A DNA stretch of 64,000 nt from Amoebophrya sp. A120 (Eukaryota; Protista; Dinoflagellata): positions 3,219,144 through 3,283,143 of the forward strand of contig CAJINV010000012.1 of the NCBI GenBank assembly GCA_905178155.1. The letters are read 5' to 3'. Both the position numbers and the translations under genes were made by a program. Shown here one piece after another: positions 1 through 64,000 of this stretch. Under the pieces are notes generated by a model. It made no database searches. It had not been told where the DNA came from and saw only the letters and a program-made list of their open reading frames with translations. How positions within the stretch are numbered: position 1 is the first letter of the stretch; every line of letters begins with the position of its first letter.

Positions 1-3000
1 GACTACTTCCTGCACATTGTGTACAAAACGGGGTTCGCGGACTACCGGAAACAATTCCTAAACCTCCCGAACACGACCGCCGAGACCACAAGAACTGGGA
101 TTGATGTTCCAGCGTTTTCTACTGTGAAGAACAAGACGAAAAGCTTCACCCTGCCTCTCCACGGTATCCTGAGCAAAAACGTCTCCACACCAGAGTCAAG
201 ATGGGCAATCTGCTAGAGAAATCAACCAGCCTTGGTTGTTTGGCATGACAAGTTTGTCTTCGTAGTGTAGTTCTGTTTAGCTAGTTCAGAAGCATCATAG
301 ATCTAGCATAGCGCGCTGATTCTAGCGTCGCAAATTCCAAAACACCAATAGAAAGCGCTTCTCATAGGGCTCCGCATGAGAAACTTTTTTGGCATGCAGG
401 AGAATTGCGTGACAACTCTGGGGAGGGGATGTTTTTACACGGGATACACGGAGTTGAAGAGTTGCCCTGGTTCTCGCGCCACTTCACGCTCTGGGAGTGT
501 ATCTTTGCCATGCTGAATCACACGACCTCCGGGGAACAAGAAGGAGATCTACGTCATCAAGAGCAGGGGATGCAAAGTCAAAGTCGTGTTTCCGTTTCGA
601 AACGGATTGTAGTCATGGAAGAAGAAGAAGACGCGTGTTACGAACTTGACTTTGTTTTGCCTTTCCACGGTCGTCCGACAGCGTTGTCGTTTCGGCGGCA
701 CCAACGAGCAGGAGGGGGAAGAACTGCGGGACCCCTTTCAGAAGACGCAACCCCGATCAGTCGTGAGAAAAATGCAAACCATGAGCACAAGTTCGGAACG
801 GCCCGTCGGTGCTGTAAACCAAGGGCAAAAGGAGGCGAAGGTTCTACTAGTCGTGGTGTACTATTTTCCGCTACTGCCCACACAGAAGCCGGTTCATTTC
901 CGAATTGGTACCCGGTGCTGCGGCCGTGTTCTGGGAGCACCGTAGCGGCGGTTGGGACAGTGCAGGCCATCGTTGATCGGTGGAAGGAAAGTTACAGCAG
1001 GATGGAACAACGCATGGCATTTTCAACTACATCAACTGCACAACAAAAAAATGACCCGCATCATCAAGATCAACTTCCTGTCCCCACACAAAAACTACGA
1101 GAACATCAAACACAAACAACAAAGTCAGGAGGACTTTTCTGGACGTTCGCGAATAAGAATGAGTCCTCGACTACTACTTCTTTCAATAAGGTGGACCAGC
1201 GAATGATGATACAACCTGCTCTACTCCCGCATGATTCCGGGTCAAGATTTTCACGAGGAACAACGAACATCAGCAACAAGGGGAATATTAAAAGTGGCTT
1301 GATGTCTACCACTAGAAGTACAACGACCATCAAGCAGCTCAAAATGACGCAGCTCCTCCTGCCCATCCTGAGTCCCGGTGTCATCCTGCTAGCCGTCGCT
1401 AGCCTCCTGTTCTGGCCGGTGTGGGTGGTGAAAAAGTGGTGCCCTGCAACTTCATCTACAACATTCGGTAGTACAGTCGCCGCCTGGGACAGCACCAGCT
1501 ATAATTTGGCGGGTCTGAGCAACTATGCTGGGCGAGAAGACGAGGCGATTCTGCAGCAGATGAACCAGAAGCCGCTTGTTTCAACTTCGCAAGCGGACGC
1601 GGACGACATTGCCAGCTCCGTCGCTTTGGAGATCGAAATGGACGAGAGTAGATCCTTTTTACATCATTCGGAGGGAAGGTGGAGTAGTGTCAGAGACGAG
1701 CATAAAGTTGTAGATCCTCTCCGTCCTGACGCCGCTCGCACCACAGCAGCTTCCGGTAGTAGTTTCAACGCTGATGCAACGCTGAAGCTCCAGAGCGACA
1801 AAGCGCCCCGGAAGATACCACAGCCGGCGGGGGGCGGTGGTACTAGCAAGGACCAGCATGATGCACCAGCAGCTACTCCTGCTAGTACGTCGTGGGAGGA
1901 CAACAAAACTCGAAGAATCATCTCGTCCACGGGCGGAGCTACTCGGGTACTACGACCCAGCACGGGTCGGCAGCGTTCTGGTTCGTCTACTGTGCCTGCG
2001 AGTGTGCTGGAGAAGAAAGTGGACGTTCAAGAAACACGCCTCTCCGGTATTAATGCGGCTTCTGGCGTTCTTGTTGGTGACCACCACGATATCAACAAGT
2101 TCGTGGCAGGAAAAAAAACTGTGCAAAATCTACTTCCACTTACCACAGGTGGAGTAGAAGCGCCAGCAGTGTCTGGTGGTGATGAAATAACTGAGAAAGG
2201 TGACGGAACTACGGAACAAGGAGCTCTTAGTAGAGACACCGAGCCACAGCAGAAACAGGCGGAGGAAGGACAAAAAGCAGAGGAGAAAGTAGATGATTTA
2301 CAAAGACTGGACGAGGACGACGAGTTGCAGTTGGAGGACCCAGCTGCTTCTTCTACTTCGGGTTCTTCCGACGCGAAGAACCAGAACCTCATCTCAGACC
2401 CAGGAACTACTACAACAACTGACGTCGAGGCAGAAGTACTATTTGCGGACTGGCATATCGCGAATTTCTCCTACCACGTCATGTGTCTGTTTTGGCGGTT
2501 TGCCGCGATTTATCAAATGCAAAAATGTCTGGGTCTGGAAGAGTGTAAACTTGTCATGCAGGTTTTCCATGACCCATGCGGTCTGGAATGCGGGACCTAG
2601 CATGAAAGACTCTGCCGGGTCTCTGTCATGCCTATCCTGCATGAGAAACTCCCTCCCAACTTGGTCGAAAGTGGAGAGCTTTTGGCAATCATGCAATACA
2701 GATTTTTGCATGATTCGGATTTAGCATCACAAGTTGCATTCTTCCAGACCCAGACATTTTTGCATTTGATACGATTGTGTACCTGGTTGCGCAGTTCTGC
2801 GTTGTCAGATCCACGGTTGGTTGCACCGCCAGAACAAGGCACCACGACCAGAATCCAGCATCCACCCGACGACCAGATCAACAACATGACGGCTCCTTCC
2901 TGCTGGGAGGACTGATCTCGCGAGCGCGGGTGCAGTTTCTGATTGACTACTACATTTTCGTGTTCGGGGGCATCTACCTGATCGCCGGCTTTGTGTGTCT

Positions 3001-5106
3001 CCCGGTGCTCCTGGGCGCCTTTGCCAAAGCGGCTGGCGGCGCCGACGTCGGGGCCATGGTGCTGTGCAAGATCATGTGCAGGAAGAGAAAGAGCATGATG
3101 AATGGTCCTTGTACTACACCAGGGAACTACCTTCCTCATGTGGGCGGCGAAATGCATTCTCCACCTAAACAAGCACTTTCAGGAGCGCAAGAACCTCGTC
3201 GGCTGGGAACTACCGACGAAAATTTTCCTACAGCAGCGCCTCCTGCTAGTACTCACGATGGTGATACTAGTTGCGCTCCTGGACCACACCTGCCACTGCA
3301 GACAGATACCGAAGCTGACGATGTTGAGACGCTGCCTTTACTGGGGTCGTGCGAGCAGAGCGGCACATCCTCGGGGAATTTGTCGCACCGCGAAAGGACG
3401 AAAAGTGAAACGAGAGACGTAGAAGATGCTCAGCGCCGTTGTACCGGAATATTAAAAGAGGGAGTCGATAATTCCACCCGTCCCGCAATATTAACATCTG
3501 CTTCTCCACCTTCAGTCGCATCTTTTCCTTCTTCCGCCGAAAGTAACTTGAGAAAGACCGTCTGTGTGTGGGCGTTGATCCTGTATTTCGGCTGGATCCT
3601 TGCGGTGCTTCACGTGGCGGTGCCCACCCTGGTCGGTTTCCTCACTCCTTTTCTCGGGCTCGCGGTACTGGCGGGACTCGTTTTGTCCTCGAGCAGCTCC
3701 TATCAAGTGCAAAAGTGTCTGGGTCTGGAAGATTCTAAACTTGTGATGCTGGCTCTGGGTTCTAAAAAAGTTTGCATTGCATGACCAGCAACAGGACTCC
3801 AGTTTGTGCTACGCGGAGCGGGCATTTCTCATGCGGTAGAGGCATCACAAAGGCCTCTCAAAATCTGTCGTGCTAACCATGCATCACAGACATCATGAGT
3901 CATTCAAAATATGCATGACTTCCAGACCCAGACATTTTTGAATTTAATAGCTCCTTTGTCAATGGAACGATAGTTGATGTACCCGCTGAGACGACGACAA
4001 TGTCGCTGCCGCTCCTAGAAAGGAACAACAACAACATCAAGGCGACCAGCCCGGGCGAGCTGGGTAGACTTCATTCGAGAAAAATAAACAAGCTCTACAA
4101 TAATTCGTCGAGCAAAATGAATCCATCGTCGAGCAGCTGCAACAACTACTTTTTCTATTGGCACGTCCTCGCCGGGGGGCTCTTTCTGATCGCGTTTACC
4201 TACGACACTGCGACGCGTTTCTTTCTCGGAGTCGCGTACTTGTCCACCGTCGTGCTCATTTTCACGCAAACTTCTCGGTCCGTGTTTCGCGTCTTGGTCG
4301 CGAATTACCGGTTCCTTCTGTCCACCTCCGACTCCGACAAAGACGGGTCGTTTCTATCTTCAGAAAAAAGTTCTTTTACAGTGTACACACTCTTCTTATG
4401 CATAGACAAGGAAGGGAAGACAAAAAACCTCTGCGATGCTTGCCAGCCTCATTTCATGCGTCTGGTCGTTCTTTATAATTTCCGCAGTAGTTTTTATTTT
4501 CTTCGCCATGCGAAACAGGTTTGTCACCGTAAAAACACCTTTCTGATTGCATACTTCTCCCCGGCGTCGTCGTCCCACTACAACTCGCCCGGCCGCGGCG
4601 ACGAGCAGCCTGCTCAACATCTCGGTCCAAGCATCCCACACGACCAGCCCCAAGCGCACCACACGACAAACTCCGCGGCGCTGCTGACCGTCATTGTGGA
4701 GCTGTTCTGGATGATCGCGTTTCTGCTGCAGATTGCCGTGGTGCGCCCCCACGTACTGGGCCTCTACGCAGGTTCTGTTTTCGGACAGACGGCGGGGCTT
4801 TTTACCTCGTCGCCCGGGGTGGGTGGGGCCGGGACGGTGGAAGCCTCGGCTTATCTCTCAGGTGGATCAGGAGGAGCAACACCAACAGAACAACTCGCGT
4901 CGGCTTCTGCTACTTCCAACGTCGTTGTCAACCCTTCGGCCGAGTGGTTTTCGCTGTCCATGCTGGCCCTGTTCTTTTTTGCACAAGCGGTGGCGAGACT
5001 GGTGGTGTCGGAAGCGGTAACTTACCAGGAGCGGAGGACTACTACGTCGGGCGACTTACACGGTGTTGGAGCAACGTCGGTGAAGAGGACGGAGTTGGTG
5101 ATGTAG
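1..5106 (+). CDS. Multi-pass membrane protein, 5'-partial, unknown function; 4 introner introns
   Basis: ORFs 19-216, 405-2600, 2777-3784 and 4000-5106 join in frame after removing each element plus 5 nt (LPLHG|VEELP; FAAI|VYLVAQ; SSSS|FVNG). Many hydrophobic helices in the C-terminal half. Confidence 0.7.
165..446. mobile_element. TIR introner (family B)
   Basis: TATCCTGAGCAAAAACGTC...GATGTTTTTACACGGGATA; DR CACGG; frame restored. Confidence 0.9.
2511..2771. mobile_element. TIR introner (family A)
   Basis: Perfect ~31-bp TIR TATCAAATGCAAAAATGTCTGGGTCTGGAAG; DR CGATT; frame restored. Confidence 0.95.
3701..3949. mobile_element. TIR introner (family A)
   Basis: Family A TIR; DR GCTCC; frame restored. 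Confidence 0.92.
4355..4553. mobile_element. Degenerate TIR introner, stop-free and in frame
   Basis: TATCTTCAGAAA...TTTCTGATTGCATA; imperfect DR GTTTC/CTTCT; 199+5 nt is a multiple of 3; AT-rich. Confidence 0.55.
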
Positions 5107-6386
5107 AAGCATGTTGGGGAGTGAATATTTTTCCCACCGATCCTTTGTTTGGAACTGTCACCGTGTATAATCAGAGCATTTACGAAGTATATCTGTACTG
5201 CGAATACTAGAGAGACAATAGTTGTATTATTGGAAAAGAATTATTTTCAATTTCAGATTCAGAGCGACAATGGTTGTAAGTACAAATGAAAATGAACCAT
5301 GTATGATAGCAGCTTATTGACGCCCTTCACCTTCTTCCTGTCACACTGAAAAACTAGGATGAGCACTACTGCTTCGGCTCGTTCTGTGTTGTCATTCATC
5401 CAGCTGAAGAAAATGTCCGACGAATGAGAGTACAAATTATGTCCCAGCCGACAGTGGAGTATCTAATAAAACTAAAACCGAGACAGTGTCGTACAACTGA
5501 GGATTTTGTTGAAAGTGTGAACCTGATATAATCTCATTTTACTCGAAGTCGAAGCACAGAGCAACATCCGGTGCGGCAGCTGATTTAGTAGCCCGCGCGG
5601 GCGATAGACATCAGCTTCGTTTTTGTTTTCGAATAGGAAATAGTACATGCCAAAGCGCACTTAATTCCAACAGAAGATCTTCGTGGACACGCAGGTAGAA
5701 GTAAGTTCGGTCGGTGCAGCATCTCAGTACAAGAACCTATAACATTTTACTTACTTGCTTGGTCTTCCTCTCCTGCTCTGTGGGTGAGGTGCCCTTCATC
5801 GTGGAAATATCGTGGCACAAATTCGTACTTGTTGTTATAGTTTGTGTGCACACAGAACCCAAACGTCAAAGAAAATCACTTTGCGCTCATGCTGAGCATA
5901 CTACAAGCTGAAGACAGTAACAATTTCGACGGGAAGTATATCATTGCACCTGTCTACTCAACAGGAGCGAACTTTTACTAGTCTCGTAAGTTGTTAGTAC
6001 AGCTAGGAAGCTCCTTTTTCCGCCAATTCGTGACCATCCTTTTCGTGAAGGGGCTGTCCCGCTACTCTCGTCTCACAGCTACAATTCAACTTCGTTGGCG
6101 TTCTCCCATCAATTTCGTAAAAACAAGAATAGAAGTGGAAGGCTATTTCTTATGCTCGTCCATACTTACATCACAGTAGCTGATGAATCTTCTTCATCTT
6201 TGGTCTTCTCCAGACAATCAATCTGCAGGACACTTTGGTTTTTTTTTTCGAGGTTCGAAAACAAGAGCCATTAGGACGTCGAAGCTCCTGCTATCAGCTA
6301 ACTACTACACGACAAAGCACACTTCTTCGCTCGTAGCTCTGCTTCGTCTGTTTAGAAAACTTTTGAAAAGTAGTCGGCAAATCAGA

Positions 6387-9300
6387 ATGAAGACGATCGC
6401 CGCAATTTCGGTTCTCGCGATCGCGGGACAAGCGGCCCGCCAGGTGCACCTCCACGAGGACGCGGACGCGGCCAAGTCTTTCTTGCTGGTGGACAAAGCC
6501 GCACCACGGGCGACCAGGATTCCGGCTCCAAGGGTCGTGGGCGGGAATGCGCGTTGCAAAGGCTACACCCCGGACTGCGAAGAAGCATTTCCGTTAAACG
6601 CGGACTGGAAAGCGAACTGCGACGCGGCGTGCGGCGGTACTACCAGTACAACACCAGCGGCTAGTACCAACATTGCCGAAGCCGGGCCCCCCGCACAGGC
6701 GGCGGCCGAACCGGTGTTCACACCTTGCAAGGGGAGCACCTCCGAAGTGGACGGCAGGATCTTGTACCCCGATTGTCCCCACGCTTTTCCCCGGAATCTT
6801 TGGTGGGAGGCTAGCTGCTTTTTCTCCTGCAAAACACCTTGCAGTGTCGAAATCGAGAATTGTGATTCAGATACAGCTTTTCCTTATGATGCCGACTGGA
6901 AGCCAATGTGCGAAGCGGTGTGCGCGGACGAGTCAGGATGGACAGTTCCGCGTGAACCGTGCTCCGCTGCCTTTCCCGACGTGTTTCCCGGCTGCGACGC
7001 AGAGGTTCGCTCCTACCAGAAAAGTTGGTGGAAGAAGAATCACTGCAGTCGAAAATGCGACGTGCTTATGCATTGCAAAAGTGTCATCTGGGTCTGGAAG
7101 GTTGCAACTTGTCATGCTACTTCTGGATCGTGCAAAAATCTGTGTTGCATGAATGCCAAAAGCTCTCCACTTTTGACCCAGTTGAGAGGAAGTTTCTCAT
7201 GCAGGAAAGGCATGATACGGAAACGGATCATACCCACAGAATCTGTCATGCTAGGTCCTGCATTCCAGACGACATGGATCATGGAAAATCTGCATGACAA
7301 GCATGGGAATCCTCCAGACCCAGACATTTTTGCATCTGATAGTGCTGGTGGAAGCAGCCCACGGCGGAAGTGTCCTTTGCTCCAACGTTTCCCGGGTGTT
7401 GTTTCCAGGGTGTAACGCCAAAGTTTCTTCGCGGAAGCCGCCGTGGTGGAAAGCGAGGCACTGCGGTGACTATTGCCGCGTCATGCACGACGAATCCGGT
7501 GGACAGCTCGATTCCTGTGCCGCTGTCTTTCCCGACTTGTATGAGGGATGCGACGAGAGAGTGTCTCGCGATATACCGTTGGAGCGCCAGCAGAAACAGT
7601 GCAGTGAAAATTGCGGAATCATGCTGCATGCTGCAGATCATGCGACCACCCATCACGACTTTAGAGTGCAACATCGCCGGGACGAGGCCGACATACGGGA
7701 TTATTGGTGCTCCTGGTATCCTGGCGCCATGTTTGCTGGATGTAAGGACGAGAAAGTTCCGGCTGGAATGTCGCTCGGTGCGACGAGGGAAGCGTGCCTG
7801 GACCTCTGTCCGTATTGCAACCACGTCATACCCTGGTCAGAGGACTCGTTCCTTGTTCATCGCAATTGGGGGTGTCAGGCCACAGTCCCTGCCGACTCGA
7901 AAAACCAACTCGAGGTCTGCAAGGCAGCATGCGAGGAGCAGCAGGTAGAATCGAATTCTTTGCTCCTCAGGGAGGGCGAGGGGCAACGTGAATATCACCC
8001 CGACCCCGAGCGGGAGCTGGCGAATGTGGGCGGACGCGTGGGGTGCAACGCATTGGAGGTGGATTGGACGTGTGACGAAACAGTTTCTGCAGGAATGTCG
8101 TTTGAGGAAACGAAGTCACAGTGCAGGGCACTGTGTGCCGGAAACCACGCGGAATCTTTCTTGCTGGTGGACAAAGCCGCACGGGCGACCAGGATTCCGG
8201 CGCCACGGGTCGTGGGCGGGAATGCCGGCGACGTTGGTACGACATCTAGTACCATATGTATCGCAATTATGTCTGTGTCTGGAGGAGTGCGAATGCCGAT
8301 GTTAATGTTTAGTCTATTGTTTGTGCACGATACAGAAACAGAAGGTCTAGCAAGCAGGCCATCACAAGTTTTGAAACCTTTTGTTCGGTAACAAGAACGT
8401 ATTGTCCATGAAATGCGCAGCACGAGTTTGCATCTCTCTCTAGATCCACCTGAAAAATTTGCAATGCATACAATGCCATTGCCAAAGCCTTATCAAAACT
8501 TGTGATGCTTCTACAGCTCGTGTTCGCATATTTATTCCCAGGTAGCGTTCTGGGTCATGCTAGACCTCCTGCATGACAAGCCTTGGAATGTTCCACAGAA
8601 CCCAGACACCTTTGCACTTGATAGGCTGCCGCCGAGCCGCCGATTATGGGTGGACGGGATGCGCAGTGCTCGGCTGTGGATTCGTTCATGTTTCCAGGAT
8701 GTGACGCGCAAGTTTCCGCGGGAATGTCGCCCAGTGCAACGAAGAACGCGTGCGTTGCGCGCTGCCCGAAGTGCGTCGACGTTGTCACGGATGAAGAATT
8801 CCAGGGCTATCGTGAATTCGGTTGCTGGGTCACTGTCTCTGCCGACGTACAAAATCCGCTAGAGCATTGCATGGCTGAATGCGCAGAACAGCAGAAATTC
8901 GCAGGTGCTTTACTGGGTCCAGATGAATCCAGCCAACAAGGTGTCCACCACACTTTATGCATTGCAAATAAGTACTATGTCTGGGTCTGTAGGACGGGAC
9001 TGAGTTTGTGATGCCAAGTTTTCGAGGCACGGAGTTCTGTATTGCATGAGAAGCAAAAGGACCCACATTTGGCAACGCAAAGACGATATATCTCATCCAG
9101 GATAGGCATTTTTACGGAGCCTTATCAAAACTTGTGATGCTTCTACAGCTTGCATACCGATACTAGGGGGCGTCCTGGGTCATGCTAGACCTCCTGCATG
9201 ACAAGCCTTGGAATGTTCCACAGAACCCAGACACCTTTGCACTTGATAGGCTGCCGCCGAGCCGCCGATTATGGGTGGACGGGATGCGCAGTGCTCGGCT

Positions 9301-10141
9301 CTGGATTCGTTCATGTTTCCAGGATGTGACGCGCAAGTTTCCGCGGGAATGTCGCCCAGTGCAACGAAGAACGCGTGCGTTGCGCGCTGCCCGAAGTGCG
9401 TCGACGTTGTCACGGATGAAGAATTCCAGGGCTATCGTGAATTCGGTTGCTGGGTCACTGTCTCTGCCGACGTACAAAATCCGCTAGAGCATTGCATGGC
9501 TGAATGCGCAGAACAGCAGAAATTCGCAGGTGCTTTACTGGGTCCAGATGAATCCAGCCAACAAGGTGTCCACCACACTTTATGCATTGCAAATAAGTAC
9601 TATGTCTGGGTCTGTAGGACGGGACTGAGTTTGTGATGCCAAGTTTTCGAGGCACGGAGTTCTGTATTGCATGAGAAGCAAAAGGACCCACATTTGGCAA
9701 CGCAAAGACGATATATCTCATCCAGGATAGGCATTTTTACGGAGCCTTATCAAAACTTGTGATGCTTCTACAGCTTGCATACCGATACTAGGGGGCGTCC
9801 TGGGTCATGCTAGACCTCCTGCATGACAAGCCTTGGAATGTTCCACAGAACCCAGACACCTTTGCACTTGATAGGCTGCCGCCGAGCCGCCGATTATGGG
9901 TGGACGGGATGCGCAGTGCTCGGCTGTGGATTCGTTCATGTTTCCAGGATGTGACGCGCAAGTTTCCGCGGGAATGTCGCCCAGTGAAACGAAGAACGCG
10001 TGCGCTGCGCGCTGCCTGAAGTGCGTCGACGTTGTCACGGATGAAGAATTCCAGGTCTATCGTGCATTGCATTGCCGGGCCACTTATGCCAAGAAAAATG
10101 CATTTACACTTAATACACAAGCAAGACAGCGGCCAATATGA
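6387..10141 (+). CDS. Secreted cysteine-rich repeat protein
   Basis: Signal peptide MKTIAAISVLAIAGQA; repeated C..FPGCD..V....C...C modules; SFLLVDKA..ATRIPAPRVVGGNA occurs twice. Exons join across introners; 3' end uncertain. Confidence 0.7.
7067..7341. mobile_element. TIR introner (family A)
   Basis: DR GTGCT; frame restored (CDVL|VEAAH). Confidence 0.92.
8255..8470. mobile_element. Degenerate TIR introner (family A-like)
   Basis: TATGTATCGCAATT...AATTTGCAATGCATA; DR not conserved. Confidence 0.65.
8491..8623. mobile_element. Truncated introner (right half only)
   Basis: Matches the 3' half of 8956-9248; begins at an internal TATCAA. Confidence 0.6.
8956..9248. mobile_element. TIR introner (family A) with non-matching flanks
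   Basis: TIRs present; flanks CACTT/GGCTG; removing element+5 nt keeps frame. Confidence 0.85.
9581..9873. mobile_element. TIR introner, copy of 8956-9248
   Basis: Part of the 625-bp repeat. Confidence 0.85.
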
Positions 10142-11596
10142 TCTGTGGTCAGATGCCGGAAGAGGAAGATGTACACCAGATGCTTGCGAGCGCCGTTTCA
10201 TGCGTGCTTTCCCATGCGGTCTACTCCCTCTCCGTTGTATTGCAAGTTTTCTTTGTCATGGGGGGCAAGTTTGTGTTGGTGAAGGTGAAGTGACAGGTGA
10301 CGCGTGTTTTTAAGTGTAAACAGTTTTTTTATCCTTGGGATATCACTGTCTCTACCGACGCGTCAAACCCGCTGGCCCACTGCCTGGACGAATGCGCATT
10401 GACGAAAACGGCGGGTGCAACGGTGAGTGCTTTGCTGCGGTGAAAAAATCGGCAGTGCCGGCGGGCTTACCGCCACAGTGTGTGTTGCTGTTTCCAGCGA
10501 CAACTTTTTTTCGTTAAGTGCGCCCGTTTCATCTTCTACTGCAAGACGATAGAATGAAGAGATTTCCACCAAACACACATCATGGTTTGAATATTTGAAG
10601 TCCATCTTCTCAACGCCGTATTCAAGAGTTTCGTTTCACACATTTGATTTTGTTTTCTTTTACACATTTGGCTTTTTCTGACTGAACGCTTTTCCATTTT
10701 TTCTGAGCATAATTTTACAACGCATAAAGTTTTCCTTTCTGAGCAATAAATATCGCATTCGTTATCGGAGAAAAAATATCAAACATTTTTTACACTGCAT
10801 GTTTGGTTGAAGTTCGAGATTTTCACAACACCGCCTACCCTCCTGCAAGACGTCGAAGCGTCCTCGCTATCCTATCTCTCACTCTGTTCTACAACTCATC
10901 CGATTTTAGGCTTATCCATGGGGATCACGATCCAGTTCTACGACGTCTCAACACCGTGCGCATTAAAAAGGACTCCTGACGTGTCCTTTAGTTGTATCCT
11001 TGAGAAATAAATTCTGTTTCTCTTCTGATTAACAGATTTGCATACATGTTTTGTTGGTGTTTCATTTTGTGAAGGGGAAGAAAATAAACTGTATAGGAAC
11101 TACAACGAGAGCCGACGTTTGGCTTTCTGACGACGGCTGCGGCATGTGCAGCTGCAGTCTTGCTGTTCTGGCATATTACTAATGTCATCCGGAGGTACAA
11201 CCAGTACAACACGTCGTGCTAAGACCTAGCTGCACCAATCTCGTCCGACTCGGCCGTTGCTTGTCGTGCTGTAGTTGCGAAATAGATAAAGCCCAGTGAT
11301 CGACGGCGGAGAAGGTCTGCCTATAACCCGGTCAGGAGGTCCAGGTCCTGATGCTGTTGAGACCAGCTCGGTACTTGACTCCTGTTGAGAGCGAGGGCCA
11401 CGGATTTGTACTTCTTTATTCAGAGGCTCGGGACGAGAGACGAGTGTGGGCAAAGGAACACTGTGGTGGGGGAATTCATCACCAACAAAAAGTCTTCATG
11501 GAAGCGGCTTTTTGATACAGACGTGATCTGATCGGGATCGCAGCAGGGCGGCTGTATTTTACAGAAAGTAGCCTACTAGTACAATCTATACACCAA

Positions 11597-14500
11597 ATGT
11601 CATCTTCCTCGTCCCGTGGCTCATCTTTTTCGACCACCCGCCGCCCGGACGAATTTGGGCAGCTCCCACCTCCTCCTCACGACAAAACTGCTACCAGCTC
11701 GAAAAGGAGGAGGAACCCTGAAGGAAGTATCACCAAAACTACAAGGAAAAACCGCACCGCGAAGGCTGAAACTGAATCGGGGAAGAACAAGAACTATTCT
11801 CTGCAAAAGTATCGTAGAACTCGTATAAATGCATTACAAATTTTCTCAGCATCAGAACCGGATTTTCATTTTGTCATGCTGTTTTACCTTAAGGACAAGA
11901 TTTGTCATGCATAGTCGCAATTAGTACGAGTACGATACTTTTGCAATGCATAAGAGCGGCACGATTCCAAAGGTCGATGAGCTGGATGAGCTCGCGGAGT
12001 GTGTTATCCTGAGCAAAAACGTCCCCTCCGCAGAGCTGTCATGCATATTTGGAATGACAGGAACACTTGTAATGCGCTTCCCCATGACAGGCATTTCCAG
12101 TGGTGTTTTGGTATTTGTAATGCTGCAAACAGGATAAGCAGATGGAGCTGTGATGCGGTTGTCCTTGCTAACATGCACTACACTACGGACTGCGCCTTGT
12201 CATGCGTGGCTCCCAAAACTTCTGGGTTTGTGTTGCTAAGTTTCCAACTCGACTCGGGGGTGGGGATGTTTTTACTCAGGATATGCGTCGTCGCGGAGTC
12301 CACGGCGCGGGCGAGAGAAGAGGCAACGCTACCAGGAGTGAGCGCTAATAGGCGAGGGTCGGAGGTGGCAGAAGTTGGTGTCGAGACGGTGTTAGACAGT
12401 CATCGTGGCCGTGGGGTAGAGGAGGTTCAGCACCACACGCAAAGACAGCATCAAGCTGCTAACTGTAACTACACTATTCGCGAGATAAGGACATCAAGAA
12501 ATAATAGCGCAACCGCCGAGGAGGAAAGGCGGGGAGAAAATAATACCGAGGAGAGCAACCAGCTAAACTTCTCGGGACATCATCAAGTACTAGAGGTGGA
12601 AGCGCCGTTGACGTCTCCCCGTGAAGACAAAGATGGGAACAACTACTACACCAAGCGTCGGCTCGTTCTTTCTCAGTCGCAGCCACAGGAGGCACTGCAG
12701 GATAATTTCCCGATCCAACGCCCACCTTCGAGGAAGGGAGCACGAGTGCGAACGAGAAAGACTAGCACGGAGTCCTCTTCGTCCTCTACTTGCACAGGGG
12801 TACTAGTACATCAGCCACCGAGGGAACAAGAAGCAGCTGGACCGGAAGCTGGCTGTGAAAATGAAGATGCCAACAACCGGAGCGGCACACGGAGGAGCAA
12901 AATGTCCTGTAGTGAGAACACGTATGACCACAGCGGTGCCAGGTCGTCGTGTCTCTCGACCGGAGTCGGAGAGGGTGGCCGGGGTAGAAGTGATGCGCCT
13001 TTTGAAGAAGAAGAAGAAGAAGATGAAATCCGCCATGGCAGCATGATCCCAACGCTAGCGTTGCCGAGGCTGCTGGTCGGAAATATTGCTTGTGCGACAG
13101 TGTCCACTGCGCTCTGCCAAGAACAAGACGAAAAGAAGGACGAGGAGCAGGTCACTGCTGCCAGCTGCGGTTATGCGGAGCACAGCGTCGTCGAGCCGGG
13201 AACTACAGAGACAACAGGTGCTGGAGCTGCACCCGACAAACAGGGAGCCAAGCCGGAGCCACCACGAGCCCTAAAATCCACTGCAGCGGCACAAGAAGTA
13301 CTTGAAAAAGCGGGAAGTAGGAATATAAAATCTACTCGACGAACCTCGGGAGCAACAGCTAGTGTGGATCCAACTTTGTCTTCACGCGCACGTGGTACGA
13401 GCTCGTCCCGGTTTCCTTCAAACCGAAAGAAGGTCCTGCCGACGACACACCGATCTGTCTCTGCAACGCGTTCTTGCAAAGCAGGGAGTTGTGAACAACA
13501 AGGGGCGAAAGAAGAAAAACAACGCCAAGAAGAACCAGCTGCAGATGAGCAGACGCAGTCAACAACGTCAGACATCAGCGCACCACGACCAGGAGCGCAG
13601 GATAATGCAGAAGCTACACTGGCAATGGCATTGGCAACATCTTCAAAAAATAAAGCTGCAGATGTAGTTGAAGAAGTAGCTGCCCCCAGCACGTCGGTAG
13701 AAGAAGCCCCTGCGAGAGCAGTGGAAAAAAGTCTCAGCGTAAAAACAAACAGAACCGCGAAGATGATGTTGAGCACCAATAGAACGACAGGCACAGGAGC
13801 TGTAGTTCCTCCCTCGCACCAGCCTTCTGGTCCTGTCGCTGCTGGAGGTGTCGTCCCCTCCTGCGAGAAAAATCTCGAAGAGGGTGTTCTTCTGCGGAAA
13901 ACAATAAAAACGCGGATGAAGAACAAAATGACCCAGCAAATGACCAAGCGCGCCGCAGATGAAAAGGTGAAGCAGAACCGGTTTTTTCTCAAAAAGGGCG
14001 AAGGGCGAGTTGTGGAGCAGCAAGCGTCTACTTTGTCCTCGAATGCTGCTGCTGCTGTTGCTGGGCGCCACGACCAGGAAGGAAAGAGCGAAGGAGATCT
14101 TCATGGAAAGAAGGAGGTGCTGTTGAAGAGTTCTTGCGCTGGTAAAGGAAAAACAAATGCACTGTGGGCCAACACAACTGCTTCTTCATCTAAGAACAAA
14201 GATTCCTCGTCCACCTGTGCAGAAAATAATACACGTGGCACAAGAACACAGCGAACTCCTCCTCCTTCGGCGCCAGAAAATGGTCCACCTAACACGTCTT
14301 CTACGAAAGCGCAGGAGCTACTACCAGAAGATCCTTCTCCACCCGCAAATGGTGGTGTAAGAAGTCGCTGTCGAGATGATCAAGAGGACAACAGGAAGAA
14401 CGACCACCAGCAAGATCGTGGCTCCTTAGCCCTGCACCGCCTGTTTGCGTGCTCGGCTGCCGCAGGCGGTGTCGCGAAGAGCTGCAGCAGGGACGATGAA

Positions 14501-17500
14501 GATCTCGGCAGAATTTTTCACCTCATCTCCGCTTTTCTGTTTGGGGCAGGCGCGGCTGGGGGAGGAGCAGGAGCCCAGGGCGAGAAACAAGAAGCGGTGG
14601 ACCTTCATGAGGTAGGTTGTAACAAGAAGTCGCAGATTTTAGAAGAGATGAAAATAGAGCAAGGACCGCAAGAACCAACAAGGGCGTCTCGCCACGATCC
14701 GTCAGAAATAAATGGACACCCGCTTGTTCCTCGCGAAAACAAGTCGAAGCTAACACCCGGACGAGGCGGTTCCACCCGTGGTAAAAAAAGTTCTGCTGAT
14801 CAAGAACACTATCATTCCTGTCCGGCAAGTAGAACCAAATTAGGGGAGAAGATGCTACACCAGAAGCAGATGAAAAGTTGCTACTTACCGCCGGTTATTT
14901 CGACGTCCTCGACTGGTGCAGCGACATCGACTTCGATGGGTGTGGTCTTGCAAGACCAGAGAAGTCGGGCTGCGCCTGCAAGAAAGGTGTTTGCAGATAA
15001 AAAAGCTGCGGATCATGAAGATGTTCGTGACGCGGCAAGAAAAAACGACCGAGCTCTGACATTAAAGCAGACAAAGTCCTCCTCAACTTCTGCGAAGCGT
15101 GCAGTAGCAGAGAAGATGAACAAGCAAAGCGACGTAGTGGATGATCACACACAAAGAACTAAGCAGGAATTAGTAGAAGATGAAGAACATGACCTACAAG
15201 AGCAGGAGCACTCCGTCGGCTTGGTGAAGCAGACGTACGGACCCACACTATTGACCAGCCCACATATCCAAGAAAAAAACGTTGTTAGTGTAAATTTGTG
15301 ATGCGCAATATGCAAAGTGATTGCGTCTGTCATGCTTGGCATGCATCGCAGGGTCCATTACAGGGCGTTTTCACGTACTATCTGCGCATGACAGGTTTCT
15401 GCTGTCATGCCAGACAAATTTGTAATGGTGTTCCTCCAAAAAAGTTACGCCTACAATGTTTTTTTCTTGGATACCACAGCGAGGCCTTCTACTACTGGAG
15501 CAGGGCAGTTCTACTTTGTCCTTCGGCGGACGGTCTCATCTGAGCACCAGGAATAAAAAACACAATCTGGGACTACAAGCGAAGAAGATGGAGAGGGGGA
15601 CAATTACCAGCTGCACGAGGACGAGTGCAACATCATCAACATCTCCGCACAAATCGAAATCCAAAATGCGGGAAGACGAGTCCTCAAATCACAGAAAAGG
15701 CGAAGATAAAAATGGACGACACAATGGAGCAGCGAAAAAGCTCCCTGGTGGAGCGACGGGCAGTGAAAAGGCTTCTGGTCCTGACCAGAAAACTCTCAAT
15801 GCCAGTACTAGCGCGGAGCATCAGACGCAGACCCTACCACAGCGGAATAAAACAGCCAGAATCGACGACGATCTCAAAGCACGAGGAGACGATGAAAAAA
15901 GTGAAAACGATAGCTGCGACAGTGAGGAACAGCAGATGGCGTTCGACCACAGGCAGACAGACAAGGACTATGCGGGCCCGAAGGTGAAAGCGCGGCAACT
16001 GGCGGCGAAAAGCTATTTGTCCGGTTTGAGGAGTCCGGAGAGGGGATGGAGAAGACACGCGAAGGACACACTTGGTTTCTCGTTTTTACAGAACTTTCTG
16101 CAACCCTCGAAGAGCGCGCCAAGTTTGTTGCGCGCTGAGGACGAGCTCCACGCCAGTGATGGGAAACTTACAACGACGGCGCGCGCATTGGAAAAAAACG
16201 AGGGAACTACACGACAAGCAACGATGACCAGAAGAACCCTCTCTGCTCCGCTGAAAAAGGACCGAAACAAAACCACCCGGAGTTCTTGTAATAGTCCCTT
16301 CACAATAAAGAAATCCAAATCGCCTCTGAGACCACACGATCGCCGTGTGCTGCGTGCCAATCAGGAAGATTTCCGGCAACTTCAATACGAACGGTCCTCC
16401 TCGACTGGTTTTTTTTCGCCCGACCAAGCGCTCCTGCGGTACGAGAAAACGGAGTACTTTCACAAGCTGATGCAATTGGAAAAGCACAGGAAGGCGCTTT
16501 TCAGGCAGACTTTCGAGAAACTCGCGAAGCAGCGCGAGCGGACGAAGGCCAAAAAGTTGTTGAAGTTGCGGACCAAGATTTTGAAATTGAAAAACGAGGA
16601 GGTCCGTCGTAAGCAGGAACTTTTTCGCAATCGTATTGTGAGGAAAAATGCCCCCAACCCATAACTTGGGAGCATTTGTATTGCAAACCTTTCTAATGGA
16701 AACATTGGCCGTCTTGCATGTATCAGCATCACAGATTTTCAGTCGTGGATAGCAAAAATTTGCATTGCAAAAGATCCCAGCAAGCGCGGCGCTTGTCATG
16801 CAGGCGATGCTGTATACGACTAGACTCTGCATCAGAAAGATTCATAGTCCTTTCATGCATGGCAAAAAGTTTTCGTTTGGAAACGTCGCATCACAAGTTC
16901 TTGCAACTTTCGGGGTGGGGGCATTGTTCATTGTAATAAATCGCGAATTGGCGTTGCAAATGCGGAAGGCGAAGACGGTGCGGATTCCGTTCAAGAAATA
17001 TCAAAATAAAAAATCCCCCCTCCCCATATCGAAACGAAGTTTCTGATGCTGGATTTGCGTACATAAATCAGGTCTGTCTTGCTGGAGAGGACTGCAGGCA
17101 TATGCCAAGCCTGGGTCGAGAGGTTTTGACGTAGGGAGCTAGCATGACAGGCGTCGGCTCTGTAAGCCCAGCAGCATCACAAACCGCCGGCATAATGCGG
17201 CGGATTCTCTAGCTTTGCCTTCTTGCAAGACAGACAGGATTTGTGACCTCAAATCTGCATCACAAATCTTCAGACGGATGCGTTTTCAATATGGGGAGGG
17301 GGGATTTTTCCTCACAATAAGAAAAAGCAAAGCGTCCGACAGAGGATGAAGATGGTGACTTGTCTCCGGATATCAACTGTAAAAATGTCTGGGTCTGGAA
17401 GGATGCATGTTTGTCATGCTTGTCTTGCATGACTCTTAGATCTGTCATGCACGTTACCCAAGAGCTCCATTTTTCTGTGATGCAGGAACGCACTTTGTCA

Positions 17501-20500
17501 TGCACAATAGGCAACACCTAGAAGCTCAGAAACTTGTCATGCTGAGCCAGCATTTGTGGCCTCATCATGAGACGCCACCCAGCATCACAAGCTTCCAGAC
17601 CCAGACATTTTTACATTTGATACCGGAAAGCCATGTACGGCATGCAGGGGAAATATCGCAAGAAAAAACTGGTGTCTTGGTCTCAAGCTCAACTTGTAAA
17701 AATGCGGGACATTTTGTTGTTCCTTAAGACAGTTTTTTACCATGCTGGACGAGATACATCTTTCAGAATGGGTTTATTTCTCTTGCTGTCTGCACGCATC
17801 AGACATTTTTTGTAGTTTCTTGTTTCGCCACAACTTTGTATTTACTGAGGTCCCCAATGGAAACGCTACCGGTAAGAACGCTTGAGACTGAGATAGTGTT
17901 TTCGTACGATACGAAAAGAAGAAACAGCAGTGAGGAAGATAATCATGTCGAGAGGACATCTTCAAGCAGTGCGAATAAGCTTCCAACCTCCACAACGATG
18001 AGAACAAAGACGAGTAGCGGTGGAGCAAAGGACGCTGAGGATACGGACGACGAGGACGAGGAGGAAAATGATGTATGAATTGCAAAAGTATCGTACTCGT
18101 AGTGATTGCGTTTATGCATTACAAATCTGTTTGTCAAGAAGGTAAAAAGCAGCAGTACAAATTTAACTTGTACTGCCGGGCTAATTTGATGTGATGCAAT
18201 GTATACTAGTACGATACTCGTGCATTGCATATGATGAGCCTCCTGGCAAAAGCAGCAGCTCTACCGGGAAGATCCTTGGAAATTCAGCCGCAGCTGCGAA
18301 CAAAGGTGGAGGCACGATGATCCGTCCCAGCGTCTTGTTTAACATAAAAACAACATCATCCTCATCTTCCGAAGCAGCGACGGGCTGCATTATAAATCCC
18401 ACCTCCGGGGGCAGCGGCACAACGTCCTCCACATTGTTAACGCTTCCGAATTCATCTAGTACTTCTAACAAATTGCCGCGGCCGCGCGGATCCGCCGTGC
18501 TAAACCCGAATATTCCGCACTCTGCCCGGGCGTCCTTCATCCGGGGACCACCTTCCGGGAGTGCGCGCCCATCTGTTGCGCACGTTCTAAATGGGCCGCG
18601 AGGGTCCATGGCGGTCACAGCTTCCAGCAGCTTTCACGGTGGCACGGCCAGTGGAATGAATAGAGGAGGAGGTGCTGGTTGTACCACCGGTTCGGGCGGT
18701 GAGTTGAACGGCAACAAGCATGACAACAGCAGCACGGCGAAAATACAATCCTCCTCGTCTGGTAGTAGCAAGCTTTCTTCTAGTACCTCTGCAGGCGGAG
18801 CAGGTGGAGTAACTTCATCACCTCCGAAGCAGCGCAACACGAAGCTCGCCATGCTCGAGCGCACGACCAGTTCGGGGAATCTGCTGGAGGACCAAGAGTC
18901 GCTGCAGTCGGTTTTGCAGTTTCTGGAACAGGAGTGGCGGTCGCTGTTGCAAGAAGTGTTTATCCGCTACAGCTTCAAGGATTGGCGCGACCGGTATGAA
19001 TTGCAAATATGTCTGAGTCTGGAAACTTGTGATGCTGAGTCGTGAATAGTGAATGCGCTGTAATGCACAGCCAAGCATGAGAAATATTTGCGTGGTCTAG
19101 TGTTGCGTTTTTTACTTGACAGCTGTGTTTTTGCATGACAAGCAAAAGGCTCTCTGCTTGGACACGCATCACAGACCCTTCAGTCATGCCAGACAAGCAT
19201 GAGAGCCTTGCATTCTTCCAGACTAGGCTTATTTGCAATGCATAATCGCCGGGTGATTACGAAGTTGCTGCTCGATTGCGGCGTGTTCCCCTTGAACATC
19301 AAAAAGCCCGGGTTCAAAGTTGGTATCCATTGCAACGACCGATCTGAATCTGGAAGTGTGCAACTTGCGATGCTGCTGGTGAATTCTGAAAAAAAAACTG
19401 TATTGCCAAAGTAACCAGAAAAGCCGAGTGGATGCTCTTGCTACGCGGAGAGGGCACTCATGATCCTGCCCGATAGGCATCCTCACGCACTCAGAAAGAC
19501 TGTGATCATGCAACCAGGGCATAGTACATCACAGACCCATGATCATGGGTCCAAGCGTAAAACGAACATGACAAGCGTTGCACTTTCCTAGGTCCAAGAA
19601 TCATATTTGGTTTCGATACCTGGGACTTGTGGTGGTATTTCATCTGAAGACGGCGGGATTTTTGCAAGCCACAGCAGTAGTTCTTCTTCCAACTACGACA
19701 TTGAGCACGCCGGGGTGCAACAGCTGAAGGTGCAAATCATGAGCTATTTTTTTGGCCAGAATTTTTCCAACAACAGCGAAATCGTGGAGCGAGCGGCCAG
19801 TGCGCCAGGTGCAGCAGCTGCGTGTTTGCATCAAGCAGCCAATACGTCGTTTTTCACCCACCGTTCCTGCAACAACAGGATGGGATTTGGAAATAAAAAC
19901 GGCCCCGCCCCCTTCACAACCCCTACAGTAGTGAACTACAACACACCCCCTGGCAGCCCCCGCGGGAAAGAGCCGCTTGGGTTCCGGAGCACGGTCTTGT
20001 CGCTCGCATTGCACGACGAGGACTCGTCAGCACAGCAGAGAAGCTCGGAGTACAATTTTTGCGACTCAACAAGTAGAACCTCCAGACGGAGTACAGTGAA
20101 TTACAATTCTGGCTCATCTTCAAGGAGTTGTATTCCCCCTAGCGGGGCTGGAACAGGAACAGCAACAAACGCAGGAATCACCGCTCCAGGGAGCTGCAGC
20201 AGGGCGAGCGGGAACAGTGGTTTTGTGGAACCTCCGCGGCAGGGAGTAGTTGAATCATCAACGACGTTGTCGGCAAATGGTGTAGTAACCAAATCCGGCG
20301 GTTCCGGTTCCCCCACCCGCACAGCGTCAGACCAAGAGAAATCCGCCTGTGGTGGAGCGAGCGGGACTTTTTTACCCCCGTCCAGTAGTTCCTCGTTCCC
20401 CGCTGGAACCACGACCTCGAGTTCTAATCCCGGAGTTTATTCTGCTGGCACTGCATCGACCGGTGTAAAGTCATTGAACCTACCGGCTGTTGTAGTAGCG

Positions 20501-23500
20501 CCAGCAGGAGTTTCATCAACAACAAACGGCACTGAGTCCACCTCAACGTCAACATCAACCGGCGCAGCTAGTAGTGCAGCTGCTTCTCCACCTGCCGTCG
20601 ATGCCTCCTCGTCCACCCCGGCAAGCTACAAGAACGGGACCCGCGCGTCACGCACCGTCATCCTGTATATGCAATGGAAATTGAGTTCTATCCAATTCCG
20701 CCAGTGTGTACGTACAAGATGCATCACAAATTATTCGATCATTCAACCTAAGTCTTTACGTGTAACACTTGTCATGCTGATCTTAGGATCGGAGGCAAGT
20801 TTTGTTATGCAGAGTCCGCGTCTGTAGTTTTGCATTTGCCTTTATTGCAGGAATCGGGACGAATTTTCTCTGTTGTATACTTTCCGGCGTCATTCAACAG
20901 CACGCTCCGGAGCGCAACTCCGCTTCCGGCAGATTAGCCGACGTACTGGAGCAGCCCCCGGGGGGCGGTATCCTTTGTAAAAACGTCCACACACCAGAGT
21001 CAAGATGGGAAATCTGCTATACAAATCTCCAAGTTTATTTGGGCGTTGTGCATGACAAGTTTCCATCTGCAGCGTAGTGCTGGTTAGCAAGGGCAGCCGC
21101 ATGAGAAAGCCAGCTTCTCATCCTGTCTACAGCATTACAAAGTCCAAAGCACGATTGGAAATGCCCCTGATGGAGATGCGCATTACAAATGTTCCTGTCA
21201 TTGTGCATTTCCATTACAACTATGGGGTTGGAACTTTTTTCCACAGGATAGGCGGCCGCAGTGCCGGTTTATCCTCCAGCAGTGCGAATGCGAACAACGG
21301 TATCCAGGAAAAAAAACACCATCACAATCACACGTAGGAGGTTTCGCATCAGAAATTTGTCTCGCATGACCACAGATTTTTCTTGTATTGCAAAAACGCA
21401 AAGGGAAATCGCCTATAGCCCTTGACTGTGATGCATTTTTGCGCATGACAAAAATCTTTGTATTGCAAAAATGTGCAAAAGTGATTGTGATGGTGTTTTT
21501 TTCTTGAATAAACGGCGCCCGCCGCCCGTCCAGCATCTACAATCGCAACAGCAGGAGGAGCACGAATGTGAACGTGTTTGTGAACCTGGGCATTGTGAAT
21601 CTCTCCCCTATATGCATTGCAGATATGGTGCCTGGTAGGTCTGGCAGGCTGCAACTTGTAATGCTGCCTTCGTCGGATTCTAAATAAATGTGTGTTGCAT
21701 GAGGGGTCCAATTTTTGCTATGCGGAGAGGGCACTTGTTTCTCATGCGGGAGCAGCATCACGGGCAAAAAGGCCTCAAAAAGCATGTGTGAAACTACGGC
21801 ATACAACATCACAGACAACATGGGCCATGCAAAACGTGCATGACAAACGTTGCAGTTTTCCCGACCACCCAGGCAGTTTTTGCATTGGATACCCCAGCGG
21901 GAAGCCGGATTTCGACACGTTTGCGCGCGTGATGCAGGAGATCCGGGACCTAATTCTGACGTTTCAAAAAGAAGTTTTGTCGGAGTCCCTCATGGAATGC
22001 ATGATTGAGTCCGAGCACTGGCGGGATTTCGACAAAATGGTGCAGACCGGCAGTGATGTCAGTCTGTTTCTTGCGGAATCGGTGATGCGCGGGGGTGCAG
22101 GAAGTGGAAGGAACAATGGTGGCTACAACTTTGTGGATGATAATCCCAATTCTAGTACTGTGTATGGCACCACCAGCTCTTGGGCTGCTGCTGGTGTTCT
22201 TCCGGCGCGCAGAAATTCCGCCAGCGGGGAAGATAATTCCTCGGGCAATAAGTACCAGATCGCAGCGCATTTGGCAAACTTGTTCGGTTGCAAACTGTCC
22301 GGAATTTCCAGACCGTTTCTGCAGAATAAAGTGATCAAGAAAACGCCCAACAGTTGTCTTGGTGGACCGGCAGGAGGAGACCAGCAGTTGGTCTCCAATT
22401 CTAGCTGTACTAATCATCCGGAACAAGACAATTATCCCCGCGGAGCCGCGCCGGATGTAGCCGCTGTTGCAGCAACTACTGCGGAAAATAACAAGCAGGG
22501 TGTAGTTGTAAACCCCACCAACAACAAATTGGACAACTTTTGGCACACTTTGAAGAGAAAAGCTGGCAACCTTTTCGGCGTGACAGGACCGACAGGATCG
22601 TCTTCTGCGGGAGCTTCGTCCGCGGCAGGTGCACCTCCGCACGGCGGCTCTGGTGCAGCACTCCCTCCTTCCGCTGCGGCAAGAGGCGCCAGTGCAGCAG
22701 CTGGTGGACAGCACCAACTCTTCCAAGGTTCGGCCACCGCCACTGCCATGGAGAACCTGCAAAACAAGATGGCCATCGGGTTCAATATCAATCACACGAC
22801 AACGACTCGATCGGTGGAGCAGCTGTCGCATTTTGTTTACCACTCCCGGGTCGATTGCTTGTGCAAGTTGCTCCCGAAAATTTTCGAGGCGGCCGGCGTG
22901 GAGCGGCACTACCACACGAGGGAAGTCATCAAAGATTTCTTCGAGGCAAATTACTTCCAGAACCCGAGCTCCGTGTTTTCATCTACCGTGGGCGGCTTGA
23001 TGTTTGGCACAAAGCACGGGTCGTCGACGTCGGGCAGTAAACCAAGCTATGCGATTGTACTGCAAATATCTTCTCTGGTTCAGAATTTGCGTTGCAAAAT
23101 TTTAAAGACATCTACCTACATCTGTGCAGCATGGCTACGAGCAGTCGACAACTCTTTTGTCGTGCTGGGGATCTAGTTTGTCACGCGGTTTTCGAATGAA
23201 TCCGCTAGCACGGAACTGAAAACCTTCTGATGCTGTTACTTATGCCGCAGATGGTGATAGTACTCTGCTATGGGAGTATGATCAGCAGCAGGAATACAAC
23301 AGGTGTACAGACTCAGACATGTTTGCTATGCATACTTCCAGCAGTAGTGGTGCGGATTCCGGTGCAGTGGGTGCCGGCGAAATTCCGAATGGGAATCACC
23401 ATCACGACGGTAGTTCTCATTTCAACGGCCTGGTAGCGGGTGGCAGTTCAGCATCTGGAACAAACAGTAAGTCCCAGCACGCAGCGGGCGGATCAGGCCA

Positions 23501-26500
23501 GCAGCACCCTCGGCAAAAGATGCGTAAGTCGGTGACCCATGGGAATTTGGACACGATTGGAGCAACAGGCGGGCACCACGGGAATAAGCATAAGCTCAAC
23601 AAGCTGAATCAGCATCAAACCGCCGGCGCTAGTAATTCATCTACGAGCAATTATGCGCCACTGATACAGCGGCGCGGCTCGTTTGATTCTCTGGTCCCCA
23701 CAGCTAGTACACACGGGTCGGCGGATTTCCCTGGTTGTACTACCGGAGGTGGTGGAGCGTACAACAACCAAGGAGGCTTGTTCTATGCTGGCCAATTACA
23801 TGGAGGTGGTTCCTCGTTGCCCAGTTCTTACACTGGTGGTGCGTCGGATCATTTTCATCCTCTGACGTCGGGGGGAGAAATGGTGCACAAGGCTTCTAAA
23901 GTTGTACCAGAAAAGCCTATCGAGCTGGACGACCTGGCGCAAGAAAACGAGCGGATGCAGAACATTATCCGGCAGTTATCATATGTAAAAACGTCCCCAC
24001 CCCATAGTCAAGCTGGGAAATTAGCAACACAAATCTAGAAGTTTTGGGAGCCACGCATGACACGTTGCAGTTCGTAGTGTAGTGCAGGCTCGTAAGGACA
24101 GCGGCGTCACAAATCCATCCGCTCATCCTGTTCCCGGCAGTACAAATCCCAAAACACACCTAGAAATGCCTCTCATGGGGACCCGCATTACAAATGTTTC
24201 TGTAGATGCAAATCTGCATGACAACTGTTGGGTGGGGACGTTTTTACTCAGGATAGCAGTTGGTAGAACAGAGCCATGTGGTGCGACGGGCCAAGGAGCG
24301 CGAGGTGATCAAATTTTTCCAGCTTGACGACCTTACCGGGGACGCTGACAGTGCCTTTTTTGATCAAGATTTGGTGGAAGCAATGCTTTTCGGGTCGTCG
24401 TTTCCGGCAGGCGAAGATGATGATGAGGTTGAGCAGGAGGTTTTTGGGGAACACGCCGAGAAGACAACAGGATCCGAAGACGTGGTGGCCGTCGCTGCGA
24501 GTGGTCCGGGGAAAATTCTAGCGGCAGCCGGACCTCCTGCAGCACCACCTGCAGGTCCTAGCAATAAGACCAAAATGGAAAAAATGAAGAAAAAGATGAG
24601 CAGCAGGCTGAACGAACAAGGAAATAATTCGGCGAAGAATTCGTTTCTCGCGGTGGCGGAGAAGTTGCAGCTTTCGCCGAAGGAAATTCTGCTCCGCTCG
24701 CCCGGCGGGTCGATGCTGTCGCCACTCAACAGCCCCGCGGGGGCGAACTCCTTCCGGTACTACTGCCGACAGAGCCTATCCCTTTTGGGGCGCGAGATGG
24801 AAAAGAGTAGAAACTCGGAGGCAAATGTTAAAACACAGGACCAGACCGGTGACGATAGTGACGCTGCGAGAGATGATGTTGATGAGCTACATGGCGAGAG
24901 GACTAACCTTCTGTTCGGAACTGCAGGGGCCGCAGGATTGAATTATGCTCGAACTACCTTCACGACATCAAAAGCACAAGCCCAAACGCCGTCTCTTGGT
25001 GGCAAGAATTCATCTTCTTTAACATCTTCCGTCGACACTACTTCTACGCCTCCTGTGACCGAGACGACATCCACTTTATCGAGTAGCCGCCCAAGGGCAA
25101 GCATCGTTTCCTTCCACAGTGTTCTAGATGATCATGACGATGCAAGTGGGGCTGGTGCAGCCACCGCGACAAGTAGCGTTGCTGATGCTTCTGGACCAGC
25201 TGTCGACGTTTCGGCAACGATGGATTCTATTCTCAACGGTACTCACGGCCCGGGGGGCCGCACCTGGAACAAAGGCCTTTCGATCATTCTCGATTCCCCC
25301 GAGTCGGATGATAATACTGGTTTGAACAGCAGCACGACGCCAGATGAGCTGCTGCACCAGGGAAGTAGTAGTGGCACAACTACCTCTAACTACCGGAGAC
25401 ATACGACCGCGAACAGCAACTACGCACTTAATAGTAGTAGTACAGCGAGCAATTTGAACCTGATGACAGACGACGAGATTATGAAGCTGGGAGACGAGGT
25501 CGAGGATGAAAACGGAAGGGCAGTTTCTGCCAGCATGAGGACTGTGGCACGGTACAAGCGGCTAAATTCCAACCCGGGGATAGAGCAGAACAACACGAGT
25601 GCTTCTTCTTGTGCGACGGCTTCTATTGCGGGGGGTGGGGCCACTAGCACTAGCGGCAGCTCAGGTGTTCATCTCGGTGGTGGCCCATCTGCATCAACAA
25701 TTCCCGGTATGGGACCCCGGAAAAGTACGATGAGAGGTACTAACAAAGCGACGCAGATCAAGAATGCAGCCGCAGGAGCACCAGAAACGAAGTCTGCGTC
25801 TCTGGAAAATGGTATAAGTAAATCATTTTCGTTTACCATTTTTTCCCGCACCGTTGACGTCACGATTCGGATCTGTAGAAATTGCGGTGGATGAAAATGA
25901 AATTTTTGTCGTCCGACAGCTTTGAGAGAGGAATGTGAAAAAAGAGCTGGCTCCGGTCGTGCTCGAGGACCGATAGAAATAGAATCGCAGGATATAATTC
26001 ACTGTCTACATCACCAGATTTTTGTCCCAGCCCCGGCGCAGCGCCTGTAGAGGAGCTCACGACAGTGGTCGACCACACCCTTGGAGTTGTTCCTCTGATT
26101 GGTAAGACACCTTCCCTCGCCGGGCGGGTTTCGATCTGCGTCCCGAATCAGAGCGCAGCGCCAGCGGCCTCACCAGGTCCACCACCGCCTGGGGTCGTCT
26201 TGAGTAGTGGCGAAACAAGTTCATCTTACAACAGCCAAAACATCAATTCGCAAGCGCAGAAGCGGTCCTCAGTCCTGACTCGCGCGGGGCAATCGGATAT
26301 GCTCCGGCGCCCGTCGATTTTGAAAAAAACCACGGACCCTATCAGAAGTTTTCGTTCAGGTTCCATGTTCCAAAGCTTCAGTCGCAACGCCTCGCTGCTG
26401 CCGTCGCATTTATCAAAGGTAAAAATGTCTGGGTCTGGAAGAATTCATGTTTGTCATGCTTGTCCGGCATGACTCTTAAATCTGTCATGCACGTTACCCA

Positions 26501-29500
26501 AGAGCTCCGTTTTTCTGTGATGCAGAAGCGCAGTAGTTTGTCATGCAGAGTAGGCAACACCTAGGATAGGAACTCAGAAACTTGTCATGTTGATTCAGCA
26601 TTTGTAGCCTCATCATGAGACGCCACCCAGCATCACAAGTTTCCAGACCCAGACATTTTTCCTTTTGATAGCAGTTTGGCGGAGACAAGTACAACAATGA
26701 TGGTGGCGGAGGGTCCTCGTTTGGATCGGCTTCCGAGTTCCATTCTGATGGTAAGACCGGCAAAAGTTCTTCTGGTAGAGGAAGCGAACCAGGTGGTAGT
26801 TGTAGCTCTTCCTCTCTGTCGCATAAGCAAAAGCGGCCACTCGTCACATCAGCAATCATTCACACGGAGGAGCTTTTGCCGCTTCTGGAAGCCTTTCACG
26901 AGCGCGCGGAAGACAACTCGGAGGAGCTATTACAGTGAAAAGTGCCCCCCACCCCTGAAATTGCAAAAATTTGTGATGCGAAGTTTCCAAATGAAAACTT
27001 TTTGTCATGCATGAAAGGAGTATGAATCTTTCTGATGCAGAGTCTAGGCATATATAGCATCGCTTGCATGACAAGAGCCGCTCTTCCTAGTTTCCCAACA
27101 TGACAAGAGCCGCTCTTCCTAGGGGCTTTTGCAATACAAACCTTTGCTATTCACGATTGAAAACCTGTGATGCTGATAGATCCAAGAGGGCGAATGTTTC
27201 ATTTGGAAAGGTTTGCAATACAAGTGCTCCCAAGTTCGGGGGTGGGGACATTTTTCATTGTAATAAGAGCTGTGCGGAGGGTCGTGGCAAGATTACTTCG
27301 CGACTTACGGGAGCGAGGTACTTACTTCATATTGTGGTGGACTTCTTCTTCATTTTCTATGACAAAAATTTCCTCATGTCAACCGGGACAAGTGTTGTTT
27401 CTGAACAATGGATGGTCCTCACTCCTGCTGCTTTGATGCCATTCCAGATCATTCCTGCTCATTGTTCCTGCGATATGGACACTGCAACGAACTTTGTATA
27501 TACTTTTTTACCTTTTTTGTACACTCAGGTCGCCATTCCCGGGTCGCCCGCGAATGCGGTGTTTGCGCAAAACCAGAAGCTTGCCCAGGTGCGTATGACC
27601 CGCTCAAACGTTACAATCTCAAACGTTACAATAAAATCTGGAATTTGTCTTGCATGATGAGCATGACAGAATCGCAGAGCACTCCACTTTCTGCAATACA
27701 AATTTCGCCAGATTCTAGCGCGGTTTGGGGCTCCGAAACTTGTCATGCGCAATCCTCCTGTGAGACTAAGTTAGCTCCTGCACTTCTTGCATCACAGATT
27801 TCCATATTCTACTGTAACGTTTGAGATTGTAACGGTTGAGCAAGTTATAGTGCGGAAGGCCCGGTTTGATTTTCGGGGCAAACGCGTCAGCATGATTAAC
27901 AACGCGCTGCTAGGCGGTACTGGTAGTATCGGAGCAAACCTACTACACTCCGGTAGCTCAGACAACCACGCATCTGCAAGCAGGTCGACTGACAATGCGC
28001 CGGTGTCCAAGCAGAATGGGCTAGCGCGGCAGAGTATGAACTGCAAATATGTCTGGGTCTGGAAGATTCTAGACTTGTAATGCTGTCTCTGGATTCTAGA
28101 AAAATTTGTATTGCATGACCAGCAAGAGGACTCCAGTTTGTGCTACGCGGAAAGGGCATCTCTCATGCGGTAGAGGCGTCACAAAGTCCTCTAAAAATCT
28201 GTGATGCTAGGGCATGCATCACAGACATCATGGATCATTCAAAATATGCATGACAAACCTGGCTTTCTTCCAGACCCAGACATTTTTGCAGTTGATACAG
28301 AGTTTGGTGACCAATGCGTTGGTGAATTTCAACCGGGGCAGGGGAGGCGGCCCGGGTATTGAGAGGAAAGATCCCCCCTCCCCATACCGAAGCAGTGTGC
28401 TTCCGAAAATTTGTCTTGCTGATTTGAGACCACAAATCACGTCTGTCTTGCAAGAAGACAACTCCACAGGCTCTGCCGCATTACGCAGGCGATTTGTGAT
28501 GCTGTTGGGCCTACAGCATAGACGTTTCCCATGCTAAGCGCCTAGGCCAAAACCTCTCCGCTCAGGCTTGGCAGGGGCCTGCAGTCCGCTACTGCAAGAC
28601 AGATCTGAGCTGTGTACGCACGTCCAGCATCAGAAATTTCCTCCTGATATGGGGAGGGGGGGGCTTTTCCTTTTGATATCAGGGGGCCATAATTCATCTG
28701 GTTACAGCGAGGAAGACTGGACGCAGGCAGGCGGCAGAACCGGCGCGTCGGGACAAGATCAGGATTTGAACAGCATGCTGCGGCTGCACAACATGCTGAA
28801 AAAACAGGAGGAAGAGATGGAAGTATCCTGTGCAAAAGCATCGTACTCGTATTGCAATCATGCATTGCAAATCTTCTTGTTATAGGTAAATCCGCATTAC
28901 AAATTTTATTTCTCATGCTGAGAAAATTTGCAATGCATTTATACGAGTGCGATACTTTTGCAGTTCATAGGATGAGGAGCGGAATTATTTCCTAAAACAG
29001 CTGAAGGTCGAAACCGCCAGCTTGCAGGACTTGAAAACGCTATCCTGAGAAAAAAACTGTATCACTGTGAACCTATGATGCAGAAAATGAAACACAAAAC
29101 TATTTGTCTTGCTACACACGGAAGGCATTGGATTTTCCAGCGTGGTTTCCCTTCGGGAGTGCGCATAGTTGTGTTGCTGGTCCTGTGCCAGTCGCGGGGC
29201 ATGTTCGGGTGTTCCGGGCCGTGCATTGTGCACCCCTCGGACCCCGCACCCCCCCGGGCTTTAGTCGCGCAGTCTGTTAAGCATGACAAATTTTCACTGC
29301 CATGTGTAAAAAACCTGTGATGCAGATCTTGCAAAATCATCACAGTTAAACAGTTTTTTCGTGGGATAAACGCTCTTGAAAAAGTACTACACAACAACTA
29401 CGAGAAGTACTTCTTCTAGTACTTCTAGCACAACGGCAGGATCTTCAGGCTCTACTTCATCCCTGGGAAAGAATTATGGTCCTCAACAATTCGGTGCCTC

Positions 29501-32500
29501 GCCGAACAAAGCGCATTCCGGCTCAACTGCTTCTTTTCACCCATCCGGAGGGAGCAATGGCGCCAATAGTACTTCTTCTTCCTCTGCAAAAACGTCGGGG
29601 GCAGGGGCGGGCGGAGGTCCTGCGTCTTTTGGGCGGCGCATCACACTGCGAACGGTAGCAGAATTGCTGGTGATGTTTGGCGTTTTATGCAACAGAAAAA
29701 CTACCCGGCGCGGACCATTTTGTTCACGCAAGTTTTACATGATTGGAGCTTACTTTTTATATTCGAGCATGACAAGGTTTCGTTGCAGTGCACAGAAATT
29801 CAAGTTTAAGCAGGGAGTAAATCACATAAGGCCGCTAAGAAGCTTGACTGTGATGCATCTTTATTTTCCACACTGTCTGAATTGAATCTTTGTAATTGCA
29901 AAATCAGTGCGCAAAAGCGATTGGTGCGTTCCGGTGCTTTTTCCCTTGCATTCGCTTTGCCAAATGCGCTTCATGAGATTCGCGCTTTGGAGGAGCTGGC
30001 GCGACTCGTGGCTGCTGACGCTTGTAGTAAGAATCGCGACAGCTCCTGCACCAGTTCCAAAAATAATCTTCCACAAGAACATTTCAGCAGTACAATGCTC
30101 ACGACCGACCGGAATAAAGCAGGAGATGAAAATTACGGCACGAGCAGGTCTTCTTACAAGAGCCAGCAAAGTAGGTGGAGCAACTACAAAACCGGTACAA
30201 GACCCAACAAGCAAAATTATAATGGTCACCACCACCTCCAAGACCAGCAACAACTTTTCACGTTCGATCAGTTTATGACCTTGATTGCCCTTATCAACTG
30301 CAAAAATGTCTGGGTCTGGAAGATTGCCAGGTTTGTCATGCATATTTTGAATGACCCAGCATGATGTCTGTGATGCATGCCCTAGCGTCACAGATTTCTA
30401 GAACAATTCGCGATGCCTCTACCGCATGAGAAATGCCCCCTCCGCGTAGCACAAACTGGAGTCCTCTTGCTGGTCACGCAATACAAATTTTTTTAGAATC
30501 CAGAGACAGCATGACAAGTTTAGAATCTTCCAGACCCAGACATATTTGCAATCCATAGCCCTGATCCGCAAGTGGAAACGGTCGCAGCGGGAAATGTATC
30601 AACTGTAAAAATGTCTGGGTCTGGAAGATTCCGGGATTTGTGATGCATATTTTGTATGATCCATGATTCATGTAATGCATGATCTAGCATCACAGATTTT
30701 TAGAGTGCTTCCTGATGCCTATTCCGCATGACAAATGCCCTCTCCGCGTAGGGGGGACTCTGATGCCCTCTCCGCTTCCTGATGCTCGGGGGGACTCTGA
30801 TGTTTCTCCCGGGCGTAGAAATTGTAGCAGAATTTTTGGAAGAAGTTTTTGACGAAGAAGGGAGAACAAACAGAGAAAGACTGCAGAAAGCAGAGGCTAA
30901 GCTGCGCACGAGAATAGCAAGGCTATACAAGGGAGGGGACATAGACACAAGCTTTCGGGACTACGACCACCGGACGGAGGTGGACGAAATATACCAAAAG
31001 GAGGCCGGACCACCAGTAACGGGATATAGGAGAGGAGAAAAAGTCACAACAGGGCAAGGGAAAGAGAAGAAGGGCGAAAAAGCAAGAAAGACGGAATTTC
31101 GATACTACATGGGAAACCTCCCGCATGACAACAAGAGAAAATGGACCCTAGCGGTTCAATATGTGGACGACGGGACCATTGTCCTGAAGTTTTTTGTAGA
31201 AGATATAGAAGTGGTAGCGGCAGCATTGAAAGCAGCAAGCTGGGCGTACCAAAAAATATATGAAACAGAAGGACAATTTCTGGCGCCCCTGAAGTGTGAA
31301 TTTGCCACGTCGCTGAAAGACCCTGCGAAAATCAGCATTCTGCGGCAGGCTTTCCAGCCTTTTGGAATAATGTTCGAAGAGAAGGACTTCCTGAAGATCT
31401 TAGGAATAAGGATAGTGCCAACGAACAAGGAGGGACAGCGCAAGGCTCTCAGGAGCCAAGTTCAGCAAAGCATAGGAATAGGGCAGCATCTGGCTTACCA
31501 GGTAATGTCAAGACGGAAAAAGCTAGAGGGGGAGGAGCTGGTGTGGATAATCCAAGTGTTCTTTGTGTCGTCGATGATATACTTTCTACCGGTGATGCAG
31601 CTCTATTTCGACATGCAGGACTGGGCGACAATGCTAGGAGAAATATCGCTAACAATAGCAGAGACGATAGGGATGACAGAGGAAACGGTGGAAGAACTGA
31701 TGAGAAAGACGAACACAAATGCAGAAACATTCTACCGCGTAGTTTTCGGGGCGAAAATGCTAGGAATTACAGACCCTATCACGCTGGGGCTGAAAACACT
31801 AAGAGCAACAGCCCAAGCAAACTACTTGACAGACCCGGGGGGTTTCATCCAAATGGCAACAATGCCACTCAAAGTAGTGGGGGAGTCGAAGGCAGGAATA
31901 GCAAGAGCTGTGGAAAGAAAAATAATGAAGAGAAAAGAAGCTGACATAGCACTACTGCAAGCACTCAGAGACGGAGCATCGGTGAGGTTGTCTGCGGGGA
32001 GCGACCTGCGGGGGGTAGGAATAGTAGGAAAAACTAACAAAGCAAAACCGCAGATGGTACAAAGCCAACACGTGTACAGATGCGACAGGAGTCTGCTTGC
32101 GGACAAAATAAGAACAGGGGGGAAAGGCAAGAAAGGACAGAGTGACTACATGACGAAAATATGGGTAAAACACACGAAAAAAGAAGAAGCTACGATGGTA
32201 ACAGTAGAGGAATGGAAGGGGAAAGAAGAACACATGGCAACAATTGAAACGAGGCAGGACCACCTAAAGACAGAAGTTAGGACAGAAGAGCGAAAATTCG
32301 TAGCGTATTGCAATAACGCCATAAGAGCAATAGAGATGGTGAAGAAACAGCAACACGAAGGGAGTGGAGGAGTGTGCGTGTGCTTGCTGGATTACGACGA
32401 GATGAAAGAGAAAACACGGGGGCTTCTGCGGAAAGAGCAAGGGATAGCGTTAGAGCTGCAGGAGGAAATAGAAAAAGCAGAAAAACAGATTCCGGGCTTA

Positions 32501-35500
32501 ACAATAGTCAGACGCTGGGGAAAGCAGAACGCGCCAAAAACCCTCGAAAAAAGAGAAACACAAGGGGGCTATACAGAAGCGATACCCTTAAAGGTAGCAA
32601 ACGTGTCGAAGCATGATGATGAATATGCTGAATGGGTTCAGTACGATTTCGGCGAAAAAAATGTACCGACAAAACCGATCTGGGAATGGCCGGAAATGTC
32701 AAAAATAGAAAGACAAGTGTATACCTACCGGAAGATTATAGGAGACGAAAAGAAAGACGGGAAGAAAGCGGAGGAGGGAGGCGGTGACGGCGAGGACGAC
32801 AGAAGGAAAGACAGCACAGGAGAGAGGAAGGGGAAGGAGGCAAGTAGCAGCGCGAAGGAGAAAGCTCGCTGCGGAAAAGACCCCAAAGGGAACACTGCGA
32901 CGACAGACACGAGCAGGGAGATAGTCAGCGGGTCATTAGCAGAAACTATCAGAAAAATGGTAGAAGGAGAAAAGATAAGAGCACAGAAAGAAGGAAACGA
33001 AATGCTGCAGAGGGCGCTGGACATAATAGGAAGAGCCACAGACCTACTAGAAACAGCCGAAGACGTTCCATTAGAATCTCGCGCGACGTCGAGCAGCAGC
33101 AACAGGAGGGACATGCCGGAAATAACAGAAGAGCGAAAGGAATCAAAAGAAGAAGAAGAGAACGAAATAGAAGAAGATGTGTATTTCTCCCCGGCGCAGG
33201 AGTACCAGGGAAGCCGCTCAGGATACGTGTACAAACTCGGGCGCTTTGGCATGGGGTATTATAAGGATCAAGGACCGGAGGAGGCAACGCGGGAGATGTT
33301 CCAAAAAATTACGATAGGGGGGCCTGGAGGAAAACTGCCTAAGAGGGAAATCTCGAAAGAACAGAAAACAGCGAAAAAAGAAGTCACAGGGGATGCGACG
33401 CGACAAGAGAAGAACACGCAGCAAGTGCGCAAAGTGGCAGAGGAGGAGGAGGAAATAGAAATGACATCACGAGAAGCAGAAGAACCAGGCGGAGAGGGGA
33501 GATCAGGAAGTCTGAGAAAGAAAACCGCCAAAGACATAAGCGAAACAGTGAGGGAGAAAGAAGATGAAAAGGAAGAGGAAAGATTTCCAACATTGGAGGA
33601 GCTGAACGAGAGGGACCGGAAGCGGGACCGCGAAGAGGCAGCAGAACGGGAGGAGGAGCGCAAACGGCAGGAAGAAAGGAGATCTATGAAAAGACCGAAG
33701 TATGATAATGCATTACAGGAAGAGTTAGCCCAAATGTTTAGGAACACGCACTGAAAAACGATGACGAAAGAGATGTTGAAAATAATGAAAAGAAAGAAAG
33801 AGAACGGAACAGAAGGGCGAAAATGGGGGAGTAGTGTTCTGGGTGTCGGCGGAGGGAAGAGGAAGCAGAGGAAAGAAAAAGAAAGAAAAAATGGCTCCCT
33901 CGGTCGTCTCAGCTAGCCTGCAAGGGCTCCGTTTCCGCCAGCTGAAAGGCACGGCGCTGCTAATCATCTCGTCCTCGCCAGCCAATAGGCACGGCGCTGC
34001 TATCCCGTCGTCGTCAACGCGTCCCTTTTACTAGTAGGTGGGAACAGGGTTGCTAATTTAAAGACTGCGCTAAGGCAGCACCCCCCTTCCCCAAGGGGTC
34101 CCCCCGGGGCGGGCGCGGTGGCGGCTCTGCTAACGCGGAGCTTCAAAGTCCGACTCTACCTATGCGCATAAAAAGGGTGCGCGGATGCAGGTCGGTAAAG
34201 TGCTTGAAAGGGGTATGCTTTGGGGTTGCCCGTCATCGTGATAGGGTCAACGTGTGTGACCAATAGACCCCCTGTATACCTAGCGCGCAACCGACCACAG
34301 AAGCTGTAGCGTTAAATGTTTGTAAGAATAACCCAACAAGGCAACACTGGAGCTCCACCTTGCTCGAGGGCTTGGATGGTAAATCAGGTCAGCCACATCT
34401 AGCGCCCACTGGCCGTACTCATGCGTAAGCAATCGCAAGCGGTTCGGCGGATGCGGTCGGGTGGTACCTGTAGGACGTGGAACGGGTGTCCACCTAGGGG
34501 TATTGGCAGAGGCTAAATCTGTTCTAACGCCACGGTATTGGCAGAGGCTAAATCTGTTCTAACGCCACCCTGACAGGAGTCAAATGTCAAAACAACAACA
34601 ACAACGCGTAACACAAACTGGCCCCCTGTTGCTGGTCACGCAATACAGATTTTTTTGGGATCCAAAGACAGCATGACAAGTTGCAATTTTCCAGACCCAG
34701 ACATTTTTACAATCCATAAAATGAGGTTCTACCTCGCTTTTGCGAACAACGAACTCGATTTTTTCTTCCAAAAGTCCGTGCCAAGAGTGCTGGATCGGAT
34801 CTTCTCGGTGGTGCCCAAGTCACGGAATGAGCAGCAAACCTTGATTCTCGTTCTGAACCAAGAGTGGCCGGTATGCATTGCAAATATAATGTCTGTGTTT
34901 AGAAAGATGCAAGCCTACTTCTCATGCTGGTTTTGCATGACCTACCCATGAGGTGTGGAATGCGAGGCCTGGCATAACAGATTCTGTTGGATGTTGATCT
35001 CTATCATGCCTGTCCCGCATGAGCAACTTCCTTTCAAATTGGCCTAAAATGGGCAACTTGTGGGAATGAAGCAACACAGAATCTTTACATGATTCAGATT
35101 TGGCATGACAAGTTATCGCTTTCTTGCAGACACAGACACAATATTTGCAATGCATAGCCGGAATCGGAGGTGGCGGTGTGCAAGCGAGACTTTTTGAATG
35201 TTTGCCACCTGGTGGCGGAGCGGATGGAATCGGTGCGCGTGCGTACTTATCCTGTGCAAAAGTATCGTACTCGTACTAATCGCATTCATGCATTACAAAT
35301 TTCTCTTTCAGGTTAAATCCGCATTACAAATTTTCTTTCTCATGCTGAGGAAATGCGATTTCTACTAGTACGATGCTTTTGCGTTTCATAGTACTGAGAT
35401 GGAAAAGTATTGCAGTATGGGAGGTTTATTTTTCTCGCCTTCCGGAAGAGGACCACTTGCAGGGCGCGCTGCACAACAACACACTGGAACTACATCTCCC

Positions 35501-36616
35501 ACCTCCGTAGCAAATCTTCACTCGGGCAAAATGTTAGCCAGTTCCATTACGAATAAACATACTGCCGGAATTTATTCAGGACTACCACAACTTTCCACCT
35601 CAACCTCCGCCTCTTCAGGAGCGCCGGCGAGTAGTAGTAATCCCGTATTAGCGGCGAGAAGGGACTTTCTGCAGGCCCGGTCGGCGTTTATTCACCAGCT
35701 GATTACCCTCAACAGGTACGAAAATTCTTACACTGGTTCTTTCGCCCTACTTCATCCTGGGGGAGTGGTCTCCGACCTGGAACCTTGGCCCGATCTACAC
35801 GGCCATCAGGGTCGTGGGGCAGGAGATCACCACTTCTCCTCTTACCACCACCATCACCACCACCACCACCATCATACCCCTTTTAACTACAAAACGGCTT
35901 CAGCAAATTGTAGTGAAGTACTGCTTTCCGCGAACGAAGTGGAGACCACAATGGAGCTAGCGGGAGTCGTGTATGCACTATGAGCATTTCTTCGCTCTGG
36001 GTAGTCTATTGGAAAAATATCAATATTCGATAGAAGTGCAGCACACTTGTTATGATGCAGTCAGTCTGTCACCCACAGCAGCTTCTAAGCAGAAGACGCT
36101 GGCGGTGCCTACGTTGCACTAGTGCAACTGCAGCAGCAGCAGCTCGTCTTACATGGCAGGTTCGGGCGCTGCAATAAGATTGAGAAGTCTGGTGCAACAT
36201 CAAAATAAAGTAAAGTACTTCACCCAATTAGATACTGTACTGACATGTTGTCAATCTAGCCAGGACACTGTGCTGCATTTTTCCAAACCTTCTGGTGGAG
36301 GTGGAATTACACGAAAAGCTGTAGAACTTTGCACTCTGTCTAGTCATGACGACCCAGACCGATATTTGCACAGCATTTCGGCGTGTCACAAAACATTGGA
36401 ACTGATGGTAGTGGAGCGGAGAAAATAAAAAACCGGCCGCGCATTTCCGCCATGGCAGCTGCTGGGGGAGTTGCAAATAGACCTGGTTGCAGAGTAAAAG
36501 ACGCGACTGCTACCGGTGGCAATGATAGTTCGCAATTTTATTTCCGATCAGATGAAGATATCCCTTTTGAAATGAACTTGTACCGTTTTCTCGACCTCGT
36601 TTCCCAAAAATTGTAA
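11597..36616 (+). CDS. Giant low-complexity/coiled-coil protein (~4,365 aa), 31 introns (29 TIR-type, 2 GT-AG); function unknown
   Basis: Frame continuity checked by hand at each junction; summed exon length 13,098 nt is divisible by 3; ends FEMNLYRFLDLVSQKL*. Confidence 0.7.
11795..11952. mobile_element. TIR introner (family C)
   Basis: TGCAAAAGTATCGTA TIR core; DR AGAAC/AGAGC. Confidence 0.88.
12005..12283. mobile_element. TIR introner (family B, reverse orientation)
   Basis: DR TGTGT/TGCGT; reverse complement of 23977-24255. Confidence 0.92.
15265..15473. mobile_element. TIR introner (family D)
   Basis: TATCCAAGAAAAAAAC TIR; DR CCACA. Confidence 0.93.
16634..16938. mobile_element. TIR introner (family F)
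   Basis: DR AATCG; reverse complement of 26928-27265. Confidence 0.9.
16999..17319. mobile_element. TIR introner (family E)
   Basis: AAAAATCCCCCCTCCCCATAT TIR core; DR AGAAA. Confidence 0.92.
17371..17622. mobile_element. TIR introner (family A)
   Basis: DR CCGGA. Confidence 0.94.
17654..17911. mobile_element. Degenerate TIR introner
   Basis: TATCGCAAGAAAA...TTTTCGTACGATA; DR GGAAA/CGAAA; frame restored. Confidence 0.75.
18074..18231. mobile_element. TIR introner (family C)
   Basis: DR TGATG; frame restored. Confidence 0.9.
18995..19244. mobile_element. TIR introner (family A)
   Basis: DR ACCGG/ATCGC; frame restored. Confidence 0.88.
19324..19618. mobile_element. Degenerate TIR introner
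   Basis: TATCC...CGATA; DR GTTGG/CCTGG; frame restored. Confidence 0.75.
20666..20879. mobile_element. TIR introner (family H, 3-nt DR)
   Basis: TATATGCA...TGTTGTATA; DR CTG/CTT; frame needs element+3 nt. Confidence 0.7.
20969..21250. mobile_element. TIR introner (family B)
   Basis: DR GGCGG; same length (282 bp) as and similar to 165-446. Confidence 0.92.
21301..21510. mobile_element. TIR introner (family D-like)
   Basis: AAAAAAACACCATCACAATCAC inverted at both ends; DR AACGG. Confidence 0.93.
21611..21891. mobile_element. TIR introner (family A-like)
   Basis: DR CCCTA/CCCCA; frame restored. Confidence 0.85.
23048..23334. mobile_element. Degenerate TIR introner
   Basis: TATGCG...ATGCATA; flanks CAAGC/CTTCC; frame restored with +5. 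Confidence 0.7.
23977..24255. mobile_element. TIR introner (family B)
   Basis: DR GCAGT. Confidence 0.92.
25812..25990 (+). other. Canonical GT-AG intron
   Basis: GTATAAGT...CGCAG; joins ORF 24260 to the frame of ORF 26065. Confidence 0.65.
26411..26670. mobile_element. TIR introner (family A)
   Basis: DR GCATT/GCAGT; close relative of 17371-17622. Confidence 0.93.
26928..27265. mobile_element. TIR introner (family F)
   Basis: TATTACAGTGAAAA...TTTTCATTGTAATA; DR GGAGC/AGAGC; internal 24-bp duplication. Confidence 0.92.
27318..27528 (+). other. Canonical GT-AG intron
   Basis: GAG|GTACTT...pyrimidine tract...CTCAG|GTC; frame restored. Confidence 0.75.
27594..27849. mobile_element. TIR introner (family G)
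   Basis: TIR contains tandem CTCAAACGTTACA twice; DR GTGCG. Confidence 0.92.
28035..28297. mobile_element. TIR introner (family A)
   Basis: DR CAGAG; close relative of 3701-3949. Confidence 0.94.
28357..28678. mobile_element. TIR introner (family E, reverse of 16999)
   Basis: DR CCGGG/TCAGG; frame restored. Confidence 0.9.
28824..28969. mobile_element. TIR introner (family C)
   Basis: DR GGAAG/GGATG. Confidence 0.9.
29041..29368. mobile_element. TIR introner (family D-like)
   Basis: TATCCTGAGAAAAAAACTGT...ACAGTTTTTTCGTGGGATA; DR AACGC. Confidence 0.9.
29686..29903. mobile_element. TIR introner (family H, reverse of 20666)
   Basis: Right end degenerate; element+3 nt restores frame. Confidence 0.6.
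30292..30557. mobile_element. TIR introner (family A, reverse of 28035)
   Basis: DR GCCCT. Confidence 0.94.
30782..33754 (+). CDS. Reverse-transcriptase-like polyprotein, N-terminally truncated (990 aa)
   Basis: VQYVDD at 31154-31171, then GQFLAPLKCE and LKILGI (RT subdomains 5-7 pattern); RNase H-like RDGAS..GVGIVG region; charged C-terminus; no introns. Confidence 0.75.
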   Translation: MLGGTLMFLPGVEIVAEFLEEVFDEEGRTNRERLQKAEAKLRTRIARLYKGGDIDTSFRDYDHRTEVDEIYQKEAGPPVTGYRRGEKVTTGQGKEKKGEKARKTEFRYYMGNLPHDNKRKWTLAVQYVDDGTIVLKFFVEDIEVVAAALKAASWAYQKIYETEGQFLAPLKCEFATSLKDPAKISILRQAFQPFGIMFEEKDFLKILGIRIVPTNKEGQRKALRSQVQQSIGIGQHLAYQVMSRRKKLEGEELVWIIQVFFVSSMIYFLPVMQLYFDMQDWATMLGEISLTIAETIGMTEETVEELMRKTNTNAETFYRVVFGAKMLGITDPITLGLKTLRATAQANYLTDPGGFIQMATMPLKVVGESKAGIARAVERKIMKRKEADIALLQALRDGASVRLSAGSDLRGVGIVGKTNKAKPQMVQSQHVYRCDRSLLADKIRTGGKGKKGQSDYMTKIWVKHTKKEEATMVTVEEWKGKEEHMATIETRQDHLKTEVRTEERKFVAYCNNAIRAIEMVKKQQHEGSGGVCVCLLDYDEMKEKTRGLLRKEQGIALELQEEIEKAEKQIPGLTIVRRWGKQNAPKTLEKRETQGGYTEAIPLKVANVSKHDDEYAEWVQYDFGEKNVPTKPIWEWPEMSKIERQVYTYRKIIGDEKKDGKKAEEGGGDGEDDRRKDSTGERKGKEASSSAKEKARCGKDPKGNTATTDTSREIVSGSLAETIRKMVEGEKIRAQKEGNEMLQRALDIIGRATDLLETAEDVPLESRATSSSSNRRDMPEITEERKESKEEEENEIEEDVYFSPAQEYQGSRSGYVYKLGRFGMGYYKDQGPEEATREMFQKITIGGPGGKLPKREISKEQKTAKKEVTGDATRQEKNTQQVRKVAEEEEEIEMTSREAEEPGGEGRSGSLRKKTAKDISETVREKEDEKEEERFPTLEELNERDRKRDREEAAEREEERKRQEERRSMKRPKYDNALQEELAQMFRNTH
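34499..34568 (+). repeat. 35-bp perfect tandem duplication in the retroelement 3' UTR
   Basis: GGTATTGGCAGAGGCTAAATCTGTTCTAACGCCAC x2. Confidence 0.95.
34872..35156. mobile_element. TIR introner (family A)
   Basis: DR GCCGG. Confidence 0.92.
35248..35390. mobile_element. TIR introner (family C)
   Basis: DR GTACT. Confidence 0.92.
35972..36377. mobile_element. Degenerate TIR introner
   Basis: Right end GACCCAGACCGATATTTGCA; DR TCGTG/TCGGC; frame restored. Confidence 0.65.
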
Positions 36617-38144
36617 AATTTTTTGCTGAAGATAATCAATGATGATGAGCTACTTACTTGAAGACCAAAGCCTGAGTTCGTTTCTGTCCTTTTTCAAAGC
36701 TACTTACACTGCTATATCTAGAGCTGCAAGAGTACAAAGAGAAGCTGAAGGGAGAGCTGGACACAAAGTAGAAGTACTTTGGGACGCAATGCACATCCTA
36801 GTTTCATTTTAGTATTTAGGTTAACTTTCATATCTGTTTGTTTCACCATGGAGATCGAAATGGAATGGAAAATAGAATTGCGGTAATGCATCAATCGAGT
36901 AGAAGTAGGACCACTACCGCATGTGGCTCTTGAATGCCCCCATGGTTATTGGCCATCGCGACTTGAAGTGTGACTGCTCTGTCGCTTTTGCCAGGATGCT
37001 CCATCTGATTTCTGTATGATTTTTCGTTATTTTCGTTACAGCACAAGTTCAAGTTCTGATGCCTTATTTCGATTGCTTTCATTGTAGTGAGTAAGTTCTT
37101 CAATTTGCTTTCTGACTGAATTTGAGTGAGTATAAAGCGACTGGTATCAAATCAAATCAGTGCACAAGAATGAAAATCAGCCTCAGGCTAATCTGCCATT
37201 TTTTTCGTTATCTCTGCGGAGATTTCAACCCGGTTGTTTGCTGCTCTGCCTCTCAGACGACTCATGTCATTCGTGTTCGCGCCATCTCGACGACGGCAAG
37301 GAAACAAGACGACTCAAACGAAATGGCAATCGTGCAGGCAAATTTCAAGCTTTACGCTTCCATTAAAGTTCCTGGCCAATCTTCGCGAATAGTCGACGTG
37401 TGAGGTGCAATCGTGTACGTACGTAGATAAGTATCGTCTTGCAAGAACTGGCCGTCGCAAGATCGGTTTTGCTGGAAACTTCACTTCAGTACAGAACAAA
37501 GGTACGATGAGGATCAATGTATCAACATCGTACTCCTAGCCTCGGTTCGAAAAGCCATCGGTTATTACATACCTGTCGCCTGCTCAAGGATACATACTAG
37601 TACGACTTTCATCGATCTGTGGACATGTGAGCACCTCCTCCAGAAAGGCTGTATGGATAAAATATTAGCCATGATGATCAGCAGGCTGCTCAGAAGACAG
37701 CGAACTAGATAACATACGGGGATACACTCATTTTTAGTTTTAAGAAGTGGAGCATATTTTTCGCAGCTACCTACGACCCCGATTGGGATGGAGCCACAAC
37801 TCGAAACTTGCCTCCTCTATCTTCGTCAACAGCCTCCTTCAGCCGCCCACTTTTACTAGCGCCGCTCGTTTGATGTTAATGTTCTCCAGCAGCTTTAATA
37901 GCGTCCGATTGACCATTTCTGTGCACCACAGCCTTTGGTTTGAATGCCTATCTCGAGCATGTACTTTTTATTCGCTACCCAGCCGTGACCTACGTCCCTT
38001 TTTCTTTTTCATCAGATTTCATTCGTAAGGATCTATCAACATAACTTGGGACGACTACACTTGAACTTTTTACGCGCCAGACTCTACTCCTATACCAGAA
38101 TTGCTATATGAATCAGCATCAAGATCGCATCATCCACCACTTAC

Positions 38145-41100
38145 ATGCCACCTCCTCCTCCGCCACGACCGCCATCTCAGGGCGGCGCAGCAGACACGAC
38201 CAGCAGCGAAAAAAATAGTAGAAGTAAAGAGCCTACAATTCGTGACGTTGTCCTCGCGAAAAACGAGAATTCGCAGGCGAGGCAGCAGTACATGATGTTC
38301 GACCTCGCGAAACCAATTGGATGGAAGAGCGGCAGCGCGTCCGGGCTCGTGCAGCGGCGCCAGGAGGAGAACTACTACGGAGGTCCACCTCGCACAAGTA
38401 CCTCTGCACGCGGACCACCAGCAGCATTCCCCCCGGGGGAAGCTGCCTATCCAAGAAAAAAGCATTGTAGGTGTAACTTTTTTGGAGGAACAGCATTACA
38501 AATCTGTCTGGCATGGCAGCAGAAACCTGTCATGCGCAGATAGTACGTGAAAACGCCCTTTCATGCACCCTACAATGCATGCCAAGCATGACAGACGCAA
38601 TCACCTTGCATGTTCATGCATCACAAATTTGCACTAACAACGTTTTTTTCTTGGATACTGCCCCCTTGTTCTTCACTCTCCCGGACTCGGCGGGGTGCAT
38701 CACGCGCACGTGTAAGGTATCCTGTGCAAAAGTATTGCACTCGTATTGCAATCATGCATTACAAGTTTTCTTCTTAAGGTAAATCCGCATTACAAATTTT
38801 GCTTCTCTTCATGCTGAGGAAATTTGTAATGCATTTATACGAGTACGATTACGATACCTTTGCAATGCATATAAGGACCCTAACTGCAACAATAAGTACC
38901 TGGCCGGGACGCCGGTCGAGTTTGCGGGTCGGTTCTGTCTATCAACTGTAAAAATGTCTGGGTCTGGAAGATTCTGACACTTGTCATGCACGTTTTGCAT
39001 GAGCAATGATGTCCGTGATGCATACCCTAGCAATACAGACTTTTTGAGGGCTTCTTGATGCCTATTCCGCATGACAAATGCCTTCTCAGCGTAGCAAAAG
39101 TTGCGCTCCCTTTGCTACTCATGCAATACAGATTTTTTTGGAATCCAAATGCAGCATCACAAGTTGCTTTCTTCCAGACCCAGACATTTTTGCATTTGAT
39201 TCTGTCGCAGCTTGCACGACGGCTTTCAGTACTGTGAGCTCCACATCGCGCAAGACGAGAAGTTCGCGAGAATCCAGTGCCAGGGCATCAAAAAGTACAA
39301 CAGCGAAAGGTGCAAGATCCACCGGTATTCTAGCATTCGAATGGGGAACGACGGCAACGGCGAGCTGGCCGCCAAACCGTTGCTGGAGGGGCGAAGTAAC
39401 TTCTGCTTGTTTCACCAGCCGAAGGGCTTTGATTTGTCGTACTGCAAACGCGAGCAAGTGCAGGGCATTGACCAATGGCCCTGGGTGTTTTTTGACCTGG
39501 AAACCGGTCGGCTCGTGTCGGAGTCCAGCGGGGACAGAGTATCAAAAAGAAAAATCCCCCCTTTCCGTATCAAAGTGGAAATTTGTGATGCTGATTTGTC
39601 GTCACAAATCGCCCTTGTCTTGCCTATAGGGCAATAGGAGCTGCCTTGTGGCGCATTCTATACAGCCAGTCTGTCATGCGCTTTCGACTACTGCAAACCT
39701 GTTTGCCATGCCTAATTGCAGCTAGCCTTCTGCATATCCGAGCAGGCAGCTCAGAAAATACCGCCAAGCGTTTTCTGCAAGACAAATCTGATTTGTGGGC
39801 GCCAATGAGCACTACAAATTTCCATTTTGATATGGGGAGGGGGGATTTTTCCTCACAATACAAAGACCGCGTCGACGTGAGCCTGGAGCGGGTCACCGAA
39901 ATCGGCGCGGTAGTGGTGAGAAATCCTGCGGAGGAGCTTCTACTATCACGCACGTCGAGGTCGCCAGCTCATGATGCGCACGGATTGGCTGCTGGCCACC
40001 CCCGCGGCCCGGATTGTTCGATATCATCTCTACCAGGAGGAGATGAGATTTTTGAAAATGAAAACTCATCCGCCCCCGCACGGTATGACGAGAGAAGCTC
40101 CGGGTTATTGTCCTCAAGCGCGGGTGGAAGAACTCATCACAGTCGAGGACCATACGAGCGCCCGCTACATTATGCATTGCAAATCTGTCCGGGTCTGGAA
40201 ATCTGTGATGCCAAAAAGCGGATGATGGAGACACTTTCGAATGCAGCCACGCATGACAACTTTCCAGAACGCTTATTTCTCATGCGCGGCCCGCATGAGA
40301 AACTGTGTTTCTTTTTCGTATGACAAAAGAGGCTGTGACTTTTGCTGGTCATGCAATACAGACCGCACAGGAATGTAAGCCCAGCATTGCAAGTTCGGAC
40401 TTTCCAGACCTAGACATTTCTGGAGTCGATATCCATTTCGAGACCTTGGTTCGGCCCAACCCGACCGAACCGATTGTGACGCCAAACGTCTCGGGGATCG
40501 AAAACGAAATGCTACAAACTGCCCCGGATTTCAAAACCGCGATGAGGAGTTTCTTGCAGTTTCTCGAGAGCTGTTGTCAGCAGCACTGCGAAGCAGGCGA
40601 TGTTGTAGGTGAAGCAGGCAGGAGGAGCACAAGTTCGACTAAAGATGCAACCACGACTGGCACGACAAGTAGAAGTAGACCCCTTCTGATCGCGCACAAC
40701 GGGTTGAATTTTGACGTGCAGGTGCTCTTTCACGAGCTTGTGCGGCACGGGATGGCGCGCGAGCTGGAAAAATTTCGGACCTTCCTTTTCCTCGACTCGC
40801 GGGTATCAAATGTAAAAATGTCTGGGTCTGGAAACTTGTGATGCTGGGTAGCGTCTCATGATGAGGCCACAAATGCTGGCTCAGCATGACAAGTTTCTGA
40901 GTTTCTAGGTGTTGCCTATTCTGCATGACAAACTACGTTTCATCACAGAAAAGTGAAGCTCTTGGGTAACGTGCATGACAGATTTAAGAGTCATGCCAGA
41001 CAGGCATGATTTTTCCAGACCCAGACATTTTTGCACTTGATAGCGGGATGTTGTGGACAATTTTCGCCCGGATTTCGAGTGCAGGAAGCTGGGGTGCTTG

Positions 41101-41553
41101 GGGTTGCAATTGAAGATTGACCGGAGAGACTACGTGGTGCCGACGGGAGAGGGAAATATTAACCACACTGCGCCGAGAACGGGTACTGGCGAGGTGCAGT
41201 TGATGCCAAAAAATAACGCCAGGAACAAAAGATCTGACTCCTTGCCAGAAATATTAAATCAGGGCCAAGGTGATATAGCGTCGTGCGCAGCTCCTACGCA
41301 ACAAGCGTCGAGCAATGTGAGCGAGGTCAGCATTGCCTCGACGGCCAGCGAGCACTGGGCCCGGCCGCACAGAGCGCTGTCGGATTCGTTTCTGTTGCGT
41401 GACGTCGTGTTGAAATCGATAGCGACGTGCTCGAAGCACAGGGCGCTGGCCGAAGGCTTGACGGTGCAGAAGGTCTTCGCAAATAACGCGCGATGCTGGA
41501 GTACGCACTGCAAACATGCCACCGCAGGAGCGACCCCCAAATTTGTCGTTTAG
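38145..41553 (+). CDS. DEDDh 3'-5' exonuclease (DnaQ/TREX/DPD1-like) with Cys/His-rich N-terminal region; 6 introners
   Basis: ExoI VFFDLETG, TEIGAV, ExoII IAHNGLNFD, FLDS and ExoIII HRALSD are reconstituted across introners. Confidence 0.9.
38448..38657. mobile_element. TIR introner (family D, reverse of 15265)
   Basis: DR CTGCC. Confidence 0.93.
38718..38871. mobile_element. TIR introner (family C)
   Basis: DR TAAGG. Confidence 0.92.
38940..39201. mobile_element. TIR introner (family A)
   Basis: DR CTGTC; right end GATT. Confidence 0.92.
39540..39860. mobile_element. TIR introner (family E)
   Basis: DR CAGAG/CAAAG. Confidence 0.9.
40171..40431. mobile_element. TIR introner (family A)
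   Basis: DR TACAT/TCCAT. Confidence 0.88.
40804..41042. mobile_element. TIR introner (family A, reverse of 17371/26411)
   Basis: DR GCGGG. Confidence 0.94.
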
Positions 41554-42182
41554 AATACAAATGAATGATATATAATCTAGAGACGACGAGGCGCGCGCGA
41601 TCATGCATTGTGCTGCGCAAGACAAATACAGTCCAAAAGATTTTTGTATTGACTTCTTGCCTGCGGCTGCTCAGTTGGAGTTGCATAGAGGTAACTGCGT
41701 TTACAATTACAAAACATCAAGTCTGTGTGTTGCCGATGCCGATGTAATCACATTTTATGTGCATAAAAAGAGATGGGCAAAAAACAAGATGAAGCCTTGC
41801 GCTGGCATGTTTGTATTCCATAGGCAGTGGGGTGAAAACTGAGCCGCATTCGCCTGTCGCACGAAAGCGGACGGCGCCAGAGGCGGAAGAGGGGCCGAGC
41901 GAACTCGTCTTGACGGGGGGATGGAAGGACAAGCAACAGAAAACGGAGAAGAGAAGCGATAGTGGTGGAGCTGGCGGCCCTCCACCCGGACGATTTTTCT
42001 CTACTGGACAACGGGGGACATTGCTACAAGGAGCTCCGCGTGGTGGAGGTGGTTAGAATCTGTGAGTAATTATCTTTTTCAGCGATTGACATGATAAAGC
42101 ATCGGATCTAACTCCTATGTGTATTTTCATAAACCCCTCGTAATGGATAAGGAGCTGCTGGTCACGTACCATTTTGCTTACC

Positions 42183-42316
42183 TCAACCCCTGTGGCTCGC
42201 TTTGCGGTGCAGCTGCGGGGAGTAGTTCTTACATCATTACTACTTATTTTGCTCACCCCATCTATCAACCCCTGTGGCTCGCTTTGCGGTGCAGCCACGG
42301 GGAGTAGTTCTTACAT
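42183..42316 (+). repeat. Intergenic 52-bp direct repeat, each copy a GC hairpin
   Basis: TCAACCCCTGTGGCTCGCTTTGCGGTGCAGC..CGGGGAGTAGTTCTTACAT at 42183 and 42265. Confidence 0.85.
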
Positions 42317-42753
42317 AGTATTTTGCTGAGCCCTGTGAAAACTGAGACGCTTCAGTAGTTTCGCACGACCACGACGACGACACAACTAAGTGCTGAAAAT
42401 GCGAGATCTGCATAATTTACACGTCTTAAAGGGTCTTCTTGCTAGGACATGTTGTGGGAAAAAAGCAACGGCAGCAACAGTGTTCTTCTCCGGTTCAGTC
42501 TTGTTTTCCGCGATACCTGAACGACCGGGCGAGAAGTGTGGCCTATCCTTTTTTAGTATGTACTTGCACTTATGCTGTCACTTTATAATGTGATGTAGTC
42601 GCATCGGCATCACAGTACGTGTACCTACCAGCTTTACTCGGAGTCAGAGAGAATCCATGCGATCAAAAGCGTTGCTGTTGCCCGGAACCATTTCTGCCCA
42701 TTGCTAGCATTTCAAGTAAAGATGGAGCTGAAGTAAGAAGCGAAACCAAAAAA

Positions 42754-43492
42754 ATGTCCTTTTCCCCATCCATGTTCCTGTTTGGCAATGCGCTTGCCGC
42801 CGCGCCCGCGTTCGCCTTCTACAGCCATATGCAGCGGGTCGAGCAAACGTGCCAGTACTACCTCGAAAGGAGCAGGTCGAGCCGGGCAGCCGGGGAACCA
42901 CCGAGGTTACCGGTGAAAATTTCCGCGATGGATCCGATCACTCAGTGGAACCAAGCGCTGATAGCGTTGCACCACTTTTTGCACACGACCGCGGCCTTGA
43001 CGAGTGGGGGAGTAGGAAAAATTGCTGCTGTGAAATCCACTTCGTGATATCCGGGATTTTTTTGCTGAATAGGAAAACTCTCTGTCACCTGTTCTTGCAG
43101 CTGATAAAAAACAGTACGTAGCTGCTCCTGGATTCTCAAATTGCGTCGACAAACTGCAGCTACCAGTGCGCACTGAAAAGGGCAGCTGCCGCTTCTGGAT
43201 AAACGATCTGTTCTTGGCTCGTTCTTGCGTTTTGAGCCGGCGTTCTTCCATATCTTTTTTCACTTTTACATGTGTGGTCGTAGTAGATAAATCGGGTTGC
43301 TATAATGATGCGACCGGTGAATCCTGGTTCGCGTTCCAGCTGCACGACCGTTGCCTGCAGAGTTTTTGCTGTTTCTTTCAATCAAGAAGGAAAAGTTCTT
43401 CTTTGGTCTACAATTACAATTTTCACGACTTGATTTTTTGCGCGCTGCTGAGTGCATTCATATACAACTCCTACACGGGCTTTCAAGGATAG
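42754..43492 (+). CDS. Possible small membrane protein; exon structure unresolved
   Basis: AAAA-ATG context, GC-rich coding-like stretch, hydrophobic segments at both ends. Confidence 0.3.
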
Positions 43493-43561
43493 AAATGAAC
43501 ATGGACTACACTTTCATGGTAAAGTAAATTGATATTCTTGGCAATATTTCAAAAAGAAATC

Positions 43562-46500
43562 ATGCCGGATGTTTGTGCCTGCAGCGTCTATTCCATCCTG
43601 TGCCTGTTGGAATTCCGTGGTAACGGGAAAAAACCCTCCGAGCAGCCGGAAAAACAGCCTCCTATCCTCGAGGCGCAACCGTTCTACAGCAAGCGAACCC
43701 AGTTGAAAATCTTTTGCCTGATCAAGCAACTTTCGGAGGAGCTACAAGGGAGTAGTAGTTCCAGCCAAACGCACAGCGCGTGTCACGCACGGGTTTTTCT
43801 GCAACACCAGATCCGAAGCGTGAGTGAGAATTTGTACGCCGCTATCTGCCAATTCGTCGAGCGCGACTGCGTGCACACCGGCCCCGATGCGGTGTTCGCG
43901 GTCATGCACGAGGCGAAGCAGAGCCTGATGAATCCCCTGCAGAACCACGGGATTTTTGACACCGCGCACCTGACCAACACGAGCTACTACAGTGAACAGA
44001 GCATCATTGGATGCTTTTTGCGCCGGGTCATGCTGAGCTTTCAAAAATCGTCCTTTGAATCCATCATGGTCCTGCATGAGGAGCTGCTCGCCGGGTGCGG
44101 GATCACTAGTACCACGACGTCGAGAGTAGAAGACCCGTTGCATCAAGCCTTTCACGTGCCTCAAGATGCTCAAGAACAACAGGCGGATAGAAGTTGCAAG
44201 TCGAGCCGGAACAAGAAAATGGGACCAAAAATTCCGGTTTGTACGACTGTCACGGAGATGGAGGCCGTCGCTGTCCGATTGTTGCAGGAGCTGGAAGCCG
44301 TGTCTGGTCGTGCTGTGGGCCATCTAGTTGTACGGCAAAAGGACTGCGGGGGCGGAGCGCACCGGCACCGGCACCGGCACGGAGTAGAACACCAAGTTGT
44401 GCAACAAAACGACGTATGCATTGCAAATATGTCTGGGTCTGGAAGAGTCGGGGTTTGTCATGCACATTTTGCATGACCCGTGAGGTCTGTGATGCAGGTC
44501 CTAGCATCACAGATTTTTCGAGAGCTTCTTGATGCTTACCACGCATGACAAATGCCCTCTCCGCGTGCCAAGGACTGGAGTCCGCTTGCTGCCCATGCAA
44601 CACAGATATTTTTAGAATCCGCAAACAGCATTACAGTTTCCACTCTTCCAGACCCAGACATAGTTGCAATGCATACGACGACGACCACTCTGCGGAAGAT
44701 GAGTATCAAATGTAAAAATGTCTGGGTCTGGAAGGATGGAACTTGTCATGCTAAATCTGAAGCATGCAAAAATCTGTGTTGCATGATTACCAAAAGTCGT
44801 CCACTTTTGACCAAGTCGGGAGGGAGTTTCTCATGCAGGATAGGCATGAGAGAGATGGCGCAGAATCTGTCATGCTAGGTCCTGCATTCCAGGCTTCATG
44901 AGTCATGAAAAAGCTGCATGACAAATCGCGCATTCTTCCAGACCCAGACATTTTTACAGTTGATAATGAGGACGCCCGTACAACAAGAACCAAAACGCTG
45001 CACCGTCCTCAACTAGAAGAAGACCAAAATATTATTAAATTCACCGATTTGGCGCAACACACCCTGCAGCACTTCATCAAAAAGGTTCCCAACAACTACA
45101 AATTGTGGTTTTTGCTCTATGAGTTTTACATCCTGAAACAGCAAGTGGAAGTGATGTGGAACACGACGATCACGTCGGGGGCCCCCGCTGCGGGGGAGGG
45201 ACAACGTCATTACGATGTTGTACCGAGCGACTTATTTCTGGCTCACGGGAACGGGGGACCAACGGCACGATCTGTGGAAGTCGGCGGTGAAGTCGTGCGA
45301 GGACATGATATCTTCGCGGGACAAGAGTTGTTCGTGGATCTGGATGCCGGAGCAGTAGGTGCACGCCCAGCTTCTCCCACAAGTACTAGGCCAGCTCGAG
45401 CACGCCCGCACTACAGTCAGCAGGCCGTGGAGGCGCTGCAAAATTTTCATGCCGCGGTGTGCGTGAACTTGCACGAGAACAATTCGCAAAGCCGGTCTCT
45501 CTTCTATTCCCCCCTCACCCACCAGCAGATTCAGCAAGCGACCATCCCGGATATTTTGCTTGCGGTCGCGGGCACGTACTACGCCGCGGGCGAAATTGGA
45601 CCAGCCGAGCGGTTTTGTCAGGAGGCAAACAAGGCCGCACAGGATACGGCTGTCTCAAACATTTGATGCATGATTTGCTGTTTACATGCTGAATTTGTGA
45701 TGCAAGATTACGTAGTGAAAGCGGGCGAGGGCTTGCGCGTCTGGCATCTCTTGCTTCGCACGGAAGATTCTAATCCTACTTAGCGCATCCGCGTCGAGAA
45801 CTTGTCATGCGAAGAGGCTTGATCGCGTGGAGGGTGGCAGCGATTTCGCGACAAAACATCTTCACGCAACGTCAGCGATCAATGAAGCGTCAACTCCGTT
45901 TGAAAACGCCATACAGGAGACCAGCAACGGTTTTTGCTTGACTCGGTGCCTGTACCAGAGCGGTCTGGTCGAAGTTCAGAAGGGGAACGTTCTCAAGGCG
46001 TTGTCGCAACTGCGGTCCTGCGCCGAGAAGGCGGAAATTCTTCGGATGAACGATTTGACGGCGCTGTGTTTCTCCGCAATGCATCGGGTGACCGCACAAC
46101 ACCCGGGCGCGGTTTCGCAGGTAGCGGAACTCTTACCGTTTGCCGTCAAGCAGGGCGCACAAGAGAACCCGGAGGGAAGCCTGCTTCTGCCGTCCCAAAA
46201 CGTGTCGAACAAGCCGCCGCACTTGCGACAGCCGTTCGGCAGCAGTTCTTGTGCTATCTCCGGTGCAAGCTTGTCGCGCTCGTACGAAAGATACTATTAT
46301 TGCAATACCGCATGGCAAATTTTGTACCTAAGTCAGCATCCATTTTTACAATTTAGATTTCATCAATCTGGAGCAATTTTTTGCATAATGCAATTTGAAT
46401 AGATACTGATACAAGTGCGATACTTTTGCAATGCATATGCGCGGCGTTGCGCGTGCATTTGGATGCGGCAGAACAGGCAATGTTACGGACTCGAAGTTCC

Positions 46501-49500
46501 GCAGGGATCCTGCGGGCCTCGTCTGGCTCCTCTCGACGTAGCGACGCCAACGCTGGACTGCAGGCAGCTGCTTCGAACCACCTTCACTATCTGTTGACGA
46601 ACCAGGCGGTTTTCTGTGGGACCTTGTGCAAGGACTTCTCGCTGTCCACCTCATCGGCCTTTTCAAGCGGCATGAGCGACTTGTTTCTAGATTGGAGGCA
46701 GTTGCGGGCTGAAACGCTCCAAGGACCTATCCTGAGGAAAAACGAAAATTGACAGAAGTACCCACATGACACTCATCGATTGCTGCTTTTCCTGCGTGGA
46801 GGAGACACATGATCCTCCTGGGCACCATGTACATCTTGCGCATTTTTTGCATAACATCAAAAGCTATTCCGGCCGCGTAGGCACAACTGCGCATACGTTT
46901 TTCATCCACAGGATAGCATAGGAACTCTGTTTCCGGAAATGGGGCCAGGACCTGCTTGCAGATTCGCTACTCGGCGTGCGGAGGAAGTTCTACGAGCAGG
47001 ATTGTAATCATGCTACAAATGGTGGACGTGGAGGTGGTGCGCGAGGACGTACAAGTTGTACAGCGAACCTGCCAACAAAGTGCAGAACAAGTACCCGAAC
47101 TACACCTACAACCCGGTCGTTGCGTTTTCGTCAACCTCTTCTTTCCGTCGCTGACCTCGTGCTTCGCCGAAATCGGAAAAGGCTGGAACTGGGGGCCTAC
47201 TCGTCACTCGTGCGTGAGCTGCAGCGGGTAGAATTTTGCGGAGCCCGCCATGGTCGTGAGAGAAATCATGACGAAGAAGATCTTCAGCATGCTTCGATTT
47301 ATTCCTCGTGCAGCAGTATACCATCCGAAGATGGGAAGAAAATGTCCGCGAACAAGAAAGCCAATGACCGACTCGTTGCGGATCAGTTTGCTGATATTGC
47401 GTTTGATCCATCGAAGATCTCCTTTACGAAGCTCCCCGTGGTGCCGGGAGTAGGACCACCACTTCCACAGGAGGCCACGACTGCTTTTTCGGACAAAGCT
47501 ACTAGGCAAGTCGCGATTTCTTGTTCATCCTGTGATCAGGATGAGGAAATGGGGGTCCTCACAGCGGACAACTCCGCCCGTGCACAAGAAGAGGTGGACC
47601 CCCAAGGTGGAGGGAGAAAAACATCGAAGCACATCAATTATCCCGCCCCCGCGCAGACAAACATAGAAGATGTCCTTGGCGGATGTAGTTCATATGCAGC
47701 TTCGCAAGTAAAGCGTGATGAACCAGTGGAACAAAGGGTACTGCATCGCTGGCGCCTGGATGTGGATATGGACGATGTGCGAGAAAAAAGCTCCTCTTGT
47801 GCGAAAAATGCGAACCAAGCGCAGCAAAACGCCCCCGCCGACACGACGTCGAAAGCACGCATTGTACGAGAAACAGCTGTGCTGGATCAGCACTCAGCGC
47901 GTAGTGGGCCAAACGCAAGAACAGGAATACAATCTTTTCCGCCGCACGACAGCAGGACGGCCCACTTGTACAGCAATCATTTCGCCGCGCCGCTGGATAG
48001 ATGCAGAGCGCAGCTGTTGATCGCCGATGCGTATTTGGCGAATTGCACCGCGACGGCCCCCGTTTTCTCGAGAACTACATCCCGAAGAGCTACTGACAGA
48101 ACCGGAAACAAGCAATTTTCGGCCGATCATGGAAGGAGCACCTTCTACTTTGAGAGGGGAGTGGTAGAGAAAGCATACAAGGATGAAAATCATCTTTCCA
48201 CCTCTCCACCCGCGTCTCCCCTGGTCCTGGCCGCCGTGGCCTGCGCGAAGGCCCTGACGCTGGCGGAACAGAACGAGCTGGGGGTCCGAACGCGGAACAG
48301 TGTCCTCGCGCGAATCGCGCACGTGCACCTGTGCTTACAGGATTACGAGGCTGCGTGGCGGATCTTGATGCTGGAGGTCGTTGGAAGGGTCGGGGGTGGA
48401 GAGTTGTGTAGCTCGGAGGGTAATTTGGTACAATTTTCCCGGTCAAGAACAGCAACATCTCAGGGCGTCGGGAAGATGCAGAAACACAGCACTGGACTTC
48501 TTCTGGCTGACGAAGCAGCGGAACAGCAACAGGAGGAGCAAGACCACGAGCTGCAGGCTTACCTCGCGGAACTGCGAGCCGAACTGTTTCAAGCGATGCA
48601 CAAGAAACTGCGTCGTCATGGTCGGCCGCGAAGCAGGAAGCAGAGAGCAGCGCTACTAGCATCTGAGATGAACAAAGAAGACCAGAAGGAGCACGAAACT
48701 TTTCTCGGAGTCGGGGATTTTGACTGCAGCACCACCACGGACGAGTCTTCGGAATTCGGTCAGGATCATGATTCGGACGACTTCCCCTCGACAGAACACA
48801 CGAGGCGCTACTTCAAAAACAAAAACAGCAAAAAGAACTACAACAATTCCGGAAAAGAGAAAAGCAAAATCGTTAGAAGAAAACGCGTGATCGGACCGGA
48901 TTTGCAAACGAGGGTAATCAGGCTGGAAGTAGCCTCTCGTCCTGCCGCTAGGGGTGCTACACAGGATCCTCGGAACGGCGAGGCGAGTGCAAATAGGAAG
49001 GAAAGCCCAGGTCCACCTCCTGCTCCACCGCGACAGGCTGGTGTTGACCTCCAACAAGATATAACCACTTCCTCACAGGAGCTGCGAGCGCAGCAGGCGG
49101 TTCTGGAGGCCCCCCGCACGACTACTTCCACTGTCTCTCCAACTGCCACTACAACTTGTAGTTTCAGCGAAGAGGCGAGAGTTTTTTACCTCGCGGCGCT
49201 GAAGTGCCACGTGCGGGTCGGAAAAAATGTCCGGAAAATCGTGCAGATTGGGACAAAATTAGCGGAGTTGTGCGACAAGGCGGGGTATCAAATGCAAAAA
49301 TGTCTGGGTCTGGAAATTTGTGATGCATATCTCTGAAAGAATGGTGGGCGTACTACAATATGCAGCCAAGCATGATAACTTTTTGCACTGCCATGTGTTA
49401 GTTTCGTTTTCCGCATGGCAAACTGCGTTTTTGCATGACAGACAAGAGGCTCCGTTCCTGCTTACGCATCACAGATCTAACAGGCATGCCAGACAAGCAT

Positions 49501-49749
49501 CACAAGTCTTACATTTTTCCAGACCCAGACATTTTTGCAATGCATACGGGGGAAACGGCCAGCCGCGACTTCTTTGCGAAGTTGGTGAAAGAGGTGTACT
49601 CCTGTTGCACATCTGATTTTTCGAATAGAGCAATGTCTTCAGTATCAGTTGCAAATACATCAGCCACTAGAAGTCAAACTCAAAATCCGAAGTGCAATCT
49701 ATTGCAGGCTGTGTTGCGAAAGCATTTGGAGGCACTGGACGCACTGTGA
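43562..49749 (+). CDS. APC5: Anaphase-promoting complex subunit 5-like TPR protein
   Basis: SIIGCFLRRVMLSFQKSSFESIMVL and LLAVAGTYYAAGEIGPAERFCQEANKAAQD resemble the conserved APC5 N-terminal and Apc5-domain motifs; one intron near 45645-45825 is unresolved. Confidence 0.75.
44415..44675. mobile_element. TIR introner (family A)
   Basis: DR CGACG. Confidence 0.93.
44704..44965. mobile_element. TIR introner (family A, reverse of 2511)
   Basis: DR ATGAG. Confidence 0.94.
46295..46437. mobile_element. Degenerate TIR introner (family C-like)
   Basis: Right end GATACTTTTGCAATGCATA; left end and DR uncertain. Confidence 0.6.
46728..46915. mobile_element. TIR introner with decayed DR
   Basis: TATCCTGAGGA...TCCACAGGATA; flanks GGACC/GCATA; +5 removal restores frame. 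Confidence 0.8.
49286..49546. mobile_element. TIR introner (family A)
   Basis: DR CGGGG. Confidence 0.94.
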
Positions 49750-50195
49750 AGACGAATAGGAGGGTTTTGTTATATGCAGCAGGAATGGGGACATGGTCGT
49801 TCCGGGTGTGTGACAAGAATGAAAATGGACCTCATAAGAAGCACTTTCTTCTCTATCAGAACGAGAAAAGTTAGTGTCGCTCCTTTGCGACGGTCCCTCA
49901 TCTCAAAAGCTTTGTGTTGCAGTTGCAAACGAATTTCGGCGCTATTTTCTTCTGAGGGTGACGATGTCGCTGTTGGTTCCGACGTGTACTGTTTGTTGTT
50001 GCAAATCATAGTTTCTTTACTTTGTTGTTGCAAATCATGAATGATTCTGCCTGAAAATGTTGACCCTGCCGGGGAAGTAGTAGATAAGCGACACCGCCAC
50101 AAGCTGTCCAGTTGCGTGTCTGTCTGCGTAGAGGGAGTGAGCGAAGAAGTAATCAGGAAACGAATCCAAGCGCTTTTGGGAAACCACACGAAAAG

Positions 50196-50707
50196 ATGAA
50201 AGTTTTTTCCACCGCGGTTTCTTTTACGGCGACTGTTGCCCTCGTAGCGGCAGAGGAGTTCATGTCGCCCTTGCGGGGTGAGGTAGCTGCGTTTTCAAGT
50301 GGACCGGAGGATGATCCGTGCCACAAGAAGTACCATGACGAAGCGTCCTGTGCCGCAGACACCACTCTCGGGGGCGGGTACAATATTTGTGCTTGCAGTC
50401 ATGCGTAGTAGCTTTGCATGGGGTGGTAATCAATGTTTGTCATGTTGCGTGATGAAATTCGAAATCGAATTCAAATCCAATTCAACCTTCATCTAGTTGC
50501 GTCTGGTGTGTGTGCGGGGCCTTGCCAAGTTCTTGCTGGACAATTGCGGACGCAAAGAAGCTCCCAAAAGCGGTATTCAATTGCCACTTCCCGTCTTCAT
50601 CGCAGGTGGACGGGTCCGCGGCGAATATGGCGTGTAGAAGAAAGTTTTGTGTCGTGCACTTGCAGAAAAGCGTGTTGTGTACTTTCTTGTGTGGCACCGT
50701 GAAATAA
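50196..50707 (+). CDS. Small secreted cysteine-rich protein; 3' end uncertain (may extend to 50964)
   Basis: Signal peptide MKVFSTAVSFTATVALVAA; GT-AG intron 50378-50496 gives GGG|CVWCVCGALPSSCWTIADAKKLPKAVFNC. Confidence 0.65.
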
Positions 50708-52009
50708 AAGGAAAAGACAACTGAGAGCGCGACTAAATGCGATGTCTTGTATTCTATCTTCCGGTTCCGATGCTAATCTACTTAGGGCGCGACTCGAAAT
50801 TTTGTTTTTGTCAGCGTGATACGTCGCAAGGAGAAGGCGGAGTTGCCGGAATTGACAAGGGACGAGAGAGCGCAGGAAAATGCCCTGAGCGTGAACAAGG
50901 CGGACTCGACGGAAAGCAGCTCCGGGGAGCAATGGATTTAGGTGCGCGGAGGTTGCAATCGTAATACAAGTAAGCGTGCGCTCTGAGTAACAAACAACAG
51001 TGAAGATTGGCGGGATAAAACAGAGCGATAGGCGGATACGAAGAGGAGATTGGTGAATTGTGAAACAGCTCCGTTTTTTTCTAAATTTTTCAAAAGATGA
51101 TGAGTGGCGTCCTTCGCAAAATCCAAAGACGAGTTGGCAAGAACGGAAGAAAATAGAGCTACCACCAATCAGAAATATGGAAGTGGGCTTCTCCGTGGCT
51201 TTCGGGCTGCAGTACGTGTGTAATCAAAGATATGAGAAGTAACAAGAAGTGCTACTCCTGCCTTTAGACCAAGGAACAGCAGCAAGTCGTTGCCGACTCC
51301 TGCGCTGTCGATTGCTCGTTCCTCTAAACAGATGCGATCTGTAGTTTCGCATCATTGTGTCCCACTGAAAGTTTCGGTTTCAGATCCAATAGAATTTAGA
51401 TTCTGCTGCTTGCGATGGAGCAGACAGTTCTCGGTTGGAAGTATAGATATTTCGAAAGGTCTCTGCTCGATCTATACCTCCTGCTTGTCAAGTTCTAGAA
51501 GGATCCAATTACTCCGATCTCATCGTCGCAAAAGTGCGTTCTCGGATCAAAATCGAAGCTCTGCGCGTCTCAACGTCGAAATTAGGAAATTTGAAACGAT
51601 CTTGTCCTTTCCGCTAAGGTAAGGTCAACGCGTTGTGATAGCGTGAAATTGTAAAAAAGCCAAGGAATAGCTCGAGTTCCACGTCTGATCAAATTTTAAG
51701 ATTCCTGTGCCGGTCTGAAGCTCCCCTAAAATGCCTAATACATTGGGCGGATCAAAATCTAAATCGAAGGAAAAGCTGTAGGAGATCCTTATCAGAGCGC
51801 AAGAAGCAGACTTGCTGCCGAGGTTTGCAAAGAATTCAAGGATCGTGATTTGTGGCTCTTTGAAAATAACTTAAGTTTTGGGTACTACTTAGTAGTTCCC
51901 TTTAAATCGGAGACAAAAATCTGACAATTCGAACTTTCGCTCGCACCTCTTCAAAAACAGGGAATCTATTGTAGTCAGTGCTACTGTAGGAGAGTCTAAA
52001 ACCAACAAA

Positions 52010-53366
52010 ATGGCGCCGAAGAAGGACGAAGCCCCAAAGGTCGTCGAGGCCCCGAAGCTCGGACCCCAGAACGTATTTGTGTTTTTTTTAAAAAAGATTT
52101 TCATTTCATGCGGATTTTTTTGTGGCGACCGCCACCGCGACAGTTCCCACTCGCTAGTGGGCGCTTGATTTTTTGTGTAGTTGCAGTACAGGCTGTATAC
52201 TAGCACCAAGAAGTGTAATTTGTCATGCTGTTTTTACATCAAAACTAAATCTATCCCACAGGTCGGCCCGAATGAGGAGGTTTTCGGCGTTGCCCACATC
52301 TTCGCGTCCTTTAACGACACCTTCATTCACGTCACGGACTTACCAAATGTAAAAATGTCTGGGTCTGGAAGAATGCAACTTGTAATGCGTATTTCAGAAC
52401 ACAGAAAAGTCTCTCATGCATACGTAGCAAAAGCTCCCACTTTTTGCCAGCAAAATAGGGGACTTGTCATGCGGATTCGGCATTGCGGAAGGTTCTCGAA
52501 ACCTGTCATGCTAGAGCTTCCATGCCAGACCTTCTGTGTCATGCAAAAACAGCATGACTCTTCCAGATCCAGACATTTTTACACTTGATAGGACTGCTCC
52601 GGTCGCGAAACCTTCTGCCGCATCACCGGTGGTATGATGGTCAAGGCCGACAGGGATGAGTCGTCTCCGTACGCGGCGATGCTCGCGGCCCAGAACGTCG
52701 TTACCCGCTTGAAAGAGATCGGTATTCAATTTTGTCAGTCATGCATTACAAATTTTTTTCTCAATGTAAGTCCGCATTACAAATTTCATTTCTCATGCTG
52801 AGGAAGTTTGTAATGCATTTATACGAGTGCGATGCTTTTGGTTTTGCAATGCGTATTGTGGTCTTGTATGACAAAAGTTTAGCGTCATTCCGCCACGCCA
52901 ACAGGGGTGGTCACAGACCTGAGCAGGTTGCGTACTATTCGCTGTGAGGAATTTTTGTTGAACTATCTCTGGAAGAAGAAAGCTGCACGCTGAGAGAATC
53001 ATGACTAGACGGAGTCGAGCATTAGTATTGTATGCGATTGTAAACATGCGATGAACGAATTTCGGTGGTGTCCAAATTATCATATCACACGCACCCGGTC
53101 TTGATCTTCTGCGAATAATACCAAGTTGCGAACCGACGATTAATCCCTTACACGTTTCTTTTTAAAAAACTTCAGGTGTGACCGCTCTGCACGTGAAGCT
53201 GCGCGCCACCGGTGGCGTCAAGTCCCGCTCCCCGGGTCCGGGTGCCCAGCACGCGCTCCGCGCGCTCGCCCGTAACGGCATGAAGATTGGCCGCATCGAG
53301 GACGTCACCCCGATCCCGCACGACACCACCCGCAAGGCCCACGGTCGCCGCGGTCGTCGTTTGTGA
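52010..53366 (+). CDS. RPS14: 40S ribosomal protein S14 (uS11)
   Basis: [55 protein letters not shown]; GT-AG introns 52073-52261 and 52722-53175 plus one introner. Confidence 0.98.
52341..52590. mobile_element. TIR introner (family A) in RPS14
   Basis: DR GGACT; removal gives HVTDCSGRET. Confidence 0.95.
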
Positions 53367-54516
53367 GTTTGCTGTTGCGCAACATCACGAAAACCTTACA
53401 TTCGGAAGATTATACGGGACGAGAAGGTGGAGATGGACTGCAGATTTTTGTGGGATTGTGTTGTTGTTGTTGTTGTGTCTGTTTGTTCGCAGTAGATGCA
53501 GCTGCAAAAGAACTAAAAATCTGTAGGAGTTTTCATCTACTCACCTCCGTGATCTCAGTGGACCATGTGAAAGAACACTAGACTCTGAAAATTGTTGGTC
53601 TTGGACTCTGACTCTTCTACAAAAAAGACACAGCTGTACTACAAGGTCGGCCACGGACTGTCTTCTTGACTCTACTTGTCCTGGCTCGGCGCGAGACTTG
53701 CGAATTTCGTTGATGAGTGTTCCTTTGGAATCAACAGCAGAGGAAAAAAAATCGTCGGTTAGAGTACCAGCATCCTACATTTAGAAGTAGGAGAATCTGA
53801 TTCGCACCTTTCGTCTTGAAGAACACATTCATTTTGCGTCCACCAGCGCCCCCGCGCTAGCGCGAAATGAGGTGTGTGCGAATGCAAATCTTCGATCACG
53901 ATGAAGATGATTCGGCCGGCAGATGCTATAACCGCCAGATGTGATTCGTCAGCATCTCTCTTCGTCCACAGAAGCGAAGAATCGCGTACACAATCACAAC
54001 AACTTTCGCGATTGATGCTATCTTCGTCGGTCCATTCTCTTCGTACATTGATGATACACTCTCGTACCGACCATCGTACATCTGCATCAGCACCATCACG
54101 TGAATCTCCCGCATAGAGACAACCGCGGAGGAGGAACGAGTCGGTCCACTAGCGTACGTAGTCACGCATCGTGTAGCACGAAAACACACACACACATCGT
54201 CCACCCGTTGTGGACAAGAATCGTGCACGGAGCTGATCTCGCTACTTTGAATAGACCCAGTATCTAGCGCACCATAATTTCCGAACACAACCAATCTCGT
54301 AGCTCTATGTTCTTTATCTCCAGGTCACCAATCACCCTGACACGAATCCCCCCTCCTGAGTAGTAAAGCTCTGCGTTTTTAGATAGTCGCTTCAAAAATA
54401 CGAATGCTATTCGTCCCGAGTAATCACAACTTTATTCTTACTGGTGCTTGTGGTTTTACTTTTTCGCCAACCTGAGGTAAAGTACCACAGCCTTTACCTT
54501 CTACGGAAAAACAAAG

Positions 54517-57500
54517 ATGCGGTCTGCTCCCTCTTGTCTGCTCGTCGCAGCTGTTGCTTTCTCGGGCGTCCTCATTGCGTGGGCGGCCGACGGCCGCAAC
54601 AATGCGGGTTCCGCTGGTGCATCAGACTCGGATGCTGCACGGCAGCTTCGCGACAGACCCGCAGCAACATCTACTGCATTAGAAAAGCCGCGTGCCTACG
54701 GACTGGATGATCTTCGGTTCGAGCATTTGCAGATTCGATCGGGCGATTTAGATGAGAAACGTGGTGCTGGTGTCCTCGGTGAAGGAAAGCCAACAGGAGG
54801 TCTTGCGGGCCAGGAAGGGGGCAAAGACGCGTCTGGGGATCATTATGAGCCGACACATCGACATGATGATGATGTGGGAGTACCTGCTAGTCAAATGATC
54901 CCGCCGACGACCCTACACCACAAAGATTCTGAAATTCCTCCCGCCGGCGTACCCGAGAGCGGGCTAGCTTCAGAAGACAACAGCGCCTCGGCACCGCCTA
55001 CCTCCGTGGCAAAGATAGTCCGAAATTTAGCGGCGTCGGCGTTCGAGCAAGGAGATATTTTTGAAAACAGCGGGATACTAACCGCTCTTTCCTCTTGGTT
55101 CTCCCCGTCCGCTCGACCGACTACTCGTGAGTTGCAAGATGTGGTTACCACCACCACCACGACGACCACAACCACTTTATTCGTGCCCACGATCTACAAC
55201 ACGTTCACAACCACCACAACCCGAGGCGAGCGCCCGCTGGAAACCTACGACAAGCCGTTGGACTATTTCCAGCTGTTGGCTACAACCACGGCGCCGCCAA
55301 CCACGACCACCACGACGCCAAGCCCCGAGCAGCGGGTCTACGTGCCGACCATCGTGACCCTTATCAACTGCAAAAATGTCTGGGTCTGGAAACTTGTGAT
55401 GCAAGAAAGGGAAAAGTGAACTCACTATAATGCGCTGCCAAGCATGACAAGTTTTTTCCATGGTTCTGAGTTGCGTACTCCGCATGAGAAACTGCGTTTT
55501 TGCATGACTGGGAGGAGGAGCTCTTCGCGGCCATGCAACACAGAGTTCAGAGTCATACCAGACAAGCATGACAAATCTCGCAATCTCCCAGACCCAGACA
55601 TTTTTGCAATGCATAACCCTGCCGCCACTGCCAAAGGTGGGGCCGCGAAGTATAAACATCACAGCCGTGGAGGAAGAGAGGGCCAAGGCCGCCGCGCTGG
55701 AGGGGGTTTCCGCAATACAAAGTACTTCTTTATTTTTACGTGGTTTTTTCAGTTCTTCTTCTTTGTGTTTTCGGAAGATCGATGATGATGACACTGAAGC
55801 TGGTGAACAAGATGATGATCGTTTGCAAATTTTTCAATCGAGCGTAGCTATGTGCAGATCCGGATTCATTGCCTGCTAACGCATGTTTTTCCGACAAGGG
55901 AACAGGAAAAATGGGTTGTCAATTGAATCATCATACATTGTACTTTGTTATCACTATCTATCATGACATTAGTCCTATGCCAAAGACCCGTATAACCGCC
56001 AAAACTAAACAGCCCTCGCACCTCCGACCTCTGCGAAGGAGCTGATGGACGCGAAAGCGGCACTGGAAGCCGCATATGGTAAAGAAAAATTCCCCCTCGT
56101 CCCCATACTGAAGAGGTATGCTTCCAAAAATTTGCGATGCTGATTTGTGACCACAAACCCTGTCTCTCTTGCAAGAGGGCAAGGCAAAAGAATCCGCTGC
56201 ATCATGCAGGCGGTTTGTAATGCTGTTGCGGTTACATGGCAGGCCTCTGCTATGCTAAGCACCTAGACAAAAACACTCCTACGCAGGACTAGGCTCTTCC
56301 TGCAGTGCCTCGCTGCAAGACAGAGCTGATTTGTGTACACAAATGCAGCAACAGAAATCCCCGTTTCGATATGGGGAGGGGGATTTTTCCTGACGATATC
56401 GCAGAAAGGAACATCACAGCTTCGACCACCACACCCCCGCCCTTCGAAACGCTGGTTCGGTTGGAGTGTTCGTTGACGATTCCGGAGACCGTGCAGTTGT
56501 CCCAGGCGGTCTCTCTATGGAGCTCGGACATGACGTTTGTGGACTCGTGGCGCGAGGGCTTTTGTTGGACCGTGCGGTCCGACATCCGGGCAAGGATGTT
56601 GGACTGCAAACAAGTCCGGCTGATGCGCATCGCGGAGTCTGTCGGCTTCGGGAATGATCGGAGGCTGTTGGTGGGAGAAGGTAATCATATTCAACATCCT
56701 GAAGATGCTTACGTGCAGGCGAAGGAAGGCGGAGTGACAAAGGGAGCTGCGAGTACTAGCGTAGTGCATTCACCGGTTTATTCGTCGGATGGGAAAGAAC
56801 GGCACCAGGAGAACATGCTGCAAAAAAACAAACGGACCAACAGTGAAAAACCGCCAACGGGTCTTTTCTACCTTATGTCGGTGAGGAAAAAGAGGAGCCG
56901 CAGGAGGTTGAAAATTCACAGCAGGACAGCACCGACAACTGCAGGCACTAGTAGAGCAGATGATCCGGAATCTGGTGCTCACCATCTTCGTGAGACGAAG
57001 CAGCTGGTGAAAATAAACCCGGTCGTGGATGAAACTAGTTCTAGCACAGCGAGGACCTCCCATGATCATCACCATAACGGTGCACCTGCTCCGCCGGTTG
57101 CAGAGCGGAAGCTGGATGAAAGAAACTTGTCGACGTCTTCTTCAACACAACAAGCCGAGCTACAACTTGTTAATACCGCAGAAGACTACATCAAAGTGAC
57201 AACCGAATCCCCACCAGGGTCTACAACTCATGGAGTTGTACAACGATATCAAGACCCCACGACCACTCGGCACCTCACCACCTCTAACAACGACGACGAC
57301 GACGGTCCGACCCCCGCCCCGGGCCGGCGCGCGGCGAATATCCTGATCGAGTTTTCCATCGGGATGCAATCGGTCGAGGAGTTTGAGGGGGTGGATGTCG
57401 CGCTGGAGGACTTGGCGAAGCACACGCTGGCCGGGAATTTGAATCTGTTCGTGATGCGCGCACAGGCGGCCGACGAGTTTTCACCGGAGACGCGGTTCAT

Positions 57501-57759
57501 TTTGCCGATCATCAAGCAGGTGTCGGATGTGGTCAAAGGTGTGGACTTCGAGTCCGGGGGAAGCGGAATTCCGTTGGTGCAAGTGGAACAGAGTGCCACA
57601 ACCTCGAGCGGGTCACGAAGATACAGTGGAGGCGGGATTTTTTCAGAAAGTTTTCCTCTATTTGGTTCTTCTCTTCTAGCAGTTCTCTTTTCCGCTCAAG
57701 TTTTCCTTGCATCCTTTCTCGTCGACGTGGCTGCTCCGCTGCAGAAGTATCAGGGATGA
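54517..57759 (+). CDS. Secreted or surface mucin-like protein, possible C-terminal TM/GPI anchor
   Basis: Signal peptide, poly-Thr tracts, hydrophobic C-terminus; 2 introners and a probable GT-AG intron 55722-56012. Confidence 0.7.
55362..55615. mobile_element. TIR introner (family A)
   Basis: DR ACCCT. Confidence 0.94.
56075..56398. mobile_element. TIR introner (family E)
   Basis: DR CCGCA/TCGCA. Confidence 0.9.
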
Positions 57760-58549
57760 TGTCGGTGTGATTTCAAAAGGACCGACAACATTCTACAGAT
57801 TGGAGCGCCTCTGCATGCTTGCTAGAAAGAGACTGTTCTCGAATAAACGAATCATGCCCCCCCTTCCACTTGTCGTTTTCAAGCTCCCTGTTCTAGTAGT
57901 ACTGTGAACTTCAGCGAAAAAGAAAAATTCTACCCCATGACAGAAAGTAAGTGTAACCCTCTTTGCTTTCTGTATGATGACTTGTACGATTCTTTGTTGG
58001 ACGAAAGTATCAAGAACATCATGCCAAGAAAAAAATGGCGGCCATTCATCGCTTCCTTCGATTGTAGTGCCCCATGAGAACATGAATATGGACAAATGTA
58101 TTCGTGCAAGTGCTAAAACCAGTATTGTTCATGATTCTTCGGTGGCTTAGTTTCTTCGTGCCCATGGTGCCCCTGAGGGGTGGTGTAGATGGAGCACTGC
58201 GTGCGGGTGTATTTTTGTACCGCTGCAGTTCGTGTGAGTTGTAAGTTATTAGGATGGCACCTACAAGATGATCTTGATTTACAAGAACTGACAGCTGCAA
58301 GATCATTCACATGATCCTACTTCGCAGTTCAAAAACAAACCTGACGACATCGGTATAAGTTTAAGTGGTTTTTTTGCATTCTTTTCGTTCGATACAAGAA
58401 GATGGAGAAATAATACAAGTCAAGATGTAGGGCGCCACGCGCCTATCGTCCGTCCCATCGTGGTCTGCTCCTCGTCGTCGGACTAGAAGTCCTCGTGACT
58501 GCTTCTGGTAAGGCGCGAGCTGCTGCTCGTGCACCGCGGCCGCGCCAGA

Positions 58550-61500
58550 ATGGAGAAGAGCAACGTGTTTTTGCTTATGGAAAGAAGAGGAGCGACAATT
58601 TGTGATATATTATAATGTTAATAGCCCCCTAGCCCTACTTATTTCGGGGTGATACTCAACATCTTCGTAATTATCGCCACTTAAAATTGATGAAAGCAAA
58701 CACGGAAAGAAGAAGCAAGCGGGCTACAGAAAATTCGTTATTCGCAATTTTTGATATCACAAGTTTTTCGTTTTAATCCCTTTTCGTATGCCTTCAACCA
58801 AGACCATACGTGCTTCATTTGCGGTACGACCCAGGGCTTTCGGGTCTTCACGATTAACCCGCTCGTGGAAGTGCACCGGAGGGAATCGATCACTATTGGA
58901 AACATCGGTGGAGGTAGTACAGGAAGTAATAATGCCGCGCAAGATGGTGCCACTGCAGGAGTACCACCTCAACCGGGTGGAGGCGGGGGTGTCACAACAG
59001 GAGCAGCTACCGCCAGTAGCGCATCCTCCTCCTCCGCCGGTGGAGCTGCTGCATCTGCGCTGCAAGCCGGAGCGCCACCTCAGGTGGACCCAAATAGTAC
59101 AACAACAGGTACTAGCAACCTGAAAATGCAGCAGTCCAATGCGTGCGGCCTGGTTGCGATGCTTTTTAAAACGAACATTTTCCCGCTGGTGCGCTCGATA
59201 GATATCCAGTGCAAATATGTCTGGGTCTGGAAACCTGTGATGCTGAGTTGCGCATGATTGAAGCGCGTGCAATGGCAGCCAAGCATGACAAGTTTTTCAG
59301 ACGCCTGTTGATGCCTAGCACGCATTACAAATTGCGTTTTTGCATGACAAAGGAGCCCTCTTTTGCTGCTCATGCAACACAGATTTTCCACGAATGCACG
59401 ACACGCATTACAAGTTCCACTTTTCCAGACCCAGACATATTTGCATTTGATCATAGACAATGGGAAGCAGTTTTCGAACCGGGTGCAAATCTGGGACGAC
59501 AACAAGCAGGCGCTGGTGGGGGAGTTGTCCAACAGGCATGAGGTGCGCGGCTATCCCACAGAAAAAAGCACGCTGGTCATATTTGTAATGCGAAAACAAA
59601 TACAGAAAAAAAACTTGCGCTGCGCCTGCGTATCCTAAACAGCATGCTACGCGGCTGCCCATGACAGATTTTTCTGTGTGTTTGTTTTTGCATTACAGAT
59701 ATGCCCTGCCAGCTCTTTTCTGTGGGATAGCGGCGTCATTCTGCGCAGAGACGTGATCGCCATGGTCTGCGAGTACAGTATCTACCTGTACTATGCAAGA
59801 AAAAAACTGTGTAAGTGTAGCTCTGTAATGCAAAATTTGCAACAGAGTTACACCTGTCATGCCACACAGCCTTGAAGTCCTTTTTTCATGTGTATTTTCC
59901 CTTACAAGCCACGCATGACAGGTTTTCTCTGTCATGCAGAGCAAATTTGTGATGCTGTCAGCCAAAGAAAGTTACACTAACACAGTTTTTTTCTTGGATA
60001 TGTACACGACGGACGTTTTACGCCTCATCCTGCACGTGGCCACCTCGGGCAACCCGCGCGGGCTCTGCGCGCTGAGCCCGAAGGGGGACATCTGGGTGCT
60101 CTGTTGCCCGGGACAGACGGCAGGTTTGGAACCGGGTTTTTTTTGTTTGTGTGCGTTCTTGGTTCATCGATTATACTTGCATCTGACGCATCAGAAGTCA
60201 GGAGATGTGTCTCCATTTTCCCATGACATTGACAAATTTGAGGACTACGTGCGGTCAACAAAGGTACCATCCGCGTGCAGCATGGGCAGATTGAAGACCA
60301 ACAGTTAATCACCCCGAGTACGTATGCTTTACAAAAGTTGCATCTCAGTCGTACTAGCTTGCATCGCATGACAAATGTTGTCGAACAAAACGGAAGTTGT
60401 CATGCAGATTAGGGTAAGGAAAGCAGAATATTGCAAACAGAAACATTGCAAACATGTGGACATGCGTCGAGTGCGACAACTACGACTAGTACTACGATGC
60501 TTTTGCACGGGATAGTACCAACGCGCACCAGTCGCACGTCTTTACCGCTCATCAGTCGTCGCTCGCCGCGCTCTCCATAACACAAACCGGGACTTTAATC
60601 GCCTCGGCCTCCGAGCAGGGCACCGTGGTCCGGGTGTTTTCCGCCAAAAACGGGCAAGTGTTGCACGAGCTGAGGCGGGGAAGCAGTCCCTGCAGTATCT
60701 CGTGCCTGACATTTCGATCGGATGACAGGTGAGAGTATAGATACATAGGAAAACTCAAACTTTTTTTCTACTGCGAAGATTGGGTCTCTCATAGTCACGC
60801 AAAGATTAGCTGCATGAGTGCCACCATTGCATGTACACGGTGCGGCACGGAAATAAGTAAAAAAAGCTCTGTATTAGAAGTAGAACGAGGACGACTACCT
60901 CCTTGCGTCCTGAAATCAGCCTGCCATCATGTTATGAACACGACCAGGTTCCTCGCGGTCGCTTCGAACAGCCCGACCATCCACATTTTTCGGCTGGACG
61001 GCTACAACGCGGAGCAACTTTCCGCTGCTTCCGAGGACGCACTGCAGGCCGCGGGCGAAGCCGGCCAGGCGGGGCTTGCGTCACGAAGTACCGCAGGTGG
61101 ACTACAGCAGGGCAGCTACCAATTGCAAATACGTCTGGGTGTGGAAAGTTGGAACTTGTAATGCTGATCTTGCATTCCCGTGAAATCTGTATTGCATGAC
61201 CAACAAAAGTGGTAGCCTCTCATGTCATACAAAAACGCAGTTTGTCATGCGGAGTTCGTATGAGAAAGTGTTCTGCAAACTTGTCATGCTTTCCTGCATA
61301 AAGTTGAATAAAGGAAGTGGAAGTGCTTTCCTCTTGCACATTTTAGCATCACAAATTTCCAGACCCAGACATATTTGCATTTGATAGCAGCGTCGAGGCG
61401 ACAACTACTACCGGGAATGCAGTAGCTTCCTCTACAACTGGGCCCGCATCACACGACGTAAATCGTGGGGGAGGTGCCGCCAGCAGCAGTACTTCTAGTG

Positions 61501-63094
61501 GCTATGCGGCCGCCACGGGGAACATCTTGACGGGGGAGAACGTGAAGGAACAACTCGGGAATCTAATTTCTTCCAGCGGAGTAGTAGCGGAGAGGATAAA
61601 GGAGGGGCTGAACCAGGTCGTCGATCAGTTCAATAACCAAAGCGAACTGAAAGAAAACCTGAAAAGCGCAGTGCCACGGTACTTTAACGAATAATAGCGA
61701 TCATGTTCGTGGTGCATGACAAAATAAAAGTTGTGGTCTGCTGCCCTGAAGATCATGAAACCACTACGTCAGAACACTACAAAGCTCTGTGAAGCAATAC
61801 AAATAGTTGCAGCTTGTTATTTTACCGCCTGGTTTTTGTTTTATTATGATTCATCTCAATTTCTAACTCTATCCGAAGGTATTTCCTCGCTTCGCGCTCC
61901 TACGCCCAGTGGAAGGTGCCTGATATGCCGAACACGTCCACCGAAGAGTCCAATACCTGGGACCGGCAAAAGTACCCAGATTTCCGCGCCCAGCACAGCA
62001 GCATCCGCGGGCCGCTGGTGTGCTTTGGCCCGCCCGAGCACGACACATTTTACGTGTTGCACTACAATGGGTTCATTTACGAGGTCAGCATGGTCGCCAG
62101 TAGCGGGGATCACGCAGTGGCAGGAGGGTCTTTTGGGGAAGACGGTAAGGGGAGTTTTTTTGGGAGAAGTAGAACTCAAGGATGTTCTTTGTATTGTCAT
62201 GTTGAAGCAGCTCTTGCACAAGAAACGAGGAGTTTTGATGTCTTGCATGAAAACAGCAGGACAAGCAGCATGAAGATCCTCTACAATAATTTTTGCAAAA
62301 AGAGTACTACTATCGTGCTGTCCGCTACACCAGGTGCGACTCCCAGCAGCGGTGCACTTTTGCGTGGTTCGTTCCTGACAAACCAACTGCAGGCCAGCCC
62401 CAAGCTGTCAGCGACAAACACAGACACCACAAGTAGCCTCGCGGGCGGCGGCGGCACCAGTAGTTCTAGTGCAGCAGCTGCCTCCGGGCAAATATGCATT
62501 GCAAAGATGACGTTTGGGTCTGGGTAAATGACATGCTGAGCAGCAGCCTTGCATGACAAATACAAGGCAATCTTTAGTGCTGCATGATTGGAACATCAGA
62601 TTGTTTTCTGATCTTCGTGCGAGTTCATCTGCCATCTTTAGTATGACAGTCTGATCTTCACCGCATGAGAAAAGCATTCGCCGATAATCCTCTCCATGCA
62701 ATACAGATCTGGGCGTCGCGCAACTCCCGCATCACAAGTCCAGACCCAGGCAGCTGCATATTTGCAATGCATAGAACATGATCGGACAGCACCTGAAGGA
62801 GGTGATTCCGGGCGTCCACGTCCAGGCAACCACCCATTTAGTTCAGGCGCACGCGTTATGCATGGCAAAAGTATCGTACTGGTATAAATCGCATGACAAA
62901 TTAGCTCAGCATGAGAAATGGAATTTGTCATGCTGATTTACCTCGGGATGGAGATTTGTAATGCATGACTGCGATTTTTACTACGAGTGCGATGCTTTTG
63001 CACAGGATACGCATGGTTCGCGTCGAGGCCTGATTTCCAGATGCACAAACAAATCGTCGGAGCGGACGATGAGGCGGATTGGCAGCTGATATAA
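58550..63094 (+). CDS. ATG18: ATG18/WIPI-family PROPPIN beta-propeller; start codon uncertain
   Basis: FNQDHTCF..GFRVF, VQIWDD, NPRGLCALS, AHQS, ASASEQGTVVRVF, ELRRGS, TIHIF, PRYF; 7 introners and GT-AG introns 60124-60263, 60729-60947, 61679-61878. Confidence 0.93.
59203..59452. mobile_element. TIR introner (family A)
   Basis: DR ATAGA; right end GATC. Confidence 0.92.
59552..59729. mobile_element. TIR introner
   Basis: TATCCCACAGAAAA...TTTTCTGTGGGATA; DR GCGGC. Confidence 0.93.
59792..60000. mobile_element. TIR introner (family D-like)
   Basis: DR TGTAC. Confidence 0.93.
60323..60514. mobile_element. TIR introner (family C-like)
   Basis: DR GTACG/GTACC. Confidence 0.85.
61117..61386. 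mobile_element. TIR introner (family A)
   Basis: DR GCAGC; left end TACC. Confidence 0.92.
62493..62773. mobile_element. TIR introner (family A-like)
   Basis: TATGCATTGCAAA...TTTGCAATGCATA; DR GCAAA/GAACA. Confidence 0.85.
62857..63009. mobile_element. TIR introner (family C)
   Basis: DR CGCGT/CGCAT. Confidence 0.9.
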
Positions 63095-64000
63095 TGTTGA
63101 GCATCTATCACGAACACGATGTGGAGATATTTTTTACAAGAAAGCGAAGGGAATTCAATGGGTCAAACAGCTCAAGAACAGGTCGTAGAACTAGAAGAAC
63201 AGAAACAGATTAAGAATAAGTTACAGTTTTGGATGATTTAGAAAGATAGATGGATACGAAGTAATAATAATTGCCACCACGTGTTACATCGAGAATCTCA
63301 ATCTGCAGTGGAATTTGAAGGTGCTTATCCAAAGCCATTTTGTGCGATTCGTGTAGGTTAGGTTCTTTGGAAAATGAAAATAAGCAAGCGAGACACTATG
63401 GTTGGCCGTGGCTCCACCTTCCGCCGAGTTAGAAAAAAACACGTCACTTAAGAAGATGCAAAGACCATCAGGCTTCTTTACCCACCGGGTCCGGGACCGG
63501 CCGCGAAAGATATTCGTTACTATCCCCGATGAAAAGGGAGACGAGCCAAAAATAAACGTCCATTTTGAAAAGAAGAGTGGCGCGCGACGGCGATCACGCG
63601 GGATCTGTGTTCTTCCAGCAGCACGTGTTGTTCTGGGTTCTGGCACGTAGATGAAACGGTTTTCTCATTTCGAGTTGAACTTCATCGTGTAGTTGGTGTA
63701 TGGCGTCCCTGCTGCTTTCCAACACGGGCATGAGTGGAACCGTTGAGGAGCTCTGGTTTTTTTCGGAATCAGATGGAGCGGAACTAGATGAAATGTTTTC
63801 GAAGTCAAGATGATTTTGGCGTCCGAAACTCCGGTCAAGATAATATGCCGCAGCAATAGAGTTTGTCGGTGCTTTCTTTAGCTCGTAAGCGACATGCGGC
63901 GAACGTCCGTACCAGGATAAAAAAGTAGCTGTACTAGAACTAGCAATGCAAAACATGATGGCATAATCCGCATCTGAGCTGCAACGCAGTAGCTGCTTTA

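What the first reader, a model, noticed from the sequence alone, without database searches (positions are those of the whole stretch)
165..63009. About 59 TIR transposon-like elements act as non-GT-AG introns that must be removed precisely
Seen: MITE-like elements with TAT...ATA ends and 5-bp direct repeats interrupt nearly every gene, including RPS14 (HVTD|CSGRET), ATG18 and the exonuclease catalytic domain. Deleting the element plus one repeat restores the frame. Ends have no consistent GT-AG, and none of these elements was found in the intergenic stretches. Canonical GT-AG introns coexist in the same genes. Established: IR/DR-bearing non-canonical introner elements have been reported in Amoebophrya, with the removal mechanism unresolved as far as I recall. 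Inference: a second excision system, keyed on the TIR stem, works alongside the spliceosome.
Basis: partly seen in the sequence, partly recalled or inferred. Interest (0 to 1): 0.9.

Follow-up and report, generated by a model that had tools for sequence, protein, structure and literature searches.

The report
Reversible transposon introns with fixed cuts
A marine parasite's genes are broken by about 60 small transposon-like inserts that stay in the DNA but are cut out of the RNA exactly, whichever way round they lie; this intron class is already published for this organism, and what is added here is a likely fixed cut position that makes the unknown removal mechanism testable.

Summary
Observation confirmed; class already published. 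The window is Amoebophrya sp. A120, whose non-canonical introner elements were described by Farhat et al. 2021 (PMC7789003). I count 60 TAT...ATA elements, 34 with an exact 5-bp repeat, none intergenic. Ten are skipped exactly in spliced contigs; single-copy genomic contigs run through three of the skipped introns. Points not found in the papers I read: (1) mismatched repeats place the cut one base before TAT and four after ATA, if it is constant (three RNA junctions, two annotated junctions); (2) all six multi-copy families lie in both orientations (12:13 in the largest; 13:14 in another assembly); (3) matching repeats are not needed, and an in-frame GT-AG pair is ignored. I put a modified spliceosome at 0.5 and a separate system at 0.4. 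The scan noted related introns earlier on other genomes.

The parts
165..446 (+). Element (TIR to TIR; strand = host gene), repeat CACGG/CACGG
2511..2771 (+). Element, large GTCTGG family, CGATT/CGATT
3701..3949 (+). Element, large family, opposite orientation to 2511, GCTCC/GCTCC
4397..4553 (+). Weak element, CTTCT/CTTCT; in frame without a stop, so it could be retained
   Evidence: no RNA laid
7067..7341 (+). Element, GTGCT/GTGCT; absent from annotated protein P0002
8255..8623 (+). Element with unmatched flanks TACCA/GGCTG; P0002 fits 2-4 left letters kept
8956..9248 (+). Element with unmatched flanks CACTT/GGCTG in a tandem duplication
9581..9873 (+). Tandem copy of 8956 (P0002 joins 8954 to 9878)
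10085..10342 (+). Degenerate element, CCACT/TCACT; absent from P0002
11795..11952 (+). Element, short family, AGAAC/AGAGC
12005..12283 (+). Element, TGTGT/TGCGT
15265..15473 (+). Element, CCACA/CCACA; 91% like 38448 in the opposite orientation
16634..16938 (+). Element, AATCG/AATCG; opposite orientation to 26928
16999..17319 (+). Element, AGAAA/AGAAA
17371..17622 (+). Element, CCGGA/CCGGA; 92% like 40804 in the opposite orientation
17654..17911 (+). Degenerate element, GGAAA/CGAAA
18074..18231 (+). Element, TGATG/TGATG
18995..19244 (+). Element, ACCGG/ATCGC (would test the cut at repeat letter 5)
19324..19618 (+). Element, GTTGG/CCTGG
20969..21250 (+). Element, GGCGG/GGCGG
21301..21510 (+). 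Element, AACGG/AACGG
21611..21891 (+). Element, CCCTA/CCCCA
23048..23334 (+). Degenerate element, CAAGC/CTTCC
   Evidence: frame restored
23977..24255 (+). Element, GCAGT/GCAGT
26411..26670 (+). Element, GCATT/GCAGT
26928..27265 (+). Element, GGAGC/AGAGC
27594..27849 (+). Element, GTGCG/GTGCG
28035..28297 (+). Element, CAGAG/CAGAG; 90% like 30292 in the opposite orientation
28357..28678 (+). Element, CCGGG/TCAGG
28824..28969 (+). Element, GGAAG/GGATG
29041..29368 (+). Element, AACGC/AACGC
29686..29952 (+). Element, CGTTT/CGCTT, right end ATT
30292..30557 (+). Element, GCCCT/GCCCT
30597..34718 (+). 4122-nt element, AAATG/AAATG, swollen by a retroelement insertion; frame restored by element+5
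   Evidence: no RNA laid
30751..34604 (+). Inserted reverse-transcriptase-like ORF (996 aa, YVDD) with a (CAA)n tail and CGCGTA on both sides, inside the element
   Evidence: no Pfam hit
34872..35156 (+). Element, GCCGG/GCCGG
35248..35390 (+). Element, GTACT/GTACT
35972..36377 (+). Degenerate element, TCGTG/TCGGC, right end ATT
38448..38657 (+). Element, CTGCC/CTGCC (exonuclease gene)
38718..38871 (+). Element, TAAGG/TAAGG; GT-AG by chance at the -1/+4 cut
38940..39201 (+). Element, CTGTC/CTGTC, right end ATT
39540..39860 (+). Element, CAGAG/CAAAG
40171..40431 (+). Element, TACAT/TCCAT
40804..41042 (+). Element, GCGGG/GCGGG, in the exonuclease domain
41502..41822 (+). Element, TGGAG/GGCAG, left end TAC; its removal extends the ORF
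44415..44675 (+). Element, CGACG/CGACG
44704..44965 (+). Element, ATGAG/ATGAG
45645..45913 (+). Element, CAGGA/CAGGA, left end TAC
46279..46437 (+). Element with a clear right end and an uncertain left end
46728..46915 (+). Element, GGACC/GCATA
49286..49546 (+). Element, CGGGG/CGGGG
52341..52590 (+). Element in RPS14, GGACT/GGACT, left end TAC; skipped exactly in RNA contig
   Evidence: X4 loose end at 52591
52722..53175 (+). GT-AG intron of RPS14 holding a truncated element (to about 52855, right end GTA)
   Evidence: sequence
55362..55615 (+). Element, ACCCT/ACCCT; skipped (contig length adds up exactly)
56075..56398 (+). Element, CCGCA/TCGCA; RNA keeps at least 1 left letter
58575..58781 (+). 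Degenerate non-canonical intron of ATG18 (TT..CT), no matching repeat, not in the 60
59203..59452 (+). Element in ATG18, ATAGA/ATAGA, right end ATC; RNA skips element+5
59552..59729 (+). Element in ATG18, GCGGC/GCGGC; RNA skips element+5
59792..60000 (+). Element in ATG18, TGTAC/TGTAC; RNA skips element+5
60124..60263 (+). GT-AG intron of ATG18
60323..60514 (+). Element in ATG18, GTACG/GTACC; RNA keeps at most 4 left letters and ignores the in-frame GT..AG
60729..60947 (+). GT-AG intron of ATG18
61117..61386 (+). Element in ATG18, GCAGC/GCAGC, left end TAC; RNA skips element+5
61679..61878 (+). GT-AG intron of ATG18 with a CTAAC branch-like site
62145..62333 (+). GT-AG intron of ATG18
62493..62773 (+). 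Element in ATG18, GCAAA/GAACA; RNA keeps at least 4 left letters
62857..63009 (+). Element in ATG18, CGCGT/CGCAT; RNA keeps 4-5 left letters

Best explanation
These are non-coding, transposon-like inserts in the genes of Amoebophrya sp. A120 that stay in the DNA and are missing exactly from spliced transcripts in either orientation, likely cut one base before the left TAT and four bases after the right ATA, and likely by a modified spliceosome that reads the two symmetrical ends. Step 1 (inferred): a DNA transposase inserts the element and duplicates 5 target bases; the internal GCAT[CGT]A[CG]A copies, often 31-33 bases apart, are probably its binding sites. Step 2 (shown for 10 elements): the transcript loses element+5, so the protein is restored without a scar. 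Step 3 (shown at 5 junctions, constancy assumed): the intron is N-UAU...AUA-NNNN. Step 4 (inferred): the left end offers U+2 A+3 to the U6/U5 core without G+1; the right end offers a U-tract at -19..-15 and an invariant A at -7, a candidate branch base; the 3' cut is set by distance, not by AG. Because each end is the reverse complement of the other, both orientations give the same signals. Pairing of the ends probably helps bring them together but is not the sole key.
For: Exact removal: 7 of 7 catalogued ATG18 elements, RPS14, 55362 and 56075. DNA-type contigs of X1 at depth 41-47 run unbroken through 58575, 60323 and 62493. Cut: 60323 at most 4 left letters, 62493 and 62857 at least 4; annotated protein P0002 fits 2-4 at 8255 and 8956/9873. 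Both orientations in 6 of 6 families; 13:14 in loci L001-L163. For the spliceosome: U+2 and A+3 in 59 of 59 defined left ends; all 8 window end variants spare +2, +3, -7, -6 (4 hit +4, 4 hit -5); the degenerate intron 58575 keeps U+2, A+3 and A-7 without TIR or repeat; exact splicing without a predicted end stem; no excess pairing at TIR positions 4, 5, 7 within the large family. From papers: U2, U4, U5, U6 and nearly all spliceosomal proteins are present in A120 while U1 snRNA was not found, and every listed dominant A120 and A25 donor has U at +2 (PMC7789003 section 10, Table S4); the U2 spliceosome removes TIR-derived non-canonical introns in Fritillaria (PMC13326754 section 4; PMC11282704 section 6).
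Against: No lariat, branch point or factor was tested. U+2, A+3, the U-tract and A-7 are parts of the TIR and would be conserved by transposition alone. The end polarity did not replicate well: in the other assembly 4 fit and 1 does not by ORF-supported strand (P 0.19), 4 and 2 by codon model, including GAT at a left end in L021. A at -2 is enriched in the window (23 of 55, P 0.004) but not in the other set (54 A, 58 G, 39 T, 35 C of 186). G at +1 is 60 of 186 there, near background. 15 of 16 first/last base pairs occur, though the spliceosome favours particular terminal pairs (PMC13326754 section 30). A UAG right after the stem is passed over in 5 RNA-checked elements. A branch only 7 bases from the 3' end is short. 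A25 ends are TTA plus purines, which would not put A at the matching place. The cut rests on one RNA contig of one run plus one annotation.
Confidence: 0.5

Rival explanations
1. A separate, spliceosome-independent RNA system recognises the paired ends and cuts at fixed distances from the stem, 1 base on the 5' side and 4 on the 3' side, then ligates the exons.
For: Orientation independence; no constraint on the first and last base; in-frame GT-AG ignored at 60323; terminal pair predicted in 36 of 58 elements; the degenerate intron 58575 still folds its ends together and has a matched change in the subterminal motif on both arms (z -1.1); a 4.1-kb element restores the frame by the same rule. 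Euglena's code also uses fixed spacers from an inverted repeat (PMC12501133 abstract, Discussion).
Against: 22 of 58 elements lack a predicted terminal pair, among them two that are spliced exactly (55362, 60323); window end variants are polar, 8:0; the undetectable U1 snRNA in the two strains with these introns points to a changed spliceosome (PMC7789003; U1 is found in the GT-AG strain of PMC12005148); Farhat reports IR/DR ends in 15% of canonical A120 introns, so hybrids are common. No candidate enzyme is known.
Confidence: 0.4
2. The elements are excised from the DNA (as ciliate internal eliminated sequences are) before transcription.
For: TIR and exact 5-bp duplication are DNA-transposon marks; the internal motif is phased near 10.4 bases.
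Against: X1 contigs at single-copy depth run unbroken through introns that RNA contigs skip; X7 and X8 show no exact-skip joint in 58400-63700; one RNA contig loses elements and GT-AG introns together. Limits: contigs drop rare variants, the X1 joint table was cut (805 rows not shown), and the cross-run check was not given.
Confidence: 0.04
3. The elements are self-splicing RNAs.
For: Long predicted hairpins in most copies.
Against: No Rfam match in the window; reverse complements work equally well; unrelated interiors of 143-406 nt and one of 4.1 kb.
Confidence: 0.03
4. The elements are retained or removed through nearby GT-AG sites, or the genes are pseudogenes.
For: 21 of 55 elements have an in-frame GT..AG within 12 nt; 4397 is in frame without a stop.
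Against: 10 of 10 elements with informative RNA are removed as element+5; 60323 ignores its GT..AG; ORFs of 700-2200 codons appear after removal.
Confidence: 0.03

Closest known systems
Non-canonical introner elements (IEs) of Amoebophrya sp. A120 (Farhat et al. 2021, PMC7789003; Gozashti et al. 2025, PMC12130899)
   Same: Same strain, same ends (TAT, seven variable bases, at least three A), 3-5 nt direct repeats with a 5-bp example, about 240-260 nt, repeated families, RNA-supported, mixed with GT-AG introns.
   Different: Not a different thing. Farhat leaves the border 'variable' and 'unknown' (Fig. 3 legend) and places the IR 1-5 nt from the splice sites (Fig. S23 legend); Gozashti's automated calls for the 22 of 58 A120 families I saw disagree on mechanism and TSD length (2-5). 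The -1/+4 cut, two-way orientation, dispensable repeat and the phased internal motif were not in the text I read; the figures were not visible.
Nonconventional introns of Euglena (PMC12501133; PMC11282704)
   Same: TIR/TSD-bearing, non-GT-AG, coexisting with spliceosomal introns, cut at fixed spacers from a short inverted repeat, longer spacer on the 3' side.
   Different: Euglena code is N3-CDG...CH'G-N5-6 with a purine starting the next exon; here N1-TAT...ATA-N4 with no purine bias (28 of 55). Circular excised RNA is reported there and untested here.
Non-canonical MITE-derived introns of Fritillaria borealis (PMC13326754; PMC11282704)
   Same: TIR/TSD-derived non-GT-AG introns removed efficiently in one lineage; precedent for the U2 spliceosome doing the job.
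   Different: Ends there are biased (AG-AC, AG-AT) and U1 is conserved; here first and last bases are free and U1 snRNA was not found.
Non-canonical introns of hemistasiid diplonemids (PMC12621601, abstract only)
   Same: Majority non-GT-AG introns whose ends pair, beside a near-complete U2 spliceosome.
   Different: Sequence code not compared here.
MITEs / non-autonomous TIR DNA transposons with subterminal repeats (general knowledge, recalled)
   Same: TIR, constant TSD, no coding capacity, families, repeated internal motif.
   Different: No superfamily or transposase assigned; they persist only in coding sequence and are spliced without a scar.

Membership tests
Amoebophrya A120 introner elements | Occurs in strain A120 | tested here: met
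   P0002 is 100% identical to window 6387-7061 and named Amoebophrya sp. A120 by its source
Amoebophrya A120 introner elements | IR begins TAT, seven variable bases, then at least three A | tested here: met
   End profile of 55 elements: A at positions 11-13 in 49-52 of 55 at both ends
Amoebophrya A120 introner elements | 3-5 nt direct repeat at the borders | tested here: met
   5-bp repeat, exact in 34 of 60
Amoebophrya A120 introner elements | Non-GT-AG ends, removed from RNA | tested here: met
   10 elements skipped in spliced contigs; at most 2 of 55 G[TC]-AG at any placement
Amoebophrya A120 introner elements | Repeated families | tested here: met
   42 of 59 fall into 6 families; relatives in L001-L163
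Amoebophrya A120 introner elements | Hairpin joining the ends | tested here: inconclusive
   Terminal pair predicted in 36 of 58; prediction only
U2-type spliceosomal intron | GT/GC-AG termini | tested here: not met
   2 of 55 at the mapped cut
U2-type spliceosomal intron | U at +2, purine at +3 | tested here: met
   59 of 59 defined left ends; also part of the TIR, so not independent of transposition; one GAT left end in L021
U2-type spliceosomal intron | Polar signals that work in one orientation | tested here: not met
   Both orientations in all families; symmetrical ends can explain this
U2-type spliceosomal intron | Branch-point adenosine and lariat; dependence on U2/U6 | not testable with these tools
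   No raw reads of this strain mapped (X9: 31 reads laid); no snRNA in the window
Euglena-type nonconventional intron | CDG...CH'G signature and purine at exon start | tested here: not met
   Signature is TAT...ATA; first exon base purine in 28 of 55
Euglena-type nonconventional intron | Cut at fixed spacers from an inverted repeat | tested here: met
   1 and 4 bases, from 5 informative junctions; the intron at 58575 is one base off the stem rule
Euglena-type nonconventional intron | Excised as full-length circular RNA | not testable with these tools
   Only contigs of this strain were available
Fritillaria-type non-canonical intron | AG-AC / AG-AT biased termini | tested here: not met
   Donor is N-T; 15 of 16 first/last pairs occur
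MITE / non-autonomous TIR transposon | TIR, constant TSD, no coding capacity, many copies | tested here: met
MITE / non-autonomous TIR transposon | Cognate autonomous transposase | not testable with these tools
   No genome held; Farhat found no transposase in A120; Gozashti reports a TIR family with Copia-like homology

The most novel reading that the evidence does not exclude
Amoebophrya A120 has a third kind of nuclear pre-mRNA splicing: a symmetrical, orientation-blind ruler that removes any TAT...ATA-bounded insert, from 143 bases to over 4 kb, by cutting 1 base before and 4 bases after the ends, exactly cancelling the transposase's 5-base duplication, with no spliceosome (or with a U1-free core branching 7 bases from the 3' end). 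Such a system would make coding sequence a free landing site for a whole transposon group.
Probability: 0.4. Interest if true: 0.85.

Novelty: already known. Interest (0 to 1): 0.5.

Why it matters
The elements and their RNA-level removal are published for this strain, so the finding as given is a rediscovery. The removal mechanism is still open, and it concerns more than 60% of the introns of A120 (PMC7789003). Direct repeats hide the true border in ordinary mapping; mismatched repeats reveal it. A fixed N-UAU...AUA-NNNN intron predicts the exact junction of a lariat (first base N joined to A-7) or of a circle, so one RT-PCR or a re-analysis of existing reads can separate a remodelled spliceosome from a new enzyme system. 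The rule also gives a simple way to correct gene models in this lineage, and shows how a transposon can fill exons without harming proteins.

Tried and rejected
No genome is held, and the fetched loci could not be extended. No RNA holder was listed as such; X3-X6 are guessed RNA, and I treat X3 and X4 as spliced RNA because their contigs skip GT-AG introns. Raw RNA run X9 laid only 31 reads, nearly all partial, so it gave no junctions. Window 1-44000 was never laid, so 45 of the 60 elements had no reads laid on them, and 5 more (44415-49286) had no informative contig. Two protein searches meant to test more junctions found nothing. The TIR pattern has no match in viral contigs. Internal motif as branch point: rejected as the main reading, since sense and antisense copies are equal (88:85), a sense copy lies within 36-53 nt of the 3' end in only 25 of 58, and same-orientation copies are spaced 31-33 nt in 26 pairs with a phase near 10.4 (R 0.37, pairs not independent). 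A at -2 and G at +1 as spliceosomal traces: not replicated. The first frame test (40 codons) discriminated poorly and was redone. The intron near 20665-20850 could not be placed in frame. Gozashti's A25 rows gave no consistent TSD length (30 of 60 seen). The inserted ORF has no Pfam or PDB match; the HMMER job had not finished when I stopped. Literature searches for a published cut site or mechanism found none beyond the papers cited; the library lacks most subscription papers, and Roy 2023, Henriet 2019 and Huff 2016 were not read.

Full report
What is there. The window holds ten modelled long genes, all on the + strand, and 60 inserts bounded by TAT...ATA with a consensus TAT-N7-AAAAA at both ends. 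A plain scan finds 33 TAT...ATA pairs with an exact 5-bp flanking repeat against 2.4 expected, and only the 5-bp length is clearly enriched; 5 of the 33 were dropped as chance-like. Of the 60, 34 have exact repeats and 26 have 1-4 mismatches; 59 are 143-406 nt long and one is 4122 nt. Removing element+5 opens 100 codons on both sides for 48 of 60, against 6-13 for off-frame lengths; +2 and +8 do as well, so RNA was needed for the length. None lies in the 10.8 kb between my gene models, where 14.6 were expected.

Where it comes from. A database protein identical to window 6387-7061 is labelled Amoebophrya sp. A120. Farhat et al. 2021 (PMC7789003; I read the abstract, sections 10, 11, 12, 16, 36, search passages, and part 3 of 5 of the supplement; figures not visible) report 65% non-canonical introns in A120 with RNA-seq support, IR motifs starting TAT plus seven bases plus at least three A, 3-5 nt direct repeats, and no U1 snRNA. 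So the class, in this strain, is known. They leave the border position variable or unknown and the mechanism open. Gozashti et al. 2025 (PMC12130899; passages, and 22 of 58 A120 rows and 30 of 60 A25 rows of Dataset S2) call most of the A120 families I saw TIR DNA transposons, with inconsistent automated TSD and splice-site calls. Figures S19-S25 of Farhat, which I could not see, may already show part of what follows.

RNA against DNA. No listed run was on record as an RNA holder, but contigs of X3 and X4 skip GT-AG introns and are therefore spliced transcripts. One X4 contig covers ATG18: it skips 7 of 7 catalogued elements by element+5, four GT-AG introns, and one more non-canonical intron at 58575-58781; the exon lengths add up to the contig (2624 of 2624 nt). 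RPS14 (loose end at 52591), 55362 and 56075 are also skipped exactly. X1 contigs at depth 41-47 run unbroken through 58575, 60323 and 62493, so the elements stay in the DNA, within the limit that contigs drop rare forms. Only 44001-64000 was laid; 50 of the 60 elements have no RNA evidence here, five of which are absent from the annotated protein P0002.

The cut. Where the two repeat copies differ, the transcript shows which copy each letter came from. At 60323 (GTACG/GTACC) at most four letters come from the left copy; at 62493 and 62857 at least four; at 56075 at least one. P0002 fits two to four at 8255 and at 8956/9873, and at least one at 10085. The only common value is four. If the cut is constant, the intron is N-TAT...ATA-NNNN. 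This agrees with Farhat's Table S4, where all nine dominant A120 motifs begin with N-T. Three consequences are shown: matching repeats are not required (8255 and 8956 differ at 4 and 3 of 5 letters; 58575 has none); a UAG just after the stem is passed over in five RNA-checked elements; and at 60323 an in-frame GT..AG pair is ignored (skip 197, not 194). The evidence is thin in number: one contig of one run and one annotation, itself probably built from transcript alignments.

Orientation. All host genes are on +, yet each of six multi-copy families occurs both ways round (12:13 in the family of 25), with pairs 90-92% alike in opposite orientation. A collection scan returned 163 loci, the 80 listed all from contigs with prefix JACKZZ01; they hold 215 elements, 182 with exact 5-bp repeats under a rule that required at least 4 of 5. 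Of 29 with a firm strand call, 27 matched a window element, 13 in the same and 14 in the opposite orientation. Any signal must therefore sit in the symmetrical ends.

Which machine. For a modified spliceosome: the cut puts U at +2 and A at +3 in 59 of 59 defined left ends, a U-tract at -19..-15 and A at -7; all 8 end variants in the window spare +2, +3, -7 and -6; 58575 keeps U+2, A+3 and A-7 after losing its TIR; 60323 is spliced exactly with no predicted end stem; the terminal pair is predicted in only 36 of 58; and TIR positions 4, 5 and 7 show no excess pairing within the large family. A120 has U2, U4, U5, U6 and lacks a detectable U1, whereas the GT-AG strain of PMC12005148 (passages) has U1. 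In Fritillaria the U2 spliceosome removes TIR-derived non-canonical introns (PMC13326754 abstract, sections 4 and 30; PMC11282704 passages and section 6). Against it: those bases are also the TIR; the polarity did not replicate (4:1 by ORF strand, P 0.19; 4:2 by codon model); the A at -2 excess (23 of 55) vanished in the larger set; 15 of 16 terminal pairs occur. These points, with orientation blindness and fixed spacers, fit a separate system like that of Euglena, whose code N3-CDG...CH'G-N5-6 was defined genetically (PMC12501133 abstract, passages, Discussion). I put the spliceosome at 0.5 and a separate system at 0.4; neither was tested directly.

How they move. An internal motif GCAT[CGT]A[CG]A is shared by otherwise unrelated families: 173 GCATNAC copies in 14.7 kb of elements against 25 in 45 kb outside, 88 sense and 85 antisense, with same-orientation spacing peaking at 31-33 nt, about three helical turns (copies are related, so not independent). 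I read these as transposase binding sites (inference). No transposase could be sought. One element has taken in a 3.85-kb reverse-transcriptase-like insert and still restores the frame by the same rule, which suggests that only the ends matter; this was not seen in RNA.

Verdict. Real, and already known as a class and in this strain. The added value is a specific intron geometry and orientation independence, which I did not find in print (searches) and which turn the open question into a single junction-sequencing test. Earlier notes of this scan describe related introns on other genomes; I did not check them. Interest 0.5.

Noticed in passing
window 30751-34604: A 3.85-kb insert with a 996-aa ORF (YVDD motif, reverse-transcriptase-like by ESM Atlas features, score 0.95, no Pfam hit), a (CAA)n tail and a 6-bp flanking duplication sits inside an element: a non-LTR-like retroelement using the intron as a safe site.
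   Followed up: partly
window 8255-9873: Tandem duplication with units of about 625 nt that begin inside an element, giving elements whose two flanks do not match; the annotated protein skips one whole unit.
   Followed up: partly
window 52722-52855: A truncated element forms the 5' part of a GT-AG intron of RPS14; its right end reads GTA, the only A-7 change I saw in the window, and it is not used as a 3' end.
   Followed up: partly
window 20665-20850: Intron-like stretch with element motifs, a TAT-like left end and an AG end; a possible hybrid between the two intron kinds, borders not resolved.
   Followed up: partly
window 58575-58781: RNA-verified non-canonical intron with decayed TIR and no direct repeat; both arms carry the same complementary change in the subterminal motif (TTGTGATAT / ATATCACAA).
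   Followed up: partly
window 4397-4553: Weak element in frame and without a stop, possibly retained as coding sequence.
   Followed up: no
window 11596-36614: After removal of about 28 elements a very long low-complexity coding region appears (ORFs of 2205, 1210 and 941 codons), with no Pfam match in the exons scanned.
   Followed up: no
whole window: All ten modelled genes lie on the + strand, as in the unidirectional clusters reported for this genus.
   Followed up: no
L021:2398-2548: Element with a GAT left end in transcribed orientation and an open frame after removal, against strict U+2.
   Followed up: partly

What the first reader, a model, noticed from the sequence alone, without database searches (positions are those of the whole stretch)
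12005..44965. The same introner families work in both orientations
Seen: reverse-complement pairs sit in + strand genes: 15265/38448, 12005/23977, 16634/26928, 16999/28357, 17371/40804, 28035/30292, 2511/44704, 20666/29686. Inference: removal does not rely on a polarized donor, branch point or acceptor. The signal is the symmetric TIR structure, as expected for stem recognition by an endonuclease/ligase or a transposase-derived factor.
Basis: partly seen in the sequence, partly recalled or inferred. Interest (0 to 1): 0.8.

Follow-up and report, generated by a model that had tools for sequence, protein, structure and literature searches.

The report
Reversible mobile introns, lopsided fixed cut
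In the marine parasite Amoebophrya A120, small transposon copies already known as "introners" sit in genes facing either way and are missing exactly from likely-RNA contigs and published gene models without GT-AG borders, likely because their mirror-image ends give a modified spliceosome the same start and end signals in both directions.

Summary
Seven of the eight reverse-complement pairs are real; 20666/29686 is not. The window is Amoebrophrya-type: two published A120 proteins match it at 100%, and the elements are the TAT-N7-AAA introners of Farhat 2021. Each has a 5-bp target duplication, and removing element plus one copy restores + strand frames (3,420 aa over 16 elements). Families sit about 50:50 in both orientations (78 minority copies of 195; 81 expected). 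Likely-RNA contigs skip 8 elements exactly, a DNA-like run reads through them, and published models remove copies of both orientations, including one swollen to 4.1 kb. Only 21 of 301 could be GY-AG. Inverted ends present the same 5' and 3' sequence either way, so polarised signals are not excluded. Damaged duplications point to a cut set by transcript direction: one base before, four after. Both-orientation introners are known in spliceosomal systems (Polarella). Best guess: a relaxed spliceosome (0.5); rival: a Euglena-like dedicated enzyme (0.35). No lariat, circle or efficiency data. The scan found this before on other pieces of this genome.

The parts
2511..2771 (.). Introner, family 1 (pair with 44704); duplication CGATT
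   Evidence: inside + ORF 1-5103
12005..12283 (.). Introner, family 5 (reverse of 23977 and 20969)
   Evidence: inside the 3,420-aa + ORF
15265..15473 (.). Introner, family 4 (93% reverse complement of 38448)
16634..16938 (.). Introner, family 9 (reverse of 26928)
16999..17319 (.). Introner, family 6 (reverse of 28357)
17371..17622 (.). Introner, family 2 (reverse of 40804)
20668..20879 (.). Older introner with damaged duplication (CTGTA/CTTTC); not a partner of 29686; gives the only direct upper bound on the cut register
   Evidence: (record 3 ends at 20666)
23048..23334 (.). Degenerate introner missed by the motif scan; its removal joins two ORFs into 3,420 aa
   Evidence: (record 4 starts at 23339)
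23977..24255 (.). Introner, family 5 (reverse of 12005)
26411..26670 (.). Introner, family 2, reverse of 40804 (interior score 268 vs 27); removed exactly in published model P0005; likely-RNA piece stops at its duplication
26928..27265 (.). Introner, family 9 (reverse of 16634); removed exactly in P0005
28035..28297 (.). Introner, family 1, 91% reverse complement of 30292 in the same gene; removed exactly in P0005
28357..28678 (.). Introner, family 6 (reverse of 16999); removed exactly in P0005
29041..29368 (.). Introner; joint 29034>29368 (333 = element + 5) in a likely-RNA contig
29686..29952 (.). Introner with a 3' end reading CATT; removed exactly in P0005; not a partner of 20668
30292..30557 (.). 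Introner, family 1 (reverse of 28035); removed exactly in P0005
30597..34718 (.). Family-1 introner holding a ~3.9-kb insert (ORF 30764-33754, AAC-repeat tail; LINE-like by inspection); duplication AAATG; removed exactly in P0005
38112..42053 (+). Host gene (exonuclease-like, 713-aa spliced frame) whose 7 introners are all skipped exactly in likely-RNA contigs
38448..38657 (.). Introner, family 4 (reverse of 15265); joint 38442>38658
40171..40431 (.). Introner, family 2, opposite orientation to 26411; joint 40167>40434 keeps the upstream duplication copy
40804..41042 (.). Introner, family 2 (reverse of 17371 and 26411); joint 40798>41043
44704..44965 (.). Introner, family 1 (reverse of 2511 and of its neighbour 44415)
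11516..25891 (+). Stop-free frame of 3,420 codons after exact removal of 16 introners; families 2 and 5 occur in both orientations
25463..36613 (+). Host gene of published A120 protein P0005 (1,089 aa): 11 introners removed exactly, family 1 in both orientations
58550..63091 (+). PROPPIN/ATG18-type gene (published A120 protein P0001): 7 introners removed exactly, family 2 in both orientations (59203, 61117)

Best explanation
These are Amoebophrya A120 introners, inverted-repeat transposon copies with a 5-base target duplication that sit in exons in either orientation and are likely cut from the pre-mRNA by a modified spliceosome reading their mirror-image ends. Shown: both orientations occur at about equal frequency; exactly the element plus one duplication copy is missing from likely-RNA contigs and published models; no GT-AG is needed. 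Inferred: the cut falls one base before and four bases after the element, so every intron reads N-UAU...UUU-N7-AUA-NNNN. Inferred: the invariant U and A at +2/+3 would serve as a donor with a relaxed first base. Inferred: the U tract and a conserved A at -7 or -5 would serve as branch region, with the 3' cut set by distance rather than by AG. End-to-end pairing would bring the sites together and stand in for the U1 snRNA that Farhat et al. did not find. Because both ends lie in the inverted repeat, reversing the element changes none of these signals.
For: Orientation balance: 9 of 11 families in both orientations, 78 minority copies of 195 against 81.4 +/- 4.2 expected; no family differs from 50:50 (lowest p 0.096). 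Exact skipping: 7 joints in X1 and X2 (one sample), 3 of them also in X10; the exon pieces add up to the full 2,579-nt contig; one more joint. X1 also skips a GT-AG intron (27316>27529), so it is processed RNA. DNA-like X3 reads through element 41502. Published models remove 18 of 19 elements exactly; the 19th lies inside a GT-AG intron. Register: all 8 damaged duplications with RNA information fit keeping 4 upstream bases; P0005/P0001 add 28824 and 62493 (4 or 5). Family-2 copies of opposite orientation (26411, 40171) both keep the upstream copy, which excludes a rule tied to the element. All nine top A120 non-canonical motifs in Farhat Table S4 are NT-NN. Under that rule +2 is T in 300 of 301, +3 is A in 300, and -7/-6/-5 are A/T/A in 296/299/293. 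Farhat report U2, U4, U5 and U6 and most spliceosome proteins in A120, with U1 undetected.
Against: No selection towards spliceosomal dinucleotides: G at +1 in 73 of 228 against 72 expected, AG at the 3' end in 26 against 19. The invariant TAT and AAA are equally explained by transposase recognition. The two ends show no significant difference in conservation (lowest p 0.12 of 16 positions; 99 of 108 TAT at each end). Euglena non-conventional introns have a similarly lopsided code (N3-CDG...CHG-N5-6) and leave as circles (review). The upper bound on the register rests directly on one clipped contig (20668); the other data allow 4 or 5. RNA evidence is assembled contigs of one study, typed 'RNA?' by the tool. 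A shown joint for each member of one close reverse-complement pair was not obtained: 40804 has a joint, while its reverse 26411 has a piece end and a gene model. No lariat or branch-point data.
Confidence: 0.5

Rival explanations
1. A dedicated non-spliceosomal endonuclease/ligase recognises the paired ends, or the TAT-N7-AAA motif on them, and cuts at fixed offsets, as proposed for Euglena non-conventional introns.
For: No trace of GT/AG preference. The inner stem (positions 11-13) is predicted paired (P>0.5) in 87% of 301 elements, and similarly in both orientations. Many repeat positions pair more often than within-family permutations. The Euglena code is also offset unequally from its paired core. 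U1 was not detected in A120.
Against: The terminal triplets are predicted unpaired in 3 of 8 joint-verified elements, and positions 4 and 7 pair in only 164 and 146 of 301, no better than permuted. The extra pairing may be shared ancestry. N-UAU and a U tract followed by a fixed A fit spliceosome logic without a new enzyme. Fritillaria's transposon-derived non-canonical introns are attributed to a modified spliceosome (review). No candidate enzyme was sought or found.
Confidence: 0.35
2. The elements are removed from DNA (transposase-type or programmed excision, or empty alleles), and the joined contigs reflect element-free DNA.
For: Element plus exactly one duplication copy is what precise excision would restore. 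The run type of X1/X2/X10 is only a guess.
Against: X1 also lacks a GT-AG intron. The 2,579-nt contig stops at gene ends where X3 runs on. X3 contigs read through the elements and show none of the 7 joints. All 8 informative damaged duplications fit keeping the copy upstream in transcript direction (rough chance 0.003 under a uniform register).
Confidence: 0.04
3. One orientation is spliced much less well and survives only through weak selection, so the families do not truly work both ways.
For: Efficiency was not measured: the raw-read runs covered no exon. Families 2 and 4 lean 29:18 and 13:5.
Against: Neither lean is significant, and the pooled balance matches 50:50. Published models remove both orientations inside single genes, one of them a conserved PROPPIN.
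Confidence: 0.08

Closest known systems
Introner elements (IEs) of Amoebophrya sp. A120 (Farhat et al. 2021, PMC7789003; seen: abstract, sections 10, 11, 12, 16, 36, passages, supplement legends and Table S4 rows; figures not held)
   Same: Same organism by two 100% protein matches. Same end motif (TAT, seven bases, at least AAA), short direct repeats, ~240-nt length, non-canonical NT-NN borders.
   Different: In the text I saw the paper does not count IE orientation relative to the host gene ('orientation' hits concern genes). It gives direct repeats as 3-5 nt and splice sites as variable. Here the duplication is strictly 5 bp, and one transcript-polarised 1+4 register fits all informative cases.
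Both-orientation introners of Polarella glacialis and Aureococcus anophagefferens (bioRxiv 10.1101/2020.10.14.339549; seen: passages)
   Same: Elements with a target duplication that create introns in either orientation.
   Different: Those use GT/GC/GA-AG sites taken from the element or the duplication, need particular target sequences and are biased to one orientation. The A120 elements need no such dinucleotide and show no significant bias.
Non-conventional introns of Euglena (PMC12501133, passages; review PMC11282704, section 6)
   Same: No GT-AG, paired inverted ends, direct repeats at the junctions, MITE origin proposed, cut sites at fixed unequal offsets from a paired core.
   Different: Different motif (CDG/CHG, offsets 3 and 5-6, purine at exon start). 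Circular excised introns are shown there and untested here. Unrelated lineage.
Non-canonical introns of Fritillaria borealis (review PMC11282704, section 6; original not read)
   Same: Transposon-derived introns with inverted ends and target duplication, attributed to a modified U2 spliceosome.
   Different: Those have dominant AG-AC/AG-AT borders; here only the second base (T) is fixed.

Membership tests
Amoebophrya A120 introner elements | Inverted repeat starting TAT, seven variable bases, then at least AAA | tested here: met
   TAT at 287-300 of 301 per position and A at positions 11-13 in 286-293 of 301, both ends; motif text
Amoebophrya A120 introner elements | 3-5 nt direct repeat at the exon/intron boundary | tested here: met
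   5-bp repeat perfect in 28 of 57 (0 at 3, 4, 6-9 bp) and in 266 of 375 chosen without using it
Amoebophrya A120 introner elements | Multi-copy families, absent from transcripts, non-canonical borders | tested here: met
   13 families; 8 joints; GY-AG possible in 21 of 301
Amoebophrya A120 introner elements | Host is strain A120 | tested here: met
   P0001 and P0005, named A120 by their source, match window exons at 100%
U2-type spliceosomal intron | GT/GC donor and AG acceptor | tested here: not met
   10 of 301 are GT-AG in the 1+4 register; no enrichment over codon-matched expectation
U2-type spliceosomal intron | Branch adenosine and lariat intermediate | not testable with these tools
   Candidate A at -7 and -5 is conserved, but it is also part of the transposon end; no raw reads of this strain were served
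Euglenid non-conventional intron | 5'-N3CDG...CHGN5-6|R signature | tested here: not met
   Ends read N-TAT...ATA-NNNN; the first base of the downstream exon is not restricted to purines
Euglenid non-conventional intron | Ends joined by base pairing | tested here: inconclusive
   Predicted for most elements; terminal triplets unpaired in 3 of 8 joint-verified ones
Euglenid non-conventional intron | Excision as a full-length circle | not testable with these tools
   needs raw or enriched RNA reads
MITE (non-autonomous TIR DNA transposon) | Short, non-coding, inverted ends, fixed-length target duplication, random orientation | tested here: met
   median 262 nt
MITE (non-autonomous TIR DNA transposon) | Cognate autonomous transposase with the same ends | not tested
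   no genome held; no match of the family end in viral contigs; no transposase search was run

The most novel reading that the evidence does not exclude
Amoebophrya A120 runs a splicing pathway that needs no GT, no AG and no interior signal. It reads only the transposon's own mirror-image ends and cuts one base before and four after, exactly undoing any 5-bp-duplicating insertion of 130 bp to over 4 kb in either orientation. If a non-spliceosomal enzyme does this, it is a new eukaryotic mRNA-splicing machine that makes a whole transposon superfamily harmless in exons.
Probability: 0.3. Interest if true: 0.85.

Novelty: already known. Interest (0 to 1): 0.42.

Why it matters
How Amoebophrya removes tens of thousands of introns without GT-AG borders is an open question (Farhat 2021). 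The elements are published. What this adds is a narrow cis code. Orientation does not matter, the interior apparently does not matter (one copy carries 3.9 kb of foreign DNA), and one transcript-polarised register fits. That gives a sharp test: lariats at the 3' ATA against circles or 2',3'-cyclic ends. It also corrects a tempting inference: with inverted ends, working both ways does not by itself argue against the spliceosome.

Tried and rejected
No whole genome was held, so wider counts rest on 148 loci (about 600 kb with overlaps) of one public assembly, JACKZZ01, picked by a family-1/2 end pattern. Its strain identity with the window was not established, and host strands there are inferred from spliced ORFs (172 of 396 unique elements assigned strictly). 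No RNA holder was listed. Raw-read runs X7-X9 matched only element fragments with foreign flanks, so efficiency per orientation was not measured. 12 and 157 joint rows were not shown. Splicing over the 4.1-kb element is seen only in model P0005; contig lengths are compatible but show no joint. My 879-aa frame over 12 elements is in the wrong frame for its first three elements according to P0005 and is not counted for them. Reading frames cannot separate removal of 5 from 2 flank bases; a 'GTAT...TAG, +3 nt' spliceosomal reading was rejected by the joints (all element+5) and (no other net length fits). Codon likelihood gave no signal on which duplication copy is exonic. An apparent G excess at +1 (mirror test p 0.005) vanished after codon-position control. 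A hint of 5'/3' asymmetry in terminal bases was not significant. 29041 and 38448 fall in one cluster in opposite orientation, but their direct alignment is at background, so they are not used as a spliced pair. Searches for a published protein of the 3,420-aa gene found none. Viral contigs held no exact end motif. Literature: six searches and the passages read found no count of IE orientation in Amoebophrya. Figures, the 2023 journal version of the Polarella paper, Huff 2016, Henriet 2019 and subscription papers were not seen.
Full report
Observation. All cited coordinates except 20666 mark the first base of an element that begins TAT and ends ATA. With the symmetric ends trimmed off, seven pairs align only as reverse complements (interior scores 221-305 against 18-40 forward; whole-element identity 78-93%). 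The eighth pair, 20668/29686, is at background (27 against 18). I curated 59 elements in the window.

Identity. An exon of a PROPPIN/ATG18-type gene (Pfam E 3.8e-12) matches a published Amoebophrya sp. A120 protein at 100% and an A25 protein at 86%. A second exon matches another A120 protein at 100%. Farhat et al. 2021 (PMC7789003) describe A120 introners whose inverted repeats start TAT, then seven bases, then at least AAA. The elements are therefore a published system.

Anatomy. Each element is flanked by a 5-bp duplication. It is perfect in 28 of 57 window elements paired without using it, and 0 of 57 at 3, 4 or 6-9 bp. In 148 loci of the public assembly JACKZZ01 it is perfect in 266 of 375. 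Removing the element plus five bases opens + strand frames of 3,420 aa over 16 elements, 1,378 over 4 and 713 over 7. Removing 0, 3, 4 or 6 bases leaves at most 1,040 aa. In the other loci, 36 of 337 junctions lie in frames of 800 aa or more, against 3 and 7 for the wrong offsets.

Orientation. Interiors cluster into 13 families, with fully consistent orientation edges in the nine largest (for example 3,804 of 3,804). Among copies with a strictly assigned host strand, 9 of 11 families occur both ways, and the minority orientation holds 78 of 195 copies against 81.4 +/- 4.2 expected at 50:50. No family departs significantly. Five of six window genes and 14 of 44 other loci carry one family in both orientations on one host strand.

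Removal. Contigs of X1 and X2 (one sample) cover 37831-42212 with all seven elements skipped by exactly element+5; X10 repeats three joints. The exon pieces add up to the whole 2,579-nt contig. X1 also skips 29041 and a GT-AG intron, which marks it as processed RNA. DNA-like X3 reads through element 41502 and into others and shows none of these joints. The published models remove 11 of 12 (P0005) and 7 of 7 (P0001) elements exactly. These include 28035 and its 91% reverse complement 30292, the opposite family-2 copies 59203 and 61117, and the 4.1-kb element 30597-34718. The exception, 27612, lies inside a GT-AG intron. At 59552 and 59792 the A25 orthologue is collinear across the junction. Gene models are predictions and not independent of RNA alignment. 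For the close pair 40804/26411, one member has a shown joint; the other has a contig piece ending at its duplication and the model.

Signals. In any exact register only 3 of 58 window elements and 21 of 301 pooled elements could be GY-AG. After codon-position control there is no excess of G at +1 (73 against 72 of 228) or of terminal AG (26 against 19). The 5' and 3' repeats have the same composition.

Where the inference fails. First, symmetry of the ends means the sense strand always starts TAT-N7-AAA and ends TTT-N7-ATA, so a polarised machine sees the same substrate either way. Polarella and Aureococcus introners work in both orientations with spliceosomal sites. Second, the cut is itself polarised. 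In eight elements with damaged duplications and RNA information, the upstream copy is kept at positions 1-4. The compatible registers intersect only at 'four upstream bases kept', although the upper bound rests on one clipped contig (20668). Models add two cases of 4 or 5. Opposite family-2 copies 26411 and 40171 both keep the upstream copy, which a rule tied to the element would not allow. Farhat Table S4 lists nine leading A120 motifs, all NT-NN, the same register. I took the 1+4 idea from earlier scan notes and then tested it. Third, terminal TAT/ATA pairing is predicted near zero in 38718, 40171 and 41502, all cleanly skipped, although the inner stem is predicted in 87% of 301 elements.

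Mechanism. Under the 1+4 rule every intron reads N-U-A-U at its start (U 300, A 300 of 301). At its end a U tract at -19 to -15 is followed by A-U-A at -7 to -5 and four free bases. This fits a donor with a relaxed first base and a branch A at a fixed distance from the 3' cut. That some protists set the acceptor by distance from the branch point is recalled, not checked. A120 keeps U2, U4, U5, U6 and most spliceosome proteins, and U1 was not found. I put a modified spliceosome at 0.5. A dedicated endonuclease/ligase as proposed for Euglena, whose code is also offset unequally and whose introns leave as circles, gets 0.35, because nothing here selects for G at either border. DNA-level excision gets 0.04 and poor splicing of one orientation 0.08. 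The steps up to exact removal in both orientations are shown or supported by models; the register is strongly suggested; the enzyme is inferred.

Novelty. The elements, their repeats and their odd borders are published, and both-orientation introners are known elsewhere. I found no count of orientation for the Amoebophrya elements in six searches and the passages read; figures and several original papers were not seen. The scan has reported the same property on other pieces of this genome, which is not independent evidence. Verdict: a real and tidy property of a known system that sharpens an open question; interest 0.42.

Noticed in passing
window 30597-34718: A family-1 introner holds a ~3.9-kb sense-strand insert with a 996-codon ORF (30764-33754; a YVDD motif near its start), an AAC-repeat tail near 34589-34606 and a short flanking duplication. 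It looks like a 5'-truncated LINE by inspection; Pfam gave no hit and the fetched loci hold no copy. Published model P0005 splices over it exactly.
   Followed up: partly
window 27612-27831: An element with shifted ends (TAC, six bases, AAA) lies inside a GT-AG intron of P0005 rather than in an exon. It is one case that fits the idea that the exact end motif is needed only for exonic copies.
   Followed up: partly
window 27317: An X1 contig that skips the GT-AG intron 27318-27528 has C in place of the last exon base G (table 5c): possible G-to-C editing or an allele; one contig, depth 7.
   Followed up: no
window and loci L001-L148: Junctions fall between codons in 107 of 228 cases (p 7e-5). 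The duplication is then centred on a codon, so target-site preference may explain it.
   Followed up: partly
window 8540-10089: Three tandem 625-bp units, each an exon plus an introner: an exon duplicated together with its introner. The duplication copies there match at only 2 of 5 bases.
   Followed up: no
window 23048-23334: A degenerate element with extra bases in its 5' repeat and almost no predicted end pairing still appears to be removed in frame.
   Followed up: partly
element ends, all families: TAY...RTA ends recall the IS3EU transposon superfamily (recalled, 6-bp duplication there; not tested).
   Followed up: no

Follow-up and report, generated by a model that had tools for sequence, protein, structure and literature searches.

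In the window, the 64-kb stretch of Amoebophrya sp. A120 DNA analysed here, a truncated non-LTR retrotransposon lies inside a terminal inverted repeat (TIR) introner. It was probably placed there by target-primed reverse transcription, and the resulting 4.1-kb unit is probably excised from the host transcript by its ends. We assign this reading as a whole a probability of roughly 0.7.

The introner, 262 bp long, is split at the sequence CGCGTA, which is duplicated, by an insert of 3,854 bp at 30751-34604 (Table 1). CGCGTA occurs as a single copy at the homologous site in three of 18 aligned sister introners of the window. The TIRs of the composite are perfect over 23 bp and agree at 27 of 30 terminal bases. 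Each has the form TAT, seven bases and an A run that characterizes A120 introners; a direct repeat in the 3-5 nt range, AAATG, stands at the exon border, with its right copy at 34719, and the 18 related copies in the window show that the introner belongs to a repeated family. A scan of the window revealed 23 further elements with TIRs and direct repeats; their median length is 256 bp, and the composite is 16.1 times that long. The first-pass annotation had described an introner akin to its neighbor and split with a 6-bp target site duplication (TSD), an insert of this length, both TIRs and the direct repeat intact, a (CAA)n tail and an approximately 16-fold gain in length. All of these claims held, although the tail comprises just four units. 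No second copy of the insert was found within the 64-kb window.

Table 1. Positions of the host exons, the introner halves and the parts of the inserted element in the window.
Feature	Position	Strand	Basis or remark
Neighboring sister introner without insert, 266 bp, GCCCT repeat	30292..30557	+	skipped in the same X3, X4 and X6 contigs
Upstream host exon, 34 nt	30558..30591	+	34 letters between flanking joints in X3, X4 and X6 contigs
AAATG direct repeat, left copy, 5 bp	30592..30596	+	sequence; both = 5 at the exon joint
Introner 5′ half with left TIR (perfect part 30604-30626)	30597..30750	+	128/154 identical to introner 30292-30557
TSD, left copy, CGCGTA	30745..30750	+	second copy at 34605
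5′ junction patch	30751..30780	+	element and target bases
5′-truncated non-LTR retrotransposon, same strand as host gene	30781..34604	+	L001 matches from 30781 at 99.5%
ORF2 remnant, open, 990 codons: second half of RT (YVDD at 31160), thumb, charged C-terminal region	30782..33754	+	
3′ UTR with perfect 35-bp tandem duplication (34499-34568)	33755..34592	+	
(CAA)4 tail, four CAA units only	34593..34604	+	sequence
Introner 3′ half, from right TSD copy (34605-34610) to right TIR (perfect part 34689-34711)	34605..34718	+	100/114 identical to introner 30292-30557
Downstream host exon with right AAATG at its start	34719..34866	+	148 letters, 0 differences in X3, X4 and X6 contigs

The insert has the hallmarks of a non-LTR element, namely a TSD, a simple-repeat 3′ tail and a 5′ truncation, and self-comparison of the window revealed no long terminal repeat. 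The DNA contig X1 record 1, like the longer copy L001, starts matching at 30781, and the depth of the listed contigs climbs towards the 3′ end of the element. The ORF2 remnant lacks the endonuclease and the first RT motifs, so the cargo is likely dead, and we infer that this copy is unable to move itself. The window ORF matched no Pfam family and no PDB sequence, and word-indexed searches returned no homolog, which is a weak negative because an exhaustive search found eight. Its single-sequence structure model (pLDDT 36.9) was unusable, and an RNase H-like region near 32378 is an impression only. Neither viral nor genome contigs contained a 24-nt pattern taken from the 3′ end; the 3′ UTR folded no better than shuffled sequences (z 0.36), and an Rfam search of 30200-35200 gave nothing beyond a chance match (E 3.2), with none inside the 3′ UTR.

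The identity of the element was instead established through L001, which is 99.5% identical over 1,934 bp (10 differences), extends 728 codons further upstream and carries both endonuclease and RT motifs. L001 has no Pfam match of its own, and sequence searches for an RT gave nothing. Among the eight homologs, all seven with an organism name are from Amoebophrya; P0007 passes the Pfam cut-off for Exo_endo_phos, and P0001 (E 4e-4) and P0006 (E 0.017) have endonuclease-family matches below the cut-off. The RT motifs align across seven sequences and the endonuclease motifs of the homologs align with L001, which places an APE endonuclease N-terminal to the RT at the level of the family, a domain absent from the truncated window copy. 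With a model of L001 (pLDDT 69.8), the top 14 Foldseek matches of residues 391-1100 were R2 and L1 RTs (E 1e-9 to 1e-6), and the best structural comparison (VIA) was with R2 (Z 21.9, rmsd 4.7, 486 aligned). These motif and predicted-fold data support an APE-type non-LTR retrotransposon. The non-LTR identity proposed in the first-pass annotation is thereby upheld; its RT-like ORF is vindicated through L001 but is not demonstrable from the window ORF alone.

Relative to L1 ORF2p and the R2 protein (PDB 9hdo, 8c8j, 8gh6, 9dou), the element has a common RT fold over about 480 residues, and it resembles them in the N-terminal endonuclease family (seen in the Amoebophrya homologs), the 5′ truncation, the TSD and the simple-repeat tail. 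It differs from them in its low identity (10-13%), in having no Pfam RVT match, in a long stretch of some 125 extra residues ahead of YVDD, and in having homologs only in Amoebophrya where an organism is named. A further sequence, L002, is a chance motif match. Between copies, 16 of the 37 listed ORF differences are synonymous, compared with an expected 21-32%, an excess that is faintly suggestive of selection.

The insert opens with a 30-bp junction patch. It combines 15 nt that repeat element positions 30788-30802 with 13 and 12 nt from the target (30735-30747 and 30707-30718), the pieces overlapping by 3, 2 and 5 nt. One could envision that a full-length, endonuclease-bearing relative nicked the introner at CGCGTA, that the element RNA was then copied by target-primed reverse transcription starting from the CAA tail, and that synthesis halted within the RT, the 5′ end being attached by brief template switches that alternated between element and target DNA. 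Because none of the contigs listed bridges the insert junctions, one might suppose that the locus is an assembly chimera of an introner and a repeat. The patchwork of element and target bases argues against misassembly: the TSD, the tail and a junction built from the introner's own upstream bases are integration products rather than the outcome of read overlap, and the window is free of any N. We consider a chimera hardly credible.

Splicing of the host gene was assessed with three contig sets (X3, X4 and X6) that are RNA-like, their RNA nature being a guess, and that come from a study different from that of the DNA-like runs (X1 and X2). All three contain the joint 30591->34719, letter-exact and in frame, with 4,127 nt skipped (depth 10 in X3, 6.8 in X6 and 5.9 in X4; 2 samples). 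The same contigs skip three other introners and show 0 differences in the listed exon pieces. Of 11 runs, six (X1-X4, X6 and X9) were compared with the window; X9, a run of raw reads, touched introner ends only and is uninformative about the composite. Removal of the 4,127 nt leaves the host frame open, as the first-pass annotation had noted, whereas retention leads to a stop three codons into the intron. GT..AG is absent in all six registers of the composite intron, and removal thus occurs at non-canonical sites. The host gene itself gave 0 Pfam matches in nine exon-containing frames. A likely explanation for the exact joining of exons across 4.1 kb is that non-canonical splicing in the host recognizes the introner by its ends alone and would cut there whatever lies between. 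With both TIRs and the direct repeat untouched, the insertion would be tolerated, and the introner would serve as a passive safe haven where genes are densely packed along the genome.

The RNA-like contigs would have a different meaning if the insertion were a polymorphic or disabling allele and the RNA came from cells with an empty 262-bp introner, the composite being spliced poorly or not at all. No contig bridging either insert junction is among the pieces listed, so the RNA could come from an empty allele, and the copy is young, given its 10 differences in 1,934 bp from L001 and its intact TSD and ORF. Over the ORF a single RNA-like contig is listed, and 2 of its 165 letters depart from the window; at several ORF sites (e.g. 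30853, 30871 and 31009) all DNA-like contigs have another letter than the window. Bubble-popping among two or three near-identical copies explains the letters of the DNA-like contigs, as would a missing copy. X1, X2 and also X6 contain a near-empty joint, 30746->34607 (both = 4), whose depth is that of a single copy, and three X1 contigs begin at 34605 with introner letters before it. Identity with an empty site would, however, give a value of 6 rather than 4, and the 11 joints listed from two DNA-like and two RNA-like runs do not include the exact joint 30744->34605 (both = 6). We read the near-empty joint and the three contigs as sister introners, with an empty allele as the less likely reading. 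Some DNA-like contigs equal the window copy with 0 differences (32452-32626 and 32732-32910), the exon pieces are letter-identical to the window, and A120 introns of up to 35,152 bp have been annotated (Table 1 of PMC7789003). We judge the empty-allele account unlikely. The claim that excision accommodates a 16-fold longer introner is borne out by the exact junction contigs in all three sets, but the insertion-bearing allele is unproven as the source of the RNA; the safe haven claim holds if that allele is the spliced one, and no further.

A further suggestion of the first-pass annotation, that the composite could travel as a TIR unit carrying the RT as cargo, has against it an RT devoid of endonuclease and first catalytic motif, and a second composite appears neither in the window nor among the contigs listed; the claim found no support. 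In its favor, neither the TIRs nor the direct repeat is damaged, and PMC12130899 describes A120 introners (family 38) that are bounded by TIRs, contain retroelement-like ORFs and occur in near-identical copies. The two further joints discussed below might also stem from a duplicated composite whose copies suffered deletions. Nevertheless, the listed DNA contig that reaches 30781 runs on into other sequence rather than the window junction, and no transposase is reported for A120 in PMC7789003. A mobile composite is very improbable.

It is also conceivable that the family has an active preference for the middle of introners, as Tx1 does for a DNA transposon, with excision letting it live inside exons; this proposal is compatible with our preferred reading save for the word "passive". 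Two more 5′-truncated copies adjoin introner left-half sequence, 5-13 bp from the site: the joint 30745->33902 (X1, depth 45.9, side 31; X2, depth 32.7, side 29) and the joint 30737->34045 with four intervening letters (X2, depth 26.9, side 23). Random insertion would give roughly 0.02-0.47 such copies, the probability of two or more being 0.0001-0.08 over 24 parameter sets. The endonuclease of the family is of APE type, a type also found in the target-specific Tx1 and R1 clades, according to PMC4640811. On the other hand, 30745->33902 is known from its two sides only, 30737->34045 has a side of 23 letters and occurs in one run only, and both joints could be deletion derivatives of the window locus. 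From summed depth, the 3′ end may number some 23-126 copies, a rough figure since depth does not measure copy number. The window has four other CGCGTA introners, two of which would be visible to the test, so strict targeting predicts tens of joints, against the two observed. Moreover, L001, whose 3′ end is missing, sits in 5.9 kb with 0 introner motifs, compared with 186 in the 64-kb window, and an RNA-like contig (X3 record 23) runs 367 letters beyond the 3′ end of the element without aligning to the introner half. The suggestion that introners are preferred targets is thus only hinted at by the two copies near the site; strict targeting is unlikely, and a loose preference for the central part of the introner is possible. 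We advance only tentatively, as the less probable alternative, that a very divergent, Amoebophrya-specific non-LTR lineage prefers the introner center and that several "retro-derived introners" of A120 are nests of this kind. If this is true, then the lineage is a hyperparasite sheltered within exons, since the splicing route of the host takes out whatever stands between two introner ends.

The composite shares with the A120 introner elements of Farhat et al. (2021; PMC7789003) the TAT-seven bases-A-run inverted repeats, the short direct repeat at the exon border, the non-canonical splice sites and a basic length of about 250 nt, as given in the main text. The intron analysis there covers 40-1000 bp, and that text neither describes a 4.1-kb composite with an inner retrotransposon nor contains the word "nested". 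Gozashti et al. (2025; PMC12130899) attribute A120 introners to non-LTR and LTR elements, some being TIR-bounded with retroelement-like ORFs, and treat such cases as introner classes; "nested" and "cargo" are absent from the main text. Among the 58 A120 rows of their supplementary file 8 are short TIR families with LINE blast labels (fam16, fam6) or RT domains, PF00078 (fam9), and we read the unlabeled end coordinates of 7-24 kb in those families as alignment lengths. The window locus shows, base by base, that such a case can consist of an otherwise ordinary TIR introner with a LINE inside it, and it offers a plainer reading of the TIR-bounded "retro" introners of A120. It also exposes a non-LTR lineage missed by Pfam. 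For the removal of non-GT-AG introners in Amoebophrya, PMC7789003 notes that no U1 was found and proposes a hairpin model. The locus is useful as a natural test of the splicing mechanism, since it amounts to an insertion experiment in which 3.85 kb of foreign DNA was placed mid-introner, with the ends untouched and the exons still joined exactly; if the insertion allele is confirmed, internal length and central sequence are irrelevant and the ends suffice.

A literature search largely confined to open-access papers retrieved none on LINEs that lie within introners or are directed to them. The locus is a variation on known things, namely A120 introners, nested transposable elements and Tx1-like targeting; transposable elements inside introns are ordinary in themselves, and only real targeting would be very surprising. 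Tx1 bears a descriptive likeness to it, being an APE-type non-LTR element within a TIR element that looks non-autonomous, a setting interpreted as a safe haven. Specificity has been shown for Tx1, whereas it is only hinted at in the window family, and the target in the window is itself an intron within coding sequence.

A strict scan for TIR elements with 5-bp direct repeats found 24 in the window, 23 of them 143-321 bp long and the single outlier, the composite intron, 4,122 bp; they terminate in TAT followed by seven bases and an A run, matching the A120 introner motif given in the accessible text of PMC7789003. Both halves of the composite align to the neighbouring introner, CGCGTA is present twice and occurs singly at the homologous site in 3 of 18 aligned sister copies, and the introner minus its insert computes to 262 bp. 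Pairing between the TIRs is perfect for 23 bp, and AAATG stands at both ends; the first-pass annotation had described the composite accurately. The nested insertion is real and well resolved. GT..AG appears in no register, out of six, at which the composite could be cut. In the accessible part of a study of non-canonical Euglena introns, small central changes were tolerated and end changes were not (PMC12501133), which by analogy agrees with a reading in which the composite would be removed by recognition of its ends.

Coordinates of the composite intron, contig joints and accompanying features
Feature	Window position	Remark
Neighbouring introner	30292-30557	
Composite, left half	30597-30750	128/154 identical to neighbouring introner
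Insert	30751-34604	
Composite, right half	34605-34718	100/114 identical to neighbouring introner
Target pieces in patch	30735-30747; 30707-30718	13 nt; 12 nt
Start of match to L001	30781	1,934 bp, 99.5% identity
End of L001 copy	32714	L001 1-4117, 99.5% identity
(TAC)n exit	34586	One X2 contig
Host exon joint	30591 to 34719	4,127 nt skipped; 5-nt repeat shared
Introners also skipped	30287-30557; 34867-35156	
Near-empty joint	30746 to 34607	
Joint expected of identical empty allele	30744 to 34605	6 shared letters
Skip with extra letters	28339-28697	Introner 28357-28679
Second host-gene version	27850-29730	
GC-rich join	30709	X4 contig
Tandem array	8486-10084	Units about 625-630 bp

The ORF of the window copy by itself had no match in Pfam, homolog or PDB sequence searches. 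A scan of metagenome contigs gave two loci, one of them genuine (L001, JACKZZ010007342.1), which extends 728 codons further upstream than the window copy, and an exhaustive protein search with the L001 frame gave eight proteins, seven named as Amoebophrya proteins. One of the eight passed the Pfam cut-off for endonuclease/exonuclease/phosphatase, two more matched endonuclease families below cut-off, and the homolog alignment keeps RT-like motifs, including both aspartates of YVDD. With a structure model built from nine sequences (pLDDT 69.8), the best 14 Foldseek rows were R2 and L1 RTs, and a separate structural alignment to R2 gave Z 21.9 and rmsd 4.7 with 486 residues aligned. From the endonuclease-family matches, the RT-like motifs and this modelled fold, the insert is identified as a non-LTR element of the APE type that belongs to a highly divergent lineage; the earlier recognition of an RT-like retrotransposon ORF thus held, through the L001 homologs and the fold, the window ORF alone being insufficient. 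The window copy is likely inactive, since its sequence begins within the RT, with neither the endonuclease nor the first catalytic motif present. The eight homologs (P0001-P0008) are endonuclease-RT proteins of 1,400-1,750 aa from Amoebophrya AT5.2, A120 and A25, none with an RVT Pfam match; P0002 is predicted with a fused V-SNARE domain, probably a gene-model fusion.

Over the ORF, DNA-like contigs point to about 2-3 copies at close to 99% and a further 1-2 at close to 92%, and contig depth climbs steeply at the element 3′ end; the element is a multi-copy family. One contig exits that end through (TAC)n in place of (CAA)n and represents a related subfamily whose tail differs. The 5.9 kb in which L001 sits contain none of five introner motifs, and L001 adjoins an intron-free 682-aa gene. 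Either the region is free of introners or the DNA is from a different strain or species, and the latter would suggest recent horizontal transfer.

The element probably arrived by target-primed reverse transcription, which fits the TSD, the four CAA units and the 5′ truncation. Ahead of the element proper, the first 30 bp of the insert form a patch of 15 nt of element and two target pieces, with overlaps of 3, 2 and 5 nt. In non-LTR integration, jumps between templates at the 5′ junction are a familiar phenomenon. Assembly error is very unlikely as the source of this junction, since it would not draw on bases of the same introner, as the patch does.

One contig in each of X3, X6 and X4 passes directly between the host exons. 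These sets represent two samples of one study and their RNA nature is presumed, yet the contigs skip several introners together, including the one following those tabulated. Their listed exon pieces show no differences from the window, the small exons measure exactly 34 and 86 letters by record coordinates (86 checkable in X3 and X4), and the joined frame is open up to its natural stop, while a retained intron would bring a stop after three of its codons. In these samples, the host gene is therefore expressed, and its transcripts are spliced correctly. For exact excision of the composite the evidence is good, though short of proof for the insertion-bearing allele; the proposal that excision tolerates the length increase is supported to the same extent by the exact joint and the rejoined frame.

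One could envision that the spliced RNA derives from an allele with an empty introner, which we consider unlikely. No contig among those listed crosses either insert junction, and at several positions in the ORF the DNA-like contigs lack the letters of the window, but contig building loses variants among close copies, and other stretches of these contigs match the window copy exactly. A near-empty joint occurs in X1 and X2, with the depth of a single copy, and also in X6; such forms, however, could stem from thousands of sister introners, and the joint expected of an identical empty allele is absent among the 11 listed. At the skip with extra letters, all three runs show 30 letters between the sides, slightly unlike the window, reflecting either the second gene version described next or an imprecise join. 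A second host-gene version, paralog or allele, occurs in RNA-like contigs with 5 differences and 3 gap letters in 180 nt (depth 112 in X6); its joints fall at the same places, and it diverges after 29730.

Introners had also been proposed as preferred targets. Among the contigs listed, two additional truncated copies are connected to the left half of an introner, at distances of 5 and 13 bp from the site, against 0.02-0.47 expected by chance in a rough Poisson estimate that takes copy numbers from summed depth, which is unreliable as copy number, and scales window density to the published 115.5 Mb. Strict use of CGCGTA is unlikely, however: it predicts tens of joints, the L001 copy sits in introner-free DNA, and one 3′ contig continues past the element into unaligned sequence. 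One of the two extra joints has unread letters between its sides and the other a short side, and a loose preference for the introner site is a tentative, rather doubtful reading. Nothing favoured movement of the composite as a TIR unit with RT cargo.

The length of 4.1 kb is no record, since Farhat et al. list A120 introns up to 35 kb, and such composites fall outside their intron analysis, restricted to 40-1000 bp (accessible text, PMC7789003). In the accessible parts of Gozashti et al. 2025 (PMC12130899), A120 introners are attributed to non-LTR elements, TIR-bounded ones with retroelement ORFs are included, and a table assigns LINE or RT matches to a number of short TIR families; nested inserts of this kind would explain these labels. 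LINEs with DNA transposons as their targets are already described, Tx1 among them. A literature search bounded by the Farhat supplement and Gozashti files 13-14, which lay outside it, found no LINE described as lying within an introner; the composite is a variant of phenomena already known. In an X4 contig, an introner is connected at 30709 to GC-rich sequence of no relation, which may mark a further insertion into one of the sister introners. The units of a tandem array are 92-97% identical, each with introner-like pieces.
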